IMG/VR virus record: IMGVR_UViG_3300043570_004127
Location: 105,328 to 169,327 of that record
Direction: 5' to 3' (one strand)
DNA: 64,000 bases
Source of the DNA: a virus
How positions within the stretch are numbered: position 1 is the first letter of the stretch; each line of letters opens with the position of its first letter. The position numbers and the translations under genes are program-made. Positions 1-64,000 of this stretch are shown here, piece by piece. Below the pieces are notes generated by a model. The model ran no database searches. It was not told the origin of the DNA and worked only from the letters and a program-made list of their open reading frames with translations.

Positions 1-37
1 TGTAAACTTTGGTAAAACTTGTCCACAGTGAGGTTTT

Positions 38-217
38 ATGCCAACACCAAGCAATGCAACCGATAGCGAACTAACGCCTCCTACAAGAGCAAGAATTTTG
101 CCATCCCGAGACAGGAATCAGCGTCCTAGTTTTTTGCGTCGCGCTGCGGCTTCAGGCCTAAATCGTCTAGCTAATATTGTTTCGCCACAGCAGCGGCCAG
201 CCGCTGGCACAGCGTAA
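38..217 (+). CDS. Small hypothetical protein (59 aa, Arg/Pro-rich), absent from the ORF track
   Basis: ATG at 38 preceded by GAGG; open to TAA 215-217 (MPTPSNATDSELTPPTRARILPSRDRNQRPSFLRRAAASGLNRLANIVSPQQRPAAGTA); fills the gap before the neck gene. Confidence 0.55.
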   Translation: MPTPSNATDSELTPPTRARILPSRDRNQRPSFLRRAAASGLNRLANIVSPQQRPAAGTA

Positions 218-230
218 AAGGTAATTCTAC

Positions 231-1106
231 ATGCTCGATACAACGGAAATGCTCGTTTCCGACAATGACCTCAGCATATATATGGATATATCTTTTTCCA
301 TGCGTCAGAAGGACGCGGCGGAGTTTGTCCTAAAGGGTCTACAGATGGAATTAGAAGCTTACCTAGGTAGGCCGGTAAGGCCTCAGGATTTTACGGAGAG
401 CCATGTCATACCAAGCTCCTACGTTGGAATTCCTGCAACATCCTTCTTCTATGATTCAAGTCTTAACTCAACTGGGGAGAGCCTTAATTATTTAATGCCC
501 GCAATAAATATTTCCTTGAGGAATACTCCAGTTATTAAAGTGACAGAAGTTAAGTTTAGAAATATTGCTGCCCCATATCAATTAATGGGCGAAGCTGTGA
601 CCCGTACCTGCGACATAACCGCCGCTCAACAAACTTCTGCATCAGTAACATACACATCGACCGGACACAGTCTAACGGTTGGTCAAACAGTGTCGATTAA
701 AAACACAACTCCCTCAACATACAATCTTTCAAATAAACAGATAGTCTCCATAACATCAAATACTTTTACAGTTGCTGAAGTTGTTGGTTCGCTCGGTACT
801 TATGTTAGTGGTGGTGTTGCAACAGCAACAGGAAATGATTATGTCGTTCATCGTTACGGTCTTGAGCTTTTTAGGGGATTTGCCAACGATATAGTTGATG
901 TCACTTATCGCGGAGGCCTCGAAGGCGACATACAGGAAATGTTCAAGCTAATGATTCTTCGCGCTGCAACACGTGAAATGCAAAACATGCATGACGACGT
1001 TGTTGGTATAAAAGATTTGAATTCCAGGAACGTTGCTCCGCTTGAGACTGGATTCCTGGAAAAAGAACTAAATGCTATGAAAACTTACAGGCGAAGAAGA
1101 ATTTAA
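231..1106 (+). CDS. Head-tail adaptor/connector protein with an inserted beta-rich domain (start may be ATG 249)
   Basis: N-terminal MLVSDNDLSIYM...ELEAYLGR and C-terminal VDVTYRGG...ELNAMKTYRRRRI resemble gp6/gp15-type connectors; first gene of the neck-tail block. Confidence 0.7.
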   Translation: MLDTTEMLVSDNDLSIYMDISFSMRQKDAAEFVLKGLQMELEAYLGRPVRPQDFTESHVIPSSYVGIPATSFFYDSSLNSTGESLNYLMPAINISLRNTPVIKVTEVKFRNIAAPYQLMGEAVTRTCDITAAQQTSASVTYTSTGHSLTVGQTVSIKNTTPSTYNLSNKQIVSITSNTFTVAEVVGSLGTYVSGGVATATGNDYVVHRYGLELFRGFANDIVDVTYRGGLEGDIQEMFKLMILRAATREMQNMHDDVVGIKDLNSRNVAPLETGFLEKELNAMKTYRRRRI

Positions 1107-1567
1107 TGGCTGAAACAGAAATCAAAATCTCCACACGGGGACTGGGGTCGATGATTGCTAGCCTAGAAAAAAAAATAGTTAGAGCACAGGATTTTGCTCC
1201 AATTTTTCCAAAGGCAAAGGCAGAAATTGCTTTATCAACTGCCGCAAACTTTACATCCAATGGTCTCTTGGTTGGCGGGTGGTCTCCTCTTGACGCACAG
1301 TACGGCGCCTGGAAGATGACTCGTTTTCCCGGAGCACCACCAATGGTTCGTACTGGAAGATTGTTTGCAAGTTTGACATCTCAGAATATGGCGTCTGTAA
1401 ACATTGCCCCAAAATCATTTACCATTGGGACAAACGTCGAGTATGCAAAGTTTCACCAATATGGAACTTCCAAAATGGCAAAGAGAAAAATACTTTTTGT
1501 TCCTGCGGAGTTTTCTGCAAAGTTTGCAAACGATGCCGCCAAATGGGTTAACTCAGGAAACATCTAA
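1106..1567 (+). CDS. Phage virion morphogenesis / tail completion protein (Mu gpG/P2 gpS-like)
   Basis: Motifs MVRTGRLFASL and GTNVEYAKFHQYGTSKMAKRKIL; position between adaptor and terminator. Confidence 0.8.
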   Translation: MAETEIKISTRGLGSMIASLEKKIVRAQDFAPIFPKAKAEIALSTAANFTSNGLLVGGWSPLDAQYGAWKMTRFPGAPPMVRTGRLFASLTSQNMASVNIAPKSFTIGTNVEYAKFHQYGTSKMAKRKILFVPAEFSAKFANDAAKWVNSGNI

Positions 1568-2214
1568 TGGAACCAGCCGAGTTGATGTATGGGGCTCAGT
1601 TTGCAAAAAAGTTTGTAACCGACTACCTAAAAACCGATATCCCAAATCGATTGGTCATGTACAGAAACGGCTGGAACCTTGACGACATTGTTCTACCCAA
1701 TCCTGAATCATATTTGACATATGAGCCTCTTGCCCTTGATGCGTGGCCCACGATAATTACAGTGGTTCTTTCAACCAAGACCTTCGATAGGCGTGGTTTT
1801 GCAAATGGCCTAGACCCTCTTTATAGAGTTGTATACGGTATGAGAACATACGTATGGGTCCGCACGGAGGGTTCTGAGCAGACAACCGATATGCGCGACA
1901 GATTGACCACCGTTGTCCGCTCCGCACTCCTTGACTACCCGTGCCTTCAGAGGGATGGGGCTGACAGGGAGGCAATGATTGACGAATCTACGGTTGGCGA
2001 AGAATTTTCGGATTTAACCCTTCTCAAAGGTGACAGAGTTCTTGCGGGAGCATATATCGCCTACGACCTAGCAATAGACGAAGTCATAGCCAGACAGAAT
2101 ATTGCCGATGAAGTGACGAGATTTGAATTTGAGGTGGGACAAAACCCACTCTCTACGGCGATTTCCGGAATCACAAACTTTGACGGAACTCCGGTTTCTA
2201 TATCTGCAGACTGA
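1567..2214 (+). CDS. Putative tail terminator / neck protein
   Basis: Synteny upstream of the sheath; size; translational coupling to the previous gene. Confidence 0.55.
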   Translation: MEPAELMYGAQFAKKFVTDYLKTDIPNRLVMYRNGWNLDDIVLPNPESYLTYEPLALDAWPTIITVVLSTKTFDRRGFANGLDPLYRVVYGMRTYVWVRTEGSEQTTDMRDRLTTVVRSALLDYPCLQRDGADREAMIDESTVGEEFSDLTLLKGDRVLAGAYIAYDLAIDEVIARQNIADEVTRFEFEVGQNPLSTAISGITNFDGTPVSISAD

Positions 2215-2215
2215 C

Positions 2216-2581
2216 ATGGACGATAGTTTCTTTCAACCACTAGACAACTATACAGAAAAACTGGATAGCTCATATTCCGACTGCGTCCAAATACAGAATT
2301 TATCTGGGGGAATACTTCAGGCCGTAGAGGGCATTTATATGAGAAACTATTCATTCGGACTTGTTTCTAAAAGCAACAAGAATATCGAAAAGTTTTTAAA
2401 GCAAAGAAAAATAAAAGTCTATGAATTCTCTGTGGTGAAAGCTGCAAAGAAAAAGAAAACTGAAGAAAAAAAGAAGATTGAGATGCCCCCAGCAGAAAAA
2501 TCAGGACAAAGCATTGACATCGGTAATTTAACAGCACTATTTACCAAAGAAGAAAGCAACAAAAATCAAGACGAGATTTAA
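2216..2581 (+). CDS. Hypothetical Lys-rich protein
   Basis: ATG at 2216 immediately after the previous stop (the track start at 2123 overlaps the upstream gene). Confidence 0.55.
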   Translation: MDDSFFQPLDNYTEKLDSSYSDCVQIQNLSGGILQAVEGIYMRNYSFGLVSKSNKNIEKFLKQRKIKVYEFSVVKAAKKKKTEEKKKIEMPPAEKSGQSIDIGNLTALFTKEESNKNQDEI

Positions 2582-2681
2582 GCGTTCCGGTTAAAACGTA
2601 CGCCAAAATCAAGCTGCGAGTAGTTATACTCTCAGTAGTCTCATAACAAATAGTTCCGATTTAAATGGGACGGAGGAAACA

Positions 2682-4142
2682 ATGCCAGGCATAATTGTAA
2701 CCACATCAGTTCGTACGGGTCCAACAAACACTCAGACAGCAGCGACCGCGACAATGTTCGTAGTCGGTGTAACAGAGCGCGGGCCAGATGGCACCTCGCA
2801 TCTTGTTACCAGCATCTCTGACTTCCAAGATATTTTTGGTGGTTACGTTTCGGATGGCTGGACATACCAAACTATTGAAACATTCTTCGAAGAAGGTGGC
2901 GCACGTGCATACGTGTCACGTGTCGTCGATGAAAGCGCAGTAGAGGCAAGTATCGATTTGTCGGTTTCGGGCAGCGTTGCTGTAAGCCTTTTGGCATCAG
3001 GAACCGGAACATGGGCAAACACATCAGCCCTTGGTGGGTTGACCGCGCAAGTGACGCACCCATCTGCTACGACTTTCAAGGTATTGATTGCTCTGAATGG
3101 AACACAAGTTTTCGCCAGTCAGTCACACACATCGATTGCAAACTTTGTCGAGGAAATAAACAACAACTCAACCGCAGCCTTGTACCTGACAGCTTCTGCT
3201 GGAACTACAACCACTAGACCTGCGGTAATGGCTGCAACAGCTTTCTCTGGTGGAACAAACGGTTCAGCACTTGTTGATGCAGATGTTGTAACAGCGCTTA
3301 ACACTTTTACATCGAACCTTGGACCAGGCTCTGTCTGTGCTCCAGGATTCACATCGACAGCAGTTCGTACTGCCCTTCTCGACCATGCAGAAGATAACAA
3401 CCGTATCGCGCTCATGGGATTTGACAAGGAAGACACGGCTTCACAGGCAATCGCGGACGTGACTGATTTCTCGGGTCTGGCAAATGCCCAGTTTGGTGCA
3501 TTCTTCTACCCATGGGTAAAGATTCCAAACGGAACTCTCACTTCGGTGATTCCACCAGAGGGATACGTCGCTGGAAAACGCGCACAGGTGCAAAATCAGT
3601 TCGGTGCATGGAATCCGTACGCTGGCGAAAGAACAGAATCAGATTTCGTAACCGGGCTTTATACATCGCTTTCGAAGTCCGAGGCTGACGCGCTCGATGC
3701 CGGTTTCGTTAACCCAATCAGAGTAATTAACGGCACCGTACGTGTTTATGGTGCTCGTTCGGCCTCTGATGACACCGACAACTACAGATTCATCATGGCT
3801 CGCGAAGTTCTTAACCAGATTACGTACGAAGCAGAACAGGCTCTTGAAGCACTGTTGTTCTTGCCAATCGACGGACGTCGGTCAACTTTCTCGCGAGTTG
3901 CTGCAACGCTCACCGCAATCATGGACAGAATCCGCATTGGCGGTGGCCTCTATGAAGCATTCGGTGCAGATGGAAAACAAATCGACCCTGGCTACACAGT
4001 TCAGGTTAATGAAGCGAACAACCCGCTTACCCAGCTTGCAACTGGTGTCATCAAGGCGAAAGTTGGAGCAAGAGTCTCCTCGATTGGTGACACAATTGAA
4101 GTAGAAATTACAAAGTCCAATCTAACGGCGACGTTGGTATAG
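2682..4142 (+). CDS. Contractile tail sheath protein
   Basis: MPGIIV start, VGVTERGP, FFEEGGARAYVSRV, FFYPWVKI, PPEGYVAG, VNPIRVING.VRVYGARS; SD GGAGG. Confidence 0.95.
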   Translation: MPGIIVTTSVRTGPTNTQTAATATMFVVGVTERGPDGTSHLVTSISDFQDIFGGYVSDGWTYQTIETFFEEGGARAYVSRVVDESAVEASIDLSVSGSVAVSLLASGTGTWANTSALGGLTAQVTHPSATTFKVLIALNGTQVFASQSHTSIANFVEEINNNSTAALYLTASAGTTTTRPAVMAATAFSGGTNGSALVDADVVTALNTFTSNLGPGSVCAPGFTSTAVRTALLDHAEDNNRIALMGFDKEDTASQAIADVTDFSGLANAQFGAFFYPWVKIPNGTLTSVIPPEGYVAGKRAQVQNQFGAWNPYAGERTESDFVTGLYTSLSKSEADALDAGFVNPIRVINGTVRVYGARSASDDTDNYRFIMAREVLNQITYEAEQALEALLFLPIDGRRSTFSRVAATLTAIMDRIRIGGGLYEAFGADGKQIDPGYTVQVNEANNPLTQLATGVIKAKVGARVSSIGDTIEVEITKSNLTATLV

Positions 4143-4158
4143 GTTCACGGAGGAATAT

Positions 4159-4605
4159 ATGGCATCAGGTAAATTAGCTCAGAGGCAAATAATTGCCGAA
4201 ATCACACCCCTTGCGGGTGGTGACGTAGTGGGTCCAGCCCTTTCCGGATACTTTGCACAGGTATCTGGTGGCGAAATCACGGCCGCCGTTGAAAAGATTT
4301 ACGTCGGTGGAACACCGTTCCCCGAAGTACTTTGCGCCCCTTCAGAAGTCGGCGACATGACCCTCACTAGGCATTACGATACAGACCTTCGAACCATCAT
4401 GAAGGACCTCCGCCTTGTTGTCGGTCGTGCGTACTACGAATTGAAGATTTACGACACAGACTGCGACCTTAAAAACTCACAGTCAGAGCGCATTTATTCC
4501 AAGGTTCTTTTGACGGGTCTTTCGGAACCAGAAGGTGATGCATCAAGCGGTGCACCAGCAACCATCGCGTTGACCTTCGCTGTTTCTGGCGCTCCAACTC
4601 AATAA
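4159..4605 (+). CDS. Tail tube protein
   Basis: 148 aa directly after the sheath; FAQVSGGEI, GDMTLTRHYD, C-terminal ATIALTFAV; SD GGAGG. Confidence 0.85.
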   Translation: MASGKLAQRQIIAEITPLAGGDVVGPALSGYFAQVSGGEITAAVEKIYVGGTPFPEVLCAPSEVGDMTLTRHYDTDLRTIMKDLRLVVGRAYYELKIYDTDCDLKNSQSERIYSKVLLTGLSEPEGDASSGAPATIALTFAVSGAPTQ

Positions 4606-4652
4606 GTATTGACATCCGCCACTAAGGGCATAGCCCTGATAGTGTTGCGGCC

Positions 4653-5162
4653 ATGACAAACTTCTACCAAGAACAAAACGAACTGTCCAAGCCTGCTCCA
4701 TCTTTCGACGGAGCTGACGAAAATGTGCTTGACGCACTTAAAGCTGTTATCTCCAAAAAGGTACAGCGGAACGAAATATTCATCAACGTTCCAGAGCGTC
4801 CGGGCGTCACACTGTTGATTAGTCCGAATATCACGCAGAACCAAATCAAAGCGTGGCAAAAGAATTCCGGCTCGGAGTCCAAGAACGGTATTGATGCAAC
4901 CAAGTTTGCATGTCAAGTCATTGGTCATACAACAAAAGGCATCTTCCTCAATGGCGAAGAAGTCCTTGAAGATGGCAAGTCGCTCGGCTTTGCATCTCCA
5001 GCCGTACTCAAGATGACTGGTGCTGCACGCGCACTCCCAGATGGTGTTCAAATGTTTTTCGGTCTCGACCCACACGTCGAGTCTGCTGCTCTTGCAATCA
5101 TTGATGCTGCAGGTTACGGTGACACCGTAGAACAGCAAGAAAACCCCTCGAATCAGTCCTAG
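4653..5162 (+). CDS. Tail assembly chaperone (short form)
   Basis: Between tube and tape measure; ends ...EQQENPSNQS with GAA AAC CCC near the stop. Confidence 0.8.
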   Translation: MTNFYQEQNELSKPAPSFDGADENVLDALKAVISKKVQRNEIFINVPERPGVTLLISPNITQNQIKAWQKNSGSESKNGIDATKFACQVIGHTTKGIFLNGEEVLEDGKSLGFASPAVLKMTGAARALPDGVQMFFGLDPHVESAALAIIDAAGYGDTVEQQENPSNQS

Positions 5163-5338
5163 AAGAATTAAGCGAAGACACGCGCATTCAGACGGCTGCG
5201 CGTCTAGGTGAGGTTTTCGGTACAGACCCAATAAAACTACTCAATTGCTCGTTCGAGGAATGGGTAATTAGGCTTGCTTGTGCTAAAGTTGTTCAAGAAG
5301 ACCGCGAGGCAGCCGAGAGAAAATCTAACGGCTTCTAG
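5144..5338 (+). CDS. Tail assembly chaperone -1 frameshift extension (lambda gpGT-like)
   Basis: The -1 frame is open from 5123 to TAG 5336-5338 with no ATG/GTG/TTG start; encodes PLESVLEELSEDTRIQTAARLGEVFGTDPIKLLNCSFEEWVIRLACAKVVQEDREAAERKSNGF. Confidence 0.75.
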   Translation, partial: PLESVLEELSEDTRIQTAARLGEVFGTDPIKLLNCSFEEWVIRLACAKVVQEDREAAERKSNGF

Positions 5339-5373
5339 TGTGTCGCAGATATTTATCTAAGGCATAAGAGACT

Positions 5374-8300
5374 ATGGCAGCTGACGAACGCGCAACGATA
5401 ACTATTGACGTAGACGTCAAAAATCTGAATAGGCTTCAGCAGGTTACCGCTGCGCTTGAAGCAATGGGCGTCGCATCCGAAGTAAACGCCGCTAAGTTCG
5501 GCAATCTTACGGGAGCAATGACTGGTCACTCAAGGGCATCAAATAAAGCATCAAAAGATTCACAAAGACTATACGAGAAAATAAGCATACTCGACAAAGT
5601 AAGCATGCAATTTACTAAACAAGCGCGAAAGTTGATGCTTGGAGTAATGGCTATGAGCATTGAATTCGGCGTATCTGCTCTCGCCTTGGCCTCAGTCAAC
5701 GCACTGTTCGTTATAGGAAAAGTTCTTGTAAAGAGCTATCAACTTGCAATGCAGGGACTGGCCGCAGGTCTCGCATCGGTTGGCGTTGCCGCTATTGCCG
5801 CCGCCGCTGCGTTTAGCGAAATGCAAACAGCTCAATTCGCATTTAGATACTCGAGCGATTCAACGACTAATTCAATGGATAAATCCTCGCTCGCGCTCAG
5901 AGGTTTATACAAGGACACTCAGTTAAACATCTACGGCATGAAAGCTCTTTCTGCAGCATTTGCTGGAGTGAGCAAGAATTCTACGTTTACTGCTGGTTCG
6001 CAAAAGATGCTCCAGGGTTTTTCAGATTTTATTGCATCAAGTGGTGACCCAACGAAAGCGATGCAGGCAGCAGCTAATGCTATTGGTTTAATCCAGAAAA
6101 AACAAACTGGAACGTCAAAGCAGATGTCCACAGAAGCAATTAATGCAATCAAACAAATAAACCCAGCTTTGGCTGATTTGGCCAAAAAGGGTGGTGGTGG
6201 ATTTGGCAATAAAGATAAATTTATTGAGGCTTTGCTTGATGGTTCACTTGCAGAAAAATCTGGTGTTGCTGGTGCTGCATCCAATGTTGCCGGAACACTT
6301 TTCGCCCAATTCAAAAGCTACCTAACAAGTTCTTTTGTTGAATTAGCAGATGTTGGTAAGCGTGTGCTTGAACCAGTCAAGAAGGCAATGCATGCAATAT
6401 TTACTAGCTTGACCAAGAATTTTAGACGGATTAGTTCTGACCTTGTAGCTTTTGGTCAAGGACCATTCCTCAAGTCACTCGTTACTGCTGTTGACAAGCT
6501 CGGCGAGTTTGCAGTCATGCTTATCAGGAAGGTCCTTCCCACAACTGAGGGTTTCTCTAAAAGGATAAGCGGAATCTTTTATCAGTTACAAAGATATTTT
6601 TATCAGGTTACAACATCGTTGGACAAAATGCGTGACGGTGGGACCATTGTTATCAAAACTTTTGGTGAACCAATACTCGAAATATTTAAACAGATTGGTA
6701 AAAGTGCTCGAAACATCGGGGAGCTAGCGGTGAAGCACAAGGATAGCTTCCTTAAATTCGGAGAAGCCCTAAAAAATATTGTTGTTGGATTTTTTGATTT
6801 ATCAAAAACTTTTAAAGAAGCATTTACTGGAGCCTTGCCGGTTATCACAACCGTCCTTAACGCTATTGCAAAAATAGTTTCGGCGGTGAACAAAGTTTTT
6901 GGAATGCTAACGGGTCCCAACAACCCAATAGGTTCTGCTATAGGAATATTCGCAATGGGCGGAATGGCGCTTAAAGGTACCAGAGCTGCACAAAGGAAAA
7001 GGAGATATTCGGGAAGTGGTGGTGGTGGTATTCCTGGATACAACGAAGTCAGCGAAATGGACTGGGCTGCTAGAGGACTGCCAATGCCCAGCAATGCAAG
7101 CGGAGCAGCAACCGCAGCAGGTGGTGGAACATCCCTAAGCGGTGCAATGGCCGTAGCCGCAAGTGCTGCATCAGAAGCTCTAACAACAGGTCTTGCCCCT
7201 GGAATAGGTTCTGTTACTGGTGCTTCCAATGCAGCTGCAACAGCATTAAACAAACTCGCAACCACGGCAAGCGGAGCATCAATGAAGGGCGGCATGAAGG
7301 GTGGGTCGGTCGATGACTATGGATACATCGAAAAGATGCCTACGCGTTTGCCTGGACAATCACAAGCCGACTACATGCGAGATAGAACAAGATACATAAT
7401 GAATAATAGGGGCGACGACTTACGTGACCTTGAATCTCGCGGTCCCCTATACGAACCATTGATTGCACCAGATGGACGAGTTGGTAGTGGAGGAGGGAGA
7501 ACTCCACAAATAAACCGCGGTCAAAGATATGACTCATTTGGATTACCAATTGCTGGGGGCGCAGCGACAACCAGAGAGCAATACAAATCTCAACGGTTTG
7601 ATATAAGCAAAAAATCAGATGCTTTTGCACGCTTACTGGGTTATAGCGACACTACCGCTGGACGCGCAGCTGACAGCCTGTGGAATTCGCCCGAATTTTT
7701 GAACTCTGCAGCTCAAGACAGTATGACCAGAAGTCAAAAATTGATGTCATTTTTACGTCCTAAGGGCAAGAGGGCATCTGACCTATATGCGGAAACTAAA
7801 GGTGGTCTGAAATCATTTTTGCCAAACACGGGCGCAACGATGAAAGGTCAGGCTCTACAAGTAAAAGACACCTTAAAGAATTCCCCACAAGCGCTTAAGT
7901 CATTTTGGAGAGGTTCTGGTGGCGGGATAACTGGAGCAATGTCAGGTGGCGGCACAACTGGTGCATCTGCGGCCGCTGGTGGAGGTCGAGTGATTAATGC
8001 TGGTCCAGGAAGTATCAGGGACATTGGACTGAAGGGGAAGCTTGGATACTTGGGAGGTAGAACCTTATTTGGTCAAGGGTATAAAGGCGGAACCTTCGGT
8101 ACAGAACTGAAGAATTTGGTCACCGGCAAGAACATGAGAGACCGTTATCAAATGTCTCTAGCTAATCAGCAAGCTGTTTTTGCGAAGAATAATCCAGAAG
8201 CCGCTGCAGCAGGCGTAAAGATGCAGGGCAGCAGACTGAAGGCAATGAAGGCTGCAACAAAAGCAAATCTCAGCGGCCTTGGTGGTATGGGTGCAATGGC

Positions 8301-10389
8301 TGCTGGTTACGCGGCTAGCAGATTTGGCAATGAAGAAAATATGGGCGCTCTGCAAGCTGGTGCTGGAATGATGGCGGTAAATCCGCTTCTTGGTATTGCC
8401 ACTGCTGGACTAGGAAGCGCAATGTCAGCAAAAACAAAAATGGGTGGTGTTGCTTCCGGTGCTGCCGGTGGCGCGGCACTTGGAATGATGGTTGGTGGAC
8501 CACTCGGTGCCGCTGCAGGAGCTCTACTAGGTGCGACGTTTGGTTTTTTTAAAGCAAAAGCAAACCAAAGCAAAATGGTTAAAGATGCGGTCAAGAAAAT
8601 TGGCATGAATCAACTTGCTGGAATAGCTGCGAAAGCTGTTGAAGGAGCGTTGATAGGTACCACAAATCTTGCACGAAAGAAGATGGCGGATACTAGTAAA
8701 TTAGCCGATGCTTTCAGAGGTGCAAAAACAGAAGAGGAAAGAAAGAAAGTTCTCGCTCAATACTCCACTGGTCCTGGTGCAATTCTTTCCGGCAATACAT
8801 TAAGCCTTGCAACTGGTAGCAATTACACCTCTACACAAGAACAATTGGATAAAAACGTCGAAGAACAAAAAAAATTAACTCCAATGTTCAACCGTTTCGA
8901 CGGCGTAATGAAAGCGCTCGGTGGAACCACCAAAATGACGTCTGCCGAAATATTTGATTTGGCAATGCGCAAAAACGTAGACCTGTATGACAGCACCCAG
9001 AGCCTTGCTGACATCACCAAGAAGCTCGGTATTGGAATGGCAAAAACAGCCCAGCAGATGAAAGATGCGTTTAAGGACATACGCATTGGTGCTCAGGGTG
9101 TGTATAACGAGTACAAAAAAGGAAAAGAGATAAAGGACTCACTGCAGGGTGCGGGAAACACTCTAAGAGGTGGGAATAACTCCGCAGACGCAATGGCTGA
9201 TTATCTCAATAAATTTGGCGACTATCTAGATTACAAAAAACCCAACTCTCCGCTCTCAAACATTGTCCAAACAATAAAGTCATTTGGTAGTGGCGAGGCT
9301 TTTGGTACCGGTGCATACTTCCAAAAAGGAGGGGTTCTGAGTGGTGTAACACAGACCGCAGAAGCACAGGCACTGGGCGCTGATTACACGTCTCAATTAA
9401 AAATAGGCGCTGCCGAAACAGTTGCAAATCAACTTGGTTCACAGTTACTGGGAGCAAACATTCAGGGTGTTGACCCAACCTTGTTGCGCAATCAAATCAA
9501 AGGTCGAACACTGAACCTTATGAGCACCGTAGAAGCTGGAAGCGCAGCCGGAGCAACAGAAGAACAAAAAACAGCTGCAGCTGCTGCAGCAGCCCAAATA
9601 AAACAAATTGAAGAATTTGTGTTGGACCCAACCAAACTTCAGGGCAAGACCGCTGGTCAGGCCACGGATATGCTCAACAAGCTTTTGTATGGTGGTTCGA
9701 AAAATTCGCCGTTTGGCAAAGGTCAGCTTTCGCTTGAGAACGTAGCCAAGGATTTAATCGAAGTAAAACTTGATAGGGACCAGTTGGAGAAAGATTTCTC
9801 GGCTGCCGTCAGTGCGGCTTTTGCACAAACATTAGATTCGCCAGACTGGTGGAATCAGGCTCCAAACTGGTGGAACTGGAAATTCGACCCTGCCACTGGA
9901 CAGTTCTCGCCACCAGACACACGGTCCCCACGACGTGGCCGTATAGGCGACACAGGAGCCCCTAGAGCGCTTGGAGCCACAATGTCGGCACATAATGCTA
10001 TGAACTCAAAACTGACCGGAAAACGCACCGTAACAAGCTCATTCAGAACAAACAACCTAGGTTCTCCAAGTAGCGACCATGCAGCCGGAAGGGCGTATGA
10101 CCTTACAGGACAGAACCTGGGCCAGTACGCGTCGCTAGCTAAGGCGTCAGGAGGTTTTGCTGAGTTCCACGGTGCCGCTAGTTCCAGGCATCTTCATGTT
10201 GTTCCTTCACTTGCACCATCTGGAGATACATCTAGTCCGATGAGTTCCAACATGTCACCTACTGGAACCACGTACAACGGCGGAAACATATCAATTACCA
10301 TTGTTGAGTCTAAAGATGCCAGAGCAACAGCAAGGGAAGTCGCTAACGAAATTATTGCTATGCAAAAGAACGAAAGAAGGAGAATGTAA
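5374..10389 (+). CDS. Tape measure protein with a C-terminal M15-like Zn-peptidase domain
   Basis: 1671 aa, Ala/Gly-rich and helical, hydrophobic Gly-zipper segments, follows the chaperone; C-terminal SDHAAGRAYD...HLHV. Confidence 0.9.
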   Translation: MAADERATITIDVDVKNLNRLQQVTAALEAMGVASEVNAAKFGNLTGAMTGHSRASNKASKDSQRLYEKISILDKVSMQFTKQARKLMLGVMAMSIEFGVSALALASVNALFVIGKVLVKSYQLAMQGLAAGLASVGVAAIAAAAAFSEMQTAQFAFRYSSDSTTNSMDKSSLALRGLYKDTQLNIYGMKALSAAFAGVSKNSTFTAGSQKMLQGFSDFIASSGDPTKAMQAAANAIGLIQKKQTGTSKQMSTEAINAIKQINPALADLAKKGGGGFGNKDKFIEALLDGSLAEKSGVAGAASNVAGTLFAQFKSYLTSSFVELADVGKRVLEPVKKAMHAIFTSLTKNFRRISSDLVAFGQGPFLKSLVTAVDKLGEFAVMLIRKVLPTTEGFSKRISGIFYQLQRYFYQVTTSLDKMRDGGTIVIKTFGEPILEIFKQIGKSARNIGELAVKHKDSFLKFGEALKNIVVGFFDLSKTFKEAFTGALPVITTVLNAIAKIVSAVNKVFGMLTGPNNPIGSAIGIFAMGGMALKGTRAAQRKRRYSGSGGGGIPGYNEVSEMDWAARGLPMPSNASGAATAAGGGTSLSGAMAVAASAASEALTTGLAPGIGSVTGASNAAATALNKLATTASGASMKGGMKGGSVDDYGYIEKMPTRLPGQSQADYMRDRTRYIMNNRGDDLRDLESRGPLYEPLIAPDGRVGSGGGRTPQINRGQRYDSFGLPIAGGAATTREQYKSQRFDISKKSDAFARLLGYSDTTAGRAADSLWNSPEFLNSAAQDSMTRSQKLMSFLRPKGKRASDLYAETKGGLKSFLPNTGATMKGQALQVKDTLKNSPQALKSFWRGSGGGITGAMSGGGTTGASAAAGGGRVINAGPGSIRDIGLKGKLGYLGGRTLFGQGYKGGTFGTELKNLVTGKNMRDRYQMSLANQQAVFAKNNPEAAAAGVKMQGSRLKAMKAATKANLSGLGGMGAMAAGYAASRFGNEENMGALQAGAGMMAVNPLLGIATAGLGSAMSAKTKMGGVASGAAGGAALGMMVGGPLGAAAGALLGATFGFFKAKANQSKMVKDAVKKIGMNQLAGIAAKAVEGALIGTTNLARKKMADTSKLADAFRGAKTEEERKKVLAQYSTGPGAILSGNTLSLATGSNYTSTQEQLDKNVEEQKKLTPMFNRFDGVMKALGGTTKMTSAEIFDLAMRKNVDLYDSTQSLADITKKLGIGMAKTAQQMKDAFKDIRIGAQGVYNEYKKGKEIKDSLQGAGNTLRGGNNSADAMADYLNKFGDYLDYKKPNSPLSNIVQTIKSFGSGEAFGTGAYFQKGGVLSGVTQTAEAQALGADYTSQLKIGAAETVANQLGSQLLGANIQGVDPTLLRNQIKGRTLNLMSTVEAGSAAGATEEQKTAAAAAAAQIKQIEEFVLDPTKLQGKTAGQATDMLNKLLYGGSKNSPFGKGQLSLENVAKDLIEVKLDRDQLEKDFSAAVSAAFAQTLDSPDWWNQAPNWWNWKFDPATGQFSPPDTRSPRRGRIGDTGAPRALGATMSAHNAMNSKLTGKRTVTSSFRTNNLGSPSSDHAAGRAYDLTGQNLGQYASLAKASGGFAEFHGAASSRHLHVVPSLAPSGDTSSPMSSNMSPTGTTYNGGNISITIVESKDARATAREVANEIIAMQKNERRRM

Positions 10390-10391
10390 TC

Positions 10392-11027
10392 ATGGCACTT
10401 TCAGTGACAGGGAGACCAGTGGCACAATCGACTTATACCGGAATCAGCTTTAATGCTCTCAAAAGAACAGCTAGGAACGGTTCAGCGTTTCGTGCAATGA
10501 ATCAAATAAACTCGTTTGTCCGTGGGAAAAAACCGCTTGAATACCTGTTTCTTTATGCTCCGGCATCGTTTACCCATGAGGGCTATGGCGTTAACCTAAA
10601 CGAAATACAGAGACCATATTTAGCACCAATCGTTGATGTGACTGGTGGTAAAGCACGAAAGGCGAGTTTTCAGTTCATCATTACTGACGCGGATGACTCT
10701 TTCTTTACTGCCGTAGATGATGAAATATCCTATGTTCAAGCATTTGCCGACAACGGAATACCGGTCAGTTTTAATTCAGTTCATAAACAATTAGATTCTT
10801 CTTTTTGGTACATAGACAACATGACATTTACTCATGCGCGCTCCAACCTAGCTGGCAGAACAGTGAGCGCTCAGTGCGATGTTTCCCTAACAGAGTACCT
10901 ACCTTCATCAAAAAACTTCATCCAACTCCCAAGGTTTAAGTATGGGAATATTACTCAGATAACTAAGAAAAAGATTACGACTCCAGGAGTGGACCCGGAC
11001 GACATTGCGGCAGCGCTTAAAGGATAA
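10392..11027 (+). CDS. Putative tail tube initiator / baseplate-proximal protein
   Basis: Synteny after the tape measure; C-terminal SAQCDVSLTEY resembles tube-initiator folds. Confidence 0.6.
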   Translation: MALSVTGRPVAQSTYTGISFNALKRTARNGSAFRAMNQINSFVRGKKPLEYLFLYAPASFTHEGYGVNLNEIQRPYLAPIVDVTGGKARKASFQFIITDADDSFFTAVDDEISYVQAFADNGIPVSFNSVHKQLDSSFWYIDNMTFTHARSNLAGRTVSAQCDVSLTEYLPSSKNFIQLPRFKYGNITQITKKKITTPGVDPDDIAAALKG

Positions 11028-11036
11028 ACACTTACG

Positions 11037-12452
11037 ATGTTTCCTGATTATCCAACTGCTGACGAAGCAAAAATAAGTGCGTCATATATTCTTGCTTATG
11101 GAAATATAAATCTTCGCACCCGTCCATTGTCTCTTCTTGTCAGCGGAAAAGTTGACGCATCTTTTTGCTTCCTTCACCCGACAGTTTTTGATGATGGTAC
11201 TCCGATATTTGCTTTAATACCGCAAGTATCGGATGACGGAAGAAAATTGACTCAAAAACAAGCCATAGATTTGTATCAAATTTCTAATAGGCATTTCGGC
11301 AAATTTGCATTTAAGGTAGCCGGAAAACCACCGGTACACCCAGCGCGTCTATATCAGAACGTTCTCATTGCCAGAGAACTCGCTATTTTGAAATCTCAAA
11401 AAGCGGCAGGAATAGTAGCCGGAGACGCATACTTTCCAGTATCTCTCAATCCAGACGAGAACAAACGAAATCTCAGCGGAATACTGCAAGTAACAGATTT
11501 ATTTGGAGCAGCCCAAAAGTATTTCGAGGAAAACTTATTCGAGGTAACAGTTGACTACAAGATGGACATGGGCTCAGAAGTCACGTTCAAGGTCATGGAT
11601 AATGGCTACAACATGATGGATAAAAACTATTTTGTGGTACGAAGGGACATCACCTACAGAGGACGCAATTACGAAATAGCCGCTGTTAATTCCGGACCCG
11701 GGGAGGGTGGTTCACCAATAATCAGTGTTTCTGCCAGAAATAAAGGGATACAGCAAATGCGCAGAGATAAACTTCCGAGAACGATAAGCGGTGGAACGGC
11801 CTACGAATACGCAGCCGCAGCTGCCAAAAAATTTGGTATGGGGTTTATTGGTCAGAAAACAAACACGGTCCACTCCACATTTAAGTCGGGTGGTTCAAAT
11901 AACAATAAATCAACATGGGATGTTTTGAAAGACCAAGCGCAGGGCAATCAATATGTGGTTTTCGAAATTGACAACATTCTAATATTTGGTTCTCATCAGT
12001 GGCTAATGTGGAAATTTGGGAACTGGATGAAGGGGGGGAAGAGGTTTGTTCCATTATTATATGTACCAGGATTTACTGGAGAGGATTTAAGTAAAGTACT
12101 CATTGATTCGGACGATACCTCGAACATTTTTCAACTCGAAAAATGGCACACTTTCAATACTGACGACCAAGACCCTATGGCTGCCACGGGAAGCTGCAGT
12201 GTATTAATGCCAAACGGTGGTGCCTTGAGGCCAGGAATGACGGCCGTATGCGGACCATACCCTGACTATTTCTATGGTGGCTACATAATCACAGACGTGA
12301 ACTATACTGAAGGTTCTCCAGGCCCAGCAAGTGTCTCATTTAGAACGCCAGAAGAACCCCGAAATCAAAAAGGGCTCCCAATCAAGCCAAGAACAGGTAG
12401 CAAGCCAGCAATCCCAATCCCGGTTGGAAGCGTATCCGTAGTTGCGGTGTAG
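11037..12452 (+). CDS. Baseplate hub protein (gpD/gp27-like) with N-terminal extension
   Basis: STWDVLKDQAQ, LRPGMTAV...GGYIITDVNY-type motifs; synteny. Confidence 0.7.
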   Translation: MFPDYPTADEAKISASYILAYGNINLRTRPLSLLVSGKVDASFCFLHPTVFDDGTPIFALIPQVSDDGRKLTQKQAIDLYQISNRHFGKFAFKVAGKPPVHPARLYQNVLIARELAILKSQKAAGIVAGDAYFPVSLNPDENKRNLSGILQVTDLFGAAQKYFEENLFEVTVDYKMDMGSEVTFKVMDNGYNMMDKNYFVVRRDITYRGRNYEIAAVNSGPGEGGSPIISVSARNKGIQQMRRDKLPRTISGGTAYEYAAAAAKKFGMGFIGQKTNTVHSTFKSGGSNNNKSTWDVLKDQAQGNQYVVFEIDNILIFGSHQWLMWKFGNWMKGGKRFVPLLYVPGFTGEDLSKVLIDSDDTSNIFQLEKWHTFNTDDQDPMAATGSCSVLMPNGGALRPGMTAVCGPYPDYFYGGYIITDVNYTEGSPGPASVSFRTPEEPRNQKGLPIKPRTGSKPAIPIPVGSVSVVAV

Positions 12453-12459
12453 GACAATC

Positions 12460-12867
12460 ATGACTTTTTATGACCACATAGACGATTTTAGCAACCCGGT
12501 TAAGGGTAACGCTGGCGCAAAACGTCCTGTAGGGCTGTATCTGGGTAAGGTCGTTCGTGTTTCTGGGGGGATATTTATATCCATACCAACGCTTGCTCCT
12601 GGTAGTACTTTTGGCCCCTGTAAAACATTTGGAAGTTACCCAGTGATTGGTCAATCTATTTTATGTGGATTCCTTGACGGTAAATTTGAAGAACCTGTCG
12701 TAATAGGTAAATCTACTCAGTCAAAAGTCTTGAAAGATGTAGATACTCCAGTCGACAGCACCGATGGAAGTAATAAACTATATGTGGACACTCAGATAGC
12801 AAACCTGCTTTCTTATGTAAATACGCAGCTAGCGACAAAGGCGAACAACGGTCATGGACACTCTTAA
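12460..12867 (+). CDS. Baseplate central spike (OB-fold N-terminus, HxH tip)
   Basis: GLYLGKVVRV...YPVIGQSILCGFLDGKFEEPVVIG resembles the gp5/gpV OB fold; ends GHGHS; SD AGGA before ATG 12460. Confidence 0.75.
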   Translation: MTFYDHIDDFSNPVKGNAGAKRPVGLYLGKVVRVSGGIFISIPTLAPGSTFGPCKTFGSYPVIGQSILCGFLDGKFEEPVVIGKSTQSKVLKDVDTPVDSTDGSNKLYVDTQIANLLSYVNTQLATKANNGHGHS

Positions 12868-13156
12868 ACTCCCAATAGTATTTGATAAGGGTAGGGTTGG
12901 TTTGTTGCAGGAAAATACCCGTGATTACTATAACCAGGCCGTAGCTATTGCGTGCCGAATCGAAAAGGGCGAGTTGGCTCTTGAGCCAACATATGGTGTA
13001 AAAGATTCTACTTTTGAAACATTTAGGAAATCCGAGCTAAATTACACGCTTTCAACATTCTGGCCAGAAATTCGAATAGTAAAACTTGAACAAGACAGGC
13101 CTGATAAAAACGGCTCATCTCGTTTGCTTATCGATTTTGCTTTTGAGGGAGAGTAA
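12854..13156 (+). CDS. Baseplate wedge protein gp25/gpW-like
   Basis: EKGELALEPTYGV, FWPEIRIV; lies between spike and baseplate J. Confidence 0.8.
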   Translation: MDTLKLPIVFDKGRVGLLQENTRDYYNQAVAIACRIEKGELALEPTYGVKDSTFETFRKSELNYTLSTFWPEIRIVKLEQDRPDKNGSSRLLIDFAFEGE

Positions 13157-13158
13157 TC

Positions 13159-14652
13159 ATGGCATCTCCGGATTTTTCGAACTACATCGACCTAACAGTA
13201 AACGACAAGCAACCAGATGAGATATACAACGAGGCTGTTGATTATGCAAAAATAGCATTGCCCGAGTTTTCTCCTCGCTCCGGAACGGTTGAGGATGCAG
13301 TTTTGCAATCAACAGCGTACATGGCTGGCGTTACATCTGGAGCGATAAACCGACTTCCGAATGGCCTCATGGAAGGAATAATGAGGTTAATCGGTGTTGT
13401 TAGAAAAGAAGCAACATTCGGTTCTGTGGATGTTGAATTTACCCTTAGCGGTGATGGACTAACGGTTCCAGCTGAAACAATTGTTTACTTCCAAACGACG
13501 GATGGAGACATAACGGTTCAATATCCATTTATTCTATCGGCCGATACAACTGCTGTTAGTAGTGAGTCGACAGTAACCGCCACCCTAACATCCCAAATCG
13601 GTGGAATCCTGCCAACAATGGACATCGGAACAATTCTTAGTTTGTCGCAAGCAAATACTGTTGTTCTGTCGGCAGCGACCGCGTCGAACGTAACGCAGGG
13701 AGCAAGAGCAGAAACCGAAGCCGAATATTTTGAAAGGGCAACTACTTACTTGGAATCGCTTTCCTCCTGTCTCGCCACGGCCAAACAGGTTGAGAACTAT
13801 ATTCTTGCAAACTATTCCGAAGTATATAGATGCAAGGTTTACGATTTAACACAAGCGATTACCTACGAAGCACCCGCGAGTGCCGTAAATGCTGAAAAAT
13901 CCGGATACTCAACAACCGTTCTTGCGGATTCCGATTTCGTCATAGCTCTCTATCAGCTCGACTCTCAGATAGTTAGAGCCGTGACTCCTTCATTGTCTCT
14001 CTCTAGTTATGAATCAACAATTCCTTCTGGACATTACATTGGAGCATCGGTTGGGGCTTCGGCTGGAAGCTCTTCGGTTGCTTACTCAGATTCAGCATCC
14101 GTGCTCGGGCAATATGGTCCTATAAGCCTTATTGCACTTGAATCGCTGCTTCTCGCAGACGTAGGCGACAACCCAGGGCATTTTGTTATCTTCATGTGCG
14201 ACCAGGACGGAATGCCGGTTCTATCCAGTATTAAAAATGAGATTTACACTGATGTGGCTGAAAAAATCACAGCCGGTTTAACCTTTAAGATATTAGACGC
14301 ATTTCCAGTGGACATCGATTTCACTGTAACTATTTCTGTTGATGCAGAGTTCGGAGCGAGCACTGTTGCCACATCGCTAGCCGCAGACCTCGAAACGTAC
14401 ATGTCCGTTGCGGAATGGCCAAACTGGAACTCTTTTGTCCGTATATTCGACGTCGTTGTAAGGTCAAGCAAGATTGCCGGAGTATCTTACGTTTACAGCG
14501 TTACACCATCGATACCAACTTCGGCAGAAGGTGCAATGGAGGGAAATGAAGACCTTCTCTCTGAGGTAACTGACGATGGAAACCTTCTTGGTTATCAATT
14601 TCTTTATGCTGGAGTGATGCCTAGGGCGACAGTGGAAGTGCTCGTTATTTAA
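13159..14652 (+). CDS. Baseplate J-like protein
   Basis: LIGVVRKEA, GARAETEAEYFER motifs; synteny. Confidence 0.85.
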   Translation: MASPDFSNYIDLTVNDKQPDEIYNEAVDYAKIALPEFSPRSGTVEDAVLQSTAYMAGVTSGAINRLPNGLMEGIMRLIGVVRKEATFGSVDVEFTLSGDGLTVPAETIVYFQTTDGDITVQYPFILSADTTAVSSESTVTATLTSQIGGILPTMDIGTILSLSQANTVVLSAATASNVTQGARAETEAEYFERATTYLESLSSCLATAKQVENYILANYSEVYRCKVYDLTQAITYEAPASAVNAEKSGYSTTVLADSDFVIALYQLDSQIVRAVTPSLSLSSYESTIPSGHYIGASVGASAGSSSVAYSDSASVLGQYGPISLIALESLLLADVGDNPGHFVIFMCDQDGMPVLSSIKNEIYTDVAEKITAGLTFKILDAFPVDIDFTVTISVDAEFGASTVATSLAADLETYMSVAEWPNWNSFVRIFDVVVRSSKIAGVSYVYSVTPSIPTSAEGAMEGNEDLLSEVTDDGNLLGYQFLYAGVMPRATVEVLVI

Positions 14653-14653
14653 T

Positions 14654-15925
14654 ATGGGCGCCATAACCAACAGGCTTTCTGGTGCGCAGTTCACGCTTTC
14701 GGAGTTCGGCACTGCCAATTCATGGACCAGCGATGACATGGGCATTTCTGTTGATACAACTTCAGAGCTTTGGACTTCTTCGGCCAACAAGCAACTTGCA
14801 TTAACAATTCTTAACGACGACCATACTGGGACAATACGATTAGATTCTGCAGAAATAGGTTTAAGTGATTTAACTAAACCCATCATTTTTACATGTGGTA
14901 TAAAAATGCCATCTGGAGGAACGGTTGAAGTTAGTCTTGGGCACTCTAGCCAAGAAGAAGAAAACTCTGTCAATACCCTCAAGGCAGTGCAGGGCTCGAC
15001 ATCCGTAGTTAACGCAGTTGGAGTTGTAAACCCACAATGGTTCATATTTAGAAGCGACCCGATTATCCCGATTTCTCCTGTTGGCACAACGGGAATGACA
15101 ATCCACATAACTTTTACAGCAAACGACGCAACCGCACCTATCTACTTTACTTTGCCGGTTCTATGTCAAAATTACGAATTTGCTTCAAAAAACACAATAC
15201 TTAGCAGCGTGGCGCAGAATATACCAAGAGTGTTTTTGGATATTGACTTTGAACAGACCAGTGGGATAGACCTCCCATTTATGAGATTGCTTGATATTTT
15301 TACAAATGGACTGGATGAATCATATCAACAAATGGGAAAATACGCATATCTGGATATCGAACAAGGCTACAACGACTCGGACAACACAACAAAAAGTACG
15401 CTAGTCAATCCTGACGTGGCCGACTTTGAAACGCTTACATGGTTGTGTAAATTTACGGGAACAAAACCCGTAACACGATACGAATCATCACTAGATACGG
15501 TGACAGTACCATTTATTTTGGGAGATGAAATTTCCTCTGGTTCACTTCTTGACAGCGATGATGGTTTGCTGCTTACCAGTTACACAGAATTGAGTCCTCC
15601 GGTTTTCACGCTTGCGAAACAAGTTGAACTACTTAGTTGGCAGGTTGACAATGGGTATTATGGGATTAATGCTGGTACTCTTCCTGCCGTTGTGGATGCA
15701 GCTAAACAACAGCTAACAGGGGAGAAATCAGTTGTTGTGGAGTATGACTATGAAACAACACCATGGGTAATCAATCTTTCCAGTGAGTGGTATGAGACAT
15801 ACGGCTCAACGGGCGAGGAAGATGTTGGGAGTTCATCAAAACTCGTTTTGGGTGCTGTTGAATATGCCCGTCCGCTCGGGGTGAAAATAACACACACAAT
15901 GACGCATACCGTGACCATACAATGA
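14654..15925 (+). CDS. Baseplate wedge / tail protein (gpI-like C-terminus)
   Basis: DFETLTWLCKFTG, GTLPAVVDAAK, EYARPLGVKITH; follows baseplate J. Confidence 0.65.
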   Translation: MGAITNRLSGAQFTLSEFGTANSWTSDDMGISVDTTSELWTSSANKQLALTILNDDHTGTIRLDSAEIGLSDLTKPIIFTCGIKMPSGGTVEVSLGHSSQEEENSVNTLKAVQGSTSVVNAVGVVNPQWFIFRSDPIIPISPVGTTGMTIHITFTANDATAPIYFTLPVLCQNYEFASKNTILSSVAQNIPRVFLDIDFEQTSGIDLPFMRLLDIFTNGLDESYQQMGKYAYLDIEQGYNDSDNTTKSTLVNPDVADFETLTWLCKFTGTKPVTRYESSLDTVTVPFILGDEISSGSLLDSDDGLLLTSYTELSPPVFTLAKQVELLSWQVDNGYYGINAGTLPAVVDAAKQQLTGEKSVVVEYDYETTPWVINLSSEWYETYGSTGEEDVGSSSKLVLGAVEYARPLGVKITHTMTHTVTIQ

Positions 15926-15945
15926 TTTTGCTTATTGGTACATCT

Positions 15946-15985
15946 ATTGACGTAAATAATTGACATAAATTTAATAGGTTATAAT
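15946..15985 (+). promoter_or_regulatory. Putative promoter of the fibre operon with tandem 12-bp repeats
   Basis: ATTGACGTAAAT (15946-15957) and ATTGACATAAAT (15959-15970), then a perfect TATAAT at 15980-15985 in an AT-rich intergenic gap. Confidence 0.55.
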
Positions 15986-16019
15986 TTAGAGACTATCGAC
16001 GATAAAGGCCCTAGTAACC

Positions 16020-17306
16020 ATGACAATCCAGACATTTACAGCAGGACAAAGACTGACAGCGCTTCAGCTGAACACGCTCCAGGCAAGTGATTTTAATTTT
16101 ACACGTAACGTTCGAAATGATTTGACGTACACTTTCGCCCTTTCAGATAAAGGTAAATTGGTAGAAAGCACTAATGCTGGTGCGGCTGTTTTCACGATAG
16201 CCAATGACAGTTCTGTCGAATTTACCGTCGGCGACAGAATCGATGTTCTTCTTGCTTCTGTTGGCTCGGTAACCATTTCTCCTGCCTCTGGGGTGACCCT
16301 GTATGCCGAGGGCGACATCACAACAGTTGCCTCAGCATGGACAAGGCTCACCCTTATCAAGAGAGCGGAAAATTCCTGGGTTATGACCGGTACTGGAATG
16401 TCTGTCCAGACCGTGGAACTAGACGACCTTGCAGTCACGACTGCAAAAATCGCCAACCTCAACGTTACAACTGGAAAAATAGCAGATGATGCGGTTAACG
16501 GCGACAAAATTGCGGACTCTTCTGTAACCTCGGCACACATTGTTGATGGGACCATCGTCAACGGGGACGTCAGTGCTTCTGCAGCGATTGCTTATAGCAA
16601 ATTGAATCTTGGGACGTCAATCGTTAATGCTGATGTGAGTGCATCTGCTGCGATTGATTATGCCAAGTTAAATCTTGGCACATCAATTGTTAATGCTGAC
16701 GTCAGTGCATCTGCTGCGATTGTTGACACAAAACTTGCAACCATCTCAACCGCCCTAAAGGTATCGAACTCAGCAACGACAGCAACGAATGCTAATACGG
16801 CTTCTGCAATTGTTGCCCGCGATGCTTCTGGCGACTTTTCCGCTGGAACCATTACTGCAAATTTGACAGGCATAGCAACCTATACGGCGGAGTGGGTTCT
16901 TGGAGCAAATGGTTCTAGTCACTACACTTTTGCAGGACCAGGTTTCACTGGTTCTGAAGACGACCCCATCCTCCACCTGGTTAGAGGGCAAAAATATAAA
17001 TTCACAAATACGATGGGAGCTCATCCGTTCAGAATCCAAAGCACTGTAAATGGTTCTACGGGAACTGCGTACAATGACGGAATAACAAACAACGATGTTT
17101 CGAACGGAACATTAATTTGGGATGTTCAGTTTGACGCTCCTACTGTCCTTTACTACCAATGCACTGCTCACGGAACAATGGGTGGCGCAATTTATATTGT
17201 TAACGACACTGCTTCAATGATTGGTACTCGCACTGTGTTCGTTCAACAAGCTACGCCAACCGCTCTTGCGACTGGGGATATCTGGTTCCAGGTAACAGGA
17301 CTCTAA
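16020..17306 (+). CDS. Tail fibre protein A
   Basis: TFTAGQRLTA anchor-like start; VTTAKIA and IVNADVSASAAI repeats; DPILHLVRGQKYKF...HPFRIQ...LYYQCTAHGTMGG cupredoxin-like domain; C-terminal PTALATGDIWFQV. Confidence 0.8.
   Translation: MTIQTFTAGQRLTALQLNTLQASDFNFTRNVRNDLTYTFALSDKGKLVESTNAGAAVFTIANDSSVEFTVGDRIDVLLASVGSVTISPASGVTLYAEGDITTVASAWTRLTLIKRAENSWVMTGTGMSVQTVELDDLAVTTAKIANLNVTTGKIADDAVNGDKIADSSVTSAHIVDGTIVNGDVSASAAIAYSKLNLGTSIVNADVSASAAIDYAKLNLGTSIVNADVSASAAIVDTKLATISTALKVSNSATTATNANTASAIVARDASGDFSAGTITANLTGIATYTAEWVLGANGSSHYTFAGPGFTGSEDDPILHLVRGQKYKFTNTMGAHPFRIQSTVNGSTGTAYNDGITNNDVSNGTLIWDVQFDAPTVLYYQCTAHGTMGGAIYIVNDTASMIGTRTVFVQQATPTALATGDIWFQVTGL
16554..16736 (+). repeat. Intragenic ~66-bp (22-aa) tandem repeat, about 3 copies
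   Basis: IVNGDVSASAAIAYSKLNLGTS / IVNADVSASAAIDYAKLNLGTS / IVNADVSASAAIVDTKL. Confidence 0.85.
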
Positions 17307-17307
17307 T

Positions 17308-19194
17308 ATGGCAATTCAATGGGGTGCATACGTTGGCCCTGCGTCAGGCTCAGGATTTAGTACTTCCAACAGGATGCGCGTTGGCGTTGAGCTTACCGCT
17401 TCAACTCCAGCGTCAGGTCTGGATACAACCAGCACCATAACTGCTCAGATGTACACCCAGAACGAATTGTCTGGTACATCAAACTGGAATGATGCTCAAA
17501 CACTGTCATCCGTTGCAAGCGTTGCTGGAGCCACATGGGGAGCGGGTGGTGCGGCTTTTACAAACCAGGAGTCAAACGGAATAACTGCTAGAGGTGTTCT
17601 TAAAACCTACACCTATACATACTCAACCTACGGTTCCAGCCCTGGAAATATCTCTTTCCAAGCAACTCTCGGTGGAGCGTTTAACGGCATCACTCCGACC
17701 GTGACTGCAACTCTTGCAATTCCCGCAAGACCTGTTACAACGACTACCACAACTACTACAACTACTACCACAACGACCACACCAGCACCGCCGTTTTTCC
17801 CGCCAGAATTTACACCGGCAACGACTACAACAACGACTACCACTACGACGACTACGCTCCCTCCGGCTACTGCTCCAGGCGCACCAACAACAGTTCTCGG
17901 AACTGCTGGTAATGCTCAGGTTGCATTGTCTTGGACAGCTCCAGCTTCGAATGGTGGGGCATCGATTACCGATTATGTAGTGCAGTATTCTTCTGACTCG
18001 GGCTCAACATGGGCAACATTTGCTGACGGTACATCAACTGCAGCGTCCGCCACAGTAACGGGTCTGACGAACGGAACAAGCTACATATTCCGTGTCGCAG
18101 CAGTGAACAGTGTTGGGACTGGAAGTTACTCAACATCATCGTCGGCAGTGACGCCGGTAACTACGCCGGGGGCACCAGTAACGATTACCGCAACTCCTGG
18201 TAGTGGAGAAGTTGGATTGACATGGCTTGCCCCTGCATCAACAGGTGGGTCAAGCATCACTGATTATTCCGTTCAATATTCTTCTGACTCGGGTGGAACG
18301 TGGAGCTTGTTTTTTGAGGGCGTGTCAACCGCAACATCAGCAACTGTTACAGGCCTGACGAACGGAACGAGTTACACATTCCGTGTTGCTGCGACAAACA
18401 GTGTTGGGACTGGACCTTACTCATTGTCATCGTCGGCAGTGACGCCTTCTGCTGCAACAACTACGACTACAACCACCACTACAACTGCTGCCCCTACGAC
18501 GACTACAGCTACAACCGCTGCTCCTGGTGTGAGTATCTCCAAGGTTTGGAATGGTTCATCCTGGGTTGCTACAACCCCCCAGGTATGGAACGGAACGGCA
18601 TGGGTGTCAGCAATATCCCGCGCATGGGATGGTATTCAATGGGTGGCTCCAGGGGCTACGACTACGACGGCTGCTCCAACGACAACTACCACTACCACGA
18701 CGACGCTTGCTCCAACGACTACAACAACGACTACCACTGCCGCCCCTACGACTACAACAACGACTACCACTGCCGCTCCTACGACTACGGCTGCGCCTAC
18801 AACAACTGGAGCCCCTCCATGCTTCGGTTGTACTACTGCCTCGTGGGACGGTGTCACGTATTCATGCGATGGCACAATGAGTTACGAGTATTGGACGGCT
18901 GGATGTCCTGGATGTACAGGTGAAGGCGGATATAACGGAGCCTACAGAGACGGGAAGTGCGGTTACACGGCACCCGTGACCACCGAGGCCACGGCTGCAC
19001 CAGTTGTTTGCACTCCTTTCGACGGATATTCCTGGACTGGGGGCTATTACTATGGAGCACTCAACGAAGGTGGAGCGAGCTGTGCAACTTGGTGTAGCTG
19101 CAACCCAGTCACCAATGGCTATAGTCAATCTGTATGGAAAATATACGCCAAAGCCGGTTGTGGAAACGCCAACCTATTCATAGGCTGTAGTTAA
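17308..19194 (+). CDS. FN3-domain virion protein with mucin-like poly-Thr tracts and a Cys-rich C-terminus
   Basis: Two FN3 domains (LSWTAPASNGG...DYVVQYS...VTGLTNGTSYIFRVAAVNSVGTG), three T/TTTAAP tracts, a PPFFPPEF motif, 12 C-terminal Cys. Confidence 0.85.
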   Translation: MAIQWGAYVGPASGSGFSTSNRMRVGVELTASTPASGLDTTSTITAQMYTQNELSGTSNWNDAQTLSSVASVAGATWGAGGAAFTNQESNGITARGVLKTYTYTYSTYGSSPGNISFQATLGGAFNGITPTVTATLAIPARPVTTTTTTTTTTTTTTTPAPPFFPPEFTPATTTTTTTTTTTTLPPATAPGAPTTVLGTAGNAQVALSWTAPASNGGASITDYVVQYSSDSGSTWATFADGTSTAASATVTGLTNGTSYIFRVAAVNSVGTGSYSTSSSAVTPVTTPGAPVTITATPGSGEVGLTWLAPASTGGSSITDYSVQYSSDSGGTWSLFFEGVSTATSATVTGLTNGTSYTFRVAATNSVGTGPYSLSSSAVTPSAATTTTTTTTTTAAPTTTTATTAAPGVSISKVWNGSSWVATTPQVWNGTAWVSAISRAWDGIQWVAPGATTTTAAPTTTTTTTTTLAPTTTTTTTTAAPTTTTTTTTAAPTTTAAPTTTGAPPCFGCTTASWDGVTYSCDGTMSYEYWTAGCPGCTGEGGYNGAYRDGKCGYTAPVTTEATAAPVVCTPFDGYSWTGGYYYGALNEGGASCATWCSCNPVTNGYSQSVWKIYAKAGCGNANLFIGCS

Positions 19195-19230
19195 GCGCAA
19201 ATTCTATTCCTAGAATAAACAGGAGAATAC

Positions 19231-19467
19231 ATGTCAGACGCACCAAGATTCATCAACCCACGAGAAACACCAGACGGATTCGAATGGTTTGCCTTTGTTG
19301 TAGATGGCGAAGTGGCTTGGTCGGAGCCTGTACCAATCCAAGAAGAAGCAAAAATTGCTGCACTTTTGTCTGGTGTGCAAGCGGTACGTCTTGCCGGAGA
19401 TGAAAGATTCACGGTTATTTCTGGATACGGATACACGGATGGTGTATTCACTCCTCCGACTGTCTAA
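19231..19467 (+). CDS. Small hypothetical protein (fibre-associated)
   Basis: SD AGGAG; 78 aa; upstream TAGAAT at 19211-19216. Confidence 0.7.
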   Translation: MSDAPRFINPRETPDGFEWFAFVVDGEVAWSEPVPIQEEAKIAALLSGVQAVRLAGDERFTVISGYGYTDGVFTPPTV

Positions 19468-19497
19468 ATTTTCCTTATATTGATGTAGGATGCCTTT

Positions 19498-19728
19498 ATG
19501 ACAAGTCCATGGCAAGAGTATAAAAAAAAGCTCGGCGACACACGTCCGTGGGATTTGGTAAACCCACATATTGAACACGTTTCCGAGGACGTTTCATCAG
19601 CGCGATACGCAATATGTGAAGCGTGTCCAAGTTTGCTAAAACTTACCCACCAGTGCAAAGAATGTGGTTGCTTCATGAAACTAAAAGTAAAACTACCTGC
19701 AGCAGCTTGCCCGCTCGGCAAATGGTAG
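19498..19728 (+). CDS. Small Cys-rich metal-binding protein (DUF6171-like)
   Basis: RYAICEACP...QCKECGCFMKLKVKLPAAACPLGKW pattern. Confidence 0.75.
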   Translation: MTSPWQEYKKKLGDTRPWDLVNPHIEHVSEDVSSARYAICEACPSLLKLTHQCKECGCFMKLKVKLPAAACPLGKW

Positions 19729-20741
19729 TAAAAGAGAATTTAAATAAGTACAAGATAACCGATGCCCAAATAGACCCATTCGGTTACTGTAACGCGAAGT
19801 GCTGGTTCTGCCCTGTCAGGTATCAAAAGAATCCCCCACATGCAGCAAAGCATATGCCGGTTGATTTATTGGACAAGATATTTTCTGAGTTGATAAAAGA
19901 AAAAGAAAAACCAAACGGTGTAGTTGAAGCAAACTTTAATCATTTTTATACCGCTCACTACAATGAGATTTTGCTATACAAGCACTTGGACGAGATGCTG
20001 TATTTGGCCAAATGTTATGGGTTAAAAACCATGATACTTTCAAACGGTGTCAATCTCACCGAAGAAAAGGTGGAGATACTCCAACGACACAAAGACGTTA
20101 TAAGCGGAATCAATTTAAACATTCCCGCATTTGAGGATGGTTTATGGCAGGAACGTTCAGGAGTCACAAGATACGATTTTGACCATGTAAGACAAAACGT
20201 ATTACGAACAATGGAAGCGTTTCCAGAATACACAGCAAATGGAGCGTTTTCAATAGGTGTAAATATACCCACCGCGCCGCACATGGAAGAAAATGGCGGA
20301 CGGATGGAGATGCTCGAGAATGCACCAAAGATAGATTTGGACCCCTTGACAGGAGAATCTCCGACACAAGTCGCATTGGCTAAATCGCTATTTCCCGGTC
20401 TCACTGTTTATCCAGTGGAATCATTAATTGATAGGGCTGCGATACTGGCAGAACATAAAGTGATTGATAATGCCAAAGCAATTTTGAGGTACAACAAAGG
20501 CGATAAAACTAGAGTAGTTGGTTGTTCTAATGGAACAATTGGGCGAATATATGGCTGGCTGCATGTCAACGCCCTTGGGGAAGCGTTTCTCTGCTGTAAC
20601 GATTATGACTTTGACTATACTTTTGGCAACATGAACGACAGCACACTCGACGAGATATGGCGTAGCGACGAACATGCCGCAATGATAGAGAGAGCCTTGG
20701 GTTCAATATGTGTGTCTTGCGCAAGCGCTATATGGAAATGA
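19722..20741 (+). CDS. Radical SAM enzyme with SPASM/twitch domain
   Basis: CNAKCWFC (CxxxCxxC); C-terminal GCS...VNALGEAFLCCND...GNMNDSTLDEIW...CVSC; likely start ATG 19722. Confidence 0.9.
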   Translation: MVVKENLNKYKITDAQIDPFGYCNAKCWFCPVRYQKNPPHAAKHMPVDLLDKIFSELIKEKEKPNGVVEANFNHFYTAHYNEILLYKHLDEMLYLAKCYGLKTMILSNGVNLTEEKVEILQRHKDVISGINLNIPAFEDGLWQERSGVTRYDFDHVRQNVLRTMEAFPEYTANGAFSIGVNIPTAPHMEENGGRMEMLENAPKIDLDPLTGESPTQVALAKSLFPGLTVYPVESLIDRAAILAEHKVIDNAKAILRYNKGDKTRVVGCSNGTIGRIYGWLHVNALGEAFLCCNDYDFDYTFGNMNDSTLDEIWRSDEHAAMIERALGSICVSCASAIWK

Positions 20742-20742
20742 T

Positions 20743-21666
20743 ATGGCATCGATATTCATACAAATACCTTCTTATAGGGATTTTGAATTAAACAAAACTG
20801 TTGCCAGCGCAGTGACCAATGCGAGCGGAGCAAACAAGCTTTCGTTTGGTATTCATAACTGCATTTTGTTTGATGGCGAAATAGAAGTTAAAACAGATTA
20901 CCCAGAATGGGTCACTATTAACTCGGCGACAAGTATTGCACCGCAAAACATAGGCCTACAGCAGGCAAGGTATTTAGCAAACGAGTTTTACGACGGAGAA
21001 GACTACTACCTTCAAATTGACTCGCACATGCGATTTTTCGAAAATTGGGACGCATCACTCATCAACGATATACGCTACTATCAAAACCTGGGCTTGCCTA
21101 AGCCACTTATTACTCAGTATCCGCCAGCTTATACATACAACGACGACGGAAAAGAAAACATTCAATTCAATCAGCCGTTTTATCAATGTGGAATCTGGTT
21201 TGGCGAGAAGGTAGAAAATTTTAAGGAAACCCTAATTCCCACACAGCAAGCTCGGGTTCTTTTTGATACTTGTGGATTTATTAAATCTGTTTCTGGCGGT
21301 TTTATATTCACACTCGGAAGTTTTGCAAAAGTTAAACCAAATCCAAAAATTGCCTTTTGGGGAGAGGAACCACTGATTGCCGCAAGGGCTTTTACTCATG
21401 GATTCGACCTGGTGATGCCCTTCTCTCACAATGTGTCTCATTTATATCACTCTCAACAGACATTTGCCAAAACACGTCGCCACCACATATGGGGTGATTT
21501 TTCAGAAATCTGGGGGATGATGGATGCTGAATCCAGAACAGAATACAAGAGAATATTCACCGAACGAATAATTGGCGAAGGGGCATTAGGGACAGAACGC
21601 ACCCTAGATGAATACGAGGAGTTTTCTGGTTTAAATTTCAGAGACGGAACCATAACCTCATTATGA
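20743..21666 (+). CDS. GT60-family glycosyltransferase ([Skp1]-hydroxyproline / polypeptide alpha-GlcNAc transferase-like)
   Basis: SIFIQIPSYRD.EL, G...AR, YYLQIDSHMRF..NWD, LITQYPP, SGGFIF, FWGEE, RAFTHGFD, HLY: the Gnt1/GlcNAc family motif series; start ATG 20743. Confidence 0.85.
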   Translation: MASIFIQIPSYRDFELNKTVASAVTNASGANKLSFGIHNCILFDGEIEVKTDYPEWVTINSATSIAPQNIGLQQARYLANEFYDGEDYYLQIDSHMRFFENWDASLINDIRYYQNLGLPKPLITQYPPAYTYNDDGKENIQFNQPFYQCGIWFGEKVENFKETLIPTQQARVLFDTCGFIKSVSGGFIFTLGSFAKVKPNPKIAFWGEEPLIAARAFTHGFDLVMPFSHNVSHLYHSQQTFAKTRRHHIWGDFSEIWGMMDAESRTEYKRIFTERIIGEGALGTERTLDEYEEFSGLNFRDGTITSL

Positions 21667-22241
21667 AGAATCTCAAAAAGATAAGTGACGATATATATAT
21701 TGTAAACCTTGTTAGCGGTCGACTTGCTGCGAGGATTATGGATTCCATAAAATTACTCGAAAAGAAAGAGCCATGTGGAGGAAGTGAACGAAACCAGTTT
21801 ACGACACATTCCATAAGTGATTCCGCCTGTGTTGGTGGAATAAGACTTACAACAATTCTGCAATCGATATTCAAGAGACTAACAAATCAATACTTTCTGA
21901 GTACTGGCGTAAGACTAGAAGTTCCATCGTTCCCGAATCAAAGCTGCAATATCAAGAGTCAAGTCAAAGGCCAATCACACGGGGTGCATACCGATGGAGG
22001 GGACAAGGATTACGGAATTGGCAGGATTCTCCACTCGTCGGTTATATGCCTAAATGATGACTACGAGGGCGGGAGCACGCAGTTTTACCTAACTGGGACA
22101 ATGGAAGAACCAAACATTGATATTGACATAAAACTCAAGGCAGGTCAAGCATTAATATTTGACGCGAATCTGAACTATCATGGGGTTACCGAAGTCCTAT
22201 CTGGGACTAGGTTTAGCTTGATTCAATTTTGGAGAGAGTAG
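21663..22241 (+). CDS. 2OG-Fe(II) oxygenase (prolyl-4-hydroxylase-like) 1
   Basis: HTD...LNDDYEGG...HGVTEVLSGTRFS. Confidence 0.9.
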   Translation: MKNLKKISDDIYIVNLVSGRLAARIMDSIKLLEKKEPCGGSERNQFTTHSISDSACVGGIRLTTILQSIFKRLTNQYFLSTGVRLEVPSFPNQSCNIKSQVKGQSHGVHTDGGDKDYGIGRILHSSVICLNDDYEGGSTQFYLTGTMEEPNIDIDIKLKAGQALIFDANLNYHGVTEVLSGTRFSLIQFWRE

Positions 22242-22243
22242 TC

Positions 22244-23314
22244 ATGAATACAGATAGCGATAACAGATTCTACGGAACGACACCAGATGTCCGCAATGAC
22301 GAAACTGTGTCCGAAATCTTTAACATGCAATTTGAAGATTTGGGTGGTGGGGTAATTCGTTTCCCGGCAGCAATAGATGTTGACAAAGACATGCTTTTAC
22401 CGTATATAGATAAAAACTCAAAATCCGCGCACGAACAAAGATGGACGTGGGCCAAGGATGAAGAAGGCAATGACTACGCAATAAACGAAGATGGCAACAA
22501 GTTTTCTCCAGAACAGGTAAAGATGGTTCCAGTAAGACTGCTTGAAGTAGTTAACTCTGGGACAGAGCCAGAGATGATAGAAGTGTTTAGATACTGGGAA
22601 GACACTATTTACAAGTGTCTCCTGCGGTACATAGATATATTCCCAATGGTCCTTGGAACAATCTGGTGGAGAACCAAGGGTCACGTAATGCGCTATGACG
22701 AGGGGGCATTCCTTGGCATACACAACGACAACGACTCAAATTACAGGGCCACAGGTGGCGAGCGATTTGTGCCGCGTGGACAAATACAGATGCGTCAAGT
22801 TGTGGCGGTGATGTTCTACATTAACGATTGTGTTGAAGATGAATCAGAACTAGATGGCACAAACTTCACTGGTGGGGAATTAGTTTTCCCATATCTCGGA
22901 ATAAAGAACACTCCAAAAACCGGGGATGTTGTTATCTTCCCTGCAAACTACATTGCAACACATGGAGTTGAGCCAGTGAAAAAGGGCGTCCGATATGGAT
23001 ACCTTGAATTCTTCAGTCAAGGAAGCAGTCACGATGAAGTTGGAATTAACGTTTCAGAACCAGATAAATGTGATGGCTGGTGTAGGCCACACTTCATAGA
23101 TGCGCTTTATGACGACTACAAGCACTACTGCAAGCAAACCGAATTCATGGGGAATGGTGATTCAGCAAAAGACGCAAACGGAATGTTTAAAGCAAATCCG
23201 GTTTATCAAAACAGAACGCTTGAAGGTGAAAACGGTCTAAAGAAGGCTTATTCACATTCCCAGGTTGTATACGACAATGAGCAGCGCGGCAGGGAACACA
23301 GCAGCTTGTACTAA
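22244..23314 (+). CDS. 2OG-Fe(II) oxygenase (P4H-like) 2, LGGG subfamily
   Basis: HND...FTGGELVF...FPANYIATHGVEPVKKGVRY; start ATG 22244. Confidence 0.9.
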   Translation: MNTDSDNRFYGTTPDVRNDETVSEIFNMQFEDLGGGVIRFPAAIDVDKDMLLPYIDKNSKSAHEQRWTWAKDEEGNDYAINEDGNKFSPEQVKMVPVRLLEVVNSGTEPEMIEVFRYWEDTIYKCLLRYIDIFPMVLGTIWWRTKGHVMRYDEGAFLGIHNDNDSNYRATGGERFVPRGQIQMRQVVAVMFYINDCVEDESELDGTNFTGGELVFPYLGIKNTPKTGDVVIFPANYIATHGVEPVKKGVRYGYLEFFSQGSSHDEVGINVSEPDKCDGWCRPHFIDALYDDYKHYCKQTEFMGNGDSAKDANGMFKANPVYQNRTLEGENGLKKAYSHSQVVYDNEQRGREHSSLY

Positions 23315-24045
23315 GTGTTTTCTACGATACCAACGTGAACATAACCCTGCCCGGAATGCTGAACATCTGCTGCAAGACTATTTAGCTTGTTTTCTTCCTG
23401 AACCTCCATCTTTGCATCCCCTTGGCAGAACCACTGCAGATAAGAATTCCTTACCCCGGATGTGATTGGCTCAACTTCATGACAGCCCATAAATGACGAC
23501 GGATATATCAAAACCGAGCCAACTTTTGGACGTACGGTTATACCCCACGGCCTGAATCTTATATTTCCTCCCTCGTATTCCTCATTGAGGGCCATTGAAC
23601 CAGTAAGGGTGTTGTGGAGCGGGAAGGTGTTCAGAACATTCCCTTCCTTGTCGTAAGGTAGGGCACAGTCGCTATGCGGTCCAATAGTTTGACCAATTGA
23701 GTACGAAGCAATCTGCCCACCTGTTCTCCAGCCAATACACTCAATTGCTACTGGGAACGAGCGACAATATTCAATTAGGCATCTATAAATGCCGTCATTA
23801 ATCAAGGTTGTTATTTCTTTTGTGAATTCGGAGCCGTATGAAAGTCCATTAAACCTGGTTGGCATTTTTAATACGTGCTCTTGCGTAACCGCGTAACCGC
23901 CATCATTGGTTAATGACTCAACATTCACGCCATGCGTTGCATCTAGATTTTCAGCAAAAATTCTTTCAAGATATGCCTCGAAATTGGATGCGTCTACCAC
24001 ATCTTCAAACAGCATTACCCCGTTCCCAAGATGCTTCACAATCAT
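23311..24045 (-). CDS. 2OG-Fe(II) oxygenase (P4H-like) 3, LGGG subfamily
   Basis: HSD...LNEEYEGG...HEVEPITSGVR. Confidence 0.9.
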   Translation of the reverse strand: MIVKHLGNGVMLFEDVVDASNFEAYLERIFAENLDATHGVNVESLTNDGGYAVTQEHVLKMPTRFNGLSYGSEFTKEITTLINDGIYRCLIEYCRSFPVAIECIGWRTGGQIASYSIGQTIGPHSDCALPYDKEGNVLNTFPLHNTLTGSMALNEEYEGGNIRFRPWGITVRPKVGSVLIYPSSFMGCHEVEPITSGVRNSYLQWFCQGDAKMEVQEENKLNSLAADVQHSGQGYVHVGIVENT

Positions 24046-24914
24046 GAGTGCATACTTTCAACCAGGCTGTGACCAACCGAAGTTTTTCCTGGGTCGACCT
24101 TATTTAGGTAATCAGTAAAGTCGGAGCGAAGTGTTGGCATGTACACATTGGTTGCGGTTTTTGCCAACTCAGGCGACTCCACTGGGTCAACTATGTGCTC
24201 GTTAACAGCCTCGTTTGGTGTTCCGTGGGAATACCATCCAAGATACGTGTACCTACTACCGCCGGTAGTCTCCTTGACTTCATGAGCAGCCATGTAGTTC
24301 GACGGGAACATCAATATGTCGCCGGCGGAAGGTTTGTAGTCAATGTCAAGATAATTAAAGTAATGATGCCCGCCTTCAAAATTATCGTTCAAGTACACAA
24401 TGCATGAGATTGTGTTTCTCGTGGCCAGCTGGTCGTGTGGGTGAGGGAATCCATAGGCATAGTCGGCACTCGTGTCGGAGTGCGGCCCAAGAAACTTACC
24501 ACCATTCTCCACAGAATAAGAAACCAGGTGACCTTTTACTTTCCACCAAACGTTCTTGTATGCCAAGGGGAAAAGATAGAAGTATTTGAGTAGATATGCG
24601 TCTTTTGATTTCTCCACAAACTCCAGAAAATCACTTATGTCCTCATCTGGATTCTGGTGTATTCGTGAACCGCGGCGAGGCATTTGATTCACTCCGTCGG
24701 CATCAAAATAGTACCCACTTCTATTTATGAATGCAGGTTCACCTGTCTCTGGGTCTATTGCCTCTTCGTACATTTGAGCGCGTTCTTCCGCGACTTGTTT
24801 TTCTGCAAATGCGCTTGCCCAATCGTTGTCGAAAGAGATGGCTCCACTAAAAACAACCACTCCACCGCCGAGGTGTTTGGGCTCCACATCGTTGAACTTC
24901 TGCTCTTGATTCAT
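24042..24914 (-). CDS. 2OG-Fe(II) oxygenase (P4H-like) 4, LGGG subfamily
   Basis: HSD...YLNDNFEGG...HEVKETTGGSRY. Confidence 0.9.
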   Translation of the reverse strand: MNQEQKFNDVEPKHLGGGVVVFSGAISFDNDWASAFAEKQVAEERAQMYEEAIDPETGEPAFINRSGYYFDADGVNQMPRRGSRIHQNPDEDISDFLEFVEKSKDAYLLKYFYLFPLAYKNVWWKVKGHLVSYSVENGGKFLGPHSDTSADYAYGFPHPHDQLATRNTISCIVYLNDNFEGGHHYFNYLDIDYKPSAGDILMFPSNYMAAHEVKETTGGSRYTYLGWYSHGTPNEAVNEHIVDPVESPELAKTATNVYMPTLRSDFTDYLNKVDPGKTSVGHSLVESMHS

Positions 24915-24932
24915 ACAGTGTATGATAGCCCA
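24915..24932. promoter_or_regulatory. Putative bidirectional leaderless promoter
   Basis: + strand TATGAT (24921-24926) N6 ATG 24933; - strand TATCAT (24927-24922) N7 ATG 24914; no SD for either gene. Confidence 0.6.
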
Positions 24933-25256
24933 ATGAGCGAAAAAAACGAGGCATTCAATAGGTGGACTGAAATAATGGTTCAGGAGTTCGCCAAGCTACC
25001 TAATATGGTCGAAAAAGATGGCTACAACAATTGGGCAGACAACATACTCCCAGGCCAAATCGAGGACAAGTATTACACGGTCGGCCGCACTGGAGCAGAA
25101 GCAATGATGGCTTTCTGGGGAGACATTGCCGATGGCAAGATGGCCGACTTGTTAAATGAGTTCAACGTACCAAATCCACTTGGGCTAATACACTCATCAA
25201 GCACGCTTGCTAAACACCTTTTTGTGACCGAAAAGATGTTCTCAAAAAAAACTTAG
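24933..25256 (+). CDS. Hypothetical protein (107 aa)
   Basis: ATG 24933 (MSEKNEAFNRW...) fills the gap between two - strand genes; the track start at 24684 overlaps oxygenase 4. Confidence 0.7.
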   Translation: MSEKNEAFNRWTEIMVQEFAKLPNMVEKDGYNNWADNILPGQIEDKYYTVGRTGAEAMMAFWGDIADGKMADLLNEFNVPNPLGLIHSSSTLAKHLFVTEKMFSKKT

Positions 25257-26113
25257 TGGTCGTCGGCCCTGCTTAGATAGTCAACTTTTTCTTGCGGAGC
25301 ATTCGAAATAGAACCATACTTTTCAATTAAATGGTTTTCATAATCCTTGATTATCGAAGGCAGCCACCATTGACCGTTGTTCTGGAACATCGTTTCTTCT
25401 GGATGCGCTGGTGAGCATCCGCGCTCATCATCTTGCGAACCCTGAGCAAACCATGTCAGGTAGGAATACCTTACCCCTCGTGTTACTTCGTTTATCTGAT
25501 GAGCACCTATATAGTTTGCCGGCATCAGAACAATCGCGCCGGTTGACGGAGCAATATCTATATCGAAATACGGGATTGTCATGGTTCCACCAGAGAACGA
25601 ATACTCAACTGATTCGTCATCGGTGCAGTCGTTGAAATATACAAGCGCTGAAAGAACGTTGCGTGTTGCATGTTGTTCTTTGGGCTCTCTACCGTAGCGA
25701 TAGTTCACATCGTTGTCGGCGTGAAATCCAAGACCGCCGCTTTTTGCATACCTCAAAACATGACCAGGGCTCTTCCACCAGAGACACTGCAGGACAGCGG
25801 GAAACATTTCTATATAATGCAAAAGTGCGCCGTATATTGCTTTTTCACATTCTTGGAAAAATGGGATATCCAAGCTTCCTATCCTTATTGGAGCTTTATC
25901 CATGTCCTCTAGGTCGTAGATGAACCCACCCTTATTAATTGCGTGGAGTGGATTGCCGTCTTCATCCTTAATAATCGTGTACGAGTTATTGAAAGCTTCA
26001 TCCTTCTTTTTGTCAAGATACTCAAATGCCTCTTTTTGTGGAATATTGATTGCATTCTTAAAAATTACAGTTCCGCCGCCAAGGTGTTCTGGATTAAAGT
26101 TGAAATTGCTCAT
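25253..26113 (-). CDS. 2OG-Fe(II) oxygenase (P4H-like) 5, LGGG subfamily
   Basis: HAD...YFND...FSGG...HQINEVTRGVRY. Confidence 0.9.
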   Translation of the reverse strand: MSNFNFNPEHLGGGTVIFKNAINIPQKEAFEYLDKKKDEAFNNSYTIIKDEDGNPLHAINKGGFIYDLEDMDKAPIRIGSLDIPFFQECEKAIYGALLHYIEMFPAVLQCLWWKSPGHVLRYAKSGGLGFHADNDVNYRYGREPKEQHATRNVLSALVYFNDCTDDESVEYSFSGGTMTIPYFDIDIAPSTGAIVLMPANYIGAHQINEVTRGVRYSYLTWFAQGSQDDERGCSPAHPEETMFQNNGQWWLPSIIKDYENHLIEKYGSISNAPQEKVDYLSRADDH

Positions 26114-26721
26114 AAAAGAGATTGTACAGCCTGGATGATGGTCATATCCATCTCGCTAGTTTCTACTGTTTCTGCTAGTGGTTTAACGCTAAATCTAAAT
26201 CTGTACATCTGCCTGCCGTCTTTGCCAACTATAAATTTTTCGTAATAAGCATGTATTTTCTGCACCGCCCCACCGGCAAGGTTTTGACCCTGGGCAGCAG
26301 ACAGACTGGTTCCAGCTTTTGTATCATCAACAAGCCTTTTTGCATACCCTTTCATATGTGAGCATATTGGGTGTTCGTTATCTCCATTGATTTCCACTTT
26401 TTCCGTAATAGGAAAAGTCACAAATGGGTAAACTTCTTTAATAAAGTTAGATATTTCATGGTTATCCAAAGGCTCCATGTTCCAGAATTGGTTAGTTGGA
26501 ACTCCTACAACGCTAAAATCATCAAACATTTCATGCAGTTTCTGGAGTTCCCACAGATTTTTGGAAGTTCTCCCGTATGACCAAATGCGACTACATTTTG
26601 GCTCGTACCCCGCTTTTGAACCAAAAGGGAAAAAGAGCGTTACTTTACCCTTAAGGCTAGAAAGTATGTTCTCATCCCCATCTATCGATTTGATTGGTAT
26701 GTCGTAAATTGATTGATTCAT
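26110..26721 (-). CDS. Glutathione peroxidase-fold protein, atypical (no canonical active-site Cys)
   Basis: SIYDIPIKSIDG, LKGKVTL, VVGVPTNQF..MEP, TFPITEKVEING...HP, EKFIVGKDG; SKAG in place of SKCG. Confidence 0.8.
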   Translation of the reverse strand: MNQSIYDIPIKSIDGDENILSSLKGKVTLFFPFGSKAGYEPKCSRIWSYGRTSKNLWELQKLHEMFDDFSVVGVPTNQFWNMEPLDNHEISNFIKEVYPFVTFPITEKVEINGDNEHPICSHMKGYAKRLVDDTKAGTSLSAAQGQNLAGGAVQKIHAYYEKFIVGKDGRQMYRFRFSVKPLAETVETSEMDMTIIQAVQSLL

Positions 26722-27623
26722 GACAAATGTCCGGCTATTGAATATTCCGCAAACTGACCAATCTTCGCCAAACCCACAACATCACCATTTTCTTCATCGA
26801 TAGAAAATCTTATACTTATTTCGGCTATTACTGGTGTATCCACAGAGAACGATGCATCGAACGAGGTATCCGTATTAGTAAAACTCTCTATAAAGTACTT
26901 CCCGGTTGAATTAAATATTTCAGCAACATTTCCTTTTATCCCAAGGTTCACATCTTCTTTTCCAAATGGGGTGTTAATCCTAAGACAGTAAAACTTATCA
27001 TACCCACCATTTTCATTTTCGGCGGAGCGAGAGTACGCAGTCCAGTCTTGGGTTGGTTTTACGTTAGGGTCTTTCGGTGCAAAATTTGCACTTACGACCA
27101 AACGTGCTTCCTCTCTGTTTCGATGCCTATTTGTCATGTGTGTTAAATAGGAATTAAAGATTATCAAATCTCCTGTTTCCGGTTTTATCTCTATGGAGTT
27201 TTCGATTGTGTTTCCAGCATTCACTAGAAATATCAAATCGGCGCTTCCGTCTGGGGCGCACGGATAGTAAGCGATTGAGAAATACTCTTCGGGGTGTAGA
27301 TGCGTGTTTGATTTGTGGGAGTGTGCCGAGACCGACTGCCCAAATTCAAGGCTCAGTGTCCATATGTCGCTCATAACCATCTCTCGACCAACCGCGGTTG
27401 AAACTCGTTCCGTCAACTTGTCAATGAGCTTTTCTGACTCAATCATTCCAAATGGATATTTTCTATCTTCGTAATATGTGTGATGCTTGTCGTCCATAAA
27501 CGAATCGTCTATTTCTCCGTGAGCACCAGCAATCTCTTCCAGAAGTTTGGAATTATCAATACCGATTATCTTCGTTTTAAGGACATCAATCGACACCAGG
27601 TTTATTTTCTCAATATCACTCAT
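26718..27623 (-). CDS. 2OG-Fe(II) oxygenase 6 (HxH type, TIGR02466-like) with extra C-terminal domain
   Basis: HSH...FSIAYY...PETGDLIIFNSYLTH...RLVVSANF. Confidence 0.8.
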   Translation of the reverse strand: MSDIEKINLVSIDVLKTKIIGIDNSKLLEEIAGAHGEIDDSFMDDKHHTYYEDRKYPFGMIESEKLIDKLTERVSTAVGREMVMSDIWTLSLEFGQSVSAHSHKSNTHLHPEEYFSIAYYPCAPDGSADLIFLVNAGNTIENSIEIKPETGDLIIFNSYLTHMTNRHRNREEARLVVSANFAPKDPNVKPTQDWTAYSRSAENENGGYDKFYCLRINTPFGKEDVNLGIKGNVAEIFNSTGKYFIESFTNTDTSFDASFSVDTPVIAEISIRFSIDEENGDVVGLAKIGQFAEYSIAGHLS

Positions 27624-28290
27624 AGAAGAATTCGCCTAATTTTAGCGCAGTTGGTGGATTGTCTCGATGCCACACGTTTGTGACCATGACTTGCCTGATT
27701 CCGCTCTTTGCAGGTGTGGTCCCATGGACAACGTGGCCAGTATCAAAAATGATTACACGGTTACCCTTGTAGGCGATTCTTTCACGCTCTTCAACTGGAA
27801 CTAATAACGTGTTGATGTTTTCAGACTCAATAGCCAGTTTTTCTCCATCTTTCAAAATGGCTTTATTGTATATTTCAACAAAACCACCATCCTGATTGTC
27901 GAGACCATAGAATATCGAGCCAGTCAATGGGCCACTAAAAGTCTTTGACTCCTGGTAAAGAAAGGTGTCTTCATCGACATGAACATCAAGATACTGGCCT
28001 GGGAGATAGGTTCTTGTCCAGTACTCAATACCGAGGATTTCGCTTGTATCGCATGGAAGGTTGTCTTCCCAAATTGCCTGAACGACCCGCTTCCTTAATG
28101 TGTTTGCTGGAGTGGACCACCATCCATCCCAAAACATATATGGAGCAAAACAACTTGACTTTTCGTAATGGTACGAATTCAGCTCTGTAGCTAATCTTTC
28201 GTCAGAGCCCATTGACTCTGGGAAAAATAGTTTGTCAGCTAATACATCTTCATACAAAGAATCATTGAGTGCATTGTCTTTTATAATCAT
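27616..28290 (-). CDS. 2OG-Fe(II) oxygenase 7
   Basis: GIEYW...HVDED...GG...GNRVIIFD.GHVVHGTTP..SGIR. Confidence 0.85.
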   Translation of the reverse strand: MIIKDNALNDSLYEDVLADKLFFPESMGSDERLATELNSYHYEKSSCFAPYMFWDGWWSTPANTLRKRVVQAIWEDNLPCDTSEILGIEYWTRTYLPGQYLDVHVDEDTFLYQESKTFSGPLTGSIFYGLDNQDGGFVEIYNKAILKDGEKLAIESENINTLLVPVEERERIAYKGNRVIIFDTGHVVHGTTPAKSGIRQVMVTNVWHRDNPPTALKLGEFFYE

Positions 28291-29021
28291 GATTCTCCTT
28301 TGACGACAATAGTCATTCCGTAAAACAGAGGAACGTGATACACGCTGCAGCCGGATATCCTCTTAAGCGCTTCGTGGTATCCCCAGATTGGAGTTGCCTT
28401 TGTGTGATTGTTGTACAGAAACATACTGTCAGAGGTATTTTGGATTATCAGAATCCCGTTATCCTCGAGCCTGTCGACAAAGGCGCTAACAGGGATTAGT
28501 GGATTCTCCATATCCTGCGACCAAGAGAGCATCATGTCGTACTTATTGTTTACATGCTTTTCAAAATCCTGCATTGTAACGACGTCATAGTCGTCAATTG
28601 GGTCTTGGAACTTTTCATACAGACTAAGTTTTTTGTTGTTGAGAAAGGTAATGTGGGCCCCATGTATCGACTTAAAAACCTTTAATCTGAACCTATCGAG
28701 ACCACCTGAAATTGCCAATACATTTTTCTTCTTTGAGATATCCATAATCCCAAGAATTAGAAGAATCGACATCCATTGAGCCTGACCATACGCACTTGAA
28801 AGATTTGGTCTTGGATAATGGACAACGAACTCATAATCGCTCGCACCGCCGGTGGCAATATTCCTTCTATCAATACCAACCGTATTGAAAAGATACTCGG
28901 CTATAGCGACAGAGTGACCACCATCTTCGCGGTTGCATTGGTCTGCATATTCTTCCCAATTAAACTGAAGAGAACTAAAATCAAAAGAAACTTCAGGTTC
29001 ATACCTTTTATCTTGTTCCAT
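28287..29021 (-). CDS. Hypothetical protein, possible degenerate class I methyltransferase fold
   Basis: KKNVLAISGG, KYDMML, DRLEDNGILII resemble SAM-MTase strands. Confidence 0.45.
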   Translation of the reverse strand: MEQDKRYEPEVSFDFSSLQFNWEEYADQCNREDGGHSVAIAEYLFNTVGIDRRNIATGGASDYEFVVHYPRPNLSSAYGQAQWMSILLILGIMDISKKKNVLAISGGLDRFRLKVFKSIHGAHITFLNNKKLSLYEKFQDPIDDYDVVTMQDFEKHVNNKYDMMLSWSQDMENPLIPVSAFVDRLEDNGILIIQNTSDSMFLYNNHTKATPIWGYHEALKRISGCSVYHVPLFYGMTIVVKGES

Positions 29022-29289
29022 TTGTCACCTCGTATAGAGCAGCCTGCACATCAAACCAAGCACGGCGGACATTTCTTGTCAGTGTGATATTTTGTCTTTT
29101 TATATAGTCCTTAACACTGGAATCAATTTCGGTGTCATGGTCATATCGGTATCTGTCTCGAATTGCGTTTACGCAATCGTCTATTGTGATTTCGTCAAAA
29201 CGCGATTCATCAAACCCGAGTATGAACAAGTATGCTGCAAGCTGTTCTGAACGATACGCCAAATCGGCAACTGGGTCATACCTGCTCAT
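29008..29289 (-). CDS. Hypothetical protein (93 aa)
   Basis: Overlaps neighbours in a tightly packed - strand operon. Confidence 0.65.
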   Translation of the reverse strand: MSRYDPVADLAYRSEQLAAYLFILGFDESRFDEITIDDCVNAIRDRYRYDHDTEIDSSVKDYIKRQNITLTRNVRRAWFDVQAALYEVTNGTR

Positions 29290-29467
29290 CTTTTTCCTTT
29301 TTCACATCAAACATTGCTACACCTTGACACATTGATACAGGCTTACCAGCAACATAATAGACACCGGTGCTTGAGTCCCATTCAATAATCTCGTTATCCC
29401 ACTCTTCGGCGTCAGTTATTGCTTCACCTTTTCTGGTGCTCATCTTGAAGTCTTGTGGCTCATCCAT
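29276..29467 (-). CDS. Hypothetical protein (63 aa)
   Basis: Tightly packed operon. Confidence 0.6.
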   Translation of the reverse strand: MDEPQDFKMSTRKGEAITDAEEWDNEIIEWDSSTGVYYVAGKPVSMCQGVAMFDVKKEKDEQV

Positions 29468-29675
29468 CTTTAAGTGCTTCCAATGCGGAGTACTCGTTTG
29501 ACATAAGCCTAAAAGCGTTGTACTCTATTGTTCCTTCTTCGTGCGTATTTTCCCCAGAATACACGGGGGTCATACCCTCGCTCGCCATCAACTGACTCAT
29601 CTCCCCTATTGACGCGGTCAGAAATCGTGCAGCCCTATTCTTTGCCATTAGAGGGTCATATTTTCCAAGTTTCAT
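29460..29675 (-). CDS. Hypothetical protein (71 aa)
   Basis: ATGA coupling with the upstream oxygenase. Confidence 0.65.
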   Translation of the reverse strand: MKLGKYDPLMAKNRAARFLTASIGEMSQLMASEGMTPVYSGENTHEEGTIEYNAFRLMSNEYSALEALKDG

Positions 29676-30289
29676 AAAAGTTCACGTATCCTCTCGTGCA
29701 GGCCAACAAGCTTATCAGTCGTATAAAAAGATGCAAGGGTGTACCTATCCCCACTGAGAACAGGCTTTACCTCGTGTCTAAACTCGGAGCCGCTTGGGAA
29801 GAAAACTAGCTGATTTGCTTTCGGCTTAATCATCAGGTCAAGTTCTTCAAAATACAACTCACCCCCATCGTAATCAGCATTGAGGTAGAGGATTGATGAG
29901 TACTCATTTAGGACTTCAGACATCTGGTTGTTTGGGTCGTAGTTTCTGAGTGGCTCTGGATTGCCCCCGTAGTATCCTTCTGCATCTGCGTGCATTTTAA
30001 GATACGAGCCAGGCAGGTACTTTCTTAAATACGGTTCATACAAGAAGCACAACCTCCTACCCACCGTGGCGGATACGAGCGCCAATGCTCTAGATGAGAC
30101 GTCTATGCGTTCCTGGCAGTCTGGTCTTTCGGTATATCTTTCACCGTCTAGATACTCCTGCCAGGTGTTATCCCAATGAATGAATTCCTTGCACTTATAA
30201 AGAATTTTTGACAATTCGTCACTCGTTGCAAAGTTGTCAACAACATGAACATTTCTTATCAATAAATCTTTATAATCAAGCATCGACAT
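29672..30289 (-). CDS. 2OG-Fe(II) oxygenase (P4H-like) 8
   Basis: HAD...YLNADYDGGELYF...HEVKPVLSGDRY. Confidence 0.9.
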   Translation of the reverse strand: MSMLDYKDLLIRNVHVVDNFATSDELSKILYKCKEFIHWDNTWQEYLDGERYTERPDCQERIDVSSRALALVSATVGRRLCFLYEPYLRKYLPGSYLKMHADAEGYYGGNPEPLRNYDPNNQMSEVLNEYSSILYLNADYDGGELYFEELDLMIKPKANQLVFFPSGSEFRHEVKPVLSGDRYTLASFYTTDKLVGLHERIRELL

Positions 30290-30291
30290 TA

Positions 30292-30996
30292 TTATTGTCC
30301 TGGAATTTTTAGTTTTGGCATTCCCTTGAAAGTGGGTCCAATTTTATTCCCGTCAGCGTCAAGGCCAGTCTTTATTCCTTTTGTCCATGTCCAAGGATTC
30401 TCTTCGTTGTTTTTCATCTTCACATCGCCATACTTTGCGCGGCTCTTCATAAGCTCCATGTCATCTGAAAGGTTGCCGATGGTGAATTCAACATTCTCCA
30501 AAACGGTACTTTCAAATATTGAGAAAAACATGAATGGCATTCCAGCCTCAAACAAGACAGGTTCACCAATCTTGTTTATCTTCCAGTTCATTTGGAACTC
30601 ATCGGGCCACCAACTACTTGGAATGATTGCAGAGAGTGCTTGTGCGTCATCTCTTATGTAGTTAGGCGAACCACCAATAAATGTCTCGTACCCTGGTTCG
30701 GTTCCGAAAATCCAACCGACAGAGAAAGAAACCATTCCGATTATTCCACCGTAGGCAATCTGTCTGCCGCCGTATGAACCGCCTTCAAGTATTGTTGGGA
30801 CTGTATTACCGCCGTCCCACTGGGCAATAACGTCTTGCGGAAGAACAAGTTCCCAGCCATACACATTGGCTACCGTCATTGGCAGGCATTGATATGCATG
30901 TTTTTTGTATGTTTCATCCATCCAGTCACGATTGATTCTGGATTGTCGAATCTCTGGTGGGTTATCGTGTGTTCGTTTTAGATTCACCTTAACCAT
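30292..30996 (-). CDS. DUF6065-family protein
   Basis: RDWMDET..KHAYQCLPMTVANVYGWEL...GSPN...W.P..F.MNWKI...FEAG.PF. Confidence 0.75.
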   Translation of the reverse strand: MVKVNLKRTHDNPPEIRQSRINRDWMDETYKKHAYQCLPMTVANVYGWELVLPQDVIAQWDGGNTVPTILEGGSYGGRQIAYGGIIGMVSFSVGWIFGTEPGYETFIGGSPNYIRDDAQALSAIIPSSWWPDEFQMNWKINKIGEPVLFEAGMPFMFFSIFESTVLENVEFTIGNLSDDMELMKSRAKYGDVKMKNNEENPWTWTKGIKTGLDADGNKIGPTFKGMPKLKIPGQ

Positions 30997-31531
30997 AAAG
31001 AATTGCCATCTCCTCTGCTAGGACGCGGTTTAATAATTTTGCTGATTTTGGTAGCGTTCTTATTCTCCAAAAACCACCAAACAAATCTTTCACTGCATCC
31101 GCATGCGGACCAGACAGGTACATTGTTTTTTCGCCAATGTCGTCACTTGATGGTTCGGTAATTGGCCAACCGCGTAGGGCTCCCTCCACATACTTGACCC
31201 CTTTGGGAACGAGTATGTTTTCAAGGTCGGCGTCATTTGAATCAGCCCACATTGCGTTCAGGTCGATATATATGCCTTTGAAATTCCGTGAAACTATTTC
31301 CTGGCCAAGCTCAAACGGGTCGAAGTTCTTTGCAATACAAAAAAAGAACTCACTCTTTTCTACGAGCGCATCAAACGTGAGAACGTCCTGTATCCCAAAC
31401 TTTTCCGCACGGGCCTTAGTTTCGTCAGAGCGGCCCTCGGACGCCCATATGCATTCATGACCGTACAAAGAGCAAGAGTACGCGACGGTTGAACCCATTG
31501 CCCCAGGAGAGTAGATTCCTACGACCGCCAC
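30989..31531 (-). CDS. NAD(P)-binding Rossmann protein (6PGD/3-hydroxyisobutyrate dehydrogenase N-terminal domain only)
   Basis: VGIYSPGAMGS, WASEGRSDETKARA, YIDLNA, YVEGALRG.P, MYLSG; only 180 aa. Confidence 0.8.
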   Translation of the reverse strand: MAVVGIYSPGAMGSTVAYSCSLYGHECIWASEGRSDETKARAEKFGIQDVLTFDALVEKSEFFFCIAKNFDPFELGQEIVSRNFKGIYIDLNAMWADSNDADLENILVPKGVKYVEGALRGWPITEPSSDDIGEKTMYLSGPHADAVKDLFGGFWRIRTLPKSAKLLNRVLAEEMAILYG

Positions 31532-32196
31532 TACTGACTAAGTGGAGCCTTTACTCCATCGTAGCTGCCCTTGATGTCGTGGTTTCTGTCGTTGTAGTCA
31601 AACATTGTTACCGCTGAGTACTTGGTTCCACTTATCACGGGTTTTGCTGCGTGGGCATAGATAAAGGTTGACGGGAACATAACAATGTCTCCAGCTTCGG
31701 GCTTAAATGTCAAGTCCAAGTATGGAAACCATAGTTCTCCACCTTCGTAGTCATCGTTGAAATATCCGACAGAAGAAACTGTACATGTGTAAGAAAACCC
31801 ATGGTCTGTGTGCACCTGGAAGTGTTGGCTTTCTTTGTACCGAATAAAGTTAATGGCTTCCATGTATTCCATGTTTATGTTGTAGCGACTCTGGTAATCA
31901 GTCATGCACGCACGTATGGCACCAGCCGTGTCTGCATATATATTTTTTAGCTCTGCAAATTGTGGATACTGTTGAAGGTATTCAATATGTGTTTCCCCAA
32001 TTTTGCAGTCAACACAGTCTCGGTACTCTGGCATTTTTTGCGAGTATCCAACAAGGGCTTCGTTCCACTTGAATAGACCTACCGTACTATTTCCTATAGT
32101 CGCCTCTAGACGATTAATTATGTCCAATTCTTTTGGTAGTGCATTTTTGTAGAGAAGAATCCCTAGGCGCGGGTCGCTGAGTATTTCGGTTTCCAT
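31531..32196 (-). CDS. 2OG-Fe(II) oxygenase (P4H-like) 9
   Basis: HTD...YFNDDYEGGELWF...FPSTFIYAHAAKPVISGTKYS. Confidence 0.92.
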   Translation of the reverse strand: METEILSDPRLGILLYKNALPKELDIINRLEATIGNSTVGLFKWNEALVGYSQKMPEYRDCVDCKIGETHIEYLQQYPQFAELKNIYADTAGAIRACMTDYQSRYNINMEYMEAINFIRYKESQHFQVHTDHGFSYTCTVSSVGYFNDDYEGGELWFPYLDLTFKPEAGDIVMFPSTFIYAHAAKPVISGTKYSAVTMFDYNDRNHDIKGSYDGVKAPLSQ

Positions 32197-32250
32197 AGTC
32201 CCAGTCTATACATATCGGAGATGTCCATACGCCACCTGGAGATACGTGAT

Positions 32251-33105
32251 TTAGAGCGGAAGGAATGCTTCTGCAAAATGTATCTGCCTATGAATCCCGG
32301 GGTGGACCGAATCGACAGCCTCATCCCAGAACTCCACATTATCTCCGTCGTGCTCACACCCGTCAATCATTAACGATTCATTTGGGTTGATGAAATTTTC
32401 AATCCCAAGTACGGAATAGACGCGATTATCTACAGGGTCCCACGAGTAAAACTTAAAATTTATTTCTTCTATGGAGCAGAAATCCTGGAGATTCTTTAAA
32501 GAGTTCAATGAGTTTTGGATAACAATATCTAAAGATATCTCTTTACCTCTTGAGCGCCCTGGGAAGAAATTTTCATGAGACAGAAACTCACGGTCTCTTT
32601 TCGACCAGGCGAACCTCTCCCTGTACGGGGGTGTGTCTACGCTTATCCATTGTCTACCTGCTTCTGGGGCGAGGAAAAGTAAATGTTTTGGTTTGCCATA
32701 AATCTTAATGAATTCAAAGACAGCTGTAGTAATCTGCTGAATCGAGCCGCCAGGTATTCCTAGTTGGTTAAAAGAAAGTTGTGTTCTTTCGCCGACGACA
32801 TACGGCCAGGAGAGACCAGTGCTTAGTCCTATTCCGGCAGTGAAAGAGCATCCTGCGGCAAGTATTTCAGCATTTCTTATGAATTCTTTACCTATAATCC
32901 CATTTTTGTTTACGTGGTATTTTACGTTCTCATGCGGTTTATGTGAAGCAGAATCATTCGTGTCCAAGCCAGATTCTTTGTAACTAAAAAAACTTGGATT
33001 AAATTGTGCTTCACCGCAAAAATCTATAACGTCTTTCGAAAACATGTTTTCGTAAACGTTTTGCAAACGCTTTTCGTATATTTTTCGATAATGGTTTTCG
33101 CGCAT
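32251..33105 (-). CDS. SGNH/GDSL-like hydrolase or acyltransferase
   Basis: AAGCSFTAG, WP, NQLGIPGGS, D..HPG...H; probable start ATG 33105 (track uses TTG 33135). Confidence 0.6.
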   Translation of the reverse strand: MRENHYRKIYEKRLQNVYENMFSKDVIDFCGEAQFNPSFFSYKESGLDTNDSASHKPHENVKYHVNKNGIIGKEFIRNAEILAAGCSFTAGIGLSTGLSWPYVVGERTQLSFNQLGIPGGSIQQITTAVFEFIKIYGKPKHLLFLAPEAGRQWISVDTPPYRERFAWSKRDREFLSHENFFPGRSRGKEISLDIVIQNSLNSLKNLQDFCSIEEINFKFYSWDPVDNRVYSVLGIENFINPNESLMIDGCEHDGDNVEFWDEAVDSVHPGIHRQIHFAEAFLPL

Positions 33106-33166
33106 CCTGTCAAAGCCCAATGTTTTTACCCGCAACCTTCACAAACGCTTCATCCATTACTGCAGT

Positions 33167-33829
33167 CTATACGGTAGTAAAGAATCCTTGTGACATATAG
33201 CGGGTACCGGAGATAATCGGCCTCACGCCATGGGCCATATCTTCGTGCCAAGTGTGCGACCAAATCAGTAAAGAATTAGCTTTTGGTTTTATCGATAGTC
33301 CAAGGATTGGCATGTATAACTCACCGCCCTCGTAGTCGTCATTGACGTAGTAGACGCATGAAAAGTCAGTGACTGCGCCAGCCTTATCCAAAAACACGCC
33401 GTCGCAGTGAAGGCCCATATTGTCGCCTTCTTTGGCCATCGACAACCAGGGACCGCTTTCAAAATAGGTCTTATTCCCGTAAGTGTCTTTTATTGTGTCT
33501 CTGACATTTATCAACATCCACGACAGAATTTTGTTAACCTTCTCATCTGCTGGTATATGCATGGAAATTTTGTAATTATCCCCGTTTGTCATGTAGCCAC
33601 CAGAACTAATTTCATCCCTGGTTGGCAAGAAAGAGGTTTGGAAGGTTATCTCTGGGTTAAGAGAATGGGTCTTTTTCTTCCAACCAATCTCTGGGTTATG
33701 ACCAACAAACTCAAATTTATCTTCATTATTCTCGCAATATGCTTTTACTACTCCCCATTCATCTTGTGGTAGGTAGTCAACGAACAAACCTATTCTTGGC
33801 GTATTGGTAAGAAGAGGTTCGTGTCCCAT
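33167..33829 (-). CDS. 2OG-Fe(II) oxygenase (P4H-like) 10
   Basis: HCD...YVNDDYEGGELY...HGVRPIISGTRY. Confidence 0.9.
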   Translation of the reverse strand: MGHEPLLTNTPRIGLFVDYLPQDEWGVVKAYCENNEDKFEFVGHNPEIGWKKKTHSLNPEITFQTSFLPTRDEISSGGYMTNGDNYKISMHIPADEKVNKILSWMLINVRDTIKDTYGNKTYFESGPWLSMAKEGDNMGLHCDGVFLDKAGAVTDFSCVYYVNDDYEGGELYMPILGLSIKPKANSLLIWSHTWHEDMAHGVRPIISGTRYMSQGFFTTV

Positions 33830-33830
33830 A

Positions 33831-34448
33831 TCATTCGACCGTAAAGAATGCTGGGGATGTGTATCGCTCGCCGCTCGTGACCATTTTCACACCATGTAGA
33901 TAGTTGATGTCCCCAGGGTGGATTACGGCAAGACCAGGCTCTGGCTTTACGACGATGTCGTGTTCTGGATAGTAAAGTTCTCCGCCTTCGAAGTCGTCGT
34001 TCCAATAGAAAAGCGAATTGATGTCGTATGTTGGGAACGGATTTGGTGAGCCATCATTCATCTGCTTATCCGCATGTGGGCGTTGTTCAATCCCACCAAA
34101 CCACCGAACTATGCATGGTGGCCGTTTCTCTAGTTTGCAATTAAAAATCTCACCTGCAGTCACAGCCATCTTGTCGAGATAGAAATCAATAAGGTCGTAC
34201 ACCTCTTTGTTGATTCTCTCCAAAATAGTCGAAGTACATTGCCTATTGTTCCAATACGCAGCATTATAAGTGCATACGCCGTTTTCGTCAAAGATGTCCG
34301 TGTCCGAACCATTTGACCATTCTTTTATGGTCCTAGCAAATGACGAGATGATAGATGCATCTTTTTCATCAATGAAGTTCTTTATGACGTGGATATTTTC
34401 TGGGCCAGTGCCGAAAAATCCAGGTTCTATCTTCCATGGTGAATTCAC
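33831..34448 (-). CDS. 2OG-Fe(II) oxygenase (P4H-like) 11
   Basis: HADK...YWNDDFEGGELYY...HPGD..YLHGVKMVTSGERY. Confidence 0.92.
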   Translation of the reverse strand: MNSPWKIEPGFFGTGPENIHVIKNFIDEKDASIISSFARTIKEWSNGSDTDIFDENGVCTYNAAYWNNRQCTSTILERINKEVYDLIDFYLDKMAVTAGEIFNCKLEKRPPCIVRWFGGIEQRPHADKQMNDGSPNPFPTYDINSLFYWNDDFEGGELYYPEHDIVVKPEPGLAVIHPGDINYLHGVKMVTSGERYTSPAFFTVE

Positions 34449-34475
34449 GGAATAAGACTACATCACCCTTAAGGC

Positions 34476-35366
34476 TTAATTGAGCCCCAGATATTCATCG
34501 ATATCAAGACTGATTAGGTCAAGGGACACGTCTACACCCTTTTCCTTTACCTGTGGGTCAATCCATGGTTCGCCATCATCTTTTGGACCTACGAATGGCT
34601 TCCAGTCTTTTTCACCATTGTCTAGAAACTTCTCATCAAGCCACGGATATATTTCGCCAAAGACGTCTCTTTCGCCGAGCAAGAAACCATTTGAGTATCT
34701 CTTGGTTTTGGTTCCAGTTCTGTCAATCAAGAACTTTGTGAAGTTCCCCGTAATTGGAAAGGCGCGTTTTGCGTCTTTTGGAACATCTTCAGAAATACCC
34801 GACCAAGGCACTGATTCTCCAGTATATGGAACACCAAGTTTATTTAGTGTCGCGTTATAGCCCTCTGTTAGGTAGTACCAAAGAGTATTCTGTGTCTGGG
34901 ATATTTCCGTATTTGGAACAAAATCGGACTCATATGTAACTTTGTCAACTCTGCCATTAGTGAGTTCTGAGAACTCAAATGTGGTTCCAAAGTTCTCTTC
35001 CGCGTACTTTTTGGCAAATTCACCAACCGACATATCAATATTGTTCACTGTGCAGTACGAGGCAATCCCATCCTGGAATTCTTTGTACCCATGGCACTGA
35101 AAGTCATCGACAACAATCGCAATAATGTCAAAGTCTGGTTCATTCTTGTAACGCTGATTTAGCTTCTCTATAATGCCGTGCTGTGGAATATTGCCACAAC
35201 CTGCAGCAACGTTGAATAAAAGGGTTACCTTGCCTTTTCTGTTGGCCAGAATATCTTGCACTTTTCCATCGCTAGAGGCAATTGGTATGTCATAAAGCGA
35301 AATCGGATGAACGACCTCTGAGGCCACTGCGTGTTCACTGTTTAGGTAGTTTTCAATCGACGTCAT
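34476..35366 (-). CDS. Glutathione peroxidase-fold protein
   Basis: SLYDIPI, KGKVTLLFNVAAGCGNIPQ, GNFTKFLIDRTG. Confidence 0.85.
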   Translation of the reverse strand: MTSIENYLNSEHAVASEVVHPISLYDIPIASSDGKVQDILANRKGKVTLLFNVAAGCGNIPQHGIIEKLNQRYKNEPDFDIIAIVVDDFQCHGYKEFQDGIASYCTVNNIDMSVGEFAKKYAEENFGTTFEFSELTNGRVDKVTYESDFVPNTEISQTQNTLWYYLTEGYNATLNKLGVPYTGESVPWSGISEDVPKDAKRAFPITGNFTKFLIDRTGTKTKRYSNGFLLGERDVFGEIYPWLDEKFLDNGEKDWKPFVGPKDDGEPWIDPQVKEKGVDVSLDLISLDIDEYLGLN

Positions 35367-44987: not shown

Positions 44988-45575
44988 TTACCACCAATTA
45001 GCAATGGAGTACTTGGTGCCGCTTATTACTGGTTTTGCTTCATGCCTGAATGGTGCTCCAGATGGGAAAATTACAACATCCCCGGCTACCGGCTCATAAG
45101 TAAAATTTAAATCCTGAAAATATAACTCTCCGCCTTCATAGTCGTCATTGAGGTAAGCAACTGCCGAGGCATAACGTCTGGTTCTTTCACCATTGTCTAG
45201 ATGGGATACATAGTGCTCGCCAATTGAGTATTTCAAGATTTGGTAACCAAGTGTTGAGTTGGATTTAATGCTAAGACCAAATTTGTTATTAAAGTGCTGC
45301 AGGCATGGCAGAACGCATTCGTGGATTTTGTTTGCCAGCATGACCTCTGCGGATGACTCATCGCCTTTCTGGGTCGGCGCTGGGGTGAACATTAGTTGGT
45401 TTGTCCTTACATCAGATATAAATACTTTGCCTTCGGTGTCGATAACCGTTGATTGACTCCAGTCGCCCTTGCTGTCTGTGGAAATATTTAATAATTCTGA
45501 AGCTTCTATTATCTCAAAAGGGTAAGCGATTGCGTTCCTGTAAATACATACACCATTGACATTGATGTGCTTCAT
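44988..45575 (-). CDS. 2OG-Fe(II) oxygenase (P4H-like) 12
   Basis: YQILKY..GEHY..HLD...YLNDDYEGGELYF...FPS...HEAKPVISGTKYS. Confidence 0.92.
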   Translation of the reverse strand: MKHINVNGVCIYRNAIAYPFEIIEASELLNISTDSKGDWSQSTVIDTEGKVFISDVRTNQLMFTPAPTQKGDESSAEVMLANKIHECVLPCLQHFNNKFGLSIKSNSTLGYQILKYSIGEHYVSHLDNGERTRRYASAVAYLNDDYEGGELYFQDLNFTYEPVAGDVVIFPSGAPFRHEAKPVISGTKYSIANWW

Positions 45576-45643
45576 TTTAGAACTCCGCTATCTCTACTGG
45601 TGCTACAAGTTATTTGAAAAACAATGTAGCTTGCAGACCAACC

Positions 45644-46108
45644 TTAAACCTCGTTGTTGCTTTGTGTTCTGCTTTCAATTGCCGTCTTTGCAAACTTATT
45701 AACAAAATTTGCTGCTGATTCAGTTGTTTTCAACTCTGACCAACTATCGCTAAATGAAAATTGACGCTGATATTCTTGTTCATAATCTGCGACTATCAAG
45801 CCAACGAGCCTGGTCATCACTCCTTCTCGCTGATGGTCTGGATGGGTCATGGCCACCCATGGCTTTCTGATTCCATCCATCATGTAGTCGATGTACACAC
45901 CAACTAGCAGTCCGTCATCATTTCTAAGCATGTTAAAAGTAAATGGCATCGCATAACCAGGGTTTATTGATGGCCAAATAAATTCCCTTACCATCTTGCT
46001 GAATCCTGGTTCCCCATATTCTCCAACAAGGTTTTCCATGGTAAGCCAGTCTGCAAAGTGGTCAAACTCCGCTTTAGGTGATATGTCTTGCCAATTATCA
46101 TCACTCAT
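45644..46108 (-). CDS. GNAT-like acetyltransferase
   Basis: THPDHQREGVMTRLV (acetyl-CoA binding motif A), TESAANFV. Confidence 0.65.
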   Translation of the reverse strand: MSDDNWQDISPKAEFDHFADWLTMENLVGEYGEPGFSKMVREFIWPSINPGYAMPFTFNMLRNDDGLLVGVYIDYMMDGIRKPWVAMTHPDHQREGVMTRLVGLIVADYEQEYQRQFSFSDSWSELKTTESAANFVNKFAKTAIESRTQSNNEV

Positions 46109-46120
46109 GATTAAACCTTA

Positions 46121-47167
46121 TCAAATACATGCACATTCTCCCTTGATGCAAATTAGATAACACCCAGCGGTAGTTTCAGGCGGCGGCGGAGGCGGCGGAG
46201 GCGGCGGAGGCGGCGGCGGAGGAGGCGGAGGAGGAGGAGGAGGAGGAGGAGGAGGAGGAGCATCAGGTGAAGTTTCCGAACAGAAAACGGTGTCTGAATC
46301 TGCATAACCGAATCTTTGAACCTTTAGATATGCGGAACGCGATTCTGAATAGCCAAGTCCTGTCCAGCCTTGACTTGTACCGAATGTGTCGTTAGGGCAA
46401 AGGCCGCCAGCACAGTCAAAATAGTTGTAGAAATATCCACCGCTAGAGTTTGCAACATATGTTTGGTCGGCTGGTTCTAAGTAATTGCTAAAGTTGATTC
46501 CAACACGTCCTAGTGTATCGTCGTCCATCGCAAATTGAGGGGTTGGTATTTTGCTATTCAACGGAGTGATTGAACTAGACGCAGTCGAGTAGCTTCCAGT
46601 TCCAATTGTATTTACTGCAGCTACTCGAAACACATATGCGAACCCGTTGGTTAAGCCAGTTACCGTCACCGACGTCAAAGTTGACGCAGCGCGACTAAAC
46701 GTCGTCCATGTTGAGCCACTGTTTGAAGAATACTGAACCGTGTAGTCACTGATTAACGAACCAATCGATGCTGGAGCTATCCATGAAACAGCAGCCGTAG
46801 TATTTCCATAAGTGCTTGGAAGAGTTACTGTTGGTGCGAGTGGTGCGGAAGGAACCCCACCGAGAACAAGCGGACTAGATGCTGTTGATACTGGAGATTC
46901 TGTCGCCGATGTGTCATCAATTGCAACAGCGGTAAAAGTGTAGGTTTGACCAGCAGTTAAACCAGAAGATATTGAAACACTTGCCGAGCTAGATGTTTCG
47001 GTTACTCCGTTGCTTGCAATGACCCTGTAACGAACTGCTCCCGATTTACCTTTGTACCCAGTATGCGTGATTGTTACAAGAGCATTACCAAGTGCATCGA
47101 CGGCTCCAACTACTGCGGTTGGTGGTTCAATGAACTTTCCACCACTTGCCTGATTGCCCGGAATCAC
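46121..47167 (-). CDS. FN3-domain protein with a Pro27 tract and Cys-rich tip
   Basis: FN3 (VSWIAP...DYTVQYSSNSGSTW...VTGLTNGFAYVFRVAAVNTIGTG); 27 Pro; ends GCYLICIKGECACI. Confidence 0.85.
   Translation of the reverse strand: MIPGNQASGGKFIEPPTAVVGAVDALGNALVTITHTGYKGKSGAVRYRVIASNGVTETSSSASVSISSGLTAGQTYTFTAVAIDDTSATESPVSTASSPLVLGGVPSAPLAPTVTLPSTYGNTTAAVSWIAPASIGSLISDYTVQYSSNSGSTWTTFSRAASTLTSVTVTGLTNGFAYVFRVAAVNTIGTGSYSTASSSITPLNSKIPTPQFAMDDDTLGRVGINFSNYLEPADQTYVANSSGGYFYNYFDCAGGLCPNDTFGTSQGWTGLGYSESRSAYLKVQRFGYADSDTVFCSETSPDAPPPPPPPPPPPPPPPPPPPPPPPPPPPETTAGCYLICIKGECACI
46178..46258 (-). repeat. CCT/CCG trinucleotide repeat encoding 27 consecutive prolines
   Basis: (GGA/GGC)n on the + strand, 81 bp in frame. 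Confidence 0.95.
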
Positions 47168-50100
47168 GACGCCGCCAAGTCACCTATAACAAACCACTCG
47201 TTTGCATTTTCTGTTTTGACTATTGTGCACGAAGAGTATCTGGCCCTCAAGTAAACACCCGGTGTTGCGAGGAGTGTCACTCCGGCACCTGCAAGAATTC
47301 TTGTCTTACCAGTTCCTCGTTGAATAACGGTGATGCTTGTACCAGTTCCAAATGCAACACTCGAAGCCGGTGGAACAGTCAGGTCATTGGCAGAGCTTGA
47401 GTCCATAATAATGATTGTCTCTGCAGCATCACCAATCGCAAGTGTGTAGTTGCCAGCCTTTGCACTGAGTGATTGAACACCCGTTGTTGAAACTGAAGCT
47501 GTAGAACCTTCCCCCTGAGTATGGGAGATAGCAATACCAGTACCAGCCACTACTTCCAGCATGTAATTGCCAGTTGTGTCAGTTCCCAAAGCAATTGAAC
47601 CGTTCAGTGCAACTGTTCCGCTCGCATCCGGAAGGCTTACAGTCCTATCTGCAGTTGGGTTAACAACGGTAAGTACTGTTTCAAACTCATCTGTTGTTGA
47701 ACCCTCAAATGTGATGAAATGTGGTTCTGGAAGATAGATACCATGAATTCTCGGAGTTCCACCAGTAGCCGTAATTTCTGGTCCATTAATAGTTGGCGTC
47801 GTAAGAGTTTTATTGGAAAGAGTTTGGGTTGTATCTGTTCCAACCAGAGTTGTGGTTGCATCAGGAAGAGTTATAGTTCTGTCTGCAGTTGGGTCTGTTA
47901 CAACAAGGGACGTTTCGTAATCGTCCGCGGTGGCTCCTTCAAAGATAACTCCGCCACCCACAGTTACACTTCCTGCAACAGTGAGATGACCTGGGTCAGA
48001 AATGGACGAAGATGCAAGAATTTGAGCTGAACCTTGTATCTCTGTTTTGCCACCACCAACTGCAGCGTTTGAAGTTACTCGCACGAACCTCGTTGCCTCT
48101 TGGCTTATCAATTCAACGGTGCCAGTGTTTGGTGCAATAAACCTTATTCCGCTAGCCGTTCCAGCATTATCAGCCAAAAGCGCACTTCGTGCTCTTCCGT
48201 CAGTAAAGTATAAATTTGTAGTTCCCTCTGTTACGTTGTCAGAGTTACCCGTTGTATCGGTTCCTAGGTTGATTGGGTCATTGGTCCAATAGCTTCCATT
48301 CCATTTTAGAAAATCTCCCGATGCAGGGGAGTTGAAAGCCCGCACTGGACGAACATAGAGTGAGTTACTCTTTGCGGAAAAACCTTGTCCGCCGTCACCT
48401 AGATTTTCATATTTGGCTTGTGTTGCGCTGTGTTCCGTAGAGCTCCAGTAATTATTGCTAAGCAATCCAGGAATGGTGCCAGCTTCTAAACTTTCGACTG
48501 CATAGAGTTCTTGTAACTCATCAATTGATGGAAGGAACCAGTCTGAAAAACCACCATATTCATATCCGGATGCGTATGCAGCCGCGCTAGTTGCGGAAAC
48601 ATTTCCAGACTGAGCAACAATGTCTATCGTGTTTTGAGCACCGAAGCCGAATCCGGTTGCATCTGCCCCAGAAACCGCCAATGATTGGTTTCCACCAGTA
48701 GCCCAACTTCTTTGAACCTGGGACGCAGATGGTGCAACTTCGAAATACTTGCCAGTAGAGTTACCAGTTGTATCTGGAGTAATGAAAATTATCCCGCCAG
48801 CCGGACCAGTCGCACCAATTTGATATGCGGTTGAAACATCTGGGAGGTCGCTAAGGCTGGTAAGGGATGCTGCAGATATGTCAGCCGTAGTTCCAATTTC
48901 TAAATATGCGCTACCGTCTTCCGTGATTTCCCACTTGTCAGATGTCTCGTTCCAGCGAAGCGCAACATTCGCCGAAGAACCACGTTCAACTTCAATCCCA
49001 GCGTTTTCCGTTGGGGCTGCAGTCACGTTGCTATTAAGAACAACGAGATTGTCGTCAACCATCAACTCTGTGGTGTTAATTGCTGTCGTTGTTCCAGAAA
49101 CCGTCAGGTCTCCAGTTATTGTCAAATTCGCAAATGTAACAGATGCGCTTGTTCCAACTGCCTGACCAATTGCGATAGTCGGAGTCGCCGTTTCTCCAGA
49201 GTTATTGGAGAGGGTTACGCCCGTACCTGCAACGAGAGATGAAACGTAATCTCCAGTTGTTTTGACACCAAGGGCAACAGTGTTGTCTGGAAGCGTTACC
49301 GTCCCAGTAAATGTTGGAGATGCAAGCGGTGCTTTAAGGTCAAGCGCAGTTTGCGTTGCTGTAGATACTGGCTTGTTCGCATCTGATGTGTTGGTTACGT
49401 TGCCGAGACCAACCATCGTTGCCGAAACTCCAGAAACAGTTCCAGTGAATGTCGGGCTAGCGAGTGGCGCCTTATCATTCAATTGTGTTTGAATTGCAGA
49501 GGTTACACCATCTACATAATTGAGTTCAACAGTTGAAAGAGTTGCCCCATCAAGAATGTTTAGCTCTGCAGCTGTAGACGTAACTCCAGTTAAGTCTGTC
49601 GGCGCGATAGATATATCTGACGAACCATTAAATGACTGTCCAGCAATATTTCTTGCTGTTTGCAGTGTAGTTGCAGTTGAAGCATTTCCAATCAGTGGAG
49701 CAGTAATCGCAGCAAACTGCACCGATGATGAAGTTCCAACTGCCTGTCCAATTGCAATAGTCGCATTCGAACCTTCGCCAGGGGTGTGTGTAATCGAAAC
49801 GCCTGTTCCCTGCGTAAGGTCAGACATATAATTTCCACTCGTGTCGGTTCCAAGGGTAATTGAATTTATTTGGACTGTTGCTGATATGGAAACATCTTGC
49901 GAACCATCGAAAGACACAGAACCCGATACATCACCCGATAAAGAGATTACTCGTGCCGTCTCCAAAGTTTCTGCTGTAGTCGCATTAATTGTTCCACCAA
50001 GTAAGTTTGTTACTGAGTCGTTATACCAGTCGTAACCGTCAAACGCAAGAACATCTCCCTCGGCTGCAGCATCTATGTATACGTTGTCTAGTTCATCCAG

Positions 50101-50796
50101 CAATGGGAACTCTGGAGTTAATGTAACTTGTTGCCACGAACCTGAATAGTATGTATAGAGTTCAAGCTCGCTTGAGTTGTACCAAAGGTCACCGACTCTT
50201 ACCTCGTCGGTTGGCTCCGTGTCCGAAACAGTAATAAAGTGGATTGTTTCGTTAATCCAAGCAGAAGCGGAGTTCTTGTAAACCAGGAAATCCCCTTCTT
50301 CGGCATCGCTAATTGTTACGTCACCAATGTCGTTCAGGTTGTTGATTGTCGGAATTGAAGCCCACTCAACACCAACCGATGCCGAGTTATTTGCCTTGAG
50401 AAAGTATCCGTCGGTTCCAACGCCAAGTCTGAAAAGACCGTTACCGTCGGTTACAAGCAGGTCGCCTTTTGTCGTTAACTTGCTTACAAGTTCGTTTGCT
50501 TCATCAGCGTCGTTAGCTGTAAATACTGGGTAGATGACAGAGCCAATTTGGTGCTCTGAAGCGGTGGTGTCATCCTGGGCTCTAACGAGAGTGAGTGTTG
50601 AACCAGATATGGTTGCAAGACACTTTTCTTCAGTGAGTGAAGACGGATTTATGACAACATAGAAAGGGATGCCAGCAATTGATGGCCATCCAGTGGTCGC
50701 CGCAATGTCAACAGTTGTCCCAACGTTAGTTAAGAGTGTTGTTGTAGTCGTATTGCGAGCCGCGCCCGAATATTGTTTGCGTGTATATGCTGCCAT
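47164..50796 (-). CDS. Tail fibre C with an internal DUF1566/C-type-lectin-like domain
   Basis: LTLVRAQDDT N-terminus; modules shared with the 40612 fibre; DWFLPSIDEL...YWSSTE...VRPVRAF; C-terminal shared domain. Confidence 0.85.
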   Translation of the reverse strand: MAAYTRKQYSGAARNTTTTTLLTNVGTTVDIAATTGWPSIAGIPFYVVINPSSLTEEKCLATISGSTLTLVRAQDDTTASEHQIGSVIYPVFTANDADEANELVSKLTTKGDLLVTDGNGLFRLGVGTDGYFLKANNSASVGVEWASIPTINNLNDIGDVTISDAEEGDFLVYKNSASAWINETIHFITVSDTEPTDEVRVGDLWYNSSELELYTYYSGSWQQVTLTPEFPLLDELDNVYIDAAAEGDVLAFDGYDWYNDSVTNLLGGTINATTAETLETARVISLSGDVSGSVSFDGSQDVSISATVQINSITLGTDTSGNYMSDLTQGTGVSITHTPGEGSNATIAIGQAVGTSSSVQFAAITAPLIGNASTATTLQTARNIAGQSFNGSSDISIAPTDLTGVTSTAAELNILDGATLSTVELNYVDGVTSAIQTQLNDKAPLASPTFTGTVSGVSATMVGLGNVTNTSDANKPVSTATQTALDLKAPLASPTFTGTVTLPDNTVALGVKTTGDYVSSLVAGTGVTLSNNSGETATPTIAIGQAVGTSASVTFANLTITGDLTVSGTTTAINTTELMVDDNLVVLNSNVTAAPTENAGIEVERGSSANVALRWNETSDKWEITEDGSAYLEIGTTADISAASLTSLSDLPDVSTAYQIGATGPAGGIIFITPDTTGNSTGKYFEVAPSASQVQRSWATGGNQSLAVSGADATGFGFGAQNTIDIVAQSGNVSATSAAAYASGYEYGGFSDWFLPSIDELQELYAVESLEAGTIPGLLSNNYWSSTEHSATQAKYENLGDGGQGFSAKSNSLYVRPVRAFNSPASGDFLKWNGSYWTNDPINLGTDTTGNSDNVTEGTTNLYFTDGRARSALLADNAGTASGIRFIAPNTGTVELISQEATRFVRVTSNAAVGGGKTEIQGSAQILASSSISDPGHLTVAGSVTVGGGVIFEGATADDYETSLVVTDPTADRTITLPDATTTLVGTDTTQTLSNKTLTTPTINGPEITATGGTPRIHGIYLPEPHFITFEGSTTDEFETVLTVVNPTADRTVSLPDASGTVALNGSIALGTDTTGNYMLEVVAGTGIAISHTQGEGSTASVSTTGVQSLSAKAGNYTLAIGDAAETIIIMDSSSANDLTVPPASSVAFGTGTSITVIQRGTGKTRILAGAGVTLLATPGVYLRARYSSCTIVKTENANEWFVIGDLAAS

Positions 50797-50819
50797 GATT
50801 ACTCCTAGTTTACTTCATC

Positions 50820-52931
50820 TCAACTAACAAGGGCCTGAAGACCCCAGTATCCAGCTGTGATTCCTTGAATTGGGTCTGCGTCATACAATGCTGTTTGTCC
50901 GGATACACCAGAGCCACTTGCAGTGCGAATATTCGTTACACGTCTTACTGCTGAATCACCAGCTGTTGCCCCACCAGAAGCTGTCGCCGACCTGAGGAAT
51001 GTGATGACTTCACTCAGGTTGGTTGAAGAACTGGTTCCGCTTCCAGATGCGGTTCTTGGCGCCGTATGCAAACCTGTTGCACTATCGCCAACAGTCGCTC
51101 CACCTGTAGCTGTTCCCGAACGAATATTGCTGTAGAGCGTTAAGTTGCTAGAGCCACCGATTCCTGAGCCAGAAGCAGTTCTGAAAACAGTTCTAAGTTG
51201 CTGAGACACAAGTTCACTGCTCTGACCAGATGCGTTTGCGGTTCGTGGGGCGATGTGCTCCCCTAAAGCGGTGTCCCCAGCTGTTGCAGAACCAGAGCCA
51301 TTAGCGGTTCTGATGTTTGAGTACAGAATAGTGGTTGCAGAAGTCCCAAATCCAGAACCTGATGCAGTTCGTATGAATGTTGTGACAATTGAAACGGATG
51401 AGCCACCGACACCTGAGCCACTTGATGTTCTCGGAGCAGTATGTAGACCGTTGGATGAATCTGAACCCTGTCCGGAACCACTGGCGGTTCTGACCGGAAT
51501 TCCAATTGAGGAAGAACTTTCCGAACTGCTTCCACTTCCATCTGCCGACCTAGGTGCAACATGAAGACCAAGAGCGGTATCTCCAGCAGTCGCTGAACCT
51601 GCGCCTACCGCGCCTCTTGGCGAAGTATGTCTTCCGTTTGCCACCTGTGTCGATGTTCCAGAAGATATTGAGGTTCTGTGCAGAGTCTTTGTTTCGTCGG
51701 TACTCTGTGTCCCAGCTCCGGAACCATTGGCGGTTCTTGGTGAGACATGGAGGCCATTTGCTTCGTCTCCAGCAGTTGCTCCACCAGAAGCACTCGCCGA
51801 ACGAAGATTGCTATAGAGGATTGAATTACTGGAACCGCTGGTTCCTGCGCCCGATGCAGTTCTAGGGGCAGTATGTAGACCAAGAGCTTCATCGTTAACT
51901 GTCGCCCCACCATCCCCATAGGCAGTTCTAATTTTTCCGTATCTGTAGGATATGAGTGAGTCAGACTGTCCTGATGCAGAGCCACTCCTGCGAACACTGT
52001 GCAATTGTTCTGATGTTGACGAACCAATTCCAGTAGCGGATATGGTCCTGAGTAATGTATTTTTTTCTTCCGAAGACGACGAGCTGCTACCTGAAGCATT
52101 TGCAGTTCTAAGATTTGAATGAAGCGTTAGGGCGGTATCGCCCGCTGTCGCAGAGCCTGAGCCGTAACCAGTTCTAAGGTTGGAATGGACGATTGCGTTA
52201 TTTGAAGTTCCAGAACCACTAGCCGAAGCGGTTCTGAGATGTGTATGAAGGGCCAGGACAAACGAATCACCATTTCCTGAACCGGTAACACTTCGTGGAG
52301 AAATGATAAGTCGTGTTGCAGACTCGCTTGATTGTGCAGTATCACTTGCGGTACGTGGCGACGTGTGCAGCCCAATTGCTGTTGAATTACTAGTTGCCGA
52401 GCCTGAAGCAGAAACAACAGATGTTCTAACCCTCGTTGACGATTCGCTTGACTGGCCAGAACCGGATGCACTCCTAGGTGCAGTGTGTAGTCCGAGCGCC
52501 TCATCACCAGCGGTTGCACCACCGGATGCAGTTGCACCTCTAAGGAATGTAATTACTTCGCTTAGGTTGGTTGATGAGCCATTTCCGCTTCCGCTTGCTG
52601 TTCTCGGCGAAATATGAAGGCCAGTTGCGGAGCTGTTTCCTTCTGCAGAAGCAGAAGCTTGTCTTGGCGAAACATGAAGACCAATTGCTTGGTCGCCGGC
52701 TGTCGCGGAACCAGAGCCAACACCACCTCTCGGGGATGTGTGAAGTGAGACAATAGCGTGGCTAGATGTAGCAGATGCCGAAGCGGTTCTTGGTGCTGTA
52801 TGCAGTTGCGACGCAGACGAAGAACCGATTGCTGTAGCGGAGGCAGTCTCCGATACTGTTTTAAAGCCTACATAGAACGACGACGTCCCTCGGAATGGCT
52901 CCGAGAAACCGATTATCTCTTGTTCATCCAT
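50820..52931 (-). CDS. Ser/Ala/Gly/Thr-rich repeat protein (probable virion fibre)
   Basis: Roughly 30 imperfect 20-22 aa repeats LH(T/V/I)(A/S)PRTASGSG...; lies among structural genes. Confidence 0.7.
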   Translation of the reverse strand: MDEQEIIGFSEPFRGTSSFYVGFKTVSETASATAIGSSSASQLHTAPRTASASATSSHAIVSLHTSPRGGVGSGSATAGDQAIGLHVSPRQASASAEGNSSATGLHISPRTASGSGNGSSTNLSEVITFLRGATASGGATAGDEALGLHTAPRSASGSGQSSESSTRVRTSVVSASGSATSNSTAIGLHTSPRTASDTAQSSESATRLIISPRSVTGSGNGDSFVLALHTHLRTASASGSGTSNNAIVHSNLRTGYGSGSATAGDTALTLHSNLRTANASGSSSSSSEEKNTLLRTISATGIGSSTSEQLHSVRRSGSASGQSDSLISYRYGKIRTAYGDGGATVNDEALGLHTAPRTASGAGTSGSSNSILYSNLRSASASGGATAGDEANGLHVSPRTANGSGAGTQSTDETKTLHRTSISSGTSTQVANGRHTSPRGAVGAGSATAGDTALGLHVAPRSADGSGSSSESSSSIGIPVRTASGSGQGSDSSNGLHTAPRTSSGSGVGGSSVSIVTTFIRTASGSGFGTSATTILYSNIRTANGSGSATAGDTALGEHIAPRTANASGQSSELVSQQLRTVFRTASGSGIGGSSNLTLYSNIRSGTATGGATVGDSATGLHTAPRTASGSGTSSSTNLSEVITFLRSATASGGATAGDSAVRRVTNIRTASGSGVSGQTALYDADPIQGITAGYWGLQALVS

Positions 52932-52953
52932 GAGGGGTTACTCCCCTTGTGGA

Positions 52954-53316
52954 TTATTCGAGTGTCAGTGTAAGAGAGGTGATTTCGAAAGTGTCACCTG
53001 CGGTAACTGAAGCAGCTGCAGAGAGAGCACCGTACCAGAGAGCGTTGCCACTGGTTTCTGCATCCCACAGTGACCAGTGAGTATAGACTTCTGTTGCAGC
53101 AACGTTTGTCCATTCAACTGTTCCGCTTGAGGCCTTCGAGCCACCTGACGCAGCGCTGAAAGAAACAGCCTTTCGACGTGTATCTACAGCTGGGGAGCCA
53201 GTTGCATTTTCTCCCGGGTCGCCAAGATGAAGCTTGAGGTACGCAGCGGAAGCCGAGTATGCCGTAGCACTCAAGGTGTCGAGTAATTTATTTTCTAAGT
53301 AACTTGAAATTGTCAT
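52954..53316 (-). CDS. Phage structural protein
   Basis: ISSYLENKLLD...YLKLH.GDPG...THWSLWDA.TSGN.L..G.L...V.AGDTF pattern, common in phage structural regions. Confidence 0.75.
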   Translation of the reverse strand: MTISSYLENKLLDTLSATAYSASAAYLKLHLGDPGENATGSPAVDTRRKAVSFSAASGGSKASSGTVEWTNVAATEVYTHWSLWDAETSGNALWYGALSAAASVTAGDTFEITSLTLTLE

Positions 53317-53371
53317 GTTAATGATGCCTTTGTGCTAGGGGCCGGTTTATACCGCTTGCTACAAGAATACA

Positions 53372-53788
53372 CTAAGGAGTGAATTCTATTTGTACGGTTA
53401 GGTTTTGTCCTGGATTCAAGGAGCCAACTTGGTCAACATCGACCGATATGTAATCCCCAGTAGTAAGTGAAGTCGTATTTGGCGTTGAAGTTGACACTAC
53501 GTTTTGACCAGCGTAAATCTGCGGTTTTGGGTTTGTTGTAAAAACACTTGTGCCGTTTTTGTTAACGTCAATAATTATTGATGAACCAGTTGGGGCGGTA
53601 CCGACCGAAGCCCTGACGTTACTAAGTGTGATTGCCCCAGGAATGTAGAACCTGGCGCTTCCAACACCGACACTCAATGTTCCTGGAACGGTAAATACTT
53701 GGACCTGATGGAGGAATTGCTGCACACCAGGACCCCTGGTCGCGGTGACGATTACCCTGTTTTGTGTATTTGTTACTTGGTTTGTCAT
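53372..53788 (-). CDS. Phage structural protein (beta-sandwich)
   Basis: VRASVGTAPTGSSIIIDVNKNGTS...GDYISVDVDQVGS..PG..LTV. Confidence 0.7.
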   Translation of the reverse strand: MTNQVTNTQNRVIVTATRGPGVQQFLHQVQVFTVPGTLSVGVGSARFYIPGAITLSNVRASVGTAPTGSSIIIDVNKNGTSVFTTNPKPQIYAGQNVVSTSTPNTTSLTTGDYISVDVDQVGSLNPGQNLTVQIEFTP

Positions 53789-54183
53789 TTTGTGACCTCC
53801 TGGGAAAGCGTAAATACACCCTCGATAACCCTGTCTATTTCGTTATTTGGGGAAATTATCTCTATGTCGTACACACCAGAAGAGGTAATGTCCAATGTAT
53901 CCTCGGCGCGAATGAATAGCCTCAACCCACCGGGCTCTTCATCCAGGAATATTCGGCCGTTCTCCGTAGTGAGGGTGATTAACGATGTTGCCGAGTTGAC
54001 GTATTTTCGGACTGTCATTCTTGCTCGATACTCGGAAAGCTCCCAATTTAGGTATTCTGGGCATACATTCGGGTCTTCGCAATCAGCGGGATATTCAGGA
54101 TTTGGGTATTGCAAAATCATCAAAATGTCAAATGTAGAACCCTGCTGACAGGCTATGTTGTACTTTCCAGCAATCATTGACAC
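53785..54183 (-). CDS. Phage structural protein (BppU-N-like Ig fold)
   Basis: AGKYNI..QQGSTF...GVYDIEI...RVIEG.F..SQEVT; SD GGAGA before GTG. Confidence 0.7.
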   Translation of the reverse strand: MSMIAGKYNIACQQGSTFDILMILQYPNPEYPADCEDPNVCPEYLNWELSEYRARMTVRKYVNSATSLITLTTENGRIFLDEEPGGLRLFIRAEDTLDITSSGVYDIEIISPNNEIDRVIEGVFTLSQEVTK

Positions 54184-54250
54184 GTGTTTTCTCCAATCAA
54201 ATACCTAAAAGATTGTAGATGAGATAACACCCTTGTGGGTGTACGTGTAT

Positions 54251-54466
54251 TTAAAGGACTGAGCCAGAATCCTTGTTTGAGCCAACATTCTTGAGGCCCA
54301 TCGCCATGGCGATTGAAGCGGCAACAGCCACAACACCGATTTTCACATTTGCCATGTCGGTAAGCGCGTTGAAGTCAGAACCAGCTACGACCCAGGCGCC
54401 AAGGTATGCCTGAACGAATGTCTTTGCTGCTCTTTCGGCTGTATCTACAATGAATTTGCTGTTCAT
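54251..54466 (-). CDS. Holin (r1t-like)
   Basis: DTAERAAKTFVQA motif, two hydrophobic segments, 71 aa; SD AGGAG. Confidence 0.8.
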   Translation of the reverse strand: MNSKFIVDTAERAAKTFVQAYLGAWVVAGSDFNALTDMANVKIGVVAVAASIAMAMGLKNVGSNKDSGSVL

Positions 54467-54580
54467 GATTTTCTCCTAGTTCGGGTCGTTCCCGTTGGTC
54501 CATCTTACCCGATGAGACATGCAACCAAAGTCAAGTGAATAGCATATTCCTGGATAGTCCTTATCGTATAAACTCGACAA

Positions 54581-55021
54581 GTGGAAAAATATATTTCAGA
54601 ATTTGGCCTATACCCGATTGTCATACGCCAATCTAGGTATTCGGGAATATACGAGGGTGGCTTGTGGTTCGCGATTCCCAATCATGACGAAACAAATTTA
54701 GTCGAATCATACGTTGATTACCTACATGGAGATGATTGTGATGCTGTTGATTTCTGGGATTCTGATATAGTAAAAACCTTCGGCGTTGGGGGCACCCCAG
54801 ACGAAGCTGTTGCTGACCTACTTACAAAGCACAAGGGCACGCAACCTAGACAAGACGAAGAATCCGCATACATGGAAATACGTAATAACTTTCAGTCAAC
54901 AATAGAAGAGCGTAAATCGAGTTCTATTCGTAACCCTCAAATTACTTCTGACATACATCTTGAGCGCACAAATTATTTTGAACAAAGTTCTGGATACAAA
55001 AGCGATGATAGGTTTTCATAA
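54581..55021 (+). CDS. Hypothetical protein
   Basis: GTG preceded by TAAACT-N6; YPIVIRQSRYSGIYEGG.W, VGGTPDEAVADL. Confidence 0.7.
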   Translation: MEKYISEFGLYPIVIRQSRYSGIYEGGLWFAIPNHDETNLVESYVDYLHGDDCDAVDFWDSDIVKTFGVGGTPDEAVADLLTKHKGTQPRQDEESAYMEIRNNFQSTIEERKSSSIRNPQITSDIHLERTNYFEQSSGYKSDDRFS

Positions 55022-56112
55022 TGCCGAGAAACAATAAACCAACTATTGGATTTTTAACTGGTGATTGGTCTTGGGGAACAGACCCACTACAGCCAAACGG
55101 ATGCGCTTGGTACAGATGTACCTTGCCATTAAACGAATTAACAAAGTATGGTTGGGTTTGTGGAATAGGTTTTCCTGGTTTCACTCAAGAAAAAGGATTT
55201 GGTCTAATCGTGAACAACGACCAAATCTTGCAGGGTTGGGACATACTCGTTTTCAAACTATTAATGCAACAACAAGTTTTGGATTACATACCTAGAGCGA
55301 GAGAGCTTGGGCAAAAAATAGTTGTTGATGTTGATGATTGGTTCGACGGTCTGCATGAATCAAATCGGGCACACTCTGCAACAGACCCCAAAAAAAATCC
55401 TACAAATAATCGTGAAATTTATGCACAAATAATTATGGAGGCGGACGCCGTAATAACCTCGACTCCGTTCCTATATGACTACTACTCATCGAAGCGGGCA
55501 AATGTTTTTATGGTGAGGAACGGAATTGATATTGACAGATGGACTCCGCGAAGAGGGAGACCAAATCATCGCTTGAATATTGGATGGGTTGGTGCTACAC
55601 CGTGGCGGTCGGGTGACCTAGAGCAATTGTCGCCTTGGTTTTCGAGGTATCTGAAAACGCGGAACATGCATTTTCATCATTCTGGGCACACAATCAATGC
55701 CCCTTTCGCTAGTGATTTACTTGGTGTTGAGAAACGCATGTCCAAGACACTGCCATTGGCTCCGATTATCGATTACCCAAAACTATTTGCACCAATTGAT
55801 ATAGGCATAGTTCCGCTTAGCGACGTCCCATTTAATCATGCTAAATCTTTCATAAAAGGTCTCGAATATGCTGCCGCTGGCGTACCTTTCATATCTTCGT
55901 ATTCACCAGAATATCAATACCTAGCAGACCAGGGAATTGGGAGAATTGCCAACACGCAAGAGGAATGGGTATATCACCTTGACGAGCTACGAATTCCAAC
56001 AAAAAGAAGAGATGAAATAGAACACAATCGGGAATTTTTAAAGAACTTTACTGTAGAGAAACGCGGTGAAGATTGGGATACTGTTATGAAATACATTAAG
56101 GACAAAATATGA
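55021..56112 (+). CDS. GT-B fold glycosyltransferase (GT4-like)
   Basis: GCAWYR...P, VVDVDD, ADAVITSTPFL, IGWVG, DIGIVPL...FN.AKS.IK.LEYAAAGVPFI.S. Confidence 0.88.
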   Translation: MPRNNKPTIGFLTGDWSWGTDPLQPNGCAWYRCTLPLNELTKYGWVCGIGFPGFTQEKGFGLIVNNDQILQGWDILVFKLLMQQQVLDYIPRARELGQKIVVDVDDWFDGLHESNRAHSATDPKKNPTNNREIYAQIIMEADAVITSTPFLYDYYSSKRANVFMVRNGIDIDRWTPRRGRPNHRLNIGWVGATPWRSGDLEQLSPWFSRYLKTRNMHFHHSGHTINAPFASDLLGVEKRMSKTLPLAPIIDYPKLFAPIDIGIVPLSDVPFNHAKSFIKGLEYAAAGVPFISSYSPEYQYLADQGIGRIANTQEEWVYHLDELRIPTKRRDEIEHNREFLKNFTVEKRGEDWDTVMKYIKDKI

Positions 56113-56819
56113 TTACGATTGCAACAACAGTTCATCCGTTCGTAATGGATAATCCAGACCACTGGGGCTCATGGATGAAAAATGCCGAACAAGTAAAAGC
56201 TGAGTATCAACGATTCGGAGATTGGGCAGCAATTCAGTACTTCGCCGCAATCCAGGTTGATGCAAGGGGGACTGAACCGCTTTTACCGTTTATTGAACGT
56301 CTTGAGTCAATAGGTGGAAAATACTGGACATACCTACTAGATGACGGTCGTACCGAGGTAAGTACAAAAAATCGTGTTCGCCATATAACCGTCGGACAAA
56401 ATTTAGCAAATGATTTTGCAATGTCACATCCAGAATGTACACACATGTTGTTTTTGGCTGCAGACACAATGCCACCAGATGACATTCTCCCCAAAATGCT
56501 CGAGATGAACCACCCCCTCTGCGCTCCATACATCACCACATATGGTCTGCGTGGACCAACGATTGACAAGTACCCCTTCCCGGTGATGGACACCATGGCT
56601 TCAGCAGCTGCGATATTCATGGATAGGAATGTTTTTTCCGGTATTAGGTGGAGGTGGGATATGGATAAAAACATGTCTGATGACCCATGTTTCCACCACG
56701 ATGCTCTTCATTATCTCAACATTCCAACTTATGTGCGCGAGGACTGTATTGCTCGACACTTCCCAGAAGCAGTTGGGGCTATCGAGACACGTGGTCACGA
56801 TATGACAATTCACAGATGA
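56109..56819 (+). CDS. GT-A fold glycosyltransferase-like protein
   Basis: GQNLA...THMLFLAADT.PP.D.L..ML, SDDPCF, C.ARH. Confidence 0.65.
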   Translation: MITIATTVHPFVMDNPDHWGSWMKNAEQVKAEYQRFGDWAAIQYFAAIQVDARGTEPLLPFIERLESIGGKYWTYLLDDGRTEVSTKNRVRHITVGQNLANDFAMSHPECTHMLFLAADTMPPDDILPKMLEMNHPLCAPYITTYGLRGPTIDKYPFPVMDTMASAAAIFMDRNVFSGIRWRWDMDKNMSDDPCFHHDALHYLNIPTYVREDCIARHFPEAVGAIETRGHDMTIHR

Positions 56820-57376
56820 TAAAAAAATTACGAAAGTTTCATACCGCTAAAGAATTAGCAAAAATTTATGCTACGCCACATGACCATGCAATTTATGGGC
56901 GTGGACATGGAATTCGAGTAAACACAACAATTCAACTCGCCAAGGATATGGCATATCAAGCAGAGGCAAAATCAGTTGCTGACCTGAGTTGTGGTAATGG
57001 TGCAATTGTCAAAGCATTAAATGTTGAGAAGACCATACTCGGCGATTATGCAGAGGGCCATGAATACTCTGGTCCGCTTGAAGTTAATTTAAAAAAGATT
57101 GAAAATGTAGACTTGTATATTTGCTCTGAAAGCATTGAGCATGTTGAAGACCCAAGTTCGGTTTTAAAATCAATAAGAGATAAATCTAAAATGCTTGTTC
57201 TATCAACTCCAATTGATGCTTGGTATGACACCAACGAAGAGCACTACTGGGCTTGGGGTAGACAAGATGTTGAAACTCTTCTGAAGAATGCTGGGTGGAA
57301 CCCAGATGTTTTTATCATGCTTGATACAACAGTATTTGGCGAACCATACATATACGGAATGTGGGGATGTAAGTGA
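56816..57376 (+). CDS. Class I SAM-dependent methyltransferase
   Basis: SVADLSCGNG, DLYICSESIEHVEDP, LVLSTP; start ATG 56816. Confidence 0.85.
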   Translation: MIKKLRKFHTAKELAKIYATPHDHAIYGRGHGIRVNTTIQLAKDMAYQAEAKSVADLSCGNGAIVKALNVEKTILGDYAEGHEYSGPLEVNLKKIENVDLYICSESIEHVEDPSSVLKSIRDKSKMLVLSTPIDAWYDTNEEHYWAWGRQDVETLLKNAGWNPDVFIMLDTTVFGEPYIYGMWGCK

Positions 57377-58245
57377 AGATTCTTATTACTGGCGACGCTG
57401 GTTTTGTGGGGGGGTATTTTCACAAAGCGCTTGATGGCCACGACATAGTGGGCGTAGATATAAAAAACGGAATAGACGCCCGTAAATTTTTTGCAACAGA
57501 CGAAACCTGCTTCGACCTAGTGGTTCATTTAGCGGCGATAGTTGGAGGAAGAGCAACAATTGAGGGTGAGCCATTATCGGTTGCAGTCGACCTTGCTATT
57601 GATTCTGAGTTATTTCAGTGGGCGCTGAGAACAAAACCGGGAAGAATTGTCTACTACTCATCCTCGGCTGCTTATCCAATAAAGCTGCAAGATTATGGTT
57701 CTACGCATCAACTAGTAGAAACGGATATTGATTTAAATGACATCCAATCCCCCGACTACACATACGGTTGGGCAAAACTCACCGGAGAGATGCTCGCCGG
57801 CTATGCAGAAAAAGAGGGACTAAGAGTTCATGTGTTCCGTCCATTTTCTGGATACGGAGAGGACCAATCGCTAGACTACCCGTTCCCATCATTCATTAAA
57901 CGTGGTGTCGACAAAGCAAATCCATTCAAAATTTGGGGTTCGGGAAATCAGGTAAGAGACTTTATACATATGGATGATGTTGTTGCTGCAACCATCGAGG
58001 CGGTTAGACAAGACGTTCAAGGTCCCATAAATCTTGGTTTGGGAAGACCTACTTCATTTAACGAACTAGCAGCGCTTGTTTCTAGTGAGTGCGGATACTC
58101 TCCGGAGATAGAACATGTACTCGGAGCCCCCGAGGGTGTTCAGTATCGTTGTAGCGACCCGGCGAAAATGCTTTCCTTCTATACTCCAAAGATATCTCTT
58201 GAAGAAGGAATTAGCAGGGCTGTTAATTATTTCAAATGTAATTAA
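57373..58245 (+). CDS. NAD-dependent nucleotide-sugar epimerase/dehydratase (extended SDR)
   Basis: ILITGDAGFVG, HLAAIVGG, SSSAAY, YGWAK, RPFSGYG, WGSG.QVRDFIH. Confidence 0.92.
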   Translation: MKILITGDAGFVGGYFHKALDGHDIVGVDIKNGIDARKFFATDETCFDLVVHLAAIVGGRATIEGEPLSVAVDLAIDSELFQWALRTKPGRIVYYSSSAAYPIKLQDYGSTHQLVETDIDLNDIQSPDYTYGWAKLTGEMLAGYAEKEGLRVHVFRPFSGYGEDQSLDYPFPSFIKRGVDKANPFKIWGSGNQVRDFIHMDDVVAATIEAVRQDVQGPINLGLGRPTSFNELAALVSSECGYSPEIEHVLGAPEGVQYRCSDPAKMLSFYTPKISLEEGISRAVNYFKCN

Positions 58246-58344
58246 AACTTTAATTTTTTTTTACAAATACATGTTGGGCGTTAAGAACTTGTCGGTTCAA
58301 TAATCCCTAAATGGTAGAATTGGAGGTCTTTTTAAGGAGGCCCC

Positions 58345-61300
58345 ATGTTTGTACGGCGTCGCCGCGTTAATAAGCCTGCATTGATAATGGCTGTTCCTTC
58401 GGTATTCCTTTTGCTGGTATCAATTTTTGGTTTTTCCGCTCCAGTGCAGGCATTGTCGCCTGTTTTTGAGTCAACTGCGGCAGCAAAGGTGACCCTGGGT
58501 TCGTTGGCAAGCCGAACCCAATGCAAGGTTCTGGGCAAGCAGGGGATTGGTCCATACACGATGACCGGCACCGACTCCGCATCCAATAGTTCCTACTCCT
58601 ATGTAACCGACAAGGACTACACGCGAGAACAGCAGTTGTACGAAGGCCAAGAAGCGACTACCCAGAACCTGTCCTACTCAACATCTACAGGAGAAGCATA
58701 TGGTGGACGTAGTGGAGTAATTCGTCTCTTCTCTTCTGGCATTATTTCCTATGCCAATACTTGTAATAATCATGGAACATACGGTTCGGCGTTTGGACCA
58801 GAAATATGGACCGAGCCGTTTCCTGCTACGGCAAATCAATCAATTTCTTTTGACTGGGCCGCCGCTGGTGGTGGTGATGACTACGAAGCATACGGATACT
58901 TGGTTCGGGTTTCAGCCAGTGGAAACACATACGACTATGGCTCTAGTGCTACTTCAACTTTGGTTTCATATGGACGTGGGCAAAACCAAGGTTGGGTTAC
59001 GTCTAGTGGCATAGTCCCATCTACTGGTTATTACAGATTTAGGTTCGTTAATGGTTCCTATGACGCAACGGGCGGCCAAGTCCTTGGTGCGTCAATGTAT
59101 ATTGACTCGGCAATATCTGTAGCCAGCGCAAACACTATTACCTTCGCTCAGCCTGCTGACATAGTTACCTCTTCGTCAAACCAGACATTTACTGTCTCAG
59201 CCACTGCCACTTCTGGACTGTCGGTTACTTTTACATCCAGCACTACAGGCAAATGCACCGTTGGCTCGTCAACTGATAGTGGTGGAACTTCAACTGCAAC
59301 GGTGACGGTTTTGGCTAGTCAAACAGGAACTTGCACCATCTCCGCAAACAGTTCTTCTAATAACTCATATGTAGCAGCGGCCACGGTAAGTCAGTCGTTT
59401 ACTCTACTTGCAGGGGCCACTGCTCCAACAACATCTGGCGGAACATCAATGTCTGGAACTGTTGAGTATGGAGAAACTCTGACCGCAGTCGATGGAACCT
59501 GGGGTGACGGTGGCTCTGCTGTAACTGCGACAACCTATCAGTGGCAATCCTGCAACCCTTCTTCGTGCACATGGACAAATATATCTGGCGCAACATCCTC
59601 AACATACGTGGTTGGTTCGGGTGATGTTGCGAAACAAATACGAGTAGCCGTAACCAAAACAAACTCAATTGGTTCACTAACGGCAAACTCGGCTGCGTCA
59701 ATCACGGTTCCAGCCCTAACATCTGTCATTGTTGAAAATCTCTCAGATACCTCTGACTCTGGTTCTTTACGTTGGGCCATCACTACAGCAAACGCTTCAG
59801 CCACTATTAACACGATTACCTTTGCTCCAGGAAACACTGGAACAATCACCCTTACTTCTGACCTGCCCGCGATTACTGATGGCGTAACAATTACCGGAAC
59901 AGGTATGGCTACGACGATTATTGACGGCATGAATTTGTACCGAGCAATTTATAACAATGGCTCAAGAACGATTGTTATTGAGGACATAACATTCAAACAA
60001 GGTAAAAATGTGTCATGGAACGGTGGTCTGATTTACAACGCCTCCGGAACAATGACGTTCAATCGTATAAAGATTTCCAATCATTCATCGTGGGCTTTCT
60101 ACCAGGGCGGCGGTGGAGTGACCACATTCAATGATTCCCAATTTACAAATAACGGTTATGCAATTACATCTGACCACGGTGATACCCCGTCGGCCTTAAG
60201 TCTTACGGATACCAATTACTCAAACCGCATTTATGTCAATGGCTCTACATTTACATCAAATACTTATGGTATTCGTACCGAGCGCTTTGTCAAAATAAAT
60301 AACAGCCAGTTCACAGGAAACACACAGGTTGGTGCATATTTAGGAGGGCTCAACCGTCAGCAAGTTCTAAATTCGACATTTACTTCAAACGGTGTTGGCG
60401 TGTACTTCTCGTCATGGATTCCGACAAGTTGGGCGGTTGGCGCTGGCAACCAAACGGTTTCAGGTAACACATTCAATGGAAACACAACCGCTATTCAGTT
60501 TTCAAACAATTGGAATGACGGCTCTTCGGTATACAACGGAGTAAGTGCGAACTCGTTCTCCACAGCCAGTGGAAATACTTTTGGTGTTACTGCGCTAAAC
60601 ACAAACAATTTCTCAGGCTCTGGATATGTCGAGTCCAACAACACGATTACTGCGGCGTACCTTAATCCAGTTACAAACCTGACTGCCGTTGCGAACGCAG
60701 ATGGAAGTGTTGACCTTGATTGGGATGCATCGGCGGCAAGTAATGCTTCTATCTACGGTTACTCAGTTAGTTTCTACGACCTCACCGTAATCGGTGGAGC
60801 AACATCGGGTGGTTGGGGAGTTTGGACTAATCAAGGAACCAACTACTCGTTGAGCACTGAAATGTTCTCTGGTAGCAATCCTGTCACGACTGGATATGGA
60901 CCCGTTCGTTTCGGCATCAAAGCAATGACGGCTGGGTGTGCTGGGGTTGGAACTGGTAGTTGCACCTATGGTCCTGAAGTAACCGTTGATGCAACTGTTC
61001 TTGACCCGACACCCACTTCATCTACTACTACAACTACGACCAGTACGACCGTCGTTCCTGTCGTCGTGACTCCCCCAGACGGTACAACAGTGCCACTCCC
61101 GCAATACCCAGAGCCTGAAACAGAACCCACAACGGTGACGCTTCCCATAGGAACAGGAACAGAAACTGAATTGCCAACAGAGACAATTCCAGAATACTCA
61201 GAACCAATTGGAATAGACCCAACAGAAACCGAAACGGTAGTAGTAATAATTCCACCAGATGATTATACCGTCACAGACATAGAAGACAACGAGCCAATCA

Positions 61301-62673
61301 CAACGGTCATATTGGACAATATTCTTGAAAATACGTTCACTACTGATATTGAAGCTGACGAGGTTGGCGCTGTTCTTGACACACTTCTTGGTGCAGAACT
61401 TACCAACACACAGTTTGACAATGTCCTAGAAGCCGTGTTCACCGAAGATGTTTCGGCAGATGTATTCACCGAAGCGCTGACGACGATGCTGGATGCAGAC
61501 ATCACTAGCGAACAGTTGACGGCAGTTTTGGATTCAGCATTCTCGGAAGATACTTCTGCTGAGAATATGGTGTCGGCTTTGGTGTCAATCTTTGATGGTC
61601 CGCTTAGTTCTGGCGACCTAGACACAGTTATGGCCGCAGTGTTTGACGAGGACATTTCGGCCGCGGACACCATGACGGTTCTCGGAGACTTGCTCGAAAC
61701 AAACCTGAGCATGTCAGAAACAGAAGCAATCTTTGACAGTGTGTTTGACGGCGACCTTTCTGATGCAGAAACCATTGACCTCATCGTTGATGTATTGGAG
61801 GACGGTCTAACCGCAGAGAATTTGGGCGCTGCTCTTGGCGCGGTATTTGACGAAGAAGTAAGCACCGAAGTTTTGATTGAAACCTTTACCGCCGTTTTGG
61901 ATAACGAACTAAATTCCGAATCAGTAGCAGTCATCGTAGATGTGTTGGAATCCGACACAATTACGAGCGAGCAGGTCGGACAAGTAGTCACGTTAGTAAT
62001 AGAGCAGGAAGGCGGCATTGAGTCAGGCCAAGCAACCGAACTTGCAACTAGCGCCAAGGTTCTCGAAAGCATTGACGGCGAACAAGCATCCGCAGTGTTT
62101 AATGCAATCGTTGTTGCTGAGGTTTCAGAAGAAGCTGGTGCTGCAATTTCCGAAGCACTCACCGAGGCACCAACCGATGTTAAGGAATCATTTGAAGAAG
62201 AAATCAACGTATTCGCCGGCGTGTTCGATACGTATACCGCATTAGGTTCTTCTATAGATGTTGGTACAAGAAGAAGCGTAATTGCGGTAAACTTGGTGAC
62301 CAGTACTGTGGCTCTAGCCGCTGCTGCTGGTGGAATACCAACCCCAGGCTCTAGTCCATCTGCACCAAGACAAGATGTTGCGGTTCGCAAGGAAGAAGAG
62401 CAAGAGGAAGGCGGAGCAATCGAGGGCGAAGGTCCTGATTGGATTAAGCGGATATCTATTTACAAATATGAAGATGGAGTGAGAGTTATGGACTGGAAGA
62501 ACTTTACAAGAAAGTTTGTTTACGGAATTCTGGCATCTGGGTTTACCCTTGCTGGCGCGACAGTAATGTACTTTACCCTCTCTGGCCTGACTCAACAGAT
62601 TGCCCTCTGGGGAACCTTGCTCGCGTTTGCTGGTTCCATGTATCTCCACATGAAGGAGCCAGACGAGGGCTAG
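58345..62673 (+). CDS. Giant secreted/membrane-anchored protein (Ig-like, beta-helix, acidic helical repeats)
   Basis: Basic-hydrophobic N-terminal signal (RRRRVNK...PVQA), GSLRWAI..AN beta-helix leader, acidic 17-aa repeats, two C-terminal TM segments; SD AAGGAGG and upstream TAGAAT. Confidence 0.8.
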   Translation: MFVRRRRVNKPALIMAVPSVFLLLVSIFGFSAPVQALSPVFESTAAAKVTLGSLASRTQCKVLGKQGIGPYTMTGTDSASNSSYSYVTDKDYTREQQLYEGQEATTQNLSYSTSTGEAYGGRSGVIRLFSSGIISYANTCNNHGTYGSAFGPEIWTEPFPATANQSISFDWAAAGGGDDYEAYGYLVRVSASGNTYDYGSSATSTLVSYGRGQNQGWVTSSGIVPSTGYYRFRFVNGSYDATGGQVLGASMYIDSAISVASANTITFAQPADIVTSSSNQTFTVSATATSGLSVTFTSSTTGKCTVGSSTDSGGTSTATVTVLASQTGTCTISANSSSNNSYVAAATVSQSFTLLAGATAPTTSGGTSMSGTVEYGETLTAVDGTWGDGGSAVTATTYQWQSCNPSSCTWTNISGATSSTYVVGSGDVAKQIRVAVTKTNSIGSLTANSAASITVPALTSVIVENLSDTSDSGSLRWAITTANASATINTITFAPGNTGTITLTSDLPAITDGVTITGTGMATTIIDGMNLYRAIYNNGSRTIVIEDITFKQGKNVSWNGGLIYNASGTMTFNRIKISNHSSWAFYQGGGGVTTFNDSQFTNNGYAITSDHGDTPSALSLTDTNYSNRIYVNGSTFTSNTYGIRTERFVKINNSQFTGNTQVGAYLGGLNRQQVLNSTFTSNGVGVYFSSWIPTSWAVGAGNQTVSGNTFNGNTTAIQFSNNWNDGSSVYNGVSANSFSTASGNTFGVTALNTNNFSGSGYVESNNTITAAYLNPVTNLTAVANADGSVDLDWDASAASNASIYGYSVSFYDLTVIGGATSGGWGVWTNQGTNYSLSTEMFSGSNPVTTGYGPVRFGIKAMTAGCAGVGTGSCTYGPEVTVDATVLDPTPTSSTTTTTTSTTVVPVVVTPPDGTTVPLPQYPEPETEPTTVTLPIGTGTETELPTETIPEYSEPIGIDPTETETVVVIIPPDDYTVTDIEDNEPITTVILDNILENTFTTDIEADEVGAVLDTLLGAELTNTQFDNVLEAVFTEDVSADVFTEALTTMLDADITSEQLTAVLDSAFSEDTSAENMVSALVSIFDGPLSSGDLDTVMAAVFDEDISAADTMTVLGDLLETNLSMSETEAIFDSVFDGDLSDAETIDLIVDVLEDGLTAENLGAALGAVFDEEVSTEVLIETFTAVLDNELNSESVAVIVDVLESDTITSEQVGQVVTLVIEQEGGIESGQATELATSAKVLESIDGEQASAVFNAIVVAEVSEEAGAAISEALTEAPTDVKESFEEEINVFAGVFDTYTALGSSIDVGTRRSVIAVNLVTSTVALAAAAGGIPTPGSSPSAPRQDVAVRKEEEQEEGGAIEGEGPDWIKRISIYKYEDGVRVMDWKNFTRKFVYGILASGFTLAGATVMYFTLSGLTQQIALWGTLLAFAGSMYLHMKEPDEG
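61384..61944 (+). repeat. About 11 tandem 17-aa acidic amphipathic repeats
   Basis: LLGAELTNTQFDNVLEA / VFTEDVSADVFTEALTT / MLDADITSEQLTAVLDS / AFSEDTSAENMVSALVS ... Confidence 0.8.
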
Positions 62674-62746
62674 TAGATATAGATAAACCTATTCGTGCTG
62701 TAAAATAAACTAGTTCCAAACTGGAAGATATTGGGAGATTTCAACT

Positions 62747-63496
62747 ATGAGCAAACTTGCGTGGGACTACATCGTTCCAATGATTATGCCTGCCGACCTG
62801 AAAGGGGTTACACCTGGAAAACTGCCTGAATCATTGCTCAGAGCAATACCAACCGGAGGGAAACTCCACCACCGAGCAGCAGACGCATGGAACGCGATGG
62901 TCGCAAAAGCCAAAGCAGACGGAGTCGAGCTTAAGCCCACGAGTTCCGGCGATTTATATCGCACATACGAGAGCCAACTGGCGGGCTTCAAGCAGCGCTA
63001 CGTTTTGGAACCAGTTGCAGGAACAAGCACGAAGACGTTCGAAGGAAAAACCTGGTACCTGAAAAAGGGTATGGCCATGCTGGCGACACCGGGTAAGTCG
63101 AATCATAATCTCGGTTTGGCCATTGACATTGCCAGCGCGTCAGAACCAAAGCGATTGAATTGGCTAGTTGCAAACGTTAAAGATTTTGGATTCAGTTGGG
63201 AAGTTGTTCCAAGTGAACCATGGCATATTCGTCTAGTTACTGGCGACAAGCCAACACCAGCAGTGATGGCATTTATCGGCGGCGCTGCTCCTGTGGCAAG
63301 TCCAGCCGCAGCAGCACCAGCAGGCGAACACAAAGCCCTACAAGAGGCCCTGAAGGCCAAAGGATTCTATAAGGGTGAAATCAACGGTCAGAAAGACGCT
63401 GCGACAGATGCAGCAGTCAAGGCTTTCAAGGTTGCGAATAAACTAAACGCAGATTCTGTTGTCGGTCCAAAAGTAAAAGAATTGCTCGGACTCTAG
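62747..63496 (+). CDS. Endolysin: M15 (VanY-like) peptidase plus peptidoglycan-binding domain
   Basis: YRTYESQ, ATPGKSNHNLGLAID, SEPWH; C-terminal LQEALKAKGF...T.AAVKAF....L.AD.VVGP. Confidence 0.9.
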   Translation: MSKLAWDYIVPMIMPADLKGVTPGKLPESLLRAIPTGGKLHHRAADAWNAMVAKAKADGVELKPTSSGDLYRTYESQLAGFKQRYVLEPVAGTSTKTFEGKTWYLKKGMAMLATPGKSNHNLGLAIDIASASEPKRLNWLVANVKDFGFSWEVVPSEPWHIRLVTGDKPTPAVMAFIGGAAPVASPAAAAPAGEHKALQEALKAKGFYKGEINGQKDAATDAAVKAFKVANKLNADSVVGPKVKELLGL

Positions 63497-63500
63497 CACC

Positions 63501-63749
63501 ATGACTGAGGTTATTGTTGCGCTTGTTGGTGTAATCGGACTTGTCGCCGTAGCCCTAATCGAAAAAGACCGCCGCTCATCAAAGCTGATGTGGGAAGAAA
63601 ACAAAACAGACCACAACTATGTTGTTGAGAAGATTGAAACTCTTGGCAAAAGTCTTGGGCGTTCGATTGATAAAACCAATAAATCACTCGACAGGGTTGA
63701 AGACAAGCTCGACACACACATTCGTGACCACGCAGTAGGGGACCTCTAA
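63501..63749 (+). CDS. Membrane protein of the lysis cassette (N-terminal TM plus coiled coil)
   Basis: VIVALVGVIGLVAVAL followed by LDRVEDKLDTHIRDH. Confidence 0.7.
   Translation: MTEVIVALVGVIGLVAVALIEKDRRSSKLMWEENKTDHNYVVEKIETLGKSLGRSIDKTNKSLDRVEDKLDTHIRDHAVGDL

Positions 63750-64000: not shown

Follow-up and report, generated by a model that had tools for sequence, protein, structure and literature searches.

The 169-kb genome of an uncultured phage carries three fibre cassettes, the genes of each lying on one strand, in which the same order recurs: a fibre gene, a gene for an FN3 protein with a low-complexity tail, and then a set of enzyme genes. We read this part of the window (the whole 64,000-nt stretch that was analysed) as a myovirus tail-fibre module with three appendage-tailoring cassettes, a reading that we favour with some reserve. 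Since the pairings are found again in many other contigs, phages of this kind probably modify their own fibres chemically. An earlier note on this DNA had described the three cassettes, and every gene that it named was recovered where it had been placed. Cassette A (+ strand) pairs a poly-Thr tail with a six-Cys DUF6171-like protein, a radical SAM protein, a GT60 glycosyltransferase and two oxygenases; cassette B (- strand) pairs a (PPxF)19 tail with two GPx-fold proteins, nine oxygenases, a DUF6065 protein, a third GSHPx-like gene and others; and cassette C (- strand) pairs a Pro27 tail with a GNAT and a P4H-like oxygenase. Cassette genes abut or overlap, with gaps mostly of 68 nt or less, and low-complexity tracts of this type occur in only 6 of the genome's 216 ORFs. 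The (PPxF) repeat, counted at exactly 19 units, as the note had it, and ending in RFK, has a DNA self-match of only 76-82% and is therefore kept at the protein level; together with the tight packing and the rarity of such tracts, this places the cassette arrangement beyond chance. The fibre and FN3 genes, with the structural genes between cassettes B and C, are as follows.

16020..17306, + strand: fibre A, 428 aa (phrog_677 at 4.9e-34; phrog_892)
17308..19194, + strand: FN3_A, 628 aa, with two FN3 domains (2.9e-26)
35945..36748, - strand: FN3_B, 267 aa, with two FN3-like domains and the (PPxF)19 tail
36752..37531, - strand: fibre B, 259 aa (phrog_8780 at 4e-23)
37534..44924, - strand: structural genes for a 918-aa virion protein, a 101-aa protein, a 1376-aa fibre (Mtd_N) and a 60-aa protein
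46121..47167, - strand: FN3_C, 348 aa, with FN3 domains plus one domain that contains Cys, 27 consecutive Pro residues and an 18-aa tip holding four Cys and a Lys
47164..50796, - strand: fibre C, 1210 aa (phrog_23837, phrog_38058, phrog_8780 and Lcl_C)

The structural genes at 37534..44924 include, besides Mtd_N, a phrog_5838 match at 5e-274, and their proteins share 44% amino acid identity with proteins of Synechococcus myoviruses. All three fibres have one domain in common, put at about 90 aa in the earlier note and at about 95 aa by our sequence matches: residues 163-259 of fibre B are 58% identical to residues 1112-1210 of fibre C and 39% identical to residues 36-124 of fibre A, the domain being C-terminal in B and C and close to the start in A. 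FN3_A consists of an N-terminal domain, poly-Thr tracts (runs of 15, 12, 10, 9, 8 and 8 residues), a PPFFPPEF motif, the two FN3 domains, TTTAAP linkers and two Cys-rich C-terminal modules, with 12 Cys in its last 125 aa. In four other phage loci (L037, L049, L070 and L071), a single fusion protein combines the fibre domain with linkers, Cys modules and PPFF motifs, which places such tails in the fibre polypeptide. By analogy with these phages, the small FN3 protein, translationally coupled to the preceding fibre gene, would form the distal extension of that fibre.

The data show which genes are present, their conserved linkage, the fusions and the families to which the enzymes belong. From these we infer that the tails are substrates, and the same holds for the residues proposed below and for the effect on the virion: most likely, cytoplasmic enzymes encoded behind each FN3 gene would modify that protein's tail before assembly. 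In cassette A, FN3_A is the candidate GT60 substrate, and the following genes lie behind it.

19231..19467, + strand: 78-aa protein with the motif FxFV(I/V)DGEV...G(W/Y)xxDGxF
19498..19728, + strand: 76-aa DUF6171-like protein (PF19668 at 2.6e-5; phrog_13558 at 5e-17)
19623..20741, + strand: radical SAM protein (PF04055 at 38.9 bits; PF13186, a SPASM/twitch-like C-terminus, at 38.7 bits)
20743..21666, + strand: GT60 glycosyltransferase (PF11397 at 4.8e-36; 125 bits, cut-off 21)
21663..22241, + strand: 2OG/Fe(II) oxygenase, 192 aa (PF13640 at 3.4e-9; HxD...H and R kept)
22229..23314, + strand: 2OG/Fe(II) oxygenase, 361 aa, with an N-terminal extension (PF13640 at 6.1e-10; PKHD/PiuC profile matches)

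The GT60 motifs IPSYRD and QIDSH (DxH) are invariant across 24 homologs, and a GT60 of Trypanosoma cruzi is a polypeptide alpha-GlcNAc-transferase (PMC6939170). The DUF6171-like protein has six invariant Cys and is zinc-ribbon-like. Modelling supports its binding to GT60: the complex scores an ipSAE of 0.83 against 0.00 for the best control, at least 66% of contacts agree between runs, and the partner has a pLDDT of at least 74; 58 of 80 solved complexes attain this mark, as do 2 of 110 mismatched pairs, counts that are only rough as the alignments were self-made. GT60 and the DUF6171-like protein may thus act as a two-subunit enzyme that would place a sugar (by family, alpha-GlcNAc from UDP-GlcNAc) on Thr of the poly-Thr and TTTAAP linkers, and perhaps also on hydroxyproline produced by the two adjacent oxygenases. 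The product would be mucin-like: extended, protease-resistant stalks bearing the Cys-rich tip modules. The radical SAM protein, which probably starts at the Met at aa 34, carries CxxxCxxC at aa 56-63 and has weak matches to peptide maturases in NCBIfam and nothing stronger there. Homologs of the 78-aa protein occupy the same position in L009, L012, L024, L028-30 and L033-34, and the longer oxygenase has three paralogs on the - strand, 27-40% identical.

The same tail/enzyme pairings are seen in about 100 further contigs of uncultured phages. We examined 32 GT60 loci that represent several distinct phage backbones. Of the 24 that are non-redundant, 17 have a DUF6171-like gene among the two genes that precede GT60. 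Under a strict filter, homologous proteins with Thr-rich linkers and Cys modules stand three to five genes upstream in 15 of 21 loci, and weaker TTTT, ATTAAP, ATT or S/T-P linkers are present in four of the other six. T-rich ORFs are concentrated just upstream of GT60 (16/124, against 3/316 elsewhere; p = 3e-7). No oxygenase is present in 19 of the 32 loci, and the pairing of GT60 with Thr linkers holds in phages without oxygenases. A second sample of 80 loci was chosen by the fibre domain alone: 47 have both at least two oxygenases and an aromatic-proline repeat, 25 have neither, and the eight mismatched loci have weak tails or lie on truncated contigs. When loci are tabulated by tail and enzyme, T-rich tails (n = 19) are followed by GT60 in 17 cases and by DUF6065 in none, and aromatic-proline tails (n = 70) by at least one oxygenase in 69, by DUF6065 in 58 and by GT60 in three, a table that is partly circular as its loci were found via the enzymes. 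One locus, L071, has both tail types together with both enzyme types.

Most of the oxygenases belong to cassette B, in which FN3_B is the candidate oxygenase substrate.

23311-24045, 24042-24914 and 25253-26113, - strand: three paralogous long oxygenases (PF13640)
26110..26721, - strand: GSHPx-fold protein without the peroxidatic Cys motif (PF00255 at 5.9e-16)
26718-27623, - strand: Oxy_5-type oxygenase with H-x-H and no aligned Arg
27616-28290, - strand: oxygenase with a sub-threshold PF13640 match (25.4 bits against a 27-bit cut-off) and HxD...H
28287..29021, - strand: 244-aa protein, conserved in the arrays, with a fold like that of class-I methyltransferases (model pLDDT 75.7)
29008..29675, - strand: three small conserved ORFs of 93, 63 and 71 aa, which travel with the 244-aa protein in synteny in many loci
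29672..30289, - strand: P4H-type oxygenase, 205 aa (PF13640 at 4.7e-13; family profile matches P3H1, P4H and PHD2)
30292..30996, - strand: DUF6065 protein (PF19541 at 4.1e-45)
30989..31531, - strand: 180-aa protein matching no family, conserved in close relatives
31531..32196, - strand: P4H-type oxygenase, 221 aa (PF13640 at 2.1e-11)
32251..33135, - strand: 294-aa protein matching no family, with one paralog elsewhere in the genome
33167-33829 and 33831-34448, - strand: two P4H-type oxygenases (PF13640; triad kept)
34476-35366 and 35363-35941, - strand: two GSHPx-fold proteins (PF00255, NCBIfam; peroxidatic Cys kept, GCGN and HCGN)

In cyanophage literature, 2OG-Fe(II) oxygenases are by standard annotation auxiliary metabolic or repair genes, whose products would consume 2-oxoglutarate, supply respiration with succinate, or act on DNA by repair or modification (PMC3037559, PMC9602691). 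Singleton relatives are indeed scattered in cultured cyanophages, and one oxygenase here has a sub-threshold Tet_JBP match (23.8 bits against a cut-off of 34.9). Nevertheless, the oxygenase profile matches P3H1 at 3e-17, bacterial P4H at 1e-12, PHD2 at 7e-10, the PBCV-1 P4H at 6e-8 and lysyl hydroxylases, and TET-like proteins only at 0.012, the match to TET being about ten orders of magnitude worse than that to P4H/P3H. HxD...H and Arg are kept in 11 of the 12 oxygenases of the island, the exception being the Oxy_5-type protein. Ten of the genome's 11 PF13640 oxygenases, as called by Pfam, sit in a single block inside the fibre module, and no DNA methyltransferase or replication genes are found nearby. 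Moreover, psbA is absent from the genome, so a cyanobacterial host is not established. We therefore regard a metabolic or repair role as very improbable; the oxygenases group with protein prolyl and lysyl hydroxylases, not with DNA-modifying or AMG-type enzymes, in agreement with the earlier note's view that they are not metabolic auxiliary genes.

DUF6065, the constant array member that follows 58 of the 70 aromatic-proline tails, has a dUTPase-like fold (model pLDDT 83, VIA Z 10.3, Foldseek 2.6e-4) and no dUTPase motifs in its sequence, and the 244-aa protein resembles catechol-OMT-like enzymes (Foldseek 7.6e-9, TM 0.5), its glycine-rich SAM loop not being conserved in a motif check. Both folds would fit nucleotide or small-molecule chemistry too and count against tailoring, as does the presence of at least nine oxygenases for a repeat unit of four residues; besides, the published reading of the cyanophage Syn9 array as secondary-metabolite genes includes its dUTPase-fold protein (PMC2938197). 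Together with DUF6065 and the proteins of methyltransferase-like and peroxidase fold, the oxygenase bank might then make or alter an amino-acid-derived small molecule, as Iyer et al. (2010) proposed for the Syn9 array. However, there is no peptide synthetase, ATP-grasp or other scaffold-building enzyme in or near the island, and the best matches among solved structures are to protein prolyl and lysyl hydroxylases. The arrays begin directly behind an aromatic-proline, repeat-tailed fibre-locus protein in about 100 loci, and the Syn9 array itself follows Gly/His/Cys-rich fibre-locus proteins. These points leave a small-molecule product, in our judgement, quite unlikely. Under the tailoring reading, the P4H/P3H-type bank would hydroxylate the (PPxF)19 tail at several positions, with DUF6065, the thiol-peroxidase-fold proteins and the methyltransferase-like protein as helpers. 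A tblastn search of 50,697 cultured-phage records gave no match to DUF6065 or FN3_B.

Cassette C is the smallest of the three.

44988..45575, - strand: P4H-like oxygenase, 195 aa (PF13640 at 1.9e-16)
45644..46108, - strand: GNAT-fold acyltransferase, 154 aa (Atlas score 0.95, best matches all GNAT; Pfam weak)

The best solved relatives of this oxygenase are the Bacillus anthracis P4H, P3H1 and PHD. The product of 45644-46108 is less firmly assigned as a GNAT; its homologs have the motif A QRKGIGT, and members of the family occur only behind proteins whose C-terminal end is a short Cys tip bearing a conserved Lys. Here, the oxygenase would act on the poly-Pro stalk and the GNAT would acylate the Cys/Lys micro-tip.

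The earlier note had also called for a comparison of related phages, and this came out positive: Thr-rich linkers go with GT60, aromatic-proline tails with oxygenase arrays and DUF6065, and the Cys/Lys micro-tip with GNAT. The co-variation of enzyme content with tail type, about which it had asked, holds across these tail classes but not as fine tuning, and it is phylogenetically structured. In relatives of cassette C, PPPPS or (TP)n replaces Pro27 with the GNAT and oxygenase unchanged; the radical SAM gene comes and goes with an identical tip type (L028 versus L033); PPP linkers stand in L021, a locus that lacks oxygenases; single OXc-like genes without a nearby repeat protein occur in other phages (L052, L053, L055, L056, L099 and L119); and the present genome has two more oxygenases outside the island. 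In a tree of the fibre domain, only one well-supported independent contrast links arrays with tails, seven more lying on unsupported branches, so a small number of ancestral events, together with synteny, could account for the co-occurrence. This loose tuning, the singletons and the few contrasts count against tailoring. The drift in tail composition, the dispensable radical SAM gene and the few contrasts would also fit ordinary unmodified linkers or stalks beside enzymes that act on something else of importance at the fibre locus, for instance other proteins of the virion, proteins of the host or components of its envelope. Adjacency would then arise from late expression in common and from a site that tolerates recombination. 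Linkers of PT/TP/APV type that join small modules do resemble classical domain linkers. Yet enzyme type follows tail type over different backbones, the tail gene stays directly upstream of the array despite large shifts in fibre size and array content, and the aromatic-proline repeats, which far exceed linkers in length and regularity, are conserved at the protein level. On balance, we consider unmodified linkers unlikely. In other loci, a sulfotransferase and an Asp/Asn beta-hydroxylase, both from protein-tailoring families, stand right behind such tails.

We found no published description of these fibre-tail/enzyme pairings, and several known systems offer partial parallels. Extensins, PRPs (PPVYK repeats) and mussel foot proteins carry short repeats of Pro and aromatic residues that undergo P4H-type hydroxylation, followed by glycosylation or cross-linking. 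The likeness to the repeats here is an analogy only: there is no haem peroxidase and no secretory pathway, and the phage repeats have no Ser-Pro4 or Lys. Comparative linkage, the fusions and the oxygenase family favour the note's idea of an appendage encoded with its own decorating enzymes, but the extensin analogy attached to it is not supported, the GPx-fold genes encoding thiol peroxidases rather than Tyr-cross-linking haem peroxidases. Its RiPP-like label is likewise unsuitable: leader, core and cleavage logic are all absent, and whole structural proteins would be modified.

In the published work that comes nearest, Iyer, Abhiman, de Souza and Aravind (2010) read the tandem dioxygenase/halogenase array of Syn9, which holds a dUTPase-fold protein with a conserved Cys, as secondary-metabolite genes, and predicted that certain bacterial operons hydroxylate and sulfate co-encoded collagen-like or tail-collar proteins (PMC2938197). 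The Syn9 array shares diverged 2OG dioxygenases and a dUTPase-fold protein with ours; as published, it is linked to no repeat-tailed fibre protein, and it has a halogenase, of which there is none in the window.

A parallel for cassette A is mycobacteriophage virion O-glycosylation, for which Freeman et al. (Cell Host Microbe, 2023; ref. 61 in PMC12801897) reportedly measured sugars on capsid and tail-tube proteins; phage glycosyltransferases beside structural genes are said to decorate Ser/Thr-rich C-terminal extensions in the host cytoplasm. Both systems have a phage-encoded glycosyltransferase beside structural genes, with the phage's own virion proteins as targets, in our case candidate ones. 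The mycobacteriophage enzymes are not known to be GT60, whereas here a GT60 with a predicted zinc-ribbon partner would act; and their reported substrates are capsid and tail-tube proteins, whereas the putative ones here are fibre-tip proteins that combine poly-Thr linkers with Cys-rich modules.

GT60 enzymes accept Hyp or Thr in proteins, and in Dictyostelium and Toxoplasma, Skp1 is hydroxylated by PhyA and then glycosylated by Gnt1 (CAZy GT60). That system likewise encodes a cytoplasmic P4H-type hydroxylase together with a GT60 transferase. In Skp1 a single Pro is modified, whereas the candidate targets here are long Thr/Pro tracts, and GT60 occurs without any oxygenase in the 19 of 32 loci noted above; we know of no small Cys-rich GT60 partner in protists.

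Chlorovirus PBCV-1 encodes Pro-rich repeat proteins that are likely substrates of its prolyl 4-hydroxylase (PDB 5c5t), which our profile matches at 6e-8. As in the phages, a viral P4H-type enzyme thus coexists with viral Pro-rich repeats, but PBCV-1 is a eukaryotic virus with one such enzyme and no genomic cassette, whereas in these bacterial viruses banks of 5-12 diverged oxygenases are fixed behind aromatic-proline tails.

The earlier note held that one gene order, in which a fibre gene is followed by an FN3 protein with a low-complexity tail and then by enzymes, occurs three times in the window, and every element that it listed was recovered where it had been placed. The three cassettes open with the following fibre genes:

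16020-17306, plus strand: fibre A, matching phrog_677 at 4.9e-34
36752-37531, minus strand: fibre B
47164-50796, minus strand: fibre C

The cassette A tail protein, FN3_A (628 aa), combines two FN3 domains with a PPFFPPEF motif and Thr runs that reach 15 residues, with 12 Cys lying towards its C-terminus, and is followed by two small genes, a radical SAM/SPASM gene, a GT60 gene and two PF13640 oxygenases. FN3_B of cassette B (267 aa) terminates in exactly 19 PPxF units plus K; behind it lie two GSHPx-fold proteins and then a run to 23311 that comprises nine oxygenases, a DUF6065 gene, a third GSHPx-like gene and several genes without an assigned family. Cassette C encodes FN3_C (348 aa), which contains an uninterrupted run of 27 Pro and a tip with four Cys, then a 154-aa protein and a PF13640 oxygenase (OXc). 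Adjacent cassette genes overlap or abut throughout. The note's further claim of a domain common to all three fibres also stands: it spans about 95 aa (identities of 58% and 39%) and lies at the C-terminus of B and C; in A it sits close to the N-terminus.

Since the self-similarity of the repeat DNA is only 76-82%, the repeats are kept at the protein level. The FN3 domains match tail-protein PHROGs, and at several related loci on other phage contigs (L037, L049, L070 and L071) the fibre domain is fused, within one polypeptide, with (TP)n, (APV)n or TTTAAP linkers, Cys-containing modules and PPFF motifs. We take these fusions as an argument that, in the window, each stand-alone FN3-tail protein extends its fibre at the distal end. 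What makes the window distinctive is that one genome carries three differently tailed cassettes with three enzyme sets, which amounts to a built-in comparison. At the level of genomic inference, the best-supported reading is that the phage tailors its own fibre tails, and we lean moderately towards it. A small recurrent domain, FxF(V/I)(I/V)DGEV ... GWxWDGxxF, was also observed (window 19231-19467; L167 10704-11122; proteins of about 145 aa at L018, L021 and L037-39); it stands alone or within longer proteins, and in every case is encoded after the tail protein and ahead of the first enzyme.

The GT60 of cassette A matches PF11397 with 125.4 bits (cut-off 21; E 4.8e-36) over profile positions 112-303 of 352 and retains both the GT-A metal-binding DxH motif and the N-terminal nucleotide-binding start, with QIDSH (D93, H95) and IPSYRD invariant among 24 homologs of 41-73% identity; a sequence search with it matched no solved GT60 structure. 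Members of this family transfer alpha-GlcNAc onto Skp1 hydroxyproline or trypanosome mucin Thr (PMC6939170). Scanning IMG/VR yielded 32 GT60 loci (40-81% identity in the best aligned segment), distributed over several distinct phage backbones. The comparative check proposed in the earlier note, whether GT60 follows Thr-rich genes in related phages, came out in its favour: a strongly Thr-rich protein lies 3-5 genes upstream on the same strand at 15 of the 21 loci with sufficient upstream sequence; of the six exceptions, four carry weaker linkers (TTTT, ATTAAP, ATT or S/T-P), and Cys-rich modules form the end in nearly all. Thr-rich ORFs make up 16/124 in the zone upstream of GT60 versus 3/316 in the rest of these loci (p = 3e-7); in the other loci they make up 19/2,951. 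An oxygenase is absent from 19 of the GT60 loci, so the GT60 module stands alone and is not merely part of the oxygenase island. From this genomic linkage, the window GT60 is a candidate alpha-GlcNAc transferase, using UDP-GlcNAc, that would act on protein Thr or Hyp.

After removal of near-duplicates, a DUF6171-like 6-Cys gene was found at most two genes upstream of GT60 in 17/24 loci; its product in the window is a 76-aa protein. Complex prediction for GT60 and this protein gave a score of 0.83 (best control, 0.00), with at least 66% contact agreement between runs and a partner pLDDT of at least 74. The 0.83 mark was reached by 58/80 solved complexes and 2/110 mismatched pairs, counts that apply only roughly here because the GT60 prediction used alignments built for this analysis. 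The predicted model supports a putative binding of GT60 to the DUF6171-like protein. We regard the GT60 module reading as likely, and rank it above the interpretation as a whole.

The radical SAM enzyme of the same cassette has the CxxxCxxC motif (CNAKCWFC, aa 56-63) and matches PF04055 (38.9 bits) and PF13186 (38.7 bits). Its C-terminal domain contains only five Cys and may therefore be twitch-like. No characterised maturase subfamily fits, the NCBIfam matches being far under their cut-offs (best 33 bits versus 380). The presence of this gene is independent of tip type, near-identical tips occurring with and without it (L028 versus L033), and we hold this part of the interpretation with lower confidence.

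Among the 12 oxygenases in the window cassettes, HxD, the distal H and Arg align in 11; Oxy_5 (26718-27623) has H-x-H and no aligned Arg. Profile A5, built on the main small-oxygenase family, finds P3H1 (3e-17), the B. anthracis P4H (1e-12), PHD2 (7e-10), the PBCV-1 P4H (6e-8) and the collagen lysyl hydroxylase LH3 (4e-6), with TET-like proteins reaching just 0.012, and OXc as a single sequence finds the same P4H set. By these profiles, the small oxygenases stand closer to the prolyl and lysyl hydroxylases of proteins than to oxygenases that act on nucleic acids or small molecules. A long paralog family (profile A4) is more distant (PiuC/PKHD, 3e-4), and the sequence search with the 361-aa oxygenase (22229-23314, plus strand) matched no solved structure. 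A DNA hypermodification system, in which TET/JBP-type oxygenases would act with a glycosyltransferase, was set aside on this profile evidence and on the lack of DNA-modifying partner genes. Taken with adjacency to Pro-rich tails, the family assignment leads us to infer peptidyl-proline hydroxylation as the probable activity.

More than 585 viral relatives of OXc were found. Among the best 80 of these loci, 57 have at least three oxygenase/DUF6065 genes, and 49 of those 57 also encode an aromatic-proline repeat. Where the upstream region is visible, the order is a fibre with the shared domain, an FN3 tail protein, two oxygenases, DUF6065, a protein of about 242 aa and more oxygenases, all on one strand, and the array-linked FN3 tails are (PPFF)n, (PPGFFA)n, (PPHF)n or (NPPVYY)n. 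A second scan used the fibre domain alone, so that loci were not chosen via their enzymes. The other comparative question raised by the note, whether oxygenase clusters accompany Pro-rich tail genes, is borne out in these 80 loci: 47 combine an aromatic-proline repeat with two or more oxygenases, 25 have neither and eight are mismatched. Five of the mismatches have oxygenases only (three with weaker PPxF/GPSF tails, one with a short PPYFPPFFPPDF motif and one on a 4.5-kb contig); the three with a repeat only are all truncated contigs with a single oxygenase at the edge.

In the non-redundant tail-by-enzyme comparison, which is partly circular as most loci were found via an enzyme, aromatic-proline tails (n = 70) are accompanied by an oxygenase in 69 cases, DUF6065 in 58 and GT60 in three; of the 19 T-rich tails, 17 have GT60 after them, and DUF6065 accompanies none. 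One locus, L071, has both tail types and both enzyme types. On the fibre-domain tree, arrays and tails co-vary perfectly, with only one contrast resting on well-supported branches and a further seven on branches that lack support; given the single supported contrast, we claim no significance for repeated co-gain or co-loss. The association has its exceptions: L021 carries PPP linkers without an oxygenase, single oxygenase relatives in other loci have no repeat protein, and no repeat-tailed protein was flagged near a second small cluster of this genome outside the window (G000:C1:53732-56816), which holds a paralog of a 294-aa protein of cassette B (32251-33135) and two further oxygenases at 54.7-56.8 kb.

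Relatives carry further enzymes directly after aromatic-proline or Thr tails, namely a sulfotransferase (PF03567, 5.8e-6), an Asp/Asn beta-hydroxylase (PF05118, 1.6e-12), a PhyH dioxygenase and an NAD-dependent sugar epimerase (L065 2687-3941, L151 10936-11682, L037 4695-5543). Separately, many relatives (L054, L057, L060, L065, L075, L083, L091) have a Hint/intein-like domain after the aromatic-proline tail in the same ORF, with the junction ...PPRF|C[IV]xxDT and the C-terminus ...HN; the Pfam matches (Intein_splicing, 3e-7 and 4e-6; PT-HINT, 9e-5) are all under curated cut-offs. The window tail (35945-36748) ends in ...PPRFK, the point where Hint-bearing versions would self-cleave.

DUF6065 (30292-30996, minus strand) was modelled with 31 homologs at pLDDT 83. 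The predicted model has a dUTPase-like beta fold (VIA Z 10.3, rmsd 4.4 over 119 residues; Foldseek 2.6e-4), and the 13 chains with Z of at least 8 are dUTPases or dUTPase-derived viral proteins such as HCMV pp71. The dUTPase motifs are absent from the 31 homologs, identity to dUTPases is 8-16%, and the invariant residues are R23, W25, H33, Y35, C37, P39, N44, W48 and N112; the family is mostly viral. A 244-aa member of the array (28287-29021, minus strand) is predicted to have a class-I methyltransferase-like fold, nearest to catechol O-methyltransferases; its reading as a methyltransferase was rejected in spite of the fold, as the SAM loop is not conserved. Two of the three GSHPx-fold proteins keep the peroxidatic Cys (35363-35941, HCGN; 34476-35366, GCGN, which scores under the Pfam cut-off at 24.9 versus 27), and it is missing in 26110-26721. 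The extensin-like surface envisaged in the earlier note does not survive, since the repeats are PP[FY]F without Ser-Pro4 and the only peroxidase-like genes have this thiol-peroxidase fold. Extensin-type Tyr cross-linking, which needs a class III haem peroxidase, was rejected on the same gene content.

For the 154-aa protein of cassette C, Pfam GNAT matches are sub-threshold (E 0.05-0.17), and a language-model search (score 0.95) returned GNATs as all ten best matches; motif A reads QRKGIGT in homologs and QREGVMT in the window copy. We treat it as a putative GNAT acyltransferase, on moderate evidence. In close relatives, PPPPS repeats or (TP)n stand in place of Pro27, and the GNAT and oxygenase are unchanged. 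The GNAT family has eight members, which occur only after proteins whose last 18-28 aa form a tip that contains 4-6 Cys and one conserved Lys (in contexts such as IKGE, PKLG and FKDG; window 45644-47167 and L021, L026, L035, L041-43 and L121). A single-sequence scan with the 154-aa protein (u154) found two loci only, the remaining members having come from the GT60 and OXc scans. The conserved tip Lys is a possible acylation site and the weakest link of the model, and the GNAT part of the interpretation, too, is held with lower confidence.

The window is the final 64 kb of a 169,327-bp IMG/VR record rated complete by CheckV. It encodes a contractile tail, with a sheath gene (2682-4142) that matches phrog_23 and whose closest cultured relatives are Gordonia and Arthrobacter myophages (about 35% aa identity); some fibre/virion proteins are 43-45% identical to Synechococcus myovirus proteins. 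The genome lacks psbA and the window contains no tRNA, and the idea of a T4-like cyanophage was dropped in view of these absences and the sheath affinity. When 20 kb of the window was compared by megablast with 50,697 phage records, nothing matched at the DNA level, and tblastn of FN3_B and DUF6065 against cultured phages gave no match either; for the GT60, the only cultured-phage matches are to jumbo phages of Xanthomonas and Stenotrophomonas, at 26% identity. Bacterial genomes scanned with the GT60 alignment gave five loci with uninformative neighbourhoods. One of the five, a 2.4-kb contig from Lake Erken (L214, CAIUKZ010000130.1), carries GNAT, radical SAM and GT60 genes in the window's order, the GT60 at 77% aa identity, which hints at a fresh-water origin; the contig is binned as a Bacteroidales MAG and is probably a mis-binned phage fragment. 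Beyond the cassettes, genes for a glycosyltransferase (phrog_7162), a methyltransferase-like protein and an NAD-dependent sugar epimerase lie ahead of one for a 1442-aa protein on the plus strand at 55021-62673. This protein has a TM segment at each end, the N-terminal one being a signal/TM segment, as well as an acidic repeat region and a short tract rich in Thr. In the GT60 loci L010, L029 and L033, homologs are found next to the fibre genes, on the other strand. The window genes are followed by:

62747-63496, plus strand: VanY-type D-Ala-D-Ala carboxypeptidase with a peptidoglycan-binding domain, a likely endolysin

A broader proposal, which we offer tentatively, is that large uncultured aquatic phages share a modular, mix-and-match appendage-tailoring toolkit, in which fibre-tip proteins bear interchangeable low-complexity tails that come with their own enzyme sets and the oxygenase banks serve virion maturation. 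A two-subunit cytoplasmic GT60-DUF6171 enzyme would make mucin-like stalks, diverged prolyl-hydroxylase-type oxygenases with a dUTPase-fold partner would write multi-site hydroxylation on aromatic-proline repeats, and the GNAT would acylate Cys/Lys micro-tips; in some phages, the Hint domain would cleave or ligate the modified tail at the fixed ...PPRF|C junction. Phage 2OG oxygenase banks would then tune adhesion or host range and would not be metabolic genes. The locus and about 100 relatives supply concrete, testable oxygenase substrates in the short repeat tails encoded immediately upstream. If the reading is true, receptor-binding appendages of phages can be decorated by hydroxylation, O-glycosylation and acylation. 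Such decoration would bear on host range, on how well virions withstand water and proteases, and on the interpretation of virion proteomics, and such enzymes should not count as auxiliary metabolic genes in viromes. GT60 protein glycosylation would reach from protists to bacterial viruses and have a new two-subunit form, and a set of diverged prolyl-hydroxylase-type enzymes would gain defined peptide substrates.

Among known systems, the RiPP-like logic suggested in the earlier note does not fit: the candidate substrates are FN3 structural proteins of 267-628 aa or fibre parts, not short precursors with leader and core, and the family searches identified neither a protease nor an exporter nor an RRE. 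Large numbers of 2OG-Fe(II) oxygenase genes are a known trait of marine and freshwater phages, and their role has been debated since about 2007-2010, with DNA repair, 2OG/nitrogen balance and secondary metabolites as proposals (PMC3037559, PMC2938197, PMC9602691); the cyanophage literature treats them as auxiliary genes without a known role (PMC3037559, PMC9602691). Full-text literature searches turned up no publication that connects phage hydroxylases or GT60 with proteins of the virion. A 2OG oxygenase has been reported among the virion-associated proteins of cyanophage S-SCSM2R (PMC12801897), and for some bacterial operons co-encoded collagen-like or tail-collar proteins have been proposed as substrates (Iyer et al. 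2010, PMC2938197). The same authors read the ten-dioxygenase array of phage Syn9, which includes a dUTPase-fold protein with a conserved Cys, as secondary-metabolite biosynthesis (PMC2938197); Syn9 gp43 resembles a DUF6065-type protein. In the Syn9 genome (L213, NC_008296.2, 24000-52000), the dioxygenase/halogenase array comes directly after the tail fibre gp34 and the Gly/His/Cys-rich gp36, gp38 and gp39, a fibre-locus context that is not part of the published reading.

Follow-up and report, generated by a model that had tools for sequence, protein, structure and literature searches.

Gene content of the locus

We analysed a 64,000-nucleotide stretch (the window; positions 105,328 to 169,327 of IMG/VR record IMGVR_UViG_3300043570_004127) of a Kyanoviridae-like (cyanophage-like) myovirus. 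psbA was not found in the virus genome, and a Gp23 family search carries no weight because its controls were unmatched.

A plus-strand gene (17308–19194) encodes a fibre-like protein of 628 aa that has poly-Thr/Pro linkers, a pair of FN3 domains (fn3, E 2.9e-26) and a Cys-rich C-terminus. Downstream lies a tight co-directional string of plus-strand genes. Its first member is a 78-aa ORF (19231–19467) with no Pfam match, weak homologues of which are present at the same position in four related loci (L003, L009, L022 and L027) and nearby in a fifth (L028). Next is orf76 (19498–19728), which encodes a 76-aa Cys-rich mini-protein similar to DUF6171 (Pfam accession PF19668, E 2.6e-5; 25 bits, just below the cut-off of 27). 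orf76 scores 0.96 against the atlas DUF6171 viral clusters and carries the C-terminal pattern C-x2-C...C-x2-C-x-C...C-P-x-x-K-W. A radical SAM/SPASM gene (19722–20741; Pfam accessions PF04055 and PF13186), encoding a CxxxCxxC motif and, at the C-terminus, the Cys cluster of SPASM, shares 7 nt with orf76, and the ATG of a GT60-family glycosyltransferase gene (20743–21666) lies one base past its TGA.

Two genes for 2OG-Fe(II) oxygenases follow on the same strand. The preliminary description had noted an ATGA overlap between the GT60 gene and a P4H-like gene, with a second such gene behind it, and coordinates and Pfam matches (accession PF13640) confirm both. The GT60 TGA occupies 21664–21666, and the ATG of the first oxygenase gene (ox192; 192 aa, 21663–22241; 38 bits, cut-off 27) is at 21663. 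The ATG of the second (356 aa, 22244–23314; 40 bits) is three bases past the ox192 TAG (22239–22241). On the minus strand, Pfam matches identify three further 2OG oxygenases (23311–24045, 24042–24914 and 25253–26113) and a GPx-fold gene (26110–26721), in a block order shared with four other contigs. No excess of sigma-70-like promoters or terminators was detected in 17000–24200.

A GT60 enzyme with an intact motif set

The 307-aa GT60 protein matches the Pfam family ‘GlcNAc’ (accession PF11397) with E 4e-36 and 125.7 bits (cut-off 21), a profile result that bears out the family assignment made in the preliminary description; the ORF was recovered again when the whole virus genome was searched in six frames. 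The motif series originally read from the sequence is complete and family-conserved: IPSYRD at residues 8–13, QIDSHMRF at 91–98, WD at 102–103, FWGEE at 205–209 and HLY (the HxY motif) at 233–235. Across an alignment of phage and bacterial members, D13, D93, H95, W102, D103, G207, E208 and E209 are invariant and H233 and Y235 nearly so. The protein contains the elements expected of a GT-A enzyme, namely an N-terminal nucleotide-binding YRD, a DxH metal site, a GEE sugar motif and a distal His, and we take FWGEE to be the counterpart of the WGGE-type sugar-binding motif of GT27. With all its catalytic motifs intact, the ORF product is a member of the GT60 family.

PDB sequence searches with the GT60 sequence and with its profile returned nothing significant. 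The AF2 model (pLDDT 86, pTM 0.89) has as its closest PDB folds the GT27 enzymes GalNAc-T2, T1 and T4 and their relatives (E 2e-8 to 1e-6; TM up to 0.59), and its closest viral model is ‘Glycosyltransferase, GlcNAc [uncultured Caudovirales phage]’ (TM 0.93). As modelled, the enzyme combines a GT-A fold of the retaining type with a DxH metal site and is kin to GT27 polypeptide GalNAc-transferases. Inspection of the protein by eye revealed neither an N-terminal signal nor a membrane segment, and a lectin domain is absent; the enzyme is probably soluble.

Gnt1, a cytoplasmic GT60 enzyme, is the UDP-GlcNAc:hydroxyproline polypeptide GlcNAc-transferase of the Dictyostelium and Toxoplasma Skp1 pathway, in which it acts after the prolyl hydroxylase PhyA. 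The phage enzyme shares with Gnt1 its family (PF11397/GT60), the DxH and GEE motifs and an apparently soluble, cytoplasmic character, and a polypeptide acceptor is expected. To our knowledge, characterised GT60 members have polypeptide acceptors in all cases. By analogy, the enzyme is predicted to transfer GlcNAc, with retention, from UDP-GlcNAc to a Hyp or Thr hydroxyl of a polypeptide.

GT60 relatives in bacteria and other phages

GT60 relatives (28–35% identity) are encoded in the genomes of bacterial species as well, in at least 552 stretches. The family is broadly bacterial and not protist-specific, so that the ‘protist-type’ label first attached to this gene misframes it. Bacterial PF11397 members score 179–273 bits, and the phage protein, at 126 bits, therefore represents a divergent branch, a further difference from Gnt1 being its gene partners (see below).

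Eight deltaproteobacterial species genomes (Syntrophorhabdus-type MAGs) encode GT60 and radical SAM/SPASM domains in a single 622-aa protein, which is 31–34% identical to the phage protein in its GT part and 41–43% in its radical SAM part. In each of the eight, a PAAR-like (Tox-PAAR-like) gene, 94–96% conserved, ends 4 nt before the fusion gene. These loci resemble the window in combining the same two enzyme families behind a small protein gene. They differ in that the enzymes are fused and not adjacent, the upstream protein is Tox-PAAR-like and not DUF6171, and poly-Thr ORFs are absent, as they are from all 80 bacterial loci. Another bacterial relative is fused to a PqqD/RRE domain and adjoins an MbnB/TglH-type enzyme, seven tandem ORFs of ~70 aa and a ThiF-YcaO gene in a RiPP cluster; the RRE fusion points to peptide or protein substrates within the GT60 family.

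Among GenBank phages, megablast with 19500–23400 gave no match, and tblastn with GT60 found only four jumbo Xanthomonas/Stenotrophomonas phages (26% identity). A DUF6171 gene was not found beside the distant GT60 copy of one of these, XacN1, which is adjoined by a carbamoyltransferase gene. A literature search found nothing on DUF6171 and, for GT60 with phage, a passing mention in a virome preprint with no functional work.

A DUF6171-headed cassette

A single-sequence scan recovered one related viral locus only, and the locus set used here comes from an alignment-based scan. A DUF6171 gene lies upstream of GT60 in 63 of 64 loci, and a radical SAM/SPASM gene stands between the two in 44 of 64. 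GalE-like SDR genes come next in 12 of the 29 ORFs sampled downstream of GT60. Genes for the DUF6171 mini-protein, the radical SAM/SPASM enzyme and GT60, in that order, make up the conserved cassette, behind which a GalE-like epimerase gene sometimes stands. Frequent additions in relatives are this epimerase, DUF7164 and a small 2OG oxygenase. A 2OG oxygenase of some kind is present in about one in four non-redundant GT60 cassettes, where it lies in the interval from orf76 to the radical SAM gene or follows the glycosyltransferase. The GalE-like neighbours are compatible with more than one candidate donor sugar.

The cassette is mobile and lodged among tail-fibre and virion genes. DUF6171 is by far the more common component, being encoded in at least 570 viral stretches, against 72 for GT60. 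Across 70 viral loci, the genes after orf76 include a 2OG oxygenase in 42, GT60 in 14 and GT61 once; in 21 of the 70, no enzyme gene is detectable downstream. Stenotrophomonas phage Moby carries a DUF6171 gene without an enzyme gene nearby, and in S-SSM7 nucleotide-sugar genes cluster behind a DUF6171-like gene. A comparison of loci in which orf76 is followed by GT60, by an oxygenase or by neither found no partner-specific residues in orf76, whose invariant residues are identical in all three settings. Because DUF6171 is commoner than GT60 and its residues are partner-independent, the adjacency of orf76 and GT60 could partly reflect the fixed left border of a variable slot.

A predicted GT60–DUF6171 complex

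Modelling of GT60 with orf76 gave an ipSAE of 0.83 (best of three controls, 0.01). Of 80 solved complexes, 58 reach this mark, as do 2 of 110 mismatched pairs, counts that hold only roughly because our own alignments were used. The model runs share at least 70% of contacts, with a partner pLDDT of at least 74. The model supports binding of the DUF6171 protein by GT60. The modelled interface excludes the catalytic residues and so says nothing about the acceptor.

A mini-protein that heads the cassette and is predicted to bind its glycosyltransferase might itself be the substrate, matured in RiPP-like fashion by the radical SAM enzyme and GT60 (elsewhere by a 2OG oxygenase) and perhaps forming a virion spike or tip, by analogy with the PAAR-like gene before the bacterial fusion. 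The near-constant first position of orf76, the protein-modifying type of the enzymes behind it, the complex model, the RRE fusion in a RiPP cluster and the invariable PAAR-like gene are all consistent with this idea, as is the conservation of Thr15, Pro17 and Thr50 in orf76. We nonetheless consider it unlikely. The model places no conserved orf76 Thr or Pro at the GT60 catalytic residues, the sequence of orf76 does not depend on its partner, 21 of 70 viral loci, and Moby besides, lack a detectable enzyme gene for it, and the poly-Thr association described below is left unexplained. orf76 is also conserved over its whole length, without the leader/core pattern of a RiPP precursor; we rejected a RiPP-precursor identity on the basis of this uniform conservation and of the same invariant residues with any partner.

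An independent oxygenase block

ox192 matches its PF13640 profile and has the HxD...H iron triad, the basic 2OG-binding residue and the DSBH fold of the family, with H109, D111, H173 and R183 invariant. PDB sequence searches with ox192 and ox361 gave no significant match. Foldseek neighbours of ox192 are PiuC-type oxygenases, a Chlamydomonas P4H, Pseudomonas PPHD, PHD2 and Tpa1 (TM 0.6–0.7), together with the halogenase WelO5, PolD and lysyl hydroxylase. These results support placing the neighbouring oxygenases in the P4H/PHD/PiuC branch of 2OG oxygenases.

A P4H-like gene coupled to GT60 recalls the Skp1 pathway, and the preliminary description proposed a phage version of its two steps. On such a reading the oxygenase would hydroxylate Pro, for example in PPFF or PAPP linkers (a PPFF tail is encoded at 35945–36748), and GT60 would add GlcNAc to the resulting Hyp. 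The tight translational coupling in the window and the fold of ox192 argue for such a relay, as do the oxygenases present in about a quarter of GT60 cassettes and the Pro-rich (TP)n linkers found in 10 of 11 loci whose cassettes hold both GT60 and an oxygenase. A planctomycete-like bacterial protein (P0138) even joins GT60 to a C-terminal 2OG oxygenase (PF13661, 29.1 bits, cut-off 27; PF13640, 26.7 bits). However, the oxygenase domain of P0138 has no detectable similarity to ox192 or ox361, so this ‘Rosetta stone’ fusion holds only at the superfamily level.

Gene neighbourhoods speak against an obligate coupling of the PhyA-to-Gnt1 type. Only 4 of 63 related viral loci have a same-strand oxygenase directly downstream of GT60. 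Orthologues of ox192 (62–71% identical) occur in four other contigs of ~40–174 kb in the same oxygenase/GPx block without GT60, and the second oxygenase (22244–23314) is kept beside them. At least 11 genes in 21663–34448 match 2OG-oxygenase Pfams (ten PF13640, two of them just under the cut-off, and one PF13759), and with so many family members within 13 kb an adjacency of GT60 and an oxygenase is expected. GT60-only cassettes, moreover, accompany poly-Thr and not Pro-rich linkers. A search of the virus genome for Skp1 (Pfam accession PF01466) gave no match, but control genomes were likewise unmatched, so that this result carries no weight; we know of no Skp1 genes from bacteria or phages. We therefore regard the relay as improbable.

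The ATGA-coupled ox192 is part of an independent, separately conserved oxygenase block, so hydroxylation is probably parallel to GT60 activity and not a prerequisite for it. Unlike Gnt1, the phage GT60 lacks a conserved P4H partner and has DUF6171 and radical SAM/SPASM proteins as its constant partners. The association of oxygenases with Pro-rich linkers hints at proline as a candidate substrate of ox192.

Thr-rich linkers as candidate acceptors

The fibre-like gene ends 1.55 kb upstream of GT60, as the preliminary description had it (1.5 kb), and PHROG tail-protein families match its product through the FN3 region. Counting ORFs within 4 kb upstream on the same strand, we identified a poly-Thr ORF in 23 of 45 loci with GT60 and in 0 of 32 without (p 3e-7; locus counts without phylogenetic control). 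After collapse to DNA clusters, the proportions are 12 of 25 and 0 of 25 (p 9e-5), and the positive loci are distributed over 10 of 18 GT clusters. The loci without GT60 come from a narrower orf76 clade; in the same identity range the association persists, with poly-Thr ORFs in 6 of 21 loci with GT60 and in 0 of 32 without (p 0.002). On a tree of orf76, the only shared marker, the comparison of GT60 with poly-Thr yields two supported independent pairs only. The proposed link to a mucin-like gene is thus upheld as an association between loci, but half of the GT60 loci lack a poly-Thr ORF. Some GT60 loci have (TP)n linkers, which are also found without GT60. Judged from sequence, the 17308–19194 protein is the best candidate acceptor of GT60.

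A non-protein acceptor, such as LPS or a glycan of the host envelope, a small molecule or the DNA of the phage, would fit the GalE-like epimerases and the XacN1 carbamoyltransferase that adjoin GT60 homologues, the S-SSM7 gene order and a weak Tet_JBP match of ox192. Cyanophage glycosyltransferase clusters have been interpreted as modifying the capsule or surface (PMC7824862). The present cassette lies in a virion-gene region and not in a sugar-gene island, and the nearest solved folds are polypeptide GalNAc-transferases. The established polypeptide acceptors of characterised GT60 members likewise make a non-protein acceptor a poor prospect. Phage DNA-glycosylating GT-As are JGT-like, of the R..DDD..EDY/F type, and stand beside a C5-methyltransferase and 5mYOX/TET genes (10.1101/2023.12.21.572611), so that both motifs and neighbours differ. 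We rejected glycosylation of DNA hydroxymethyl-pyrimidines: the genome has no PF00145 methyltransferase, its sole Tet_JBP match scores 23.6 bits (cut-off 34.9), and GT60 has DxH in place of R..DDD..EDY/F.

We favour, with a probability of roughly 0.5, a reading in which the GT60 cassette is a cytoplasmic protein O-glycosyltransferase module for Thr-rich virion linkers, with acceptor and donor predicted. GT60 would be active in the host cytoplasm during infection, dock onto the DUF6171 protein, with the latter as adaptor or co-substrate, and then move a UDP-hexose, more likely a UDP-HexNAc, onto hydroxyl groups of phage proteins. The most probable acceptors would be the poly-Thr linkers of the FN3 fibre-like protein, with hydroxylation as a parallel modification of Pro-rich linkers. 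We infer the protein acceptor, the Thr residue, the donor sugar and the roles of DUF6171 and the radical SAM enzyme from these combined patterns.

Mucin-type O-glycans are initiated on Thr/Ser by the Golgi pp-alpha-GlcNAc-transferases (GT60) of trypanosomatids and Dictyostelium and by GT27 enzymes. The poly-Thr association fits Thr-directed initiation of this type, and GT27 provides the nearest solved folds. In contrast to the Golgi enzymes, the phage GT60 has neither a lectin domain nor an evident membrane anchor, and it would work in the bacterial cytoplasm on phage proteins with a predicted small Cys-rich partner. Virion glycosylation is known in mycobacteriophages and giant viruses, examples from the latter being the Mimivirus L230 lysyl hydroxylase/glycosyltransferase and the PBCV-1 prolyl 4-hydroxylase; in Mimivirus, hydroxylase and glycosyltransferase are joined in one pathway. 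As in those systems, virus-encoded transferases beside structural genes would modify low-complexity extensions of virion proteins. The present system belongs to another glycosyltransferase family, has separable hydroxylase and glycosyltransferase modules and is described from sequence only.

Together, GT60 and the poly-Thr tail-fibre-like proteins hint at a mucin-style sugar coat on the virion. If GT60 glycosylates poly-Thr linkers, this would be phage-run mucin-type O-glycosylation in the bacterial cytoplasm, with a bearing on the virion stability, host recognition and protease resistance of aquatic phages. More tentatively, and with the odds against it, Kyanoviridae-like myoviruses may use a modular ‘linker-modification code’. 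Its DUF6171-headed slot would hold enzymes that match the linkers encoded upstream, GT60 and radical SAM enzymes with poly-Thr mucin-like linkers and P4H-like oxygenases with Pro-rich extensin-like ones. DUF6171 would dock these enzymes, and the fused GT60–radical SAM protein would serve PAAR-like spikes of bacterial contractile injection systems. Such a code would give prokaryotes a cytoplasmic equivalent of the mucin and extensin types of protein modification.

Cyanophage-type myoviruses encode many 2OG oxygenases and scattered glycosyltransferases, which have been without assigned substrates since they were first catalogued (PMC3037559). Our analysis offers candidate substrates for both, namely linkers rich in Thr or in Pro within fibre-like proteins of the virion. 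In phages and in the PAAR-like loci of bacteria, it also connects GT60 with the uncharacterised DUF6171 and with a family of radical SAM/SPASM enzymes.

A phage-encoded GT60 glycosyltransferase

We identified a glycosyltransferase ORF (20743-21666, + strand, 307 aa) whose ATG lies one base past the TGA of a radical SAM gene. In a profile search, it matched Pfam accession PF11397 ('GlcNAc', GT60 family) with 125.7 bits (E 4e-36; cut-off 21), and it matches PHROG 24687 'glycosyltransferase' end to end. The full motif series named in the preliminary description is present, namely IPSYRD (residues 8-13), QIDSHMRF..WD (91-103), FWGEE (205-209) and HLY (233-235), and the motif residues do not vary among 18 metagenomic homologues of 56-80% identity. 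In an alignment of phage, jumbo-phage and bacterial sequences, D13, D93, H95, W102, D103, G207, E208, E209, R215, T218 and G220 never vary, and H233 and Y235 hardly do. This gene is a genuine GT60 enzyme encoded by a phage.

The AlphaFold2 model of GT60 (pLDDT 86, pTM 0.89) has a GT-A fold. The chain starts with the first beta-strand of this fold, and inspection of the N-terminus by eye revealed neither a signal nor a membrane segment. The nearest solved structures are GT27 polypeptide GalNAc-transferases (GalNAc-T2, E 2e-8; T1, TM 0.59), followed by KfiA and LARGE1. The closest BFVD model carries the UniProt auto-name 'Glycosyltransferase, GlcNAc [uncultured Caudovirales phage]' (40% identical, TM 0.93) and ranks above Megaviridae and Pandoravirus relatives. 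Phage PF11397 genes have thus been recorded previously through automatic annotation; we found no functional study of them in the literature. GT60 relatives also occur in at least 552 stretches of bacterial species genomes from many phyla (28-35% identity), and the 'protist-type' label initially given to the proposed pathway is therefore unsuitable.

A conserved DUF6171-radical SAM-GT60 cassette

An alignment-based scan recovered 72 viral loci with GT60 homologues (best matched segment 37-81% identical). A homologue of orf76, a 76-aa Cys-rich DUF6171-like mini-protein (19498-19728, +), is encoded upstream of GT60 on the same strand in 63 of the 64 loci with sufficient upstream sequence, and 44 of those have a radical SAM/SPASM gene (19722-20741, + in the window) between the two. 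DUF6171, radical SAM/SPASM and GT60 make up the actual module. In a more distant glycosyltransferase clade, an NAD-dependent epimerase gene overlaps the glycosyltransferase end (Pfam accession PF01370, 12 of 29 downstream ORFs); GalE is its best NCBIfam model, with a score far under the equivalog cut-off. Some cassettes include DUF7164, and one protein is a DUF7164-GT60 fusion. All three module genes, 53-81% identical to those of the window, also lie on a 2.4-kb contig (CAIUKZ010000130.1) binned in a Bacteroidales MAG, which is almost certainly a mis-binned phage fragment.

Eight Syntrophorhabdus/deltaproteobacterial species genomes encode GT60 (N-terminal) and radical SAM/SPASM (C-terminal) domains in a single 622-aa protein (L172:4595-6869; also L166, L169, L170, L179, L182, L198 and L227). 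Its radical SAM/SPASM domain is 41-43% identical to the window's, and its motifs are all intact. Because the two are fused in one bacterial protein, the GT60-radical SAM association appears to be functional, beyond position alone. In each of the eight genomes, the fusion gene starts 4 nt past a Tox-PAAR-like (DUF4150) gene; between genomes, the Tox-PAAR-like gene is 94-96% conserved and the fusion enzyme 72-74%. This pair may be a modification system of a contractile-injection spike tip. At another bacterial locus (L080:8001-18187, in a 4.3-Mb genome), a GT60-PqqD/RRE fusion neighbors an MbnB/TglH-type enzyme, seven tandem ORFs of ~70 aa, a ThiF-YcaO gene and another PqqD protein, which together look like a glycosylated RiPP cluster.

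The mini-protein as partner or border

Orf76 scores 25 bits against Pfam DUF6171, slightly below the cut-off of 27, and 0.96 with the Atlas viral DUF6171 clusters. Its invariant residues are W5, R36, C40, C43, T50, C53, C56, C58, M60, K63, C71, P72, K75 and the C-terminal W76. Conservation is uniform along the protein, which does not fit a classical RiPP precursor, though orf76 could itself be a modified mini-protein.

The mini-protein is far more frequent than GT60 in viral contigs (at least 570 stretches). Among 70 loci that include downstream sequence, a 2OG oxygenase comes after it in 42, GT60 in 14 and radical SAM in 4, with nothing detected in 21; at one viral locus, a GT61-family glycosyltransferase follows directly (Pfam accession PF04577, L087:5229-6122). 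Cultured phage S-SSM7 carries a DUF6171-like gene (SSSM7_248; locus 198178-203202 of this Synechococcus phage) after which come genes for a 2OG oxygenase, for a PhyH-domain protein and for three nucleotide-sugar epimerases, and Stenotrophomonas phage Moby has the mini-protein gene without an enzyme gene nearby. Because the mini-protein is common, keeps the same invariant residues in all downstream contexts and also occurs without an enzyme, its adjacency to GT60 may arise in part because it marks the constant left edge of a slot whose content varies.

Contrary to a purely positional reading, structure modeling supports a complex between GT60 and the mini-protein. The complex model has an ipSAE of 0.83 (best of three controls, 0.01). 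Of 80 solved complexes, 58 reached this mark, as did 2 of 110 mismatched pairs, a benchmark that applies only roughly here because we used our own alignments; at least 70% of contacts agree between runs, and partner pLDDT is at least 74. The modeled interface joins GT60 residues 112-118, 175-181, 222-227 and 286-294 to the Zn-ribbon-like half of the mini-protein. Since the catalytic residues fall outside this interface, the predicted contact looks like docking and shows no acceptor in the active site.

Poly-Thr linkers as candidate acceptors

A Thr/Pro-rich protein with two FN3 domains (17308-19194), previously described as mucin-like, ends 1.55 kb upstream of GT60. We scored the products of genes lying up to 4 kb upstream of orf76 at 77 non-redundant loci, counting at least 8 Thr per 10 residues as a poly-Thr tract and at least 5 Pro of 12 as Pro-rich. 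Poly-Thr tracts occur at 23 of 45 loci with GT60 versus 0 of 32 without (Fisher p 3e-7), where linkers are (TP)n, (PPVT)n or poly-Pro. Poly-Thr-positive loci occupy 10 of 18 glycosyltransferase clusters (70% identity), and bacterial GT60 loci lack poly-Thr ORFs (0 of 80). The contrast persists among loci in an equal orf76-identity range (6/21 versus 0/32) and after collapse to 40 DNA-similarity clusters (12/25 versus 0/25, p 9e-5); all linker associations are plain or cluster-collapsed counts, the orf76 tree being too poorly resolved for phylogenetic control. This co-occurrence supports the upstream Thr-rich protein as the probable GT60 target. A second large poly-Thr ORF (58345-62673, +, 1442 aa, no PHROG match) is a possible further acceptor candidate.

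DNA is an unlikely substrate of GT60. The phage GT-A enzymes known to modify DNA resemble JGT, with motifs unlike those of GT60, and their genes adjoin those for a TET-like enzyme and a C5-methyltransferase (10.1101/2023.12.21.572611); in this virus genome, no C5-methyltransferase was found and the sole Tet_JBP match falls short of the cut-off. Some other non-protein acceptor is conceivable. 

The DUF6171-radical SAM-GT60 module would most likely O-glycosylate Thr-rich linkers of fibre-like virion proteins, with GT60 as the putative O-glycosyltransferase, a composite reading to which we assign a probability of about 0.5.

Oxygenases beside the cassette

As described initially, the GT60 stop overlaps (ATGA) the start of a prolyl-hydroxylase-like gene (ox192, 21663-22241, +, 192 aa) and a second such gene follows (ATG at 22244); both pass Pfam accession PF13640 (2OG-FeII_Oxy_3). 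The proposal that they form a Skp1-like two-step pathway with GT60 gained no support. In the 63 loci whose sequence extends 1.5 kb or more past GT60, a 2OG oxygenase is the next downstream gene in 4 when only the GT60 strand is counted and in 7 when both strands are, a count that divergent oxygenases can escape in tblastn (as did one in L069, detected later). Ox192 belongs to its own tight family (56 proteins, 56-83% identity), and its orthologues also occur in four further contigs (about 40-174 kb), where they open a block with the gene order of the window: ox192 and a ~350-aa oxygenase, and after these, encoded on the minus strand, ~250-aa, 290-aa and 286-aa oxygenases and a glutathione-peroxidase (GPx)-fold gene (26110-26721 in the window). 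GT60 is absent from all four; its place upstream of ox192 is taken by a carbamoyltransferase, a small ORF or a further oxygenase. The ATGA junction therefore joins two independently inherited modules, and the apparent coupling is a local juxtaposition.

Some small 2OG oxygenase does occur in about a quarter of non-redundant GT60 cassettes, mostly placed after orf76 and before the radical SAM gene, and is thus a facultative, not obligate, companion. In one planctomycete-like contig, GT60 continues at its C-terminus into a 2OG oxygenase domain that is only marginally recognised and showed no similarity to ox192 or to ox361, another oxygenase. Linker type differs by cassette content: poly-Thr tracts occur in 22 of 34 GT60-only, 1 of 11 GT60-plus-oxygenase, 0 of 21 oxygenase-only and 0 of 11 cassettes with neither, and Pro-rich linkers in 17, 10, 18 and 4, respectively. 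In the 40-cluster analysis, Pro-rich linkers accompany oxygenases in 16/21 versus 9/29 (p 0.004). This pattern suggests that P4H-like oxygenases may modify Pro-rich linkers in parallel with GT60.

In ox192, H109, D111, H173 and R183 are invariant. The best fold matches of its model (pLDDT 78.5) are uncharacterised PiuC/PKHD-type oxygenases, WelO5 and PolD, followed by Chlamydomonas P4H, Pseudomonas PPHD, PHD2, Tpa1 and lysyl hydroxylase (TM 0.6-0.7, 12-18% identity). 'Prolyl-hydroxylase-like' is a fair label at the level of fold clade and does not narrow ox192 to one substrate. An FN3-domain protein (35945-36748, -) whose ~77-aa terminal tail consists solely of PPFF/PPYF repeats is an obvious candidate substrate of the P4H-like oxygenases. 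Short PPFF motifs also border the Thr tracts of the 17308-19194 protein and its relatives (L005, L006 and L117).

The window is the final 64 kb of a 169-kb IMG/VR record. Its genes include those for a tail sheath, for tail-fibre-like proteins and for a virion structural protein that shares 44% identity with S-RSM4 and S-PM2 (Kyanoviridae) proteins; psbA was not found in this virus genome. The cassette lies between plus-strand structural genes (to 19194) and a run of 2OG-oxygenase-family genes (at least 11 with Pfam matches in 21663-34448, two of them slightly below cut-off), beyond which lie GPx-fold genes, followed by structural genes on the minus strand. Cyanomyoviruses are known to carry many 2OG oxygenases without an assigned function (PMC3037559). 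Besides the block member, two further GPx-fold genes (34476-35366 and 35363-35941) are also on the minus strand; all three are interspersed with the oxygenase run. A DUF6065 protein (30292-30996, -, E 4e-45) inside the run recurs in one related contig.
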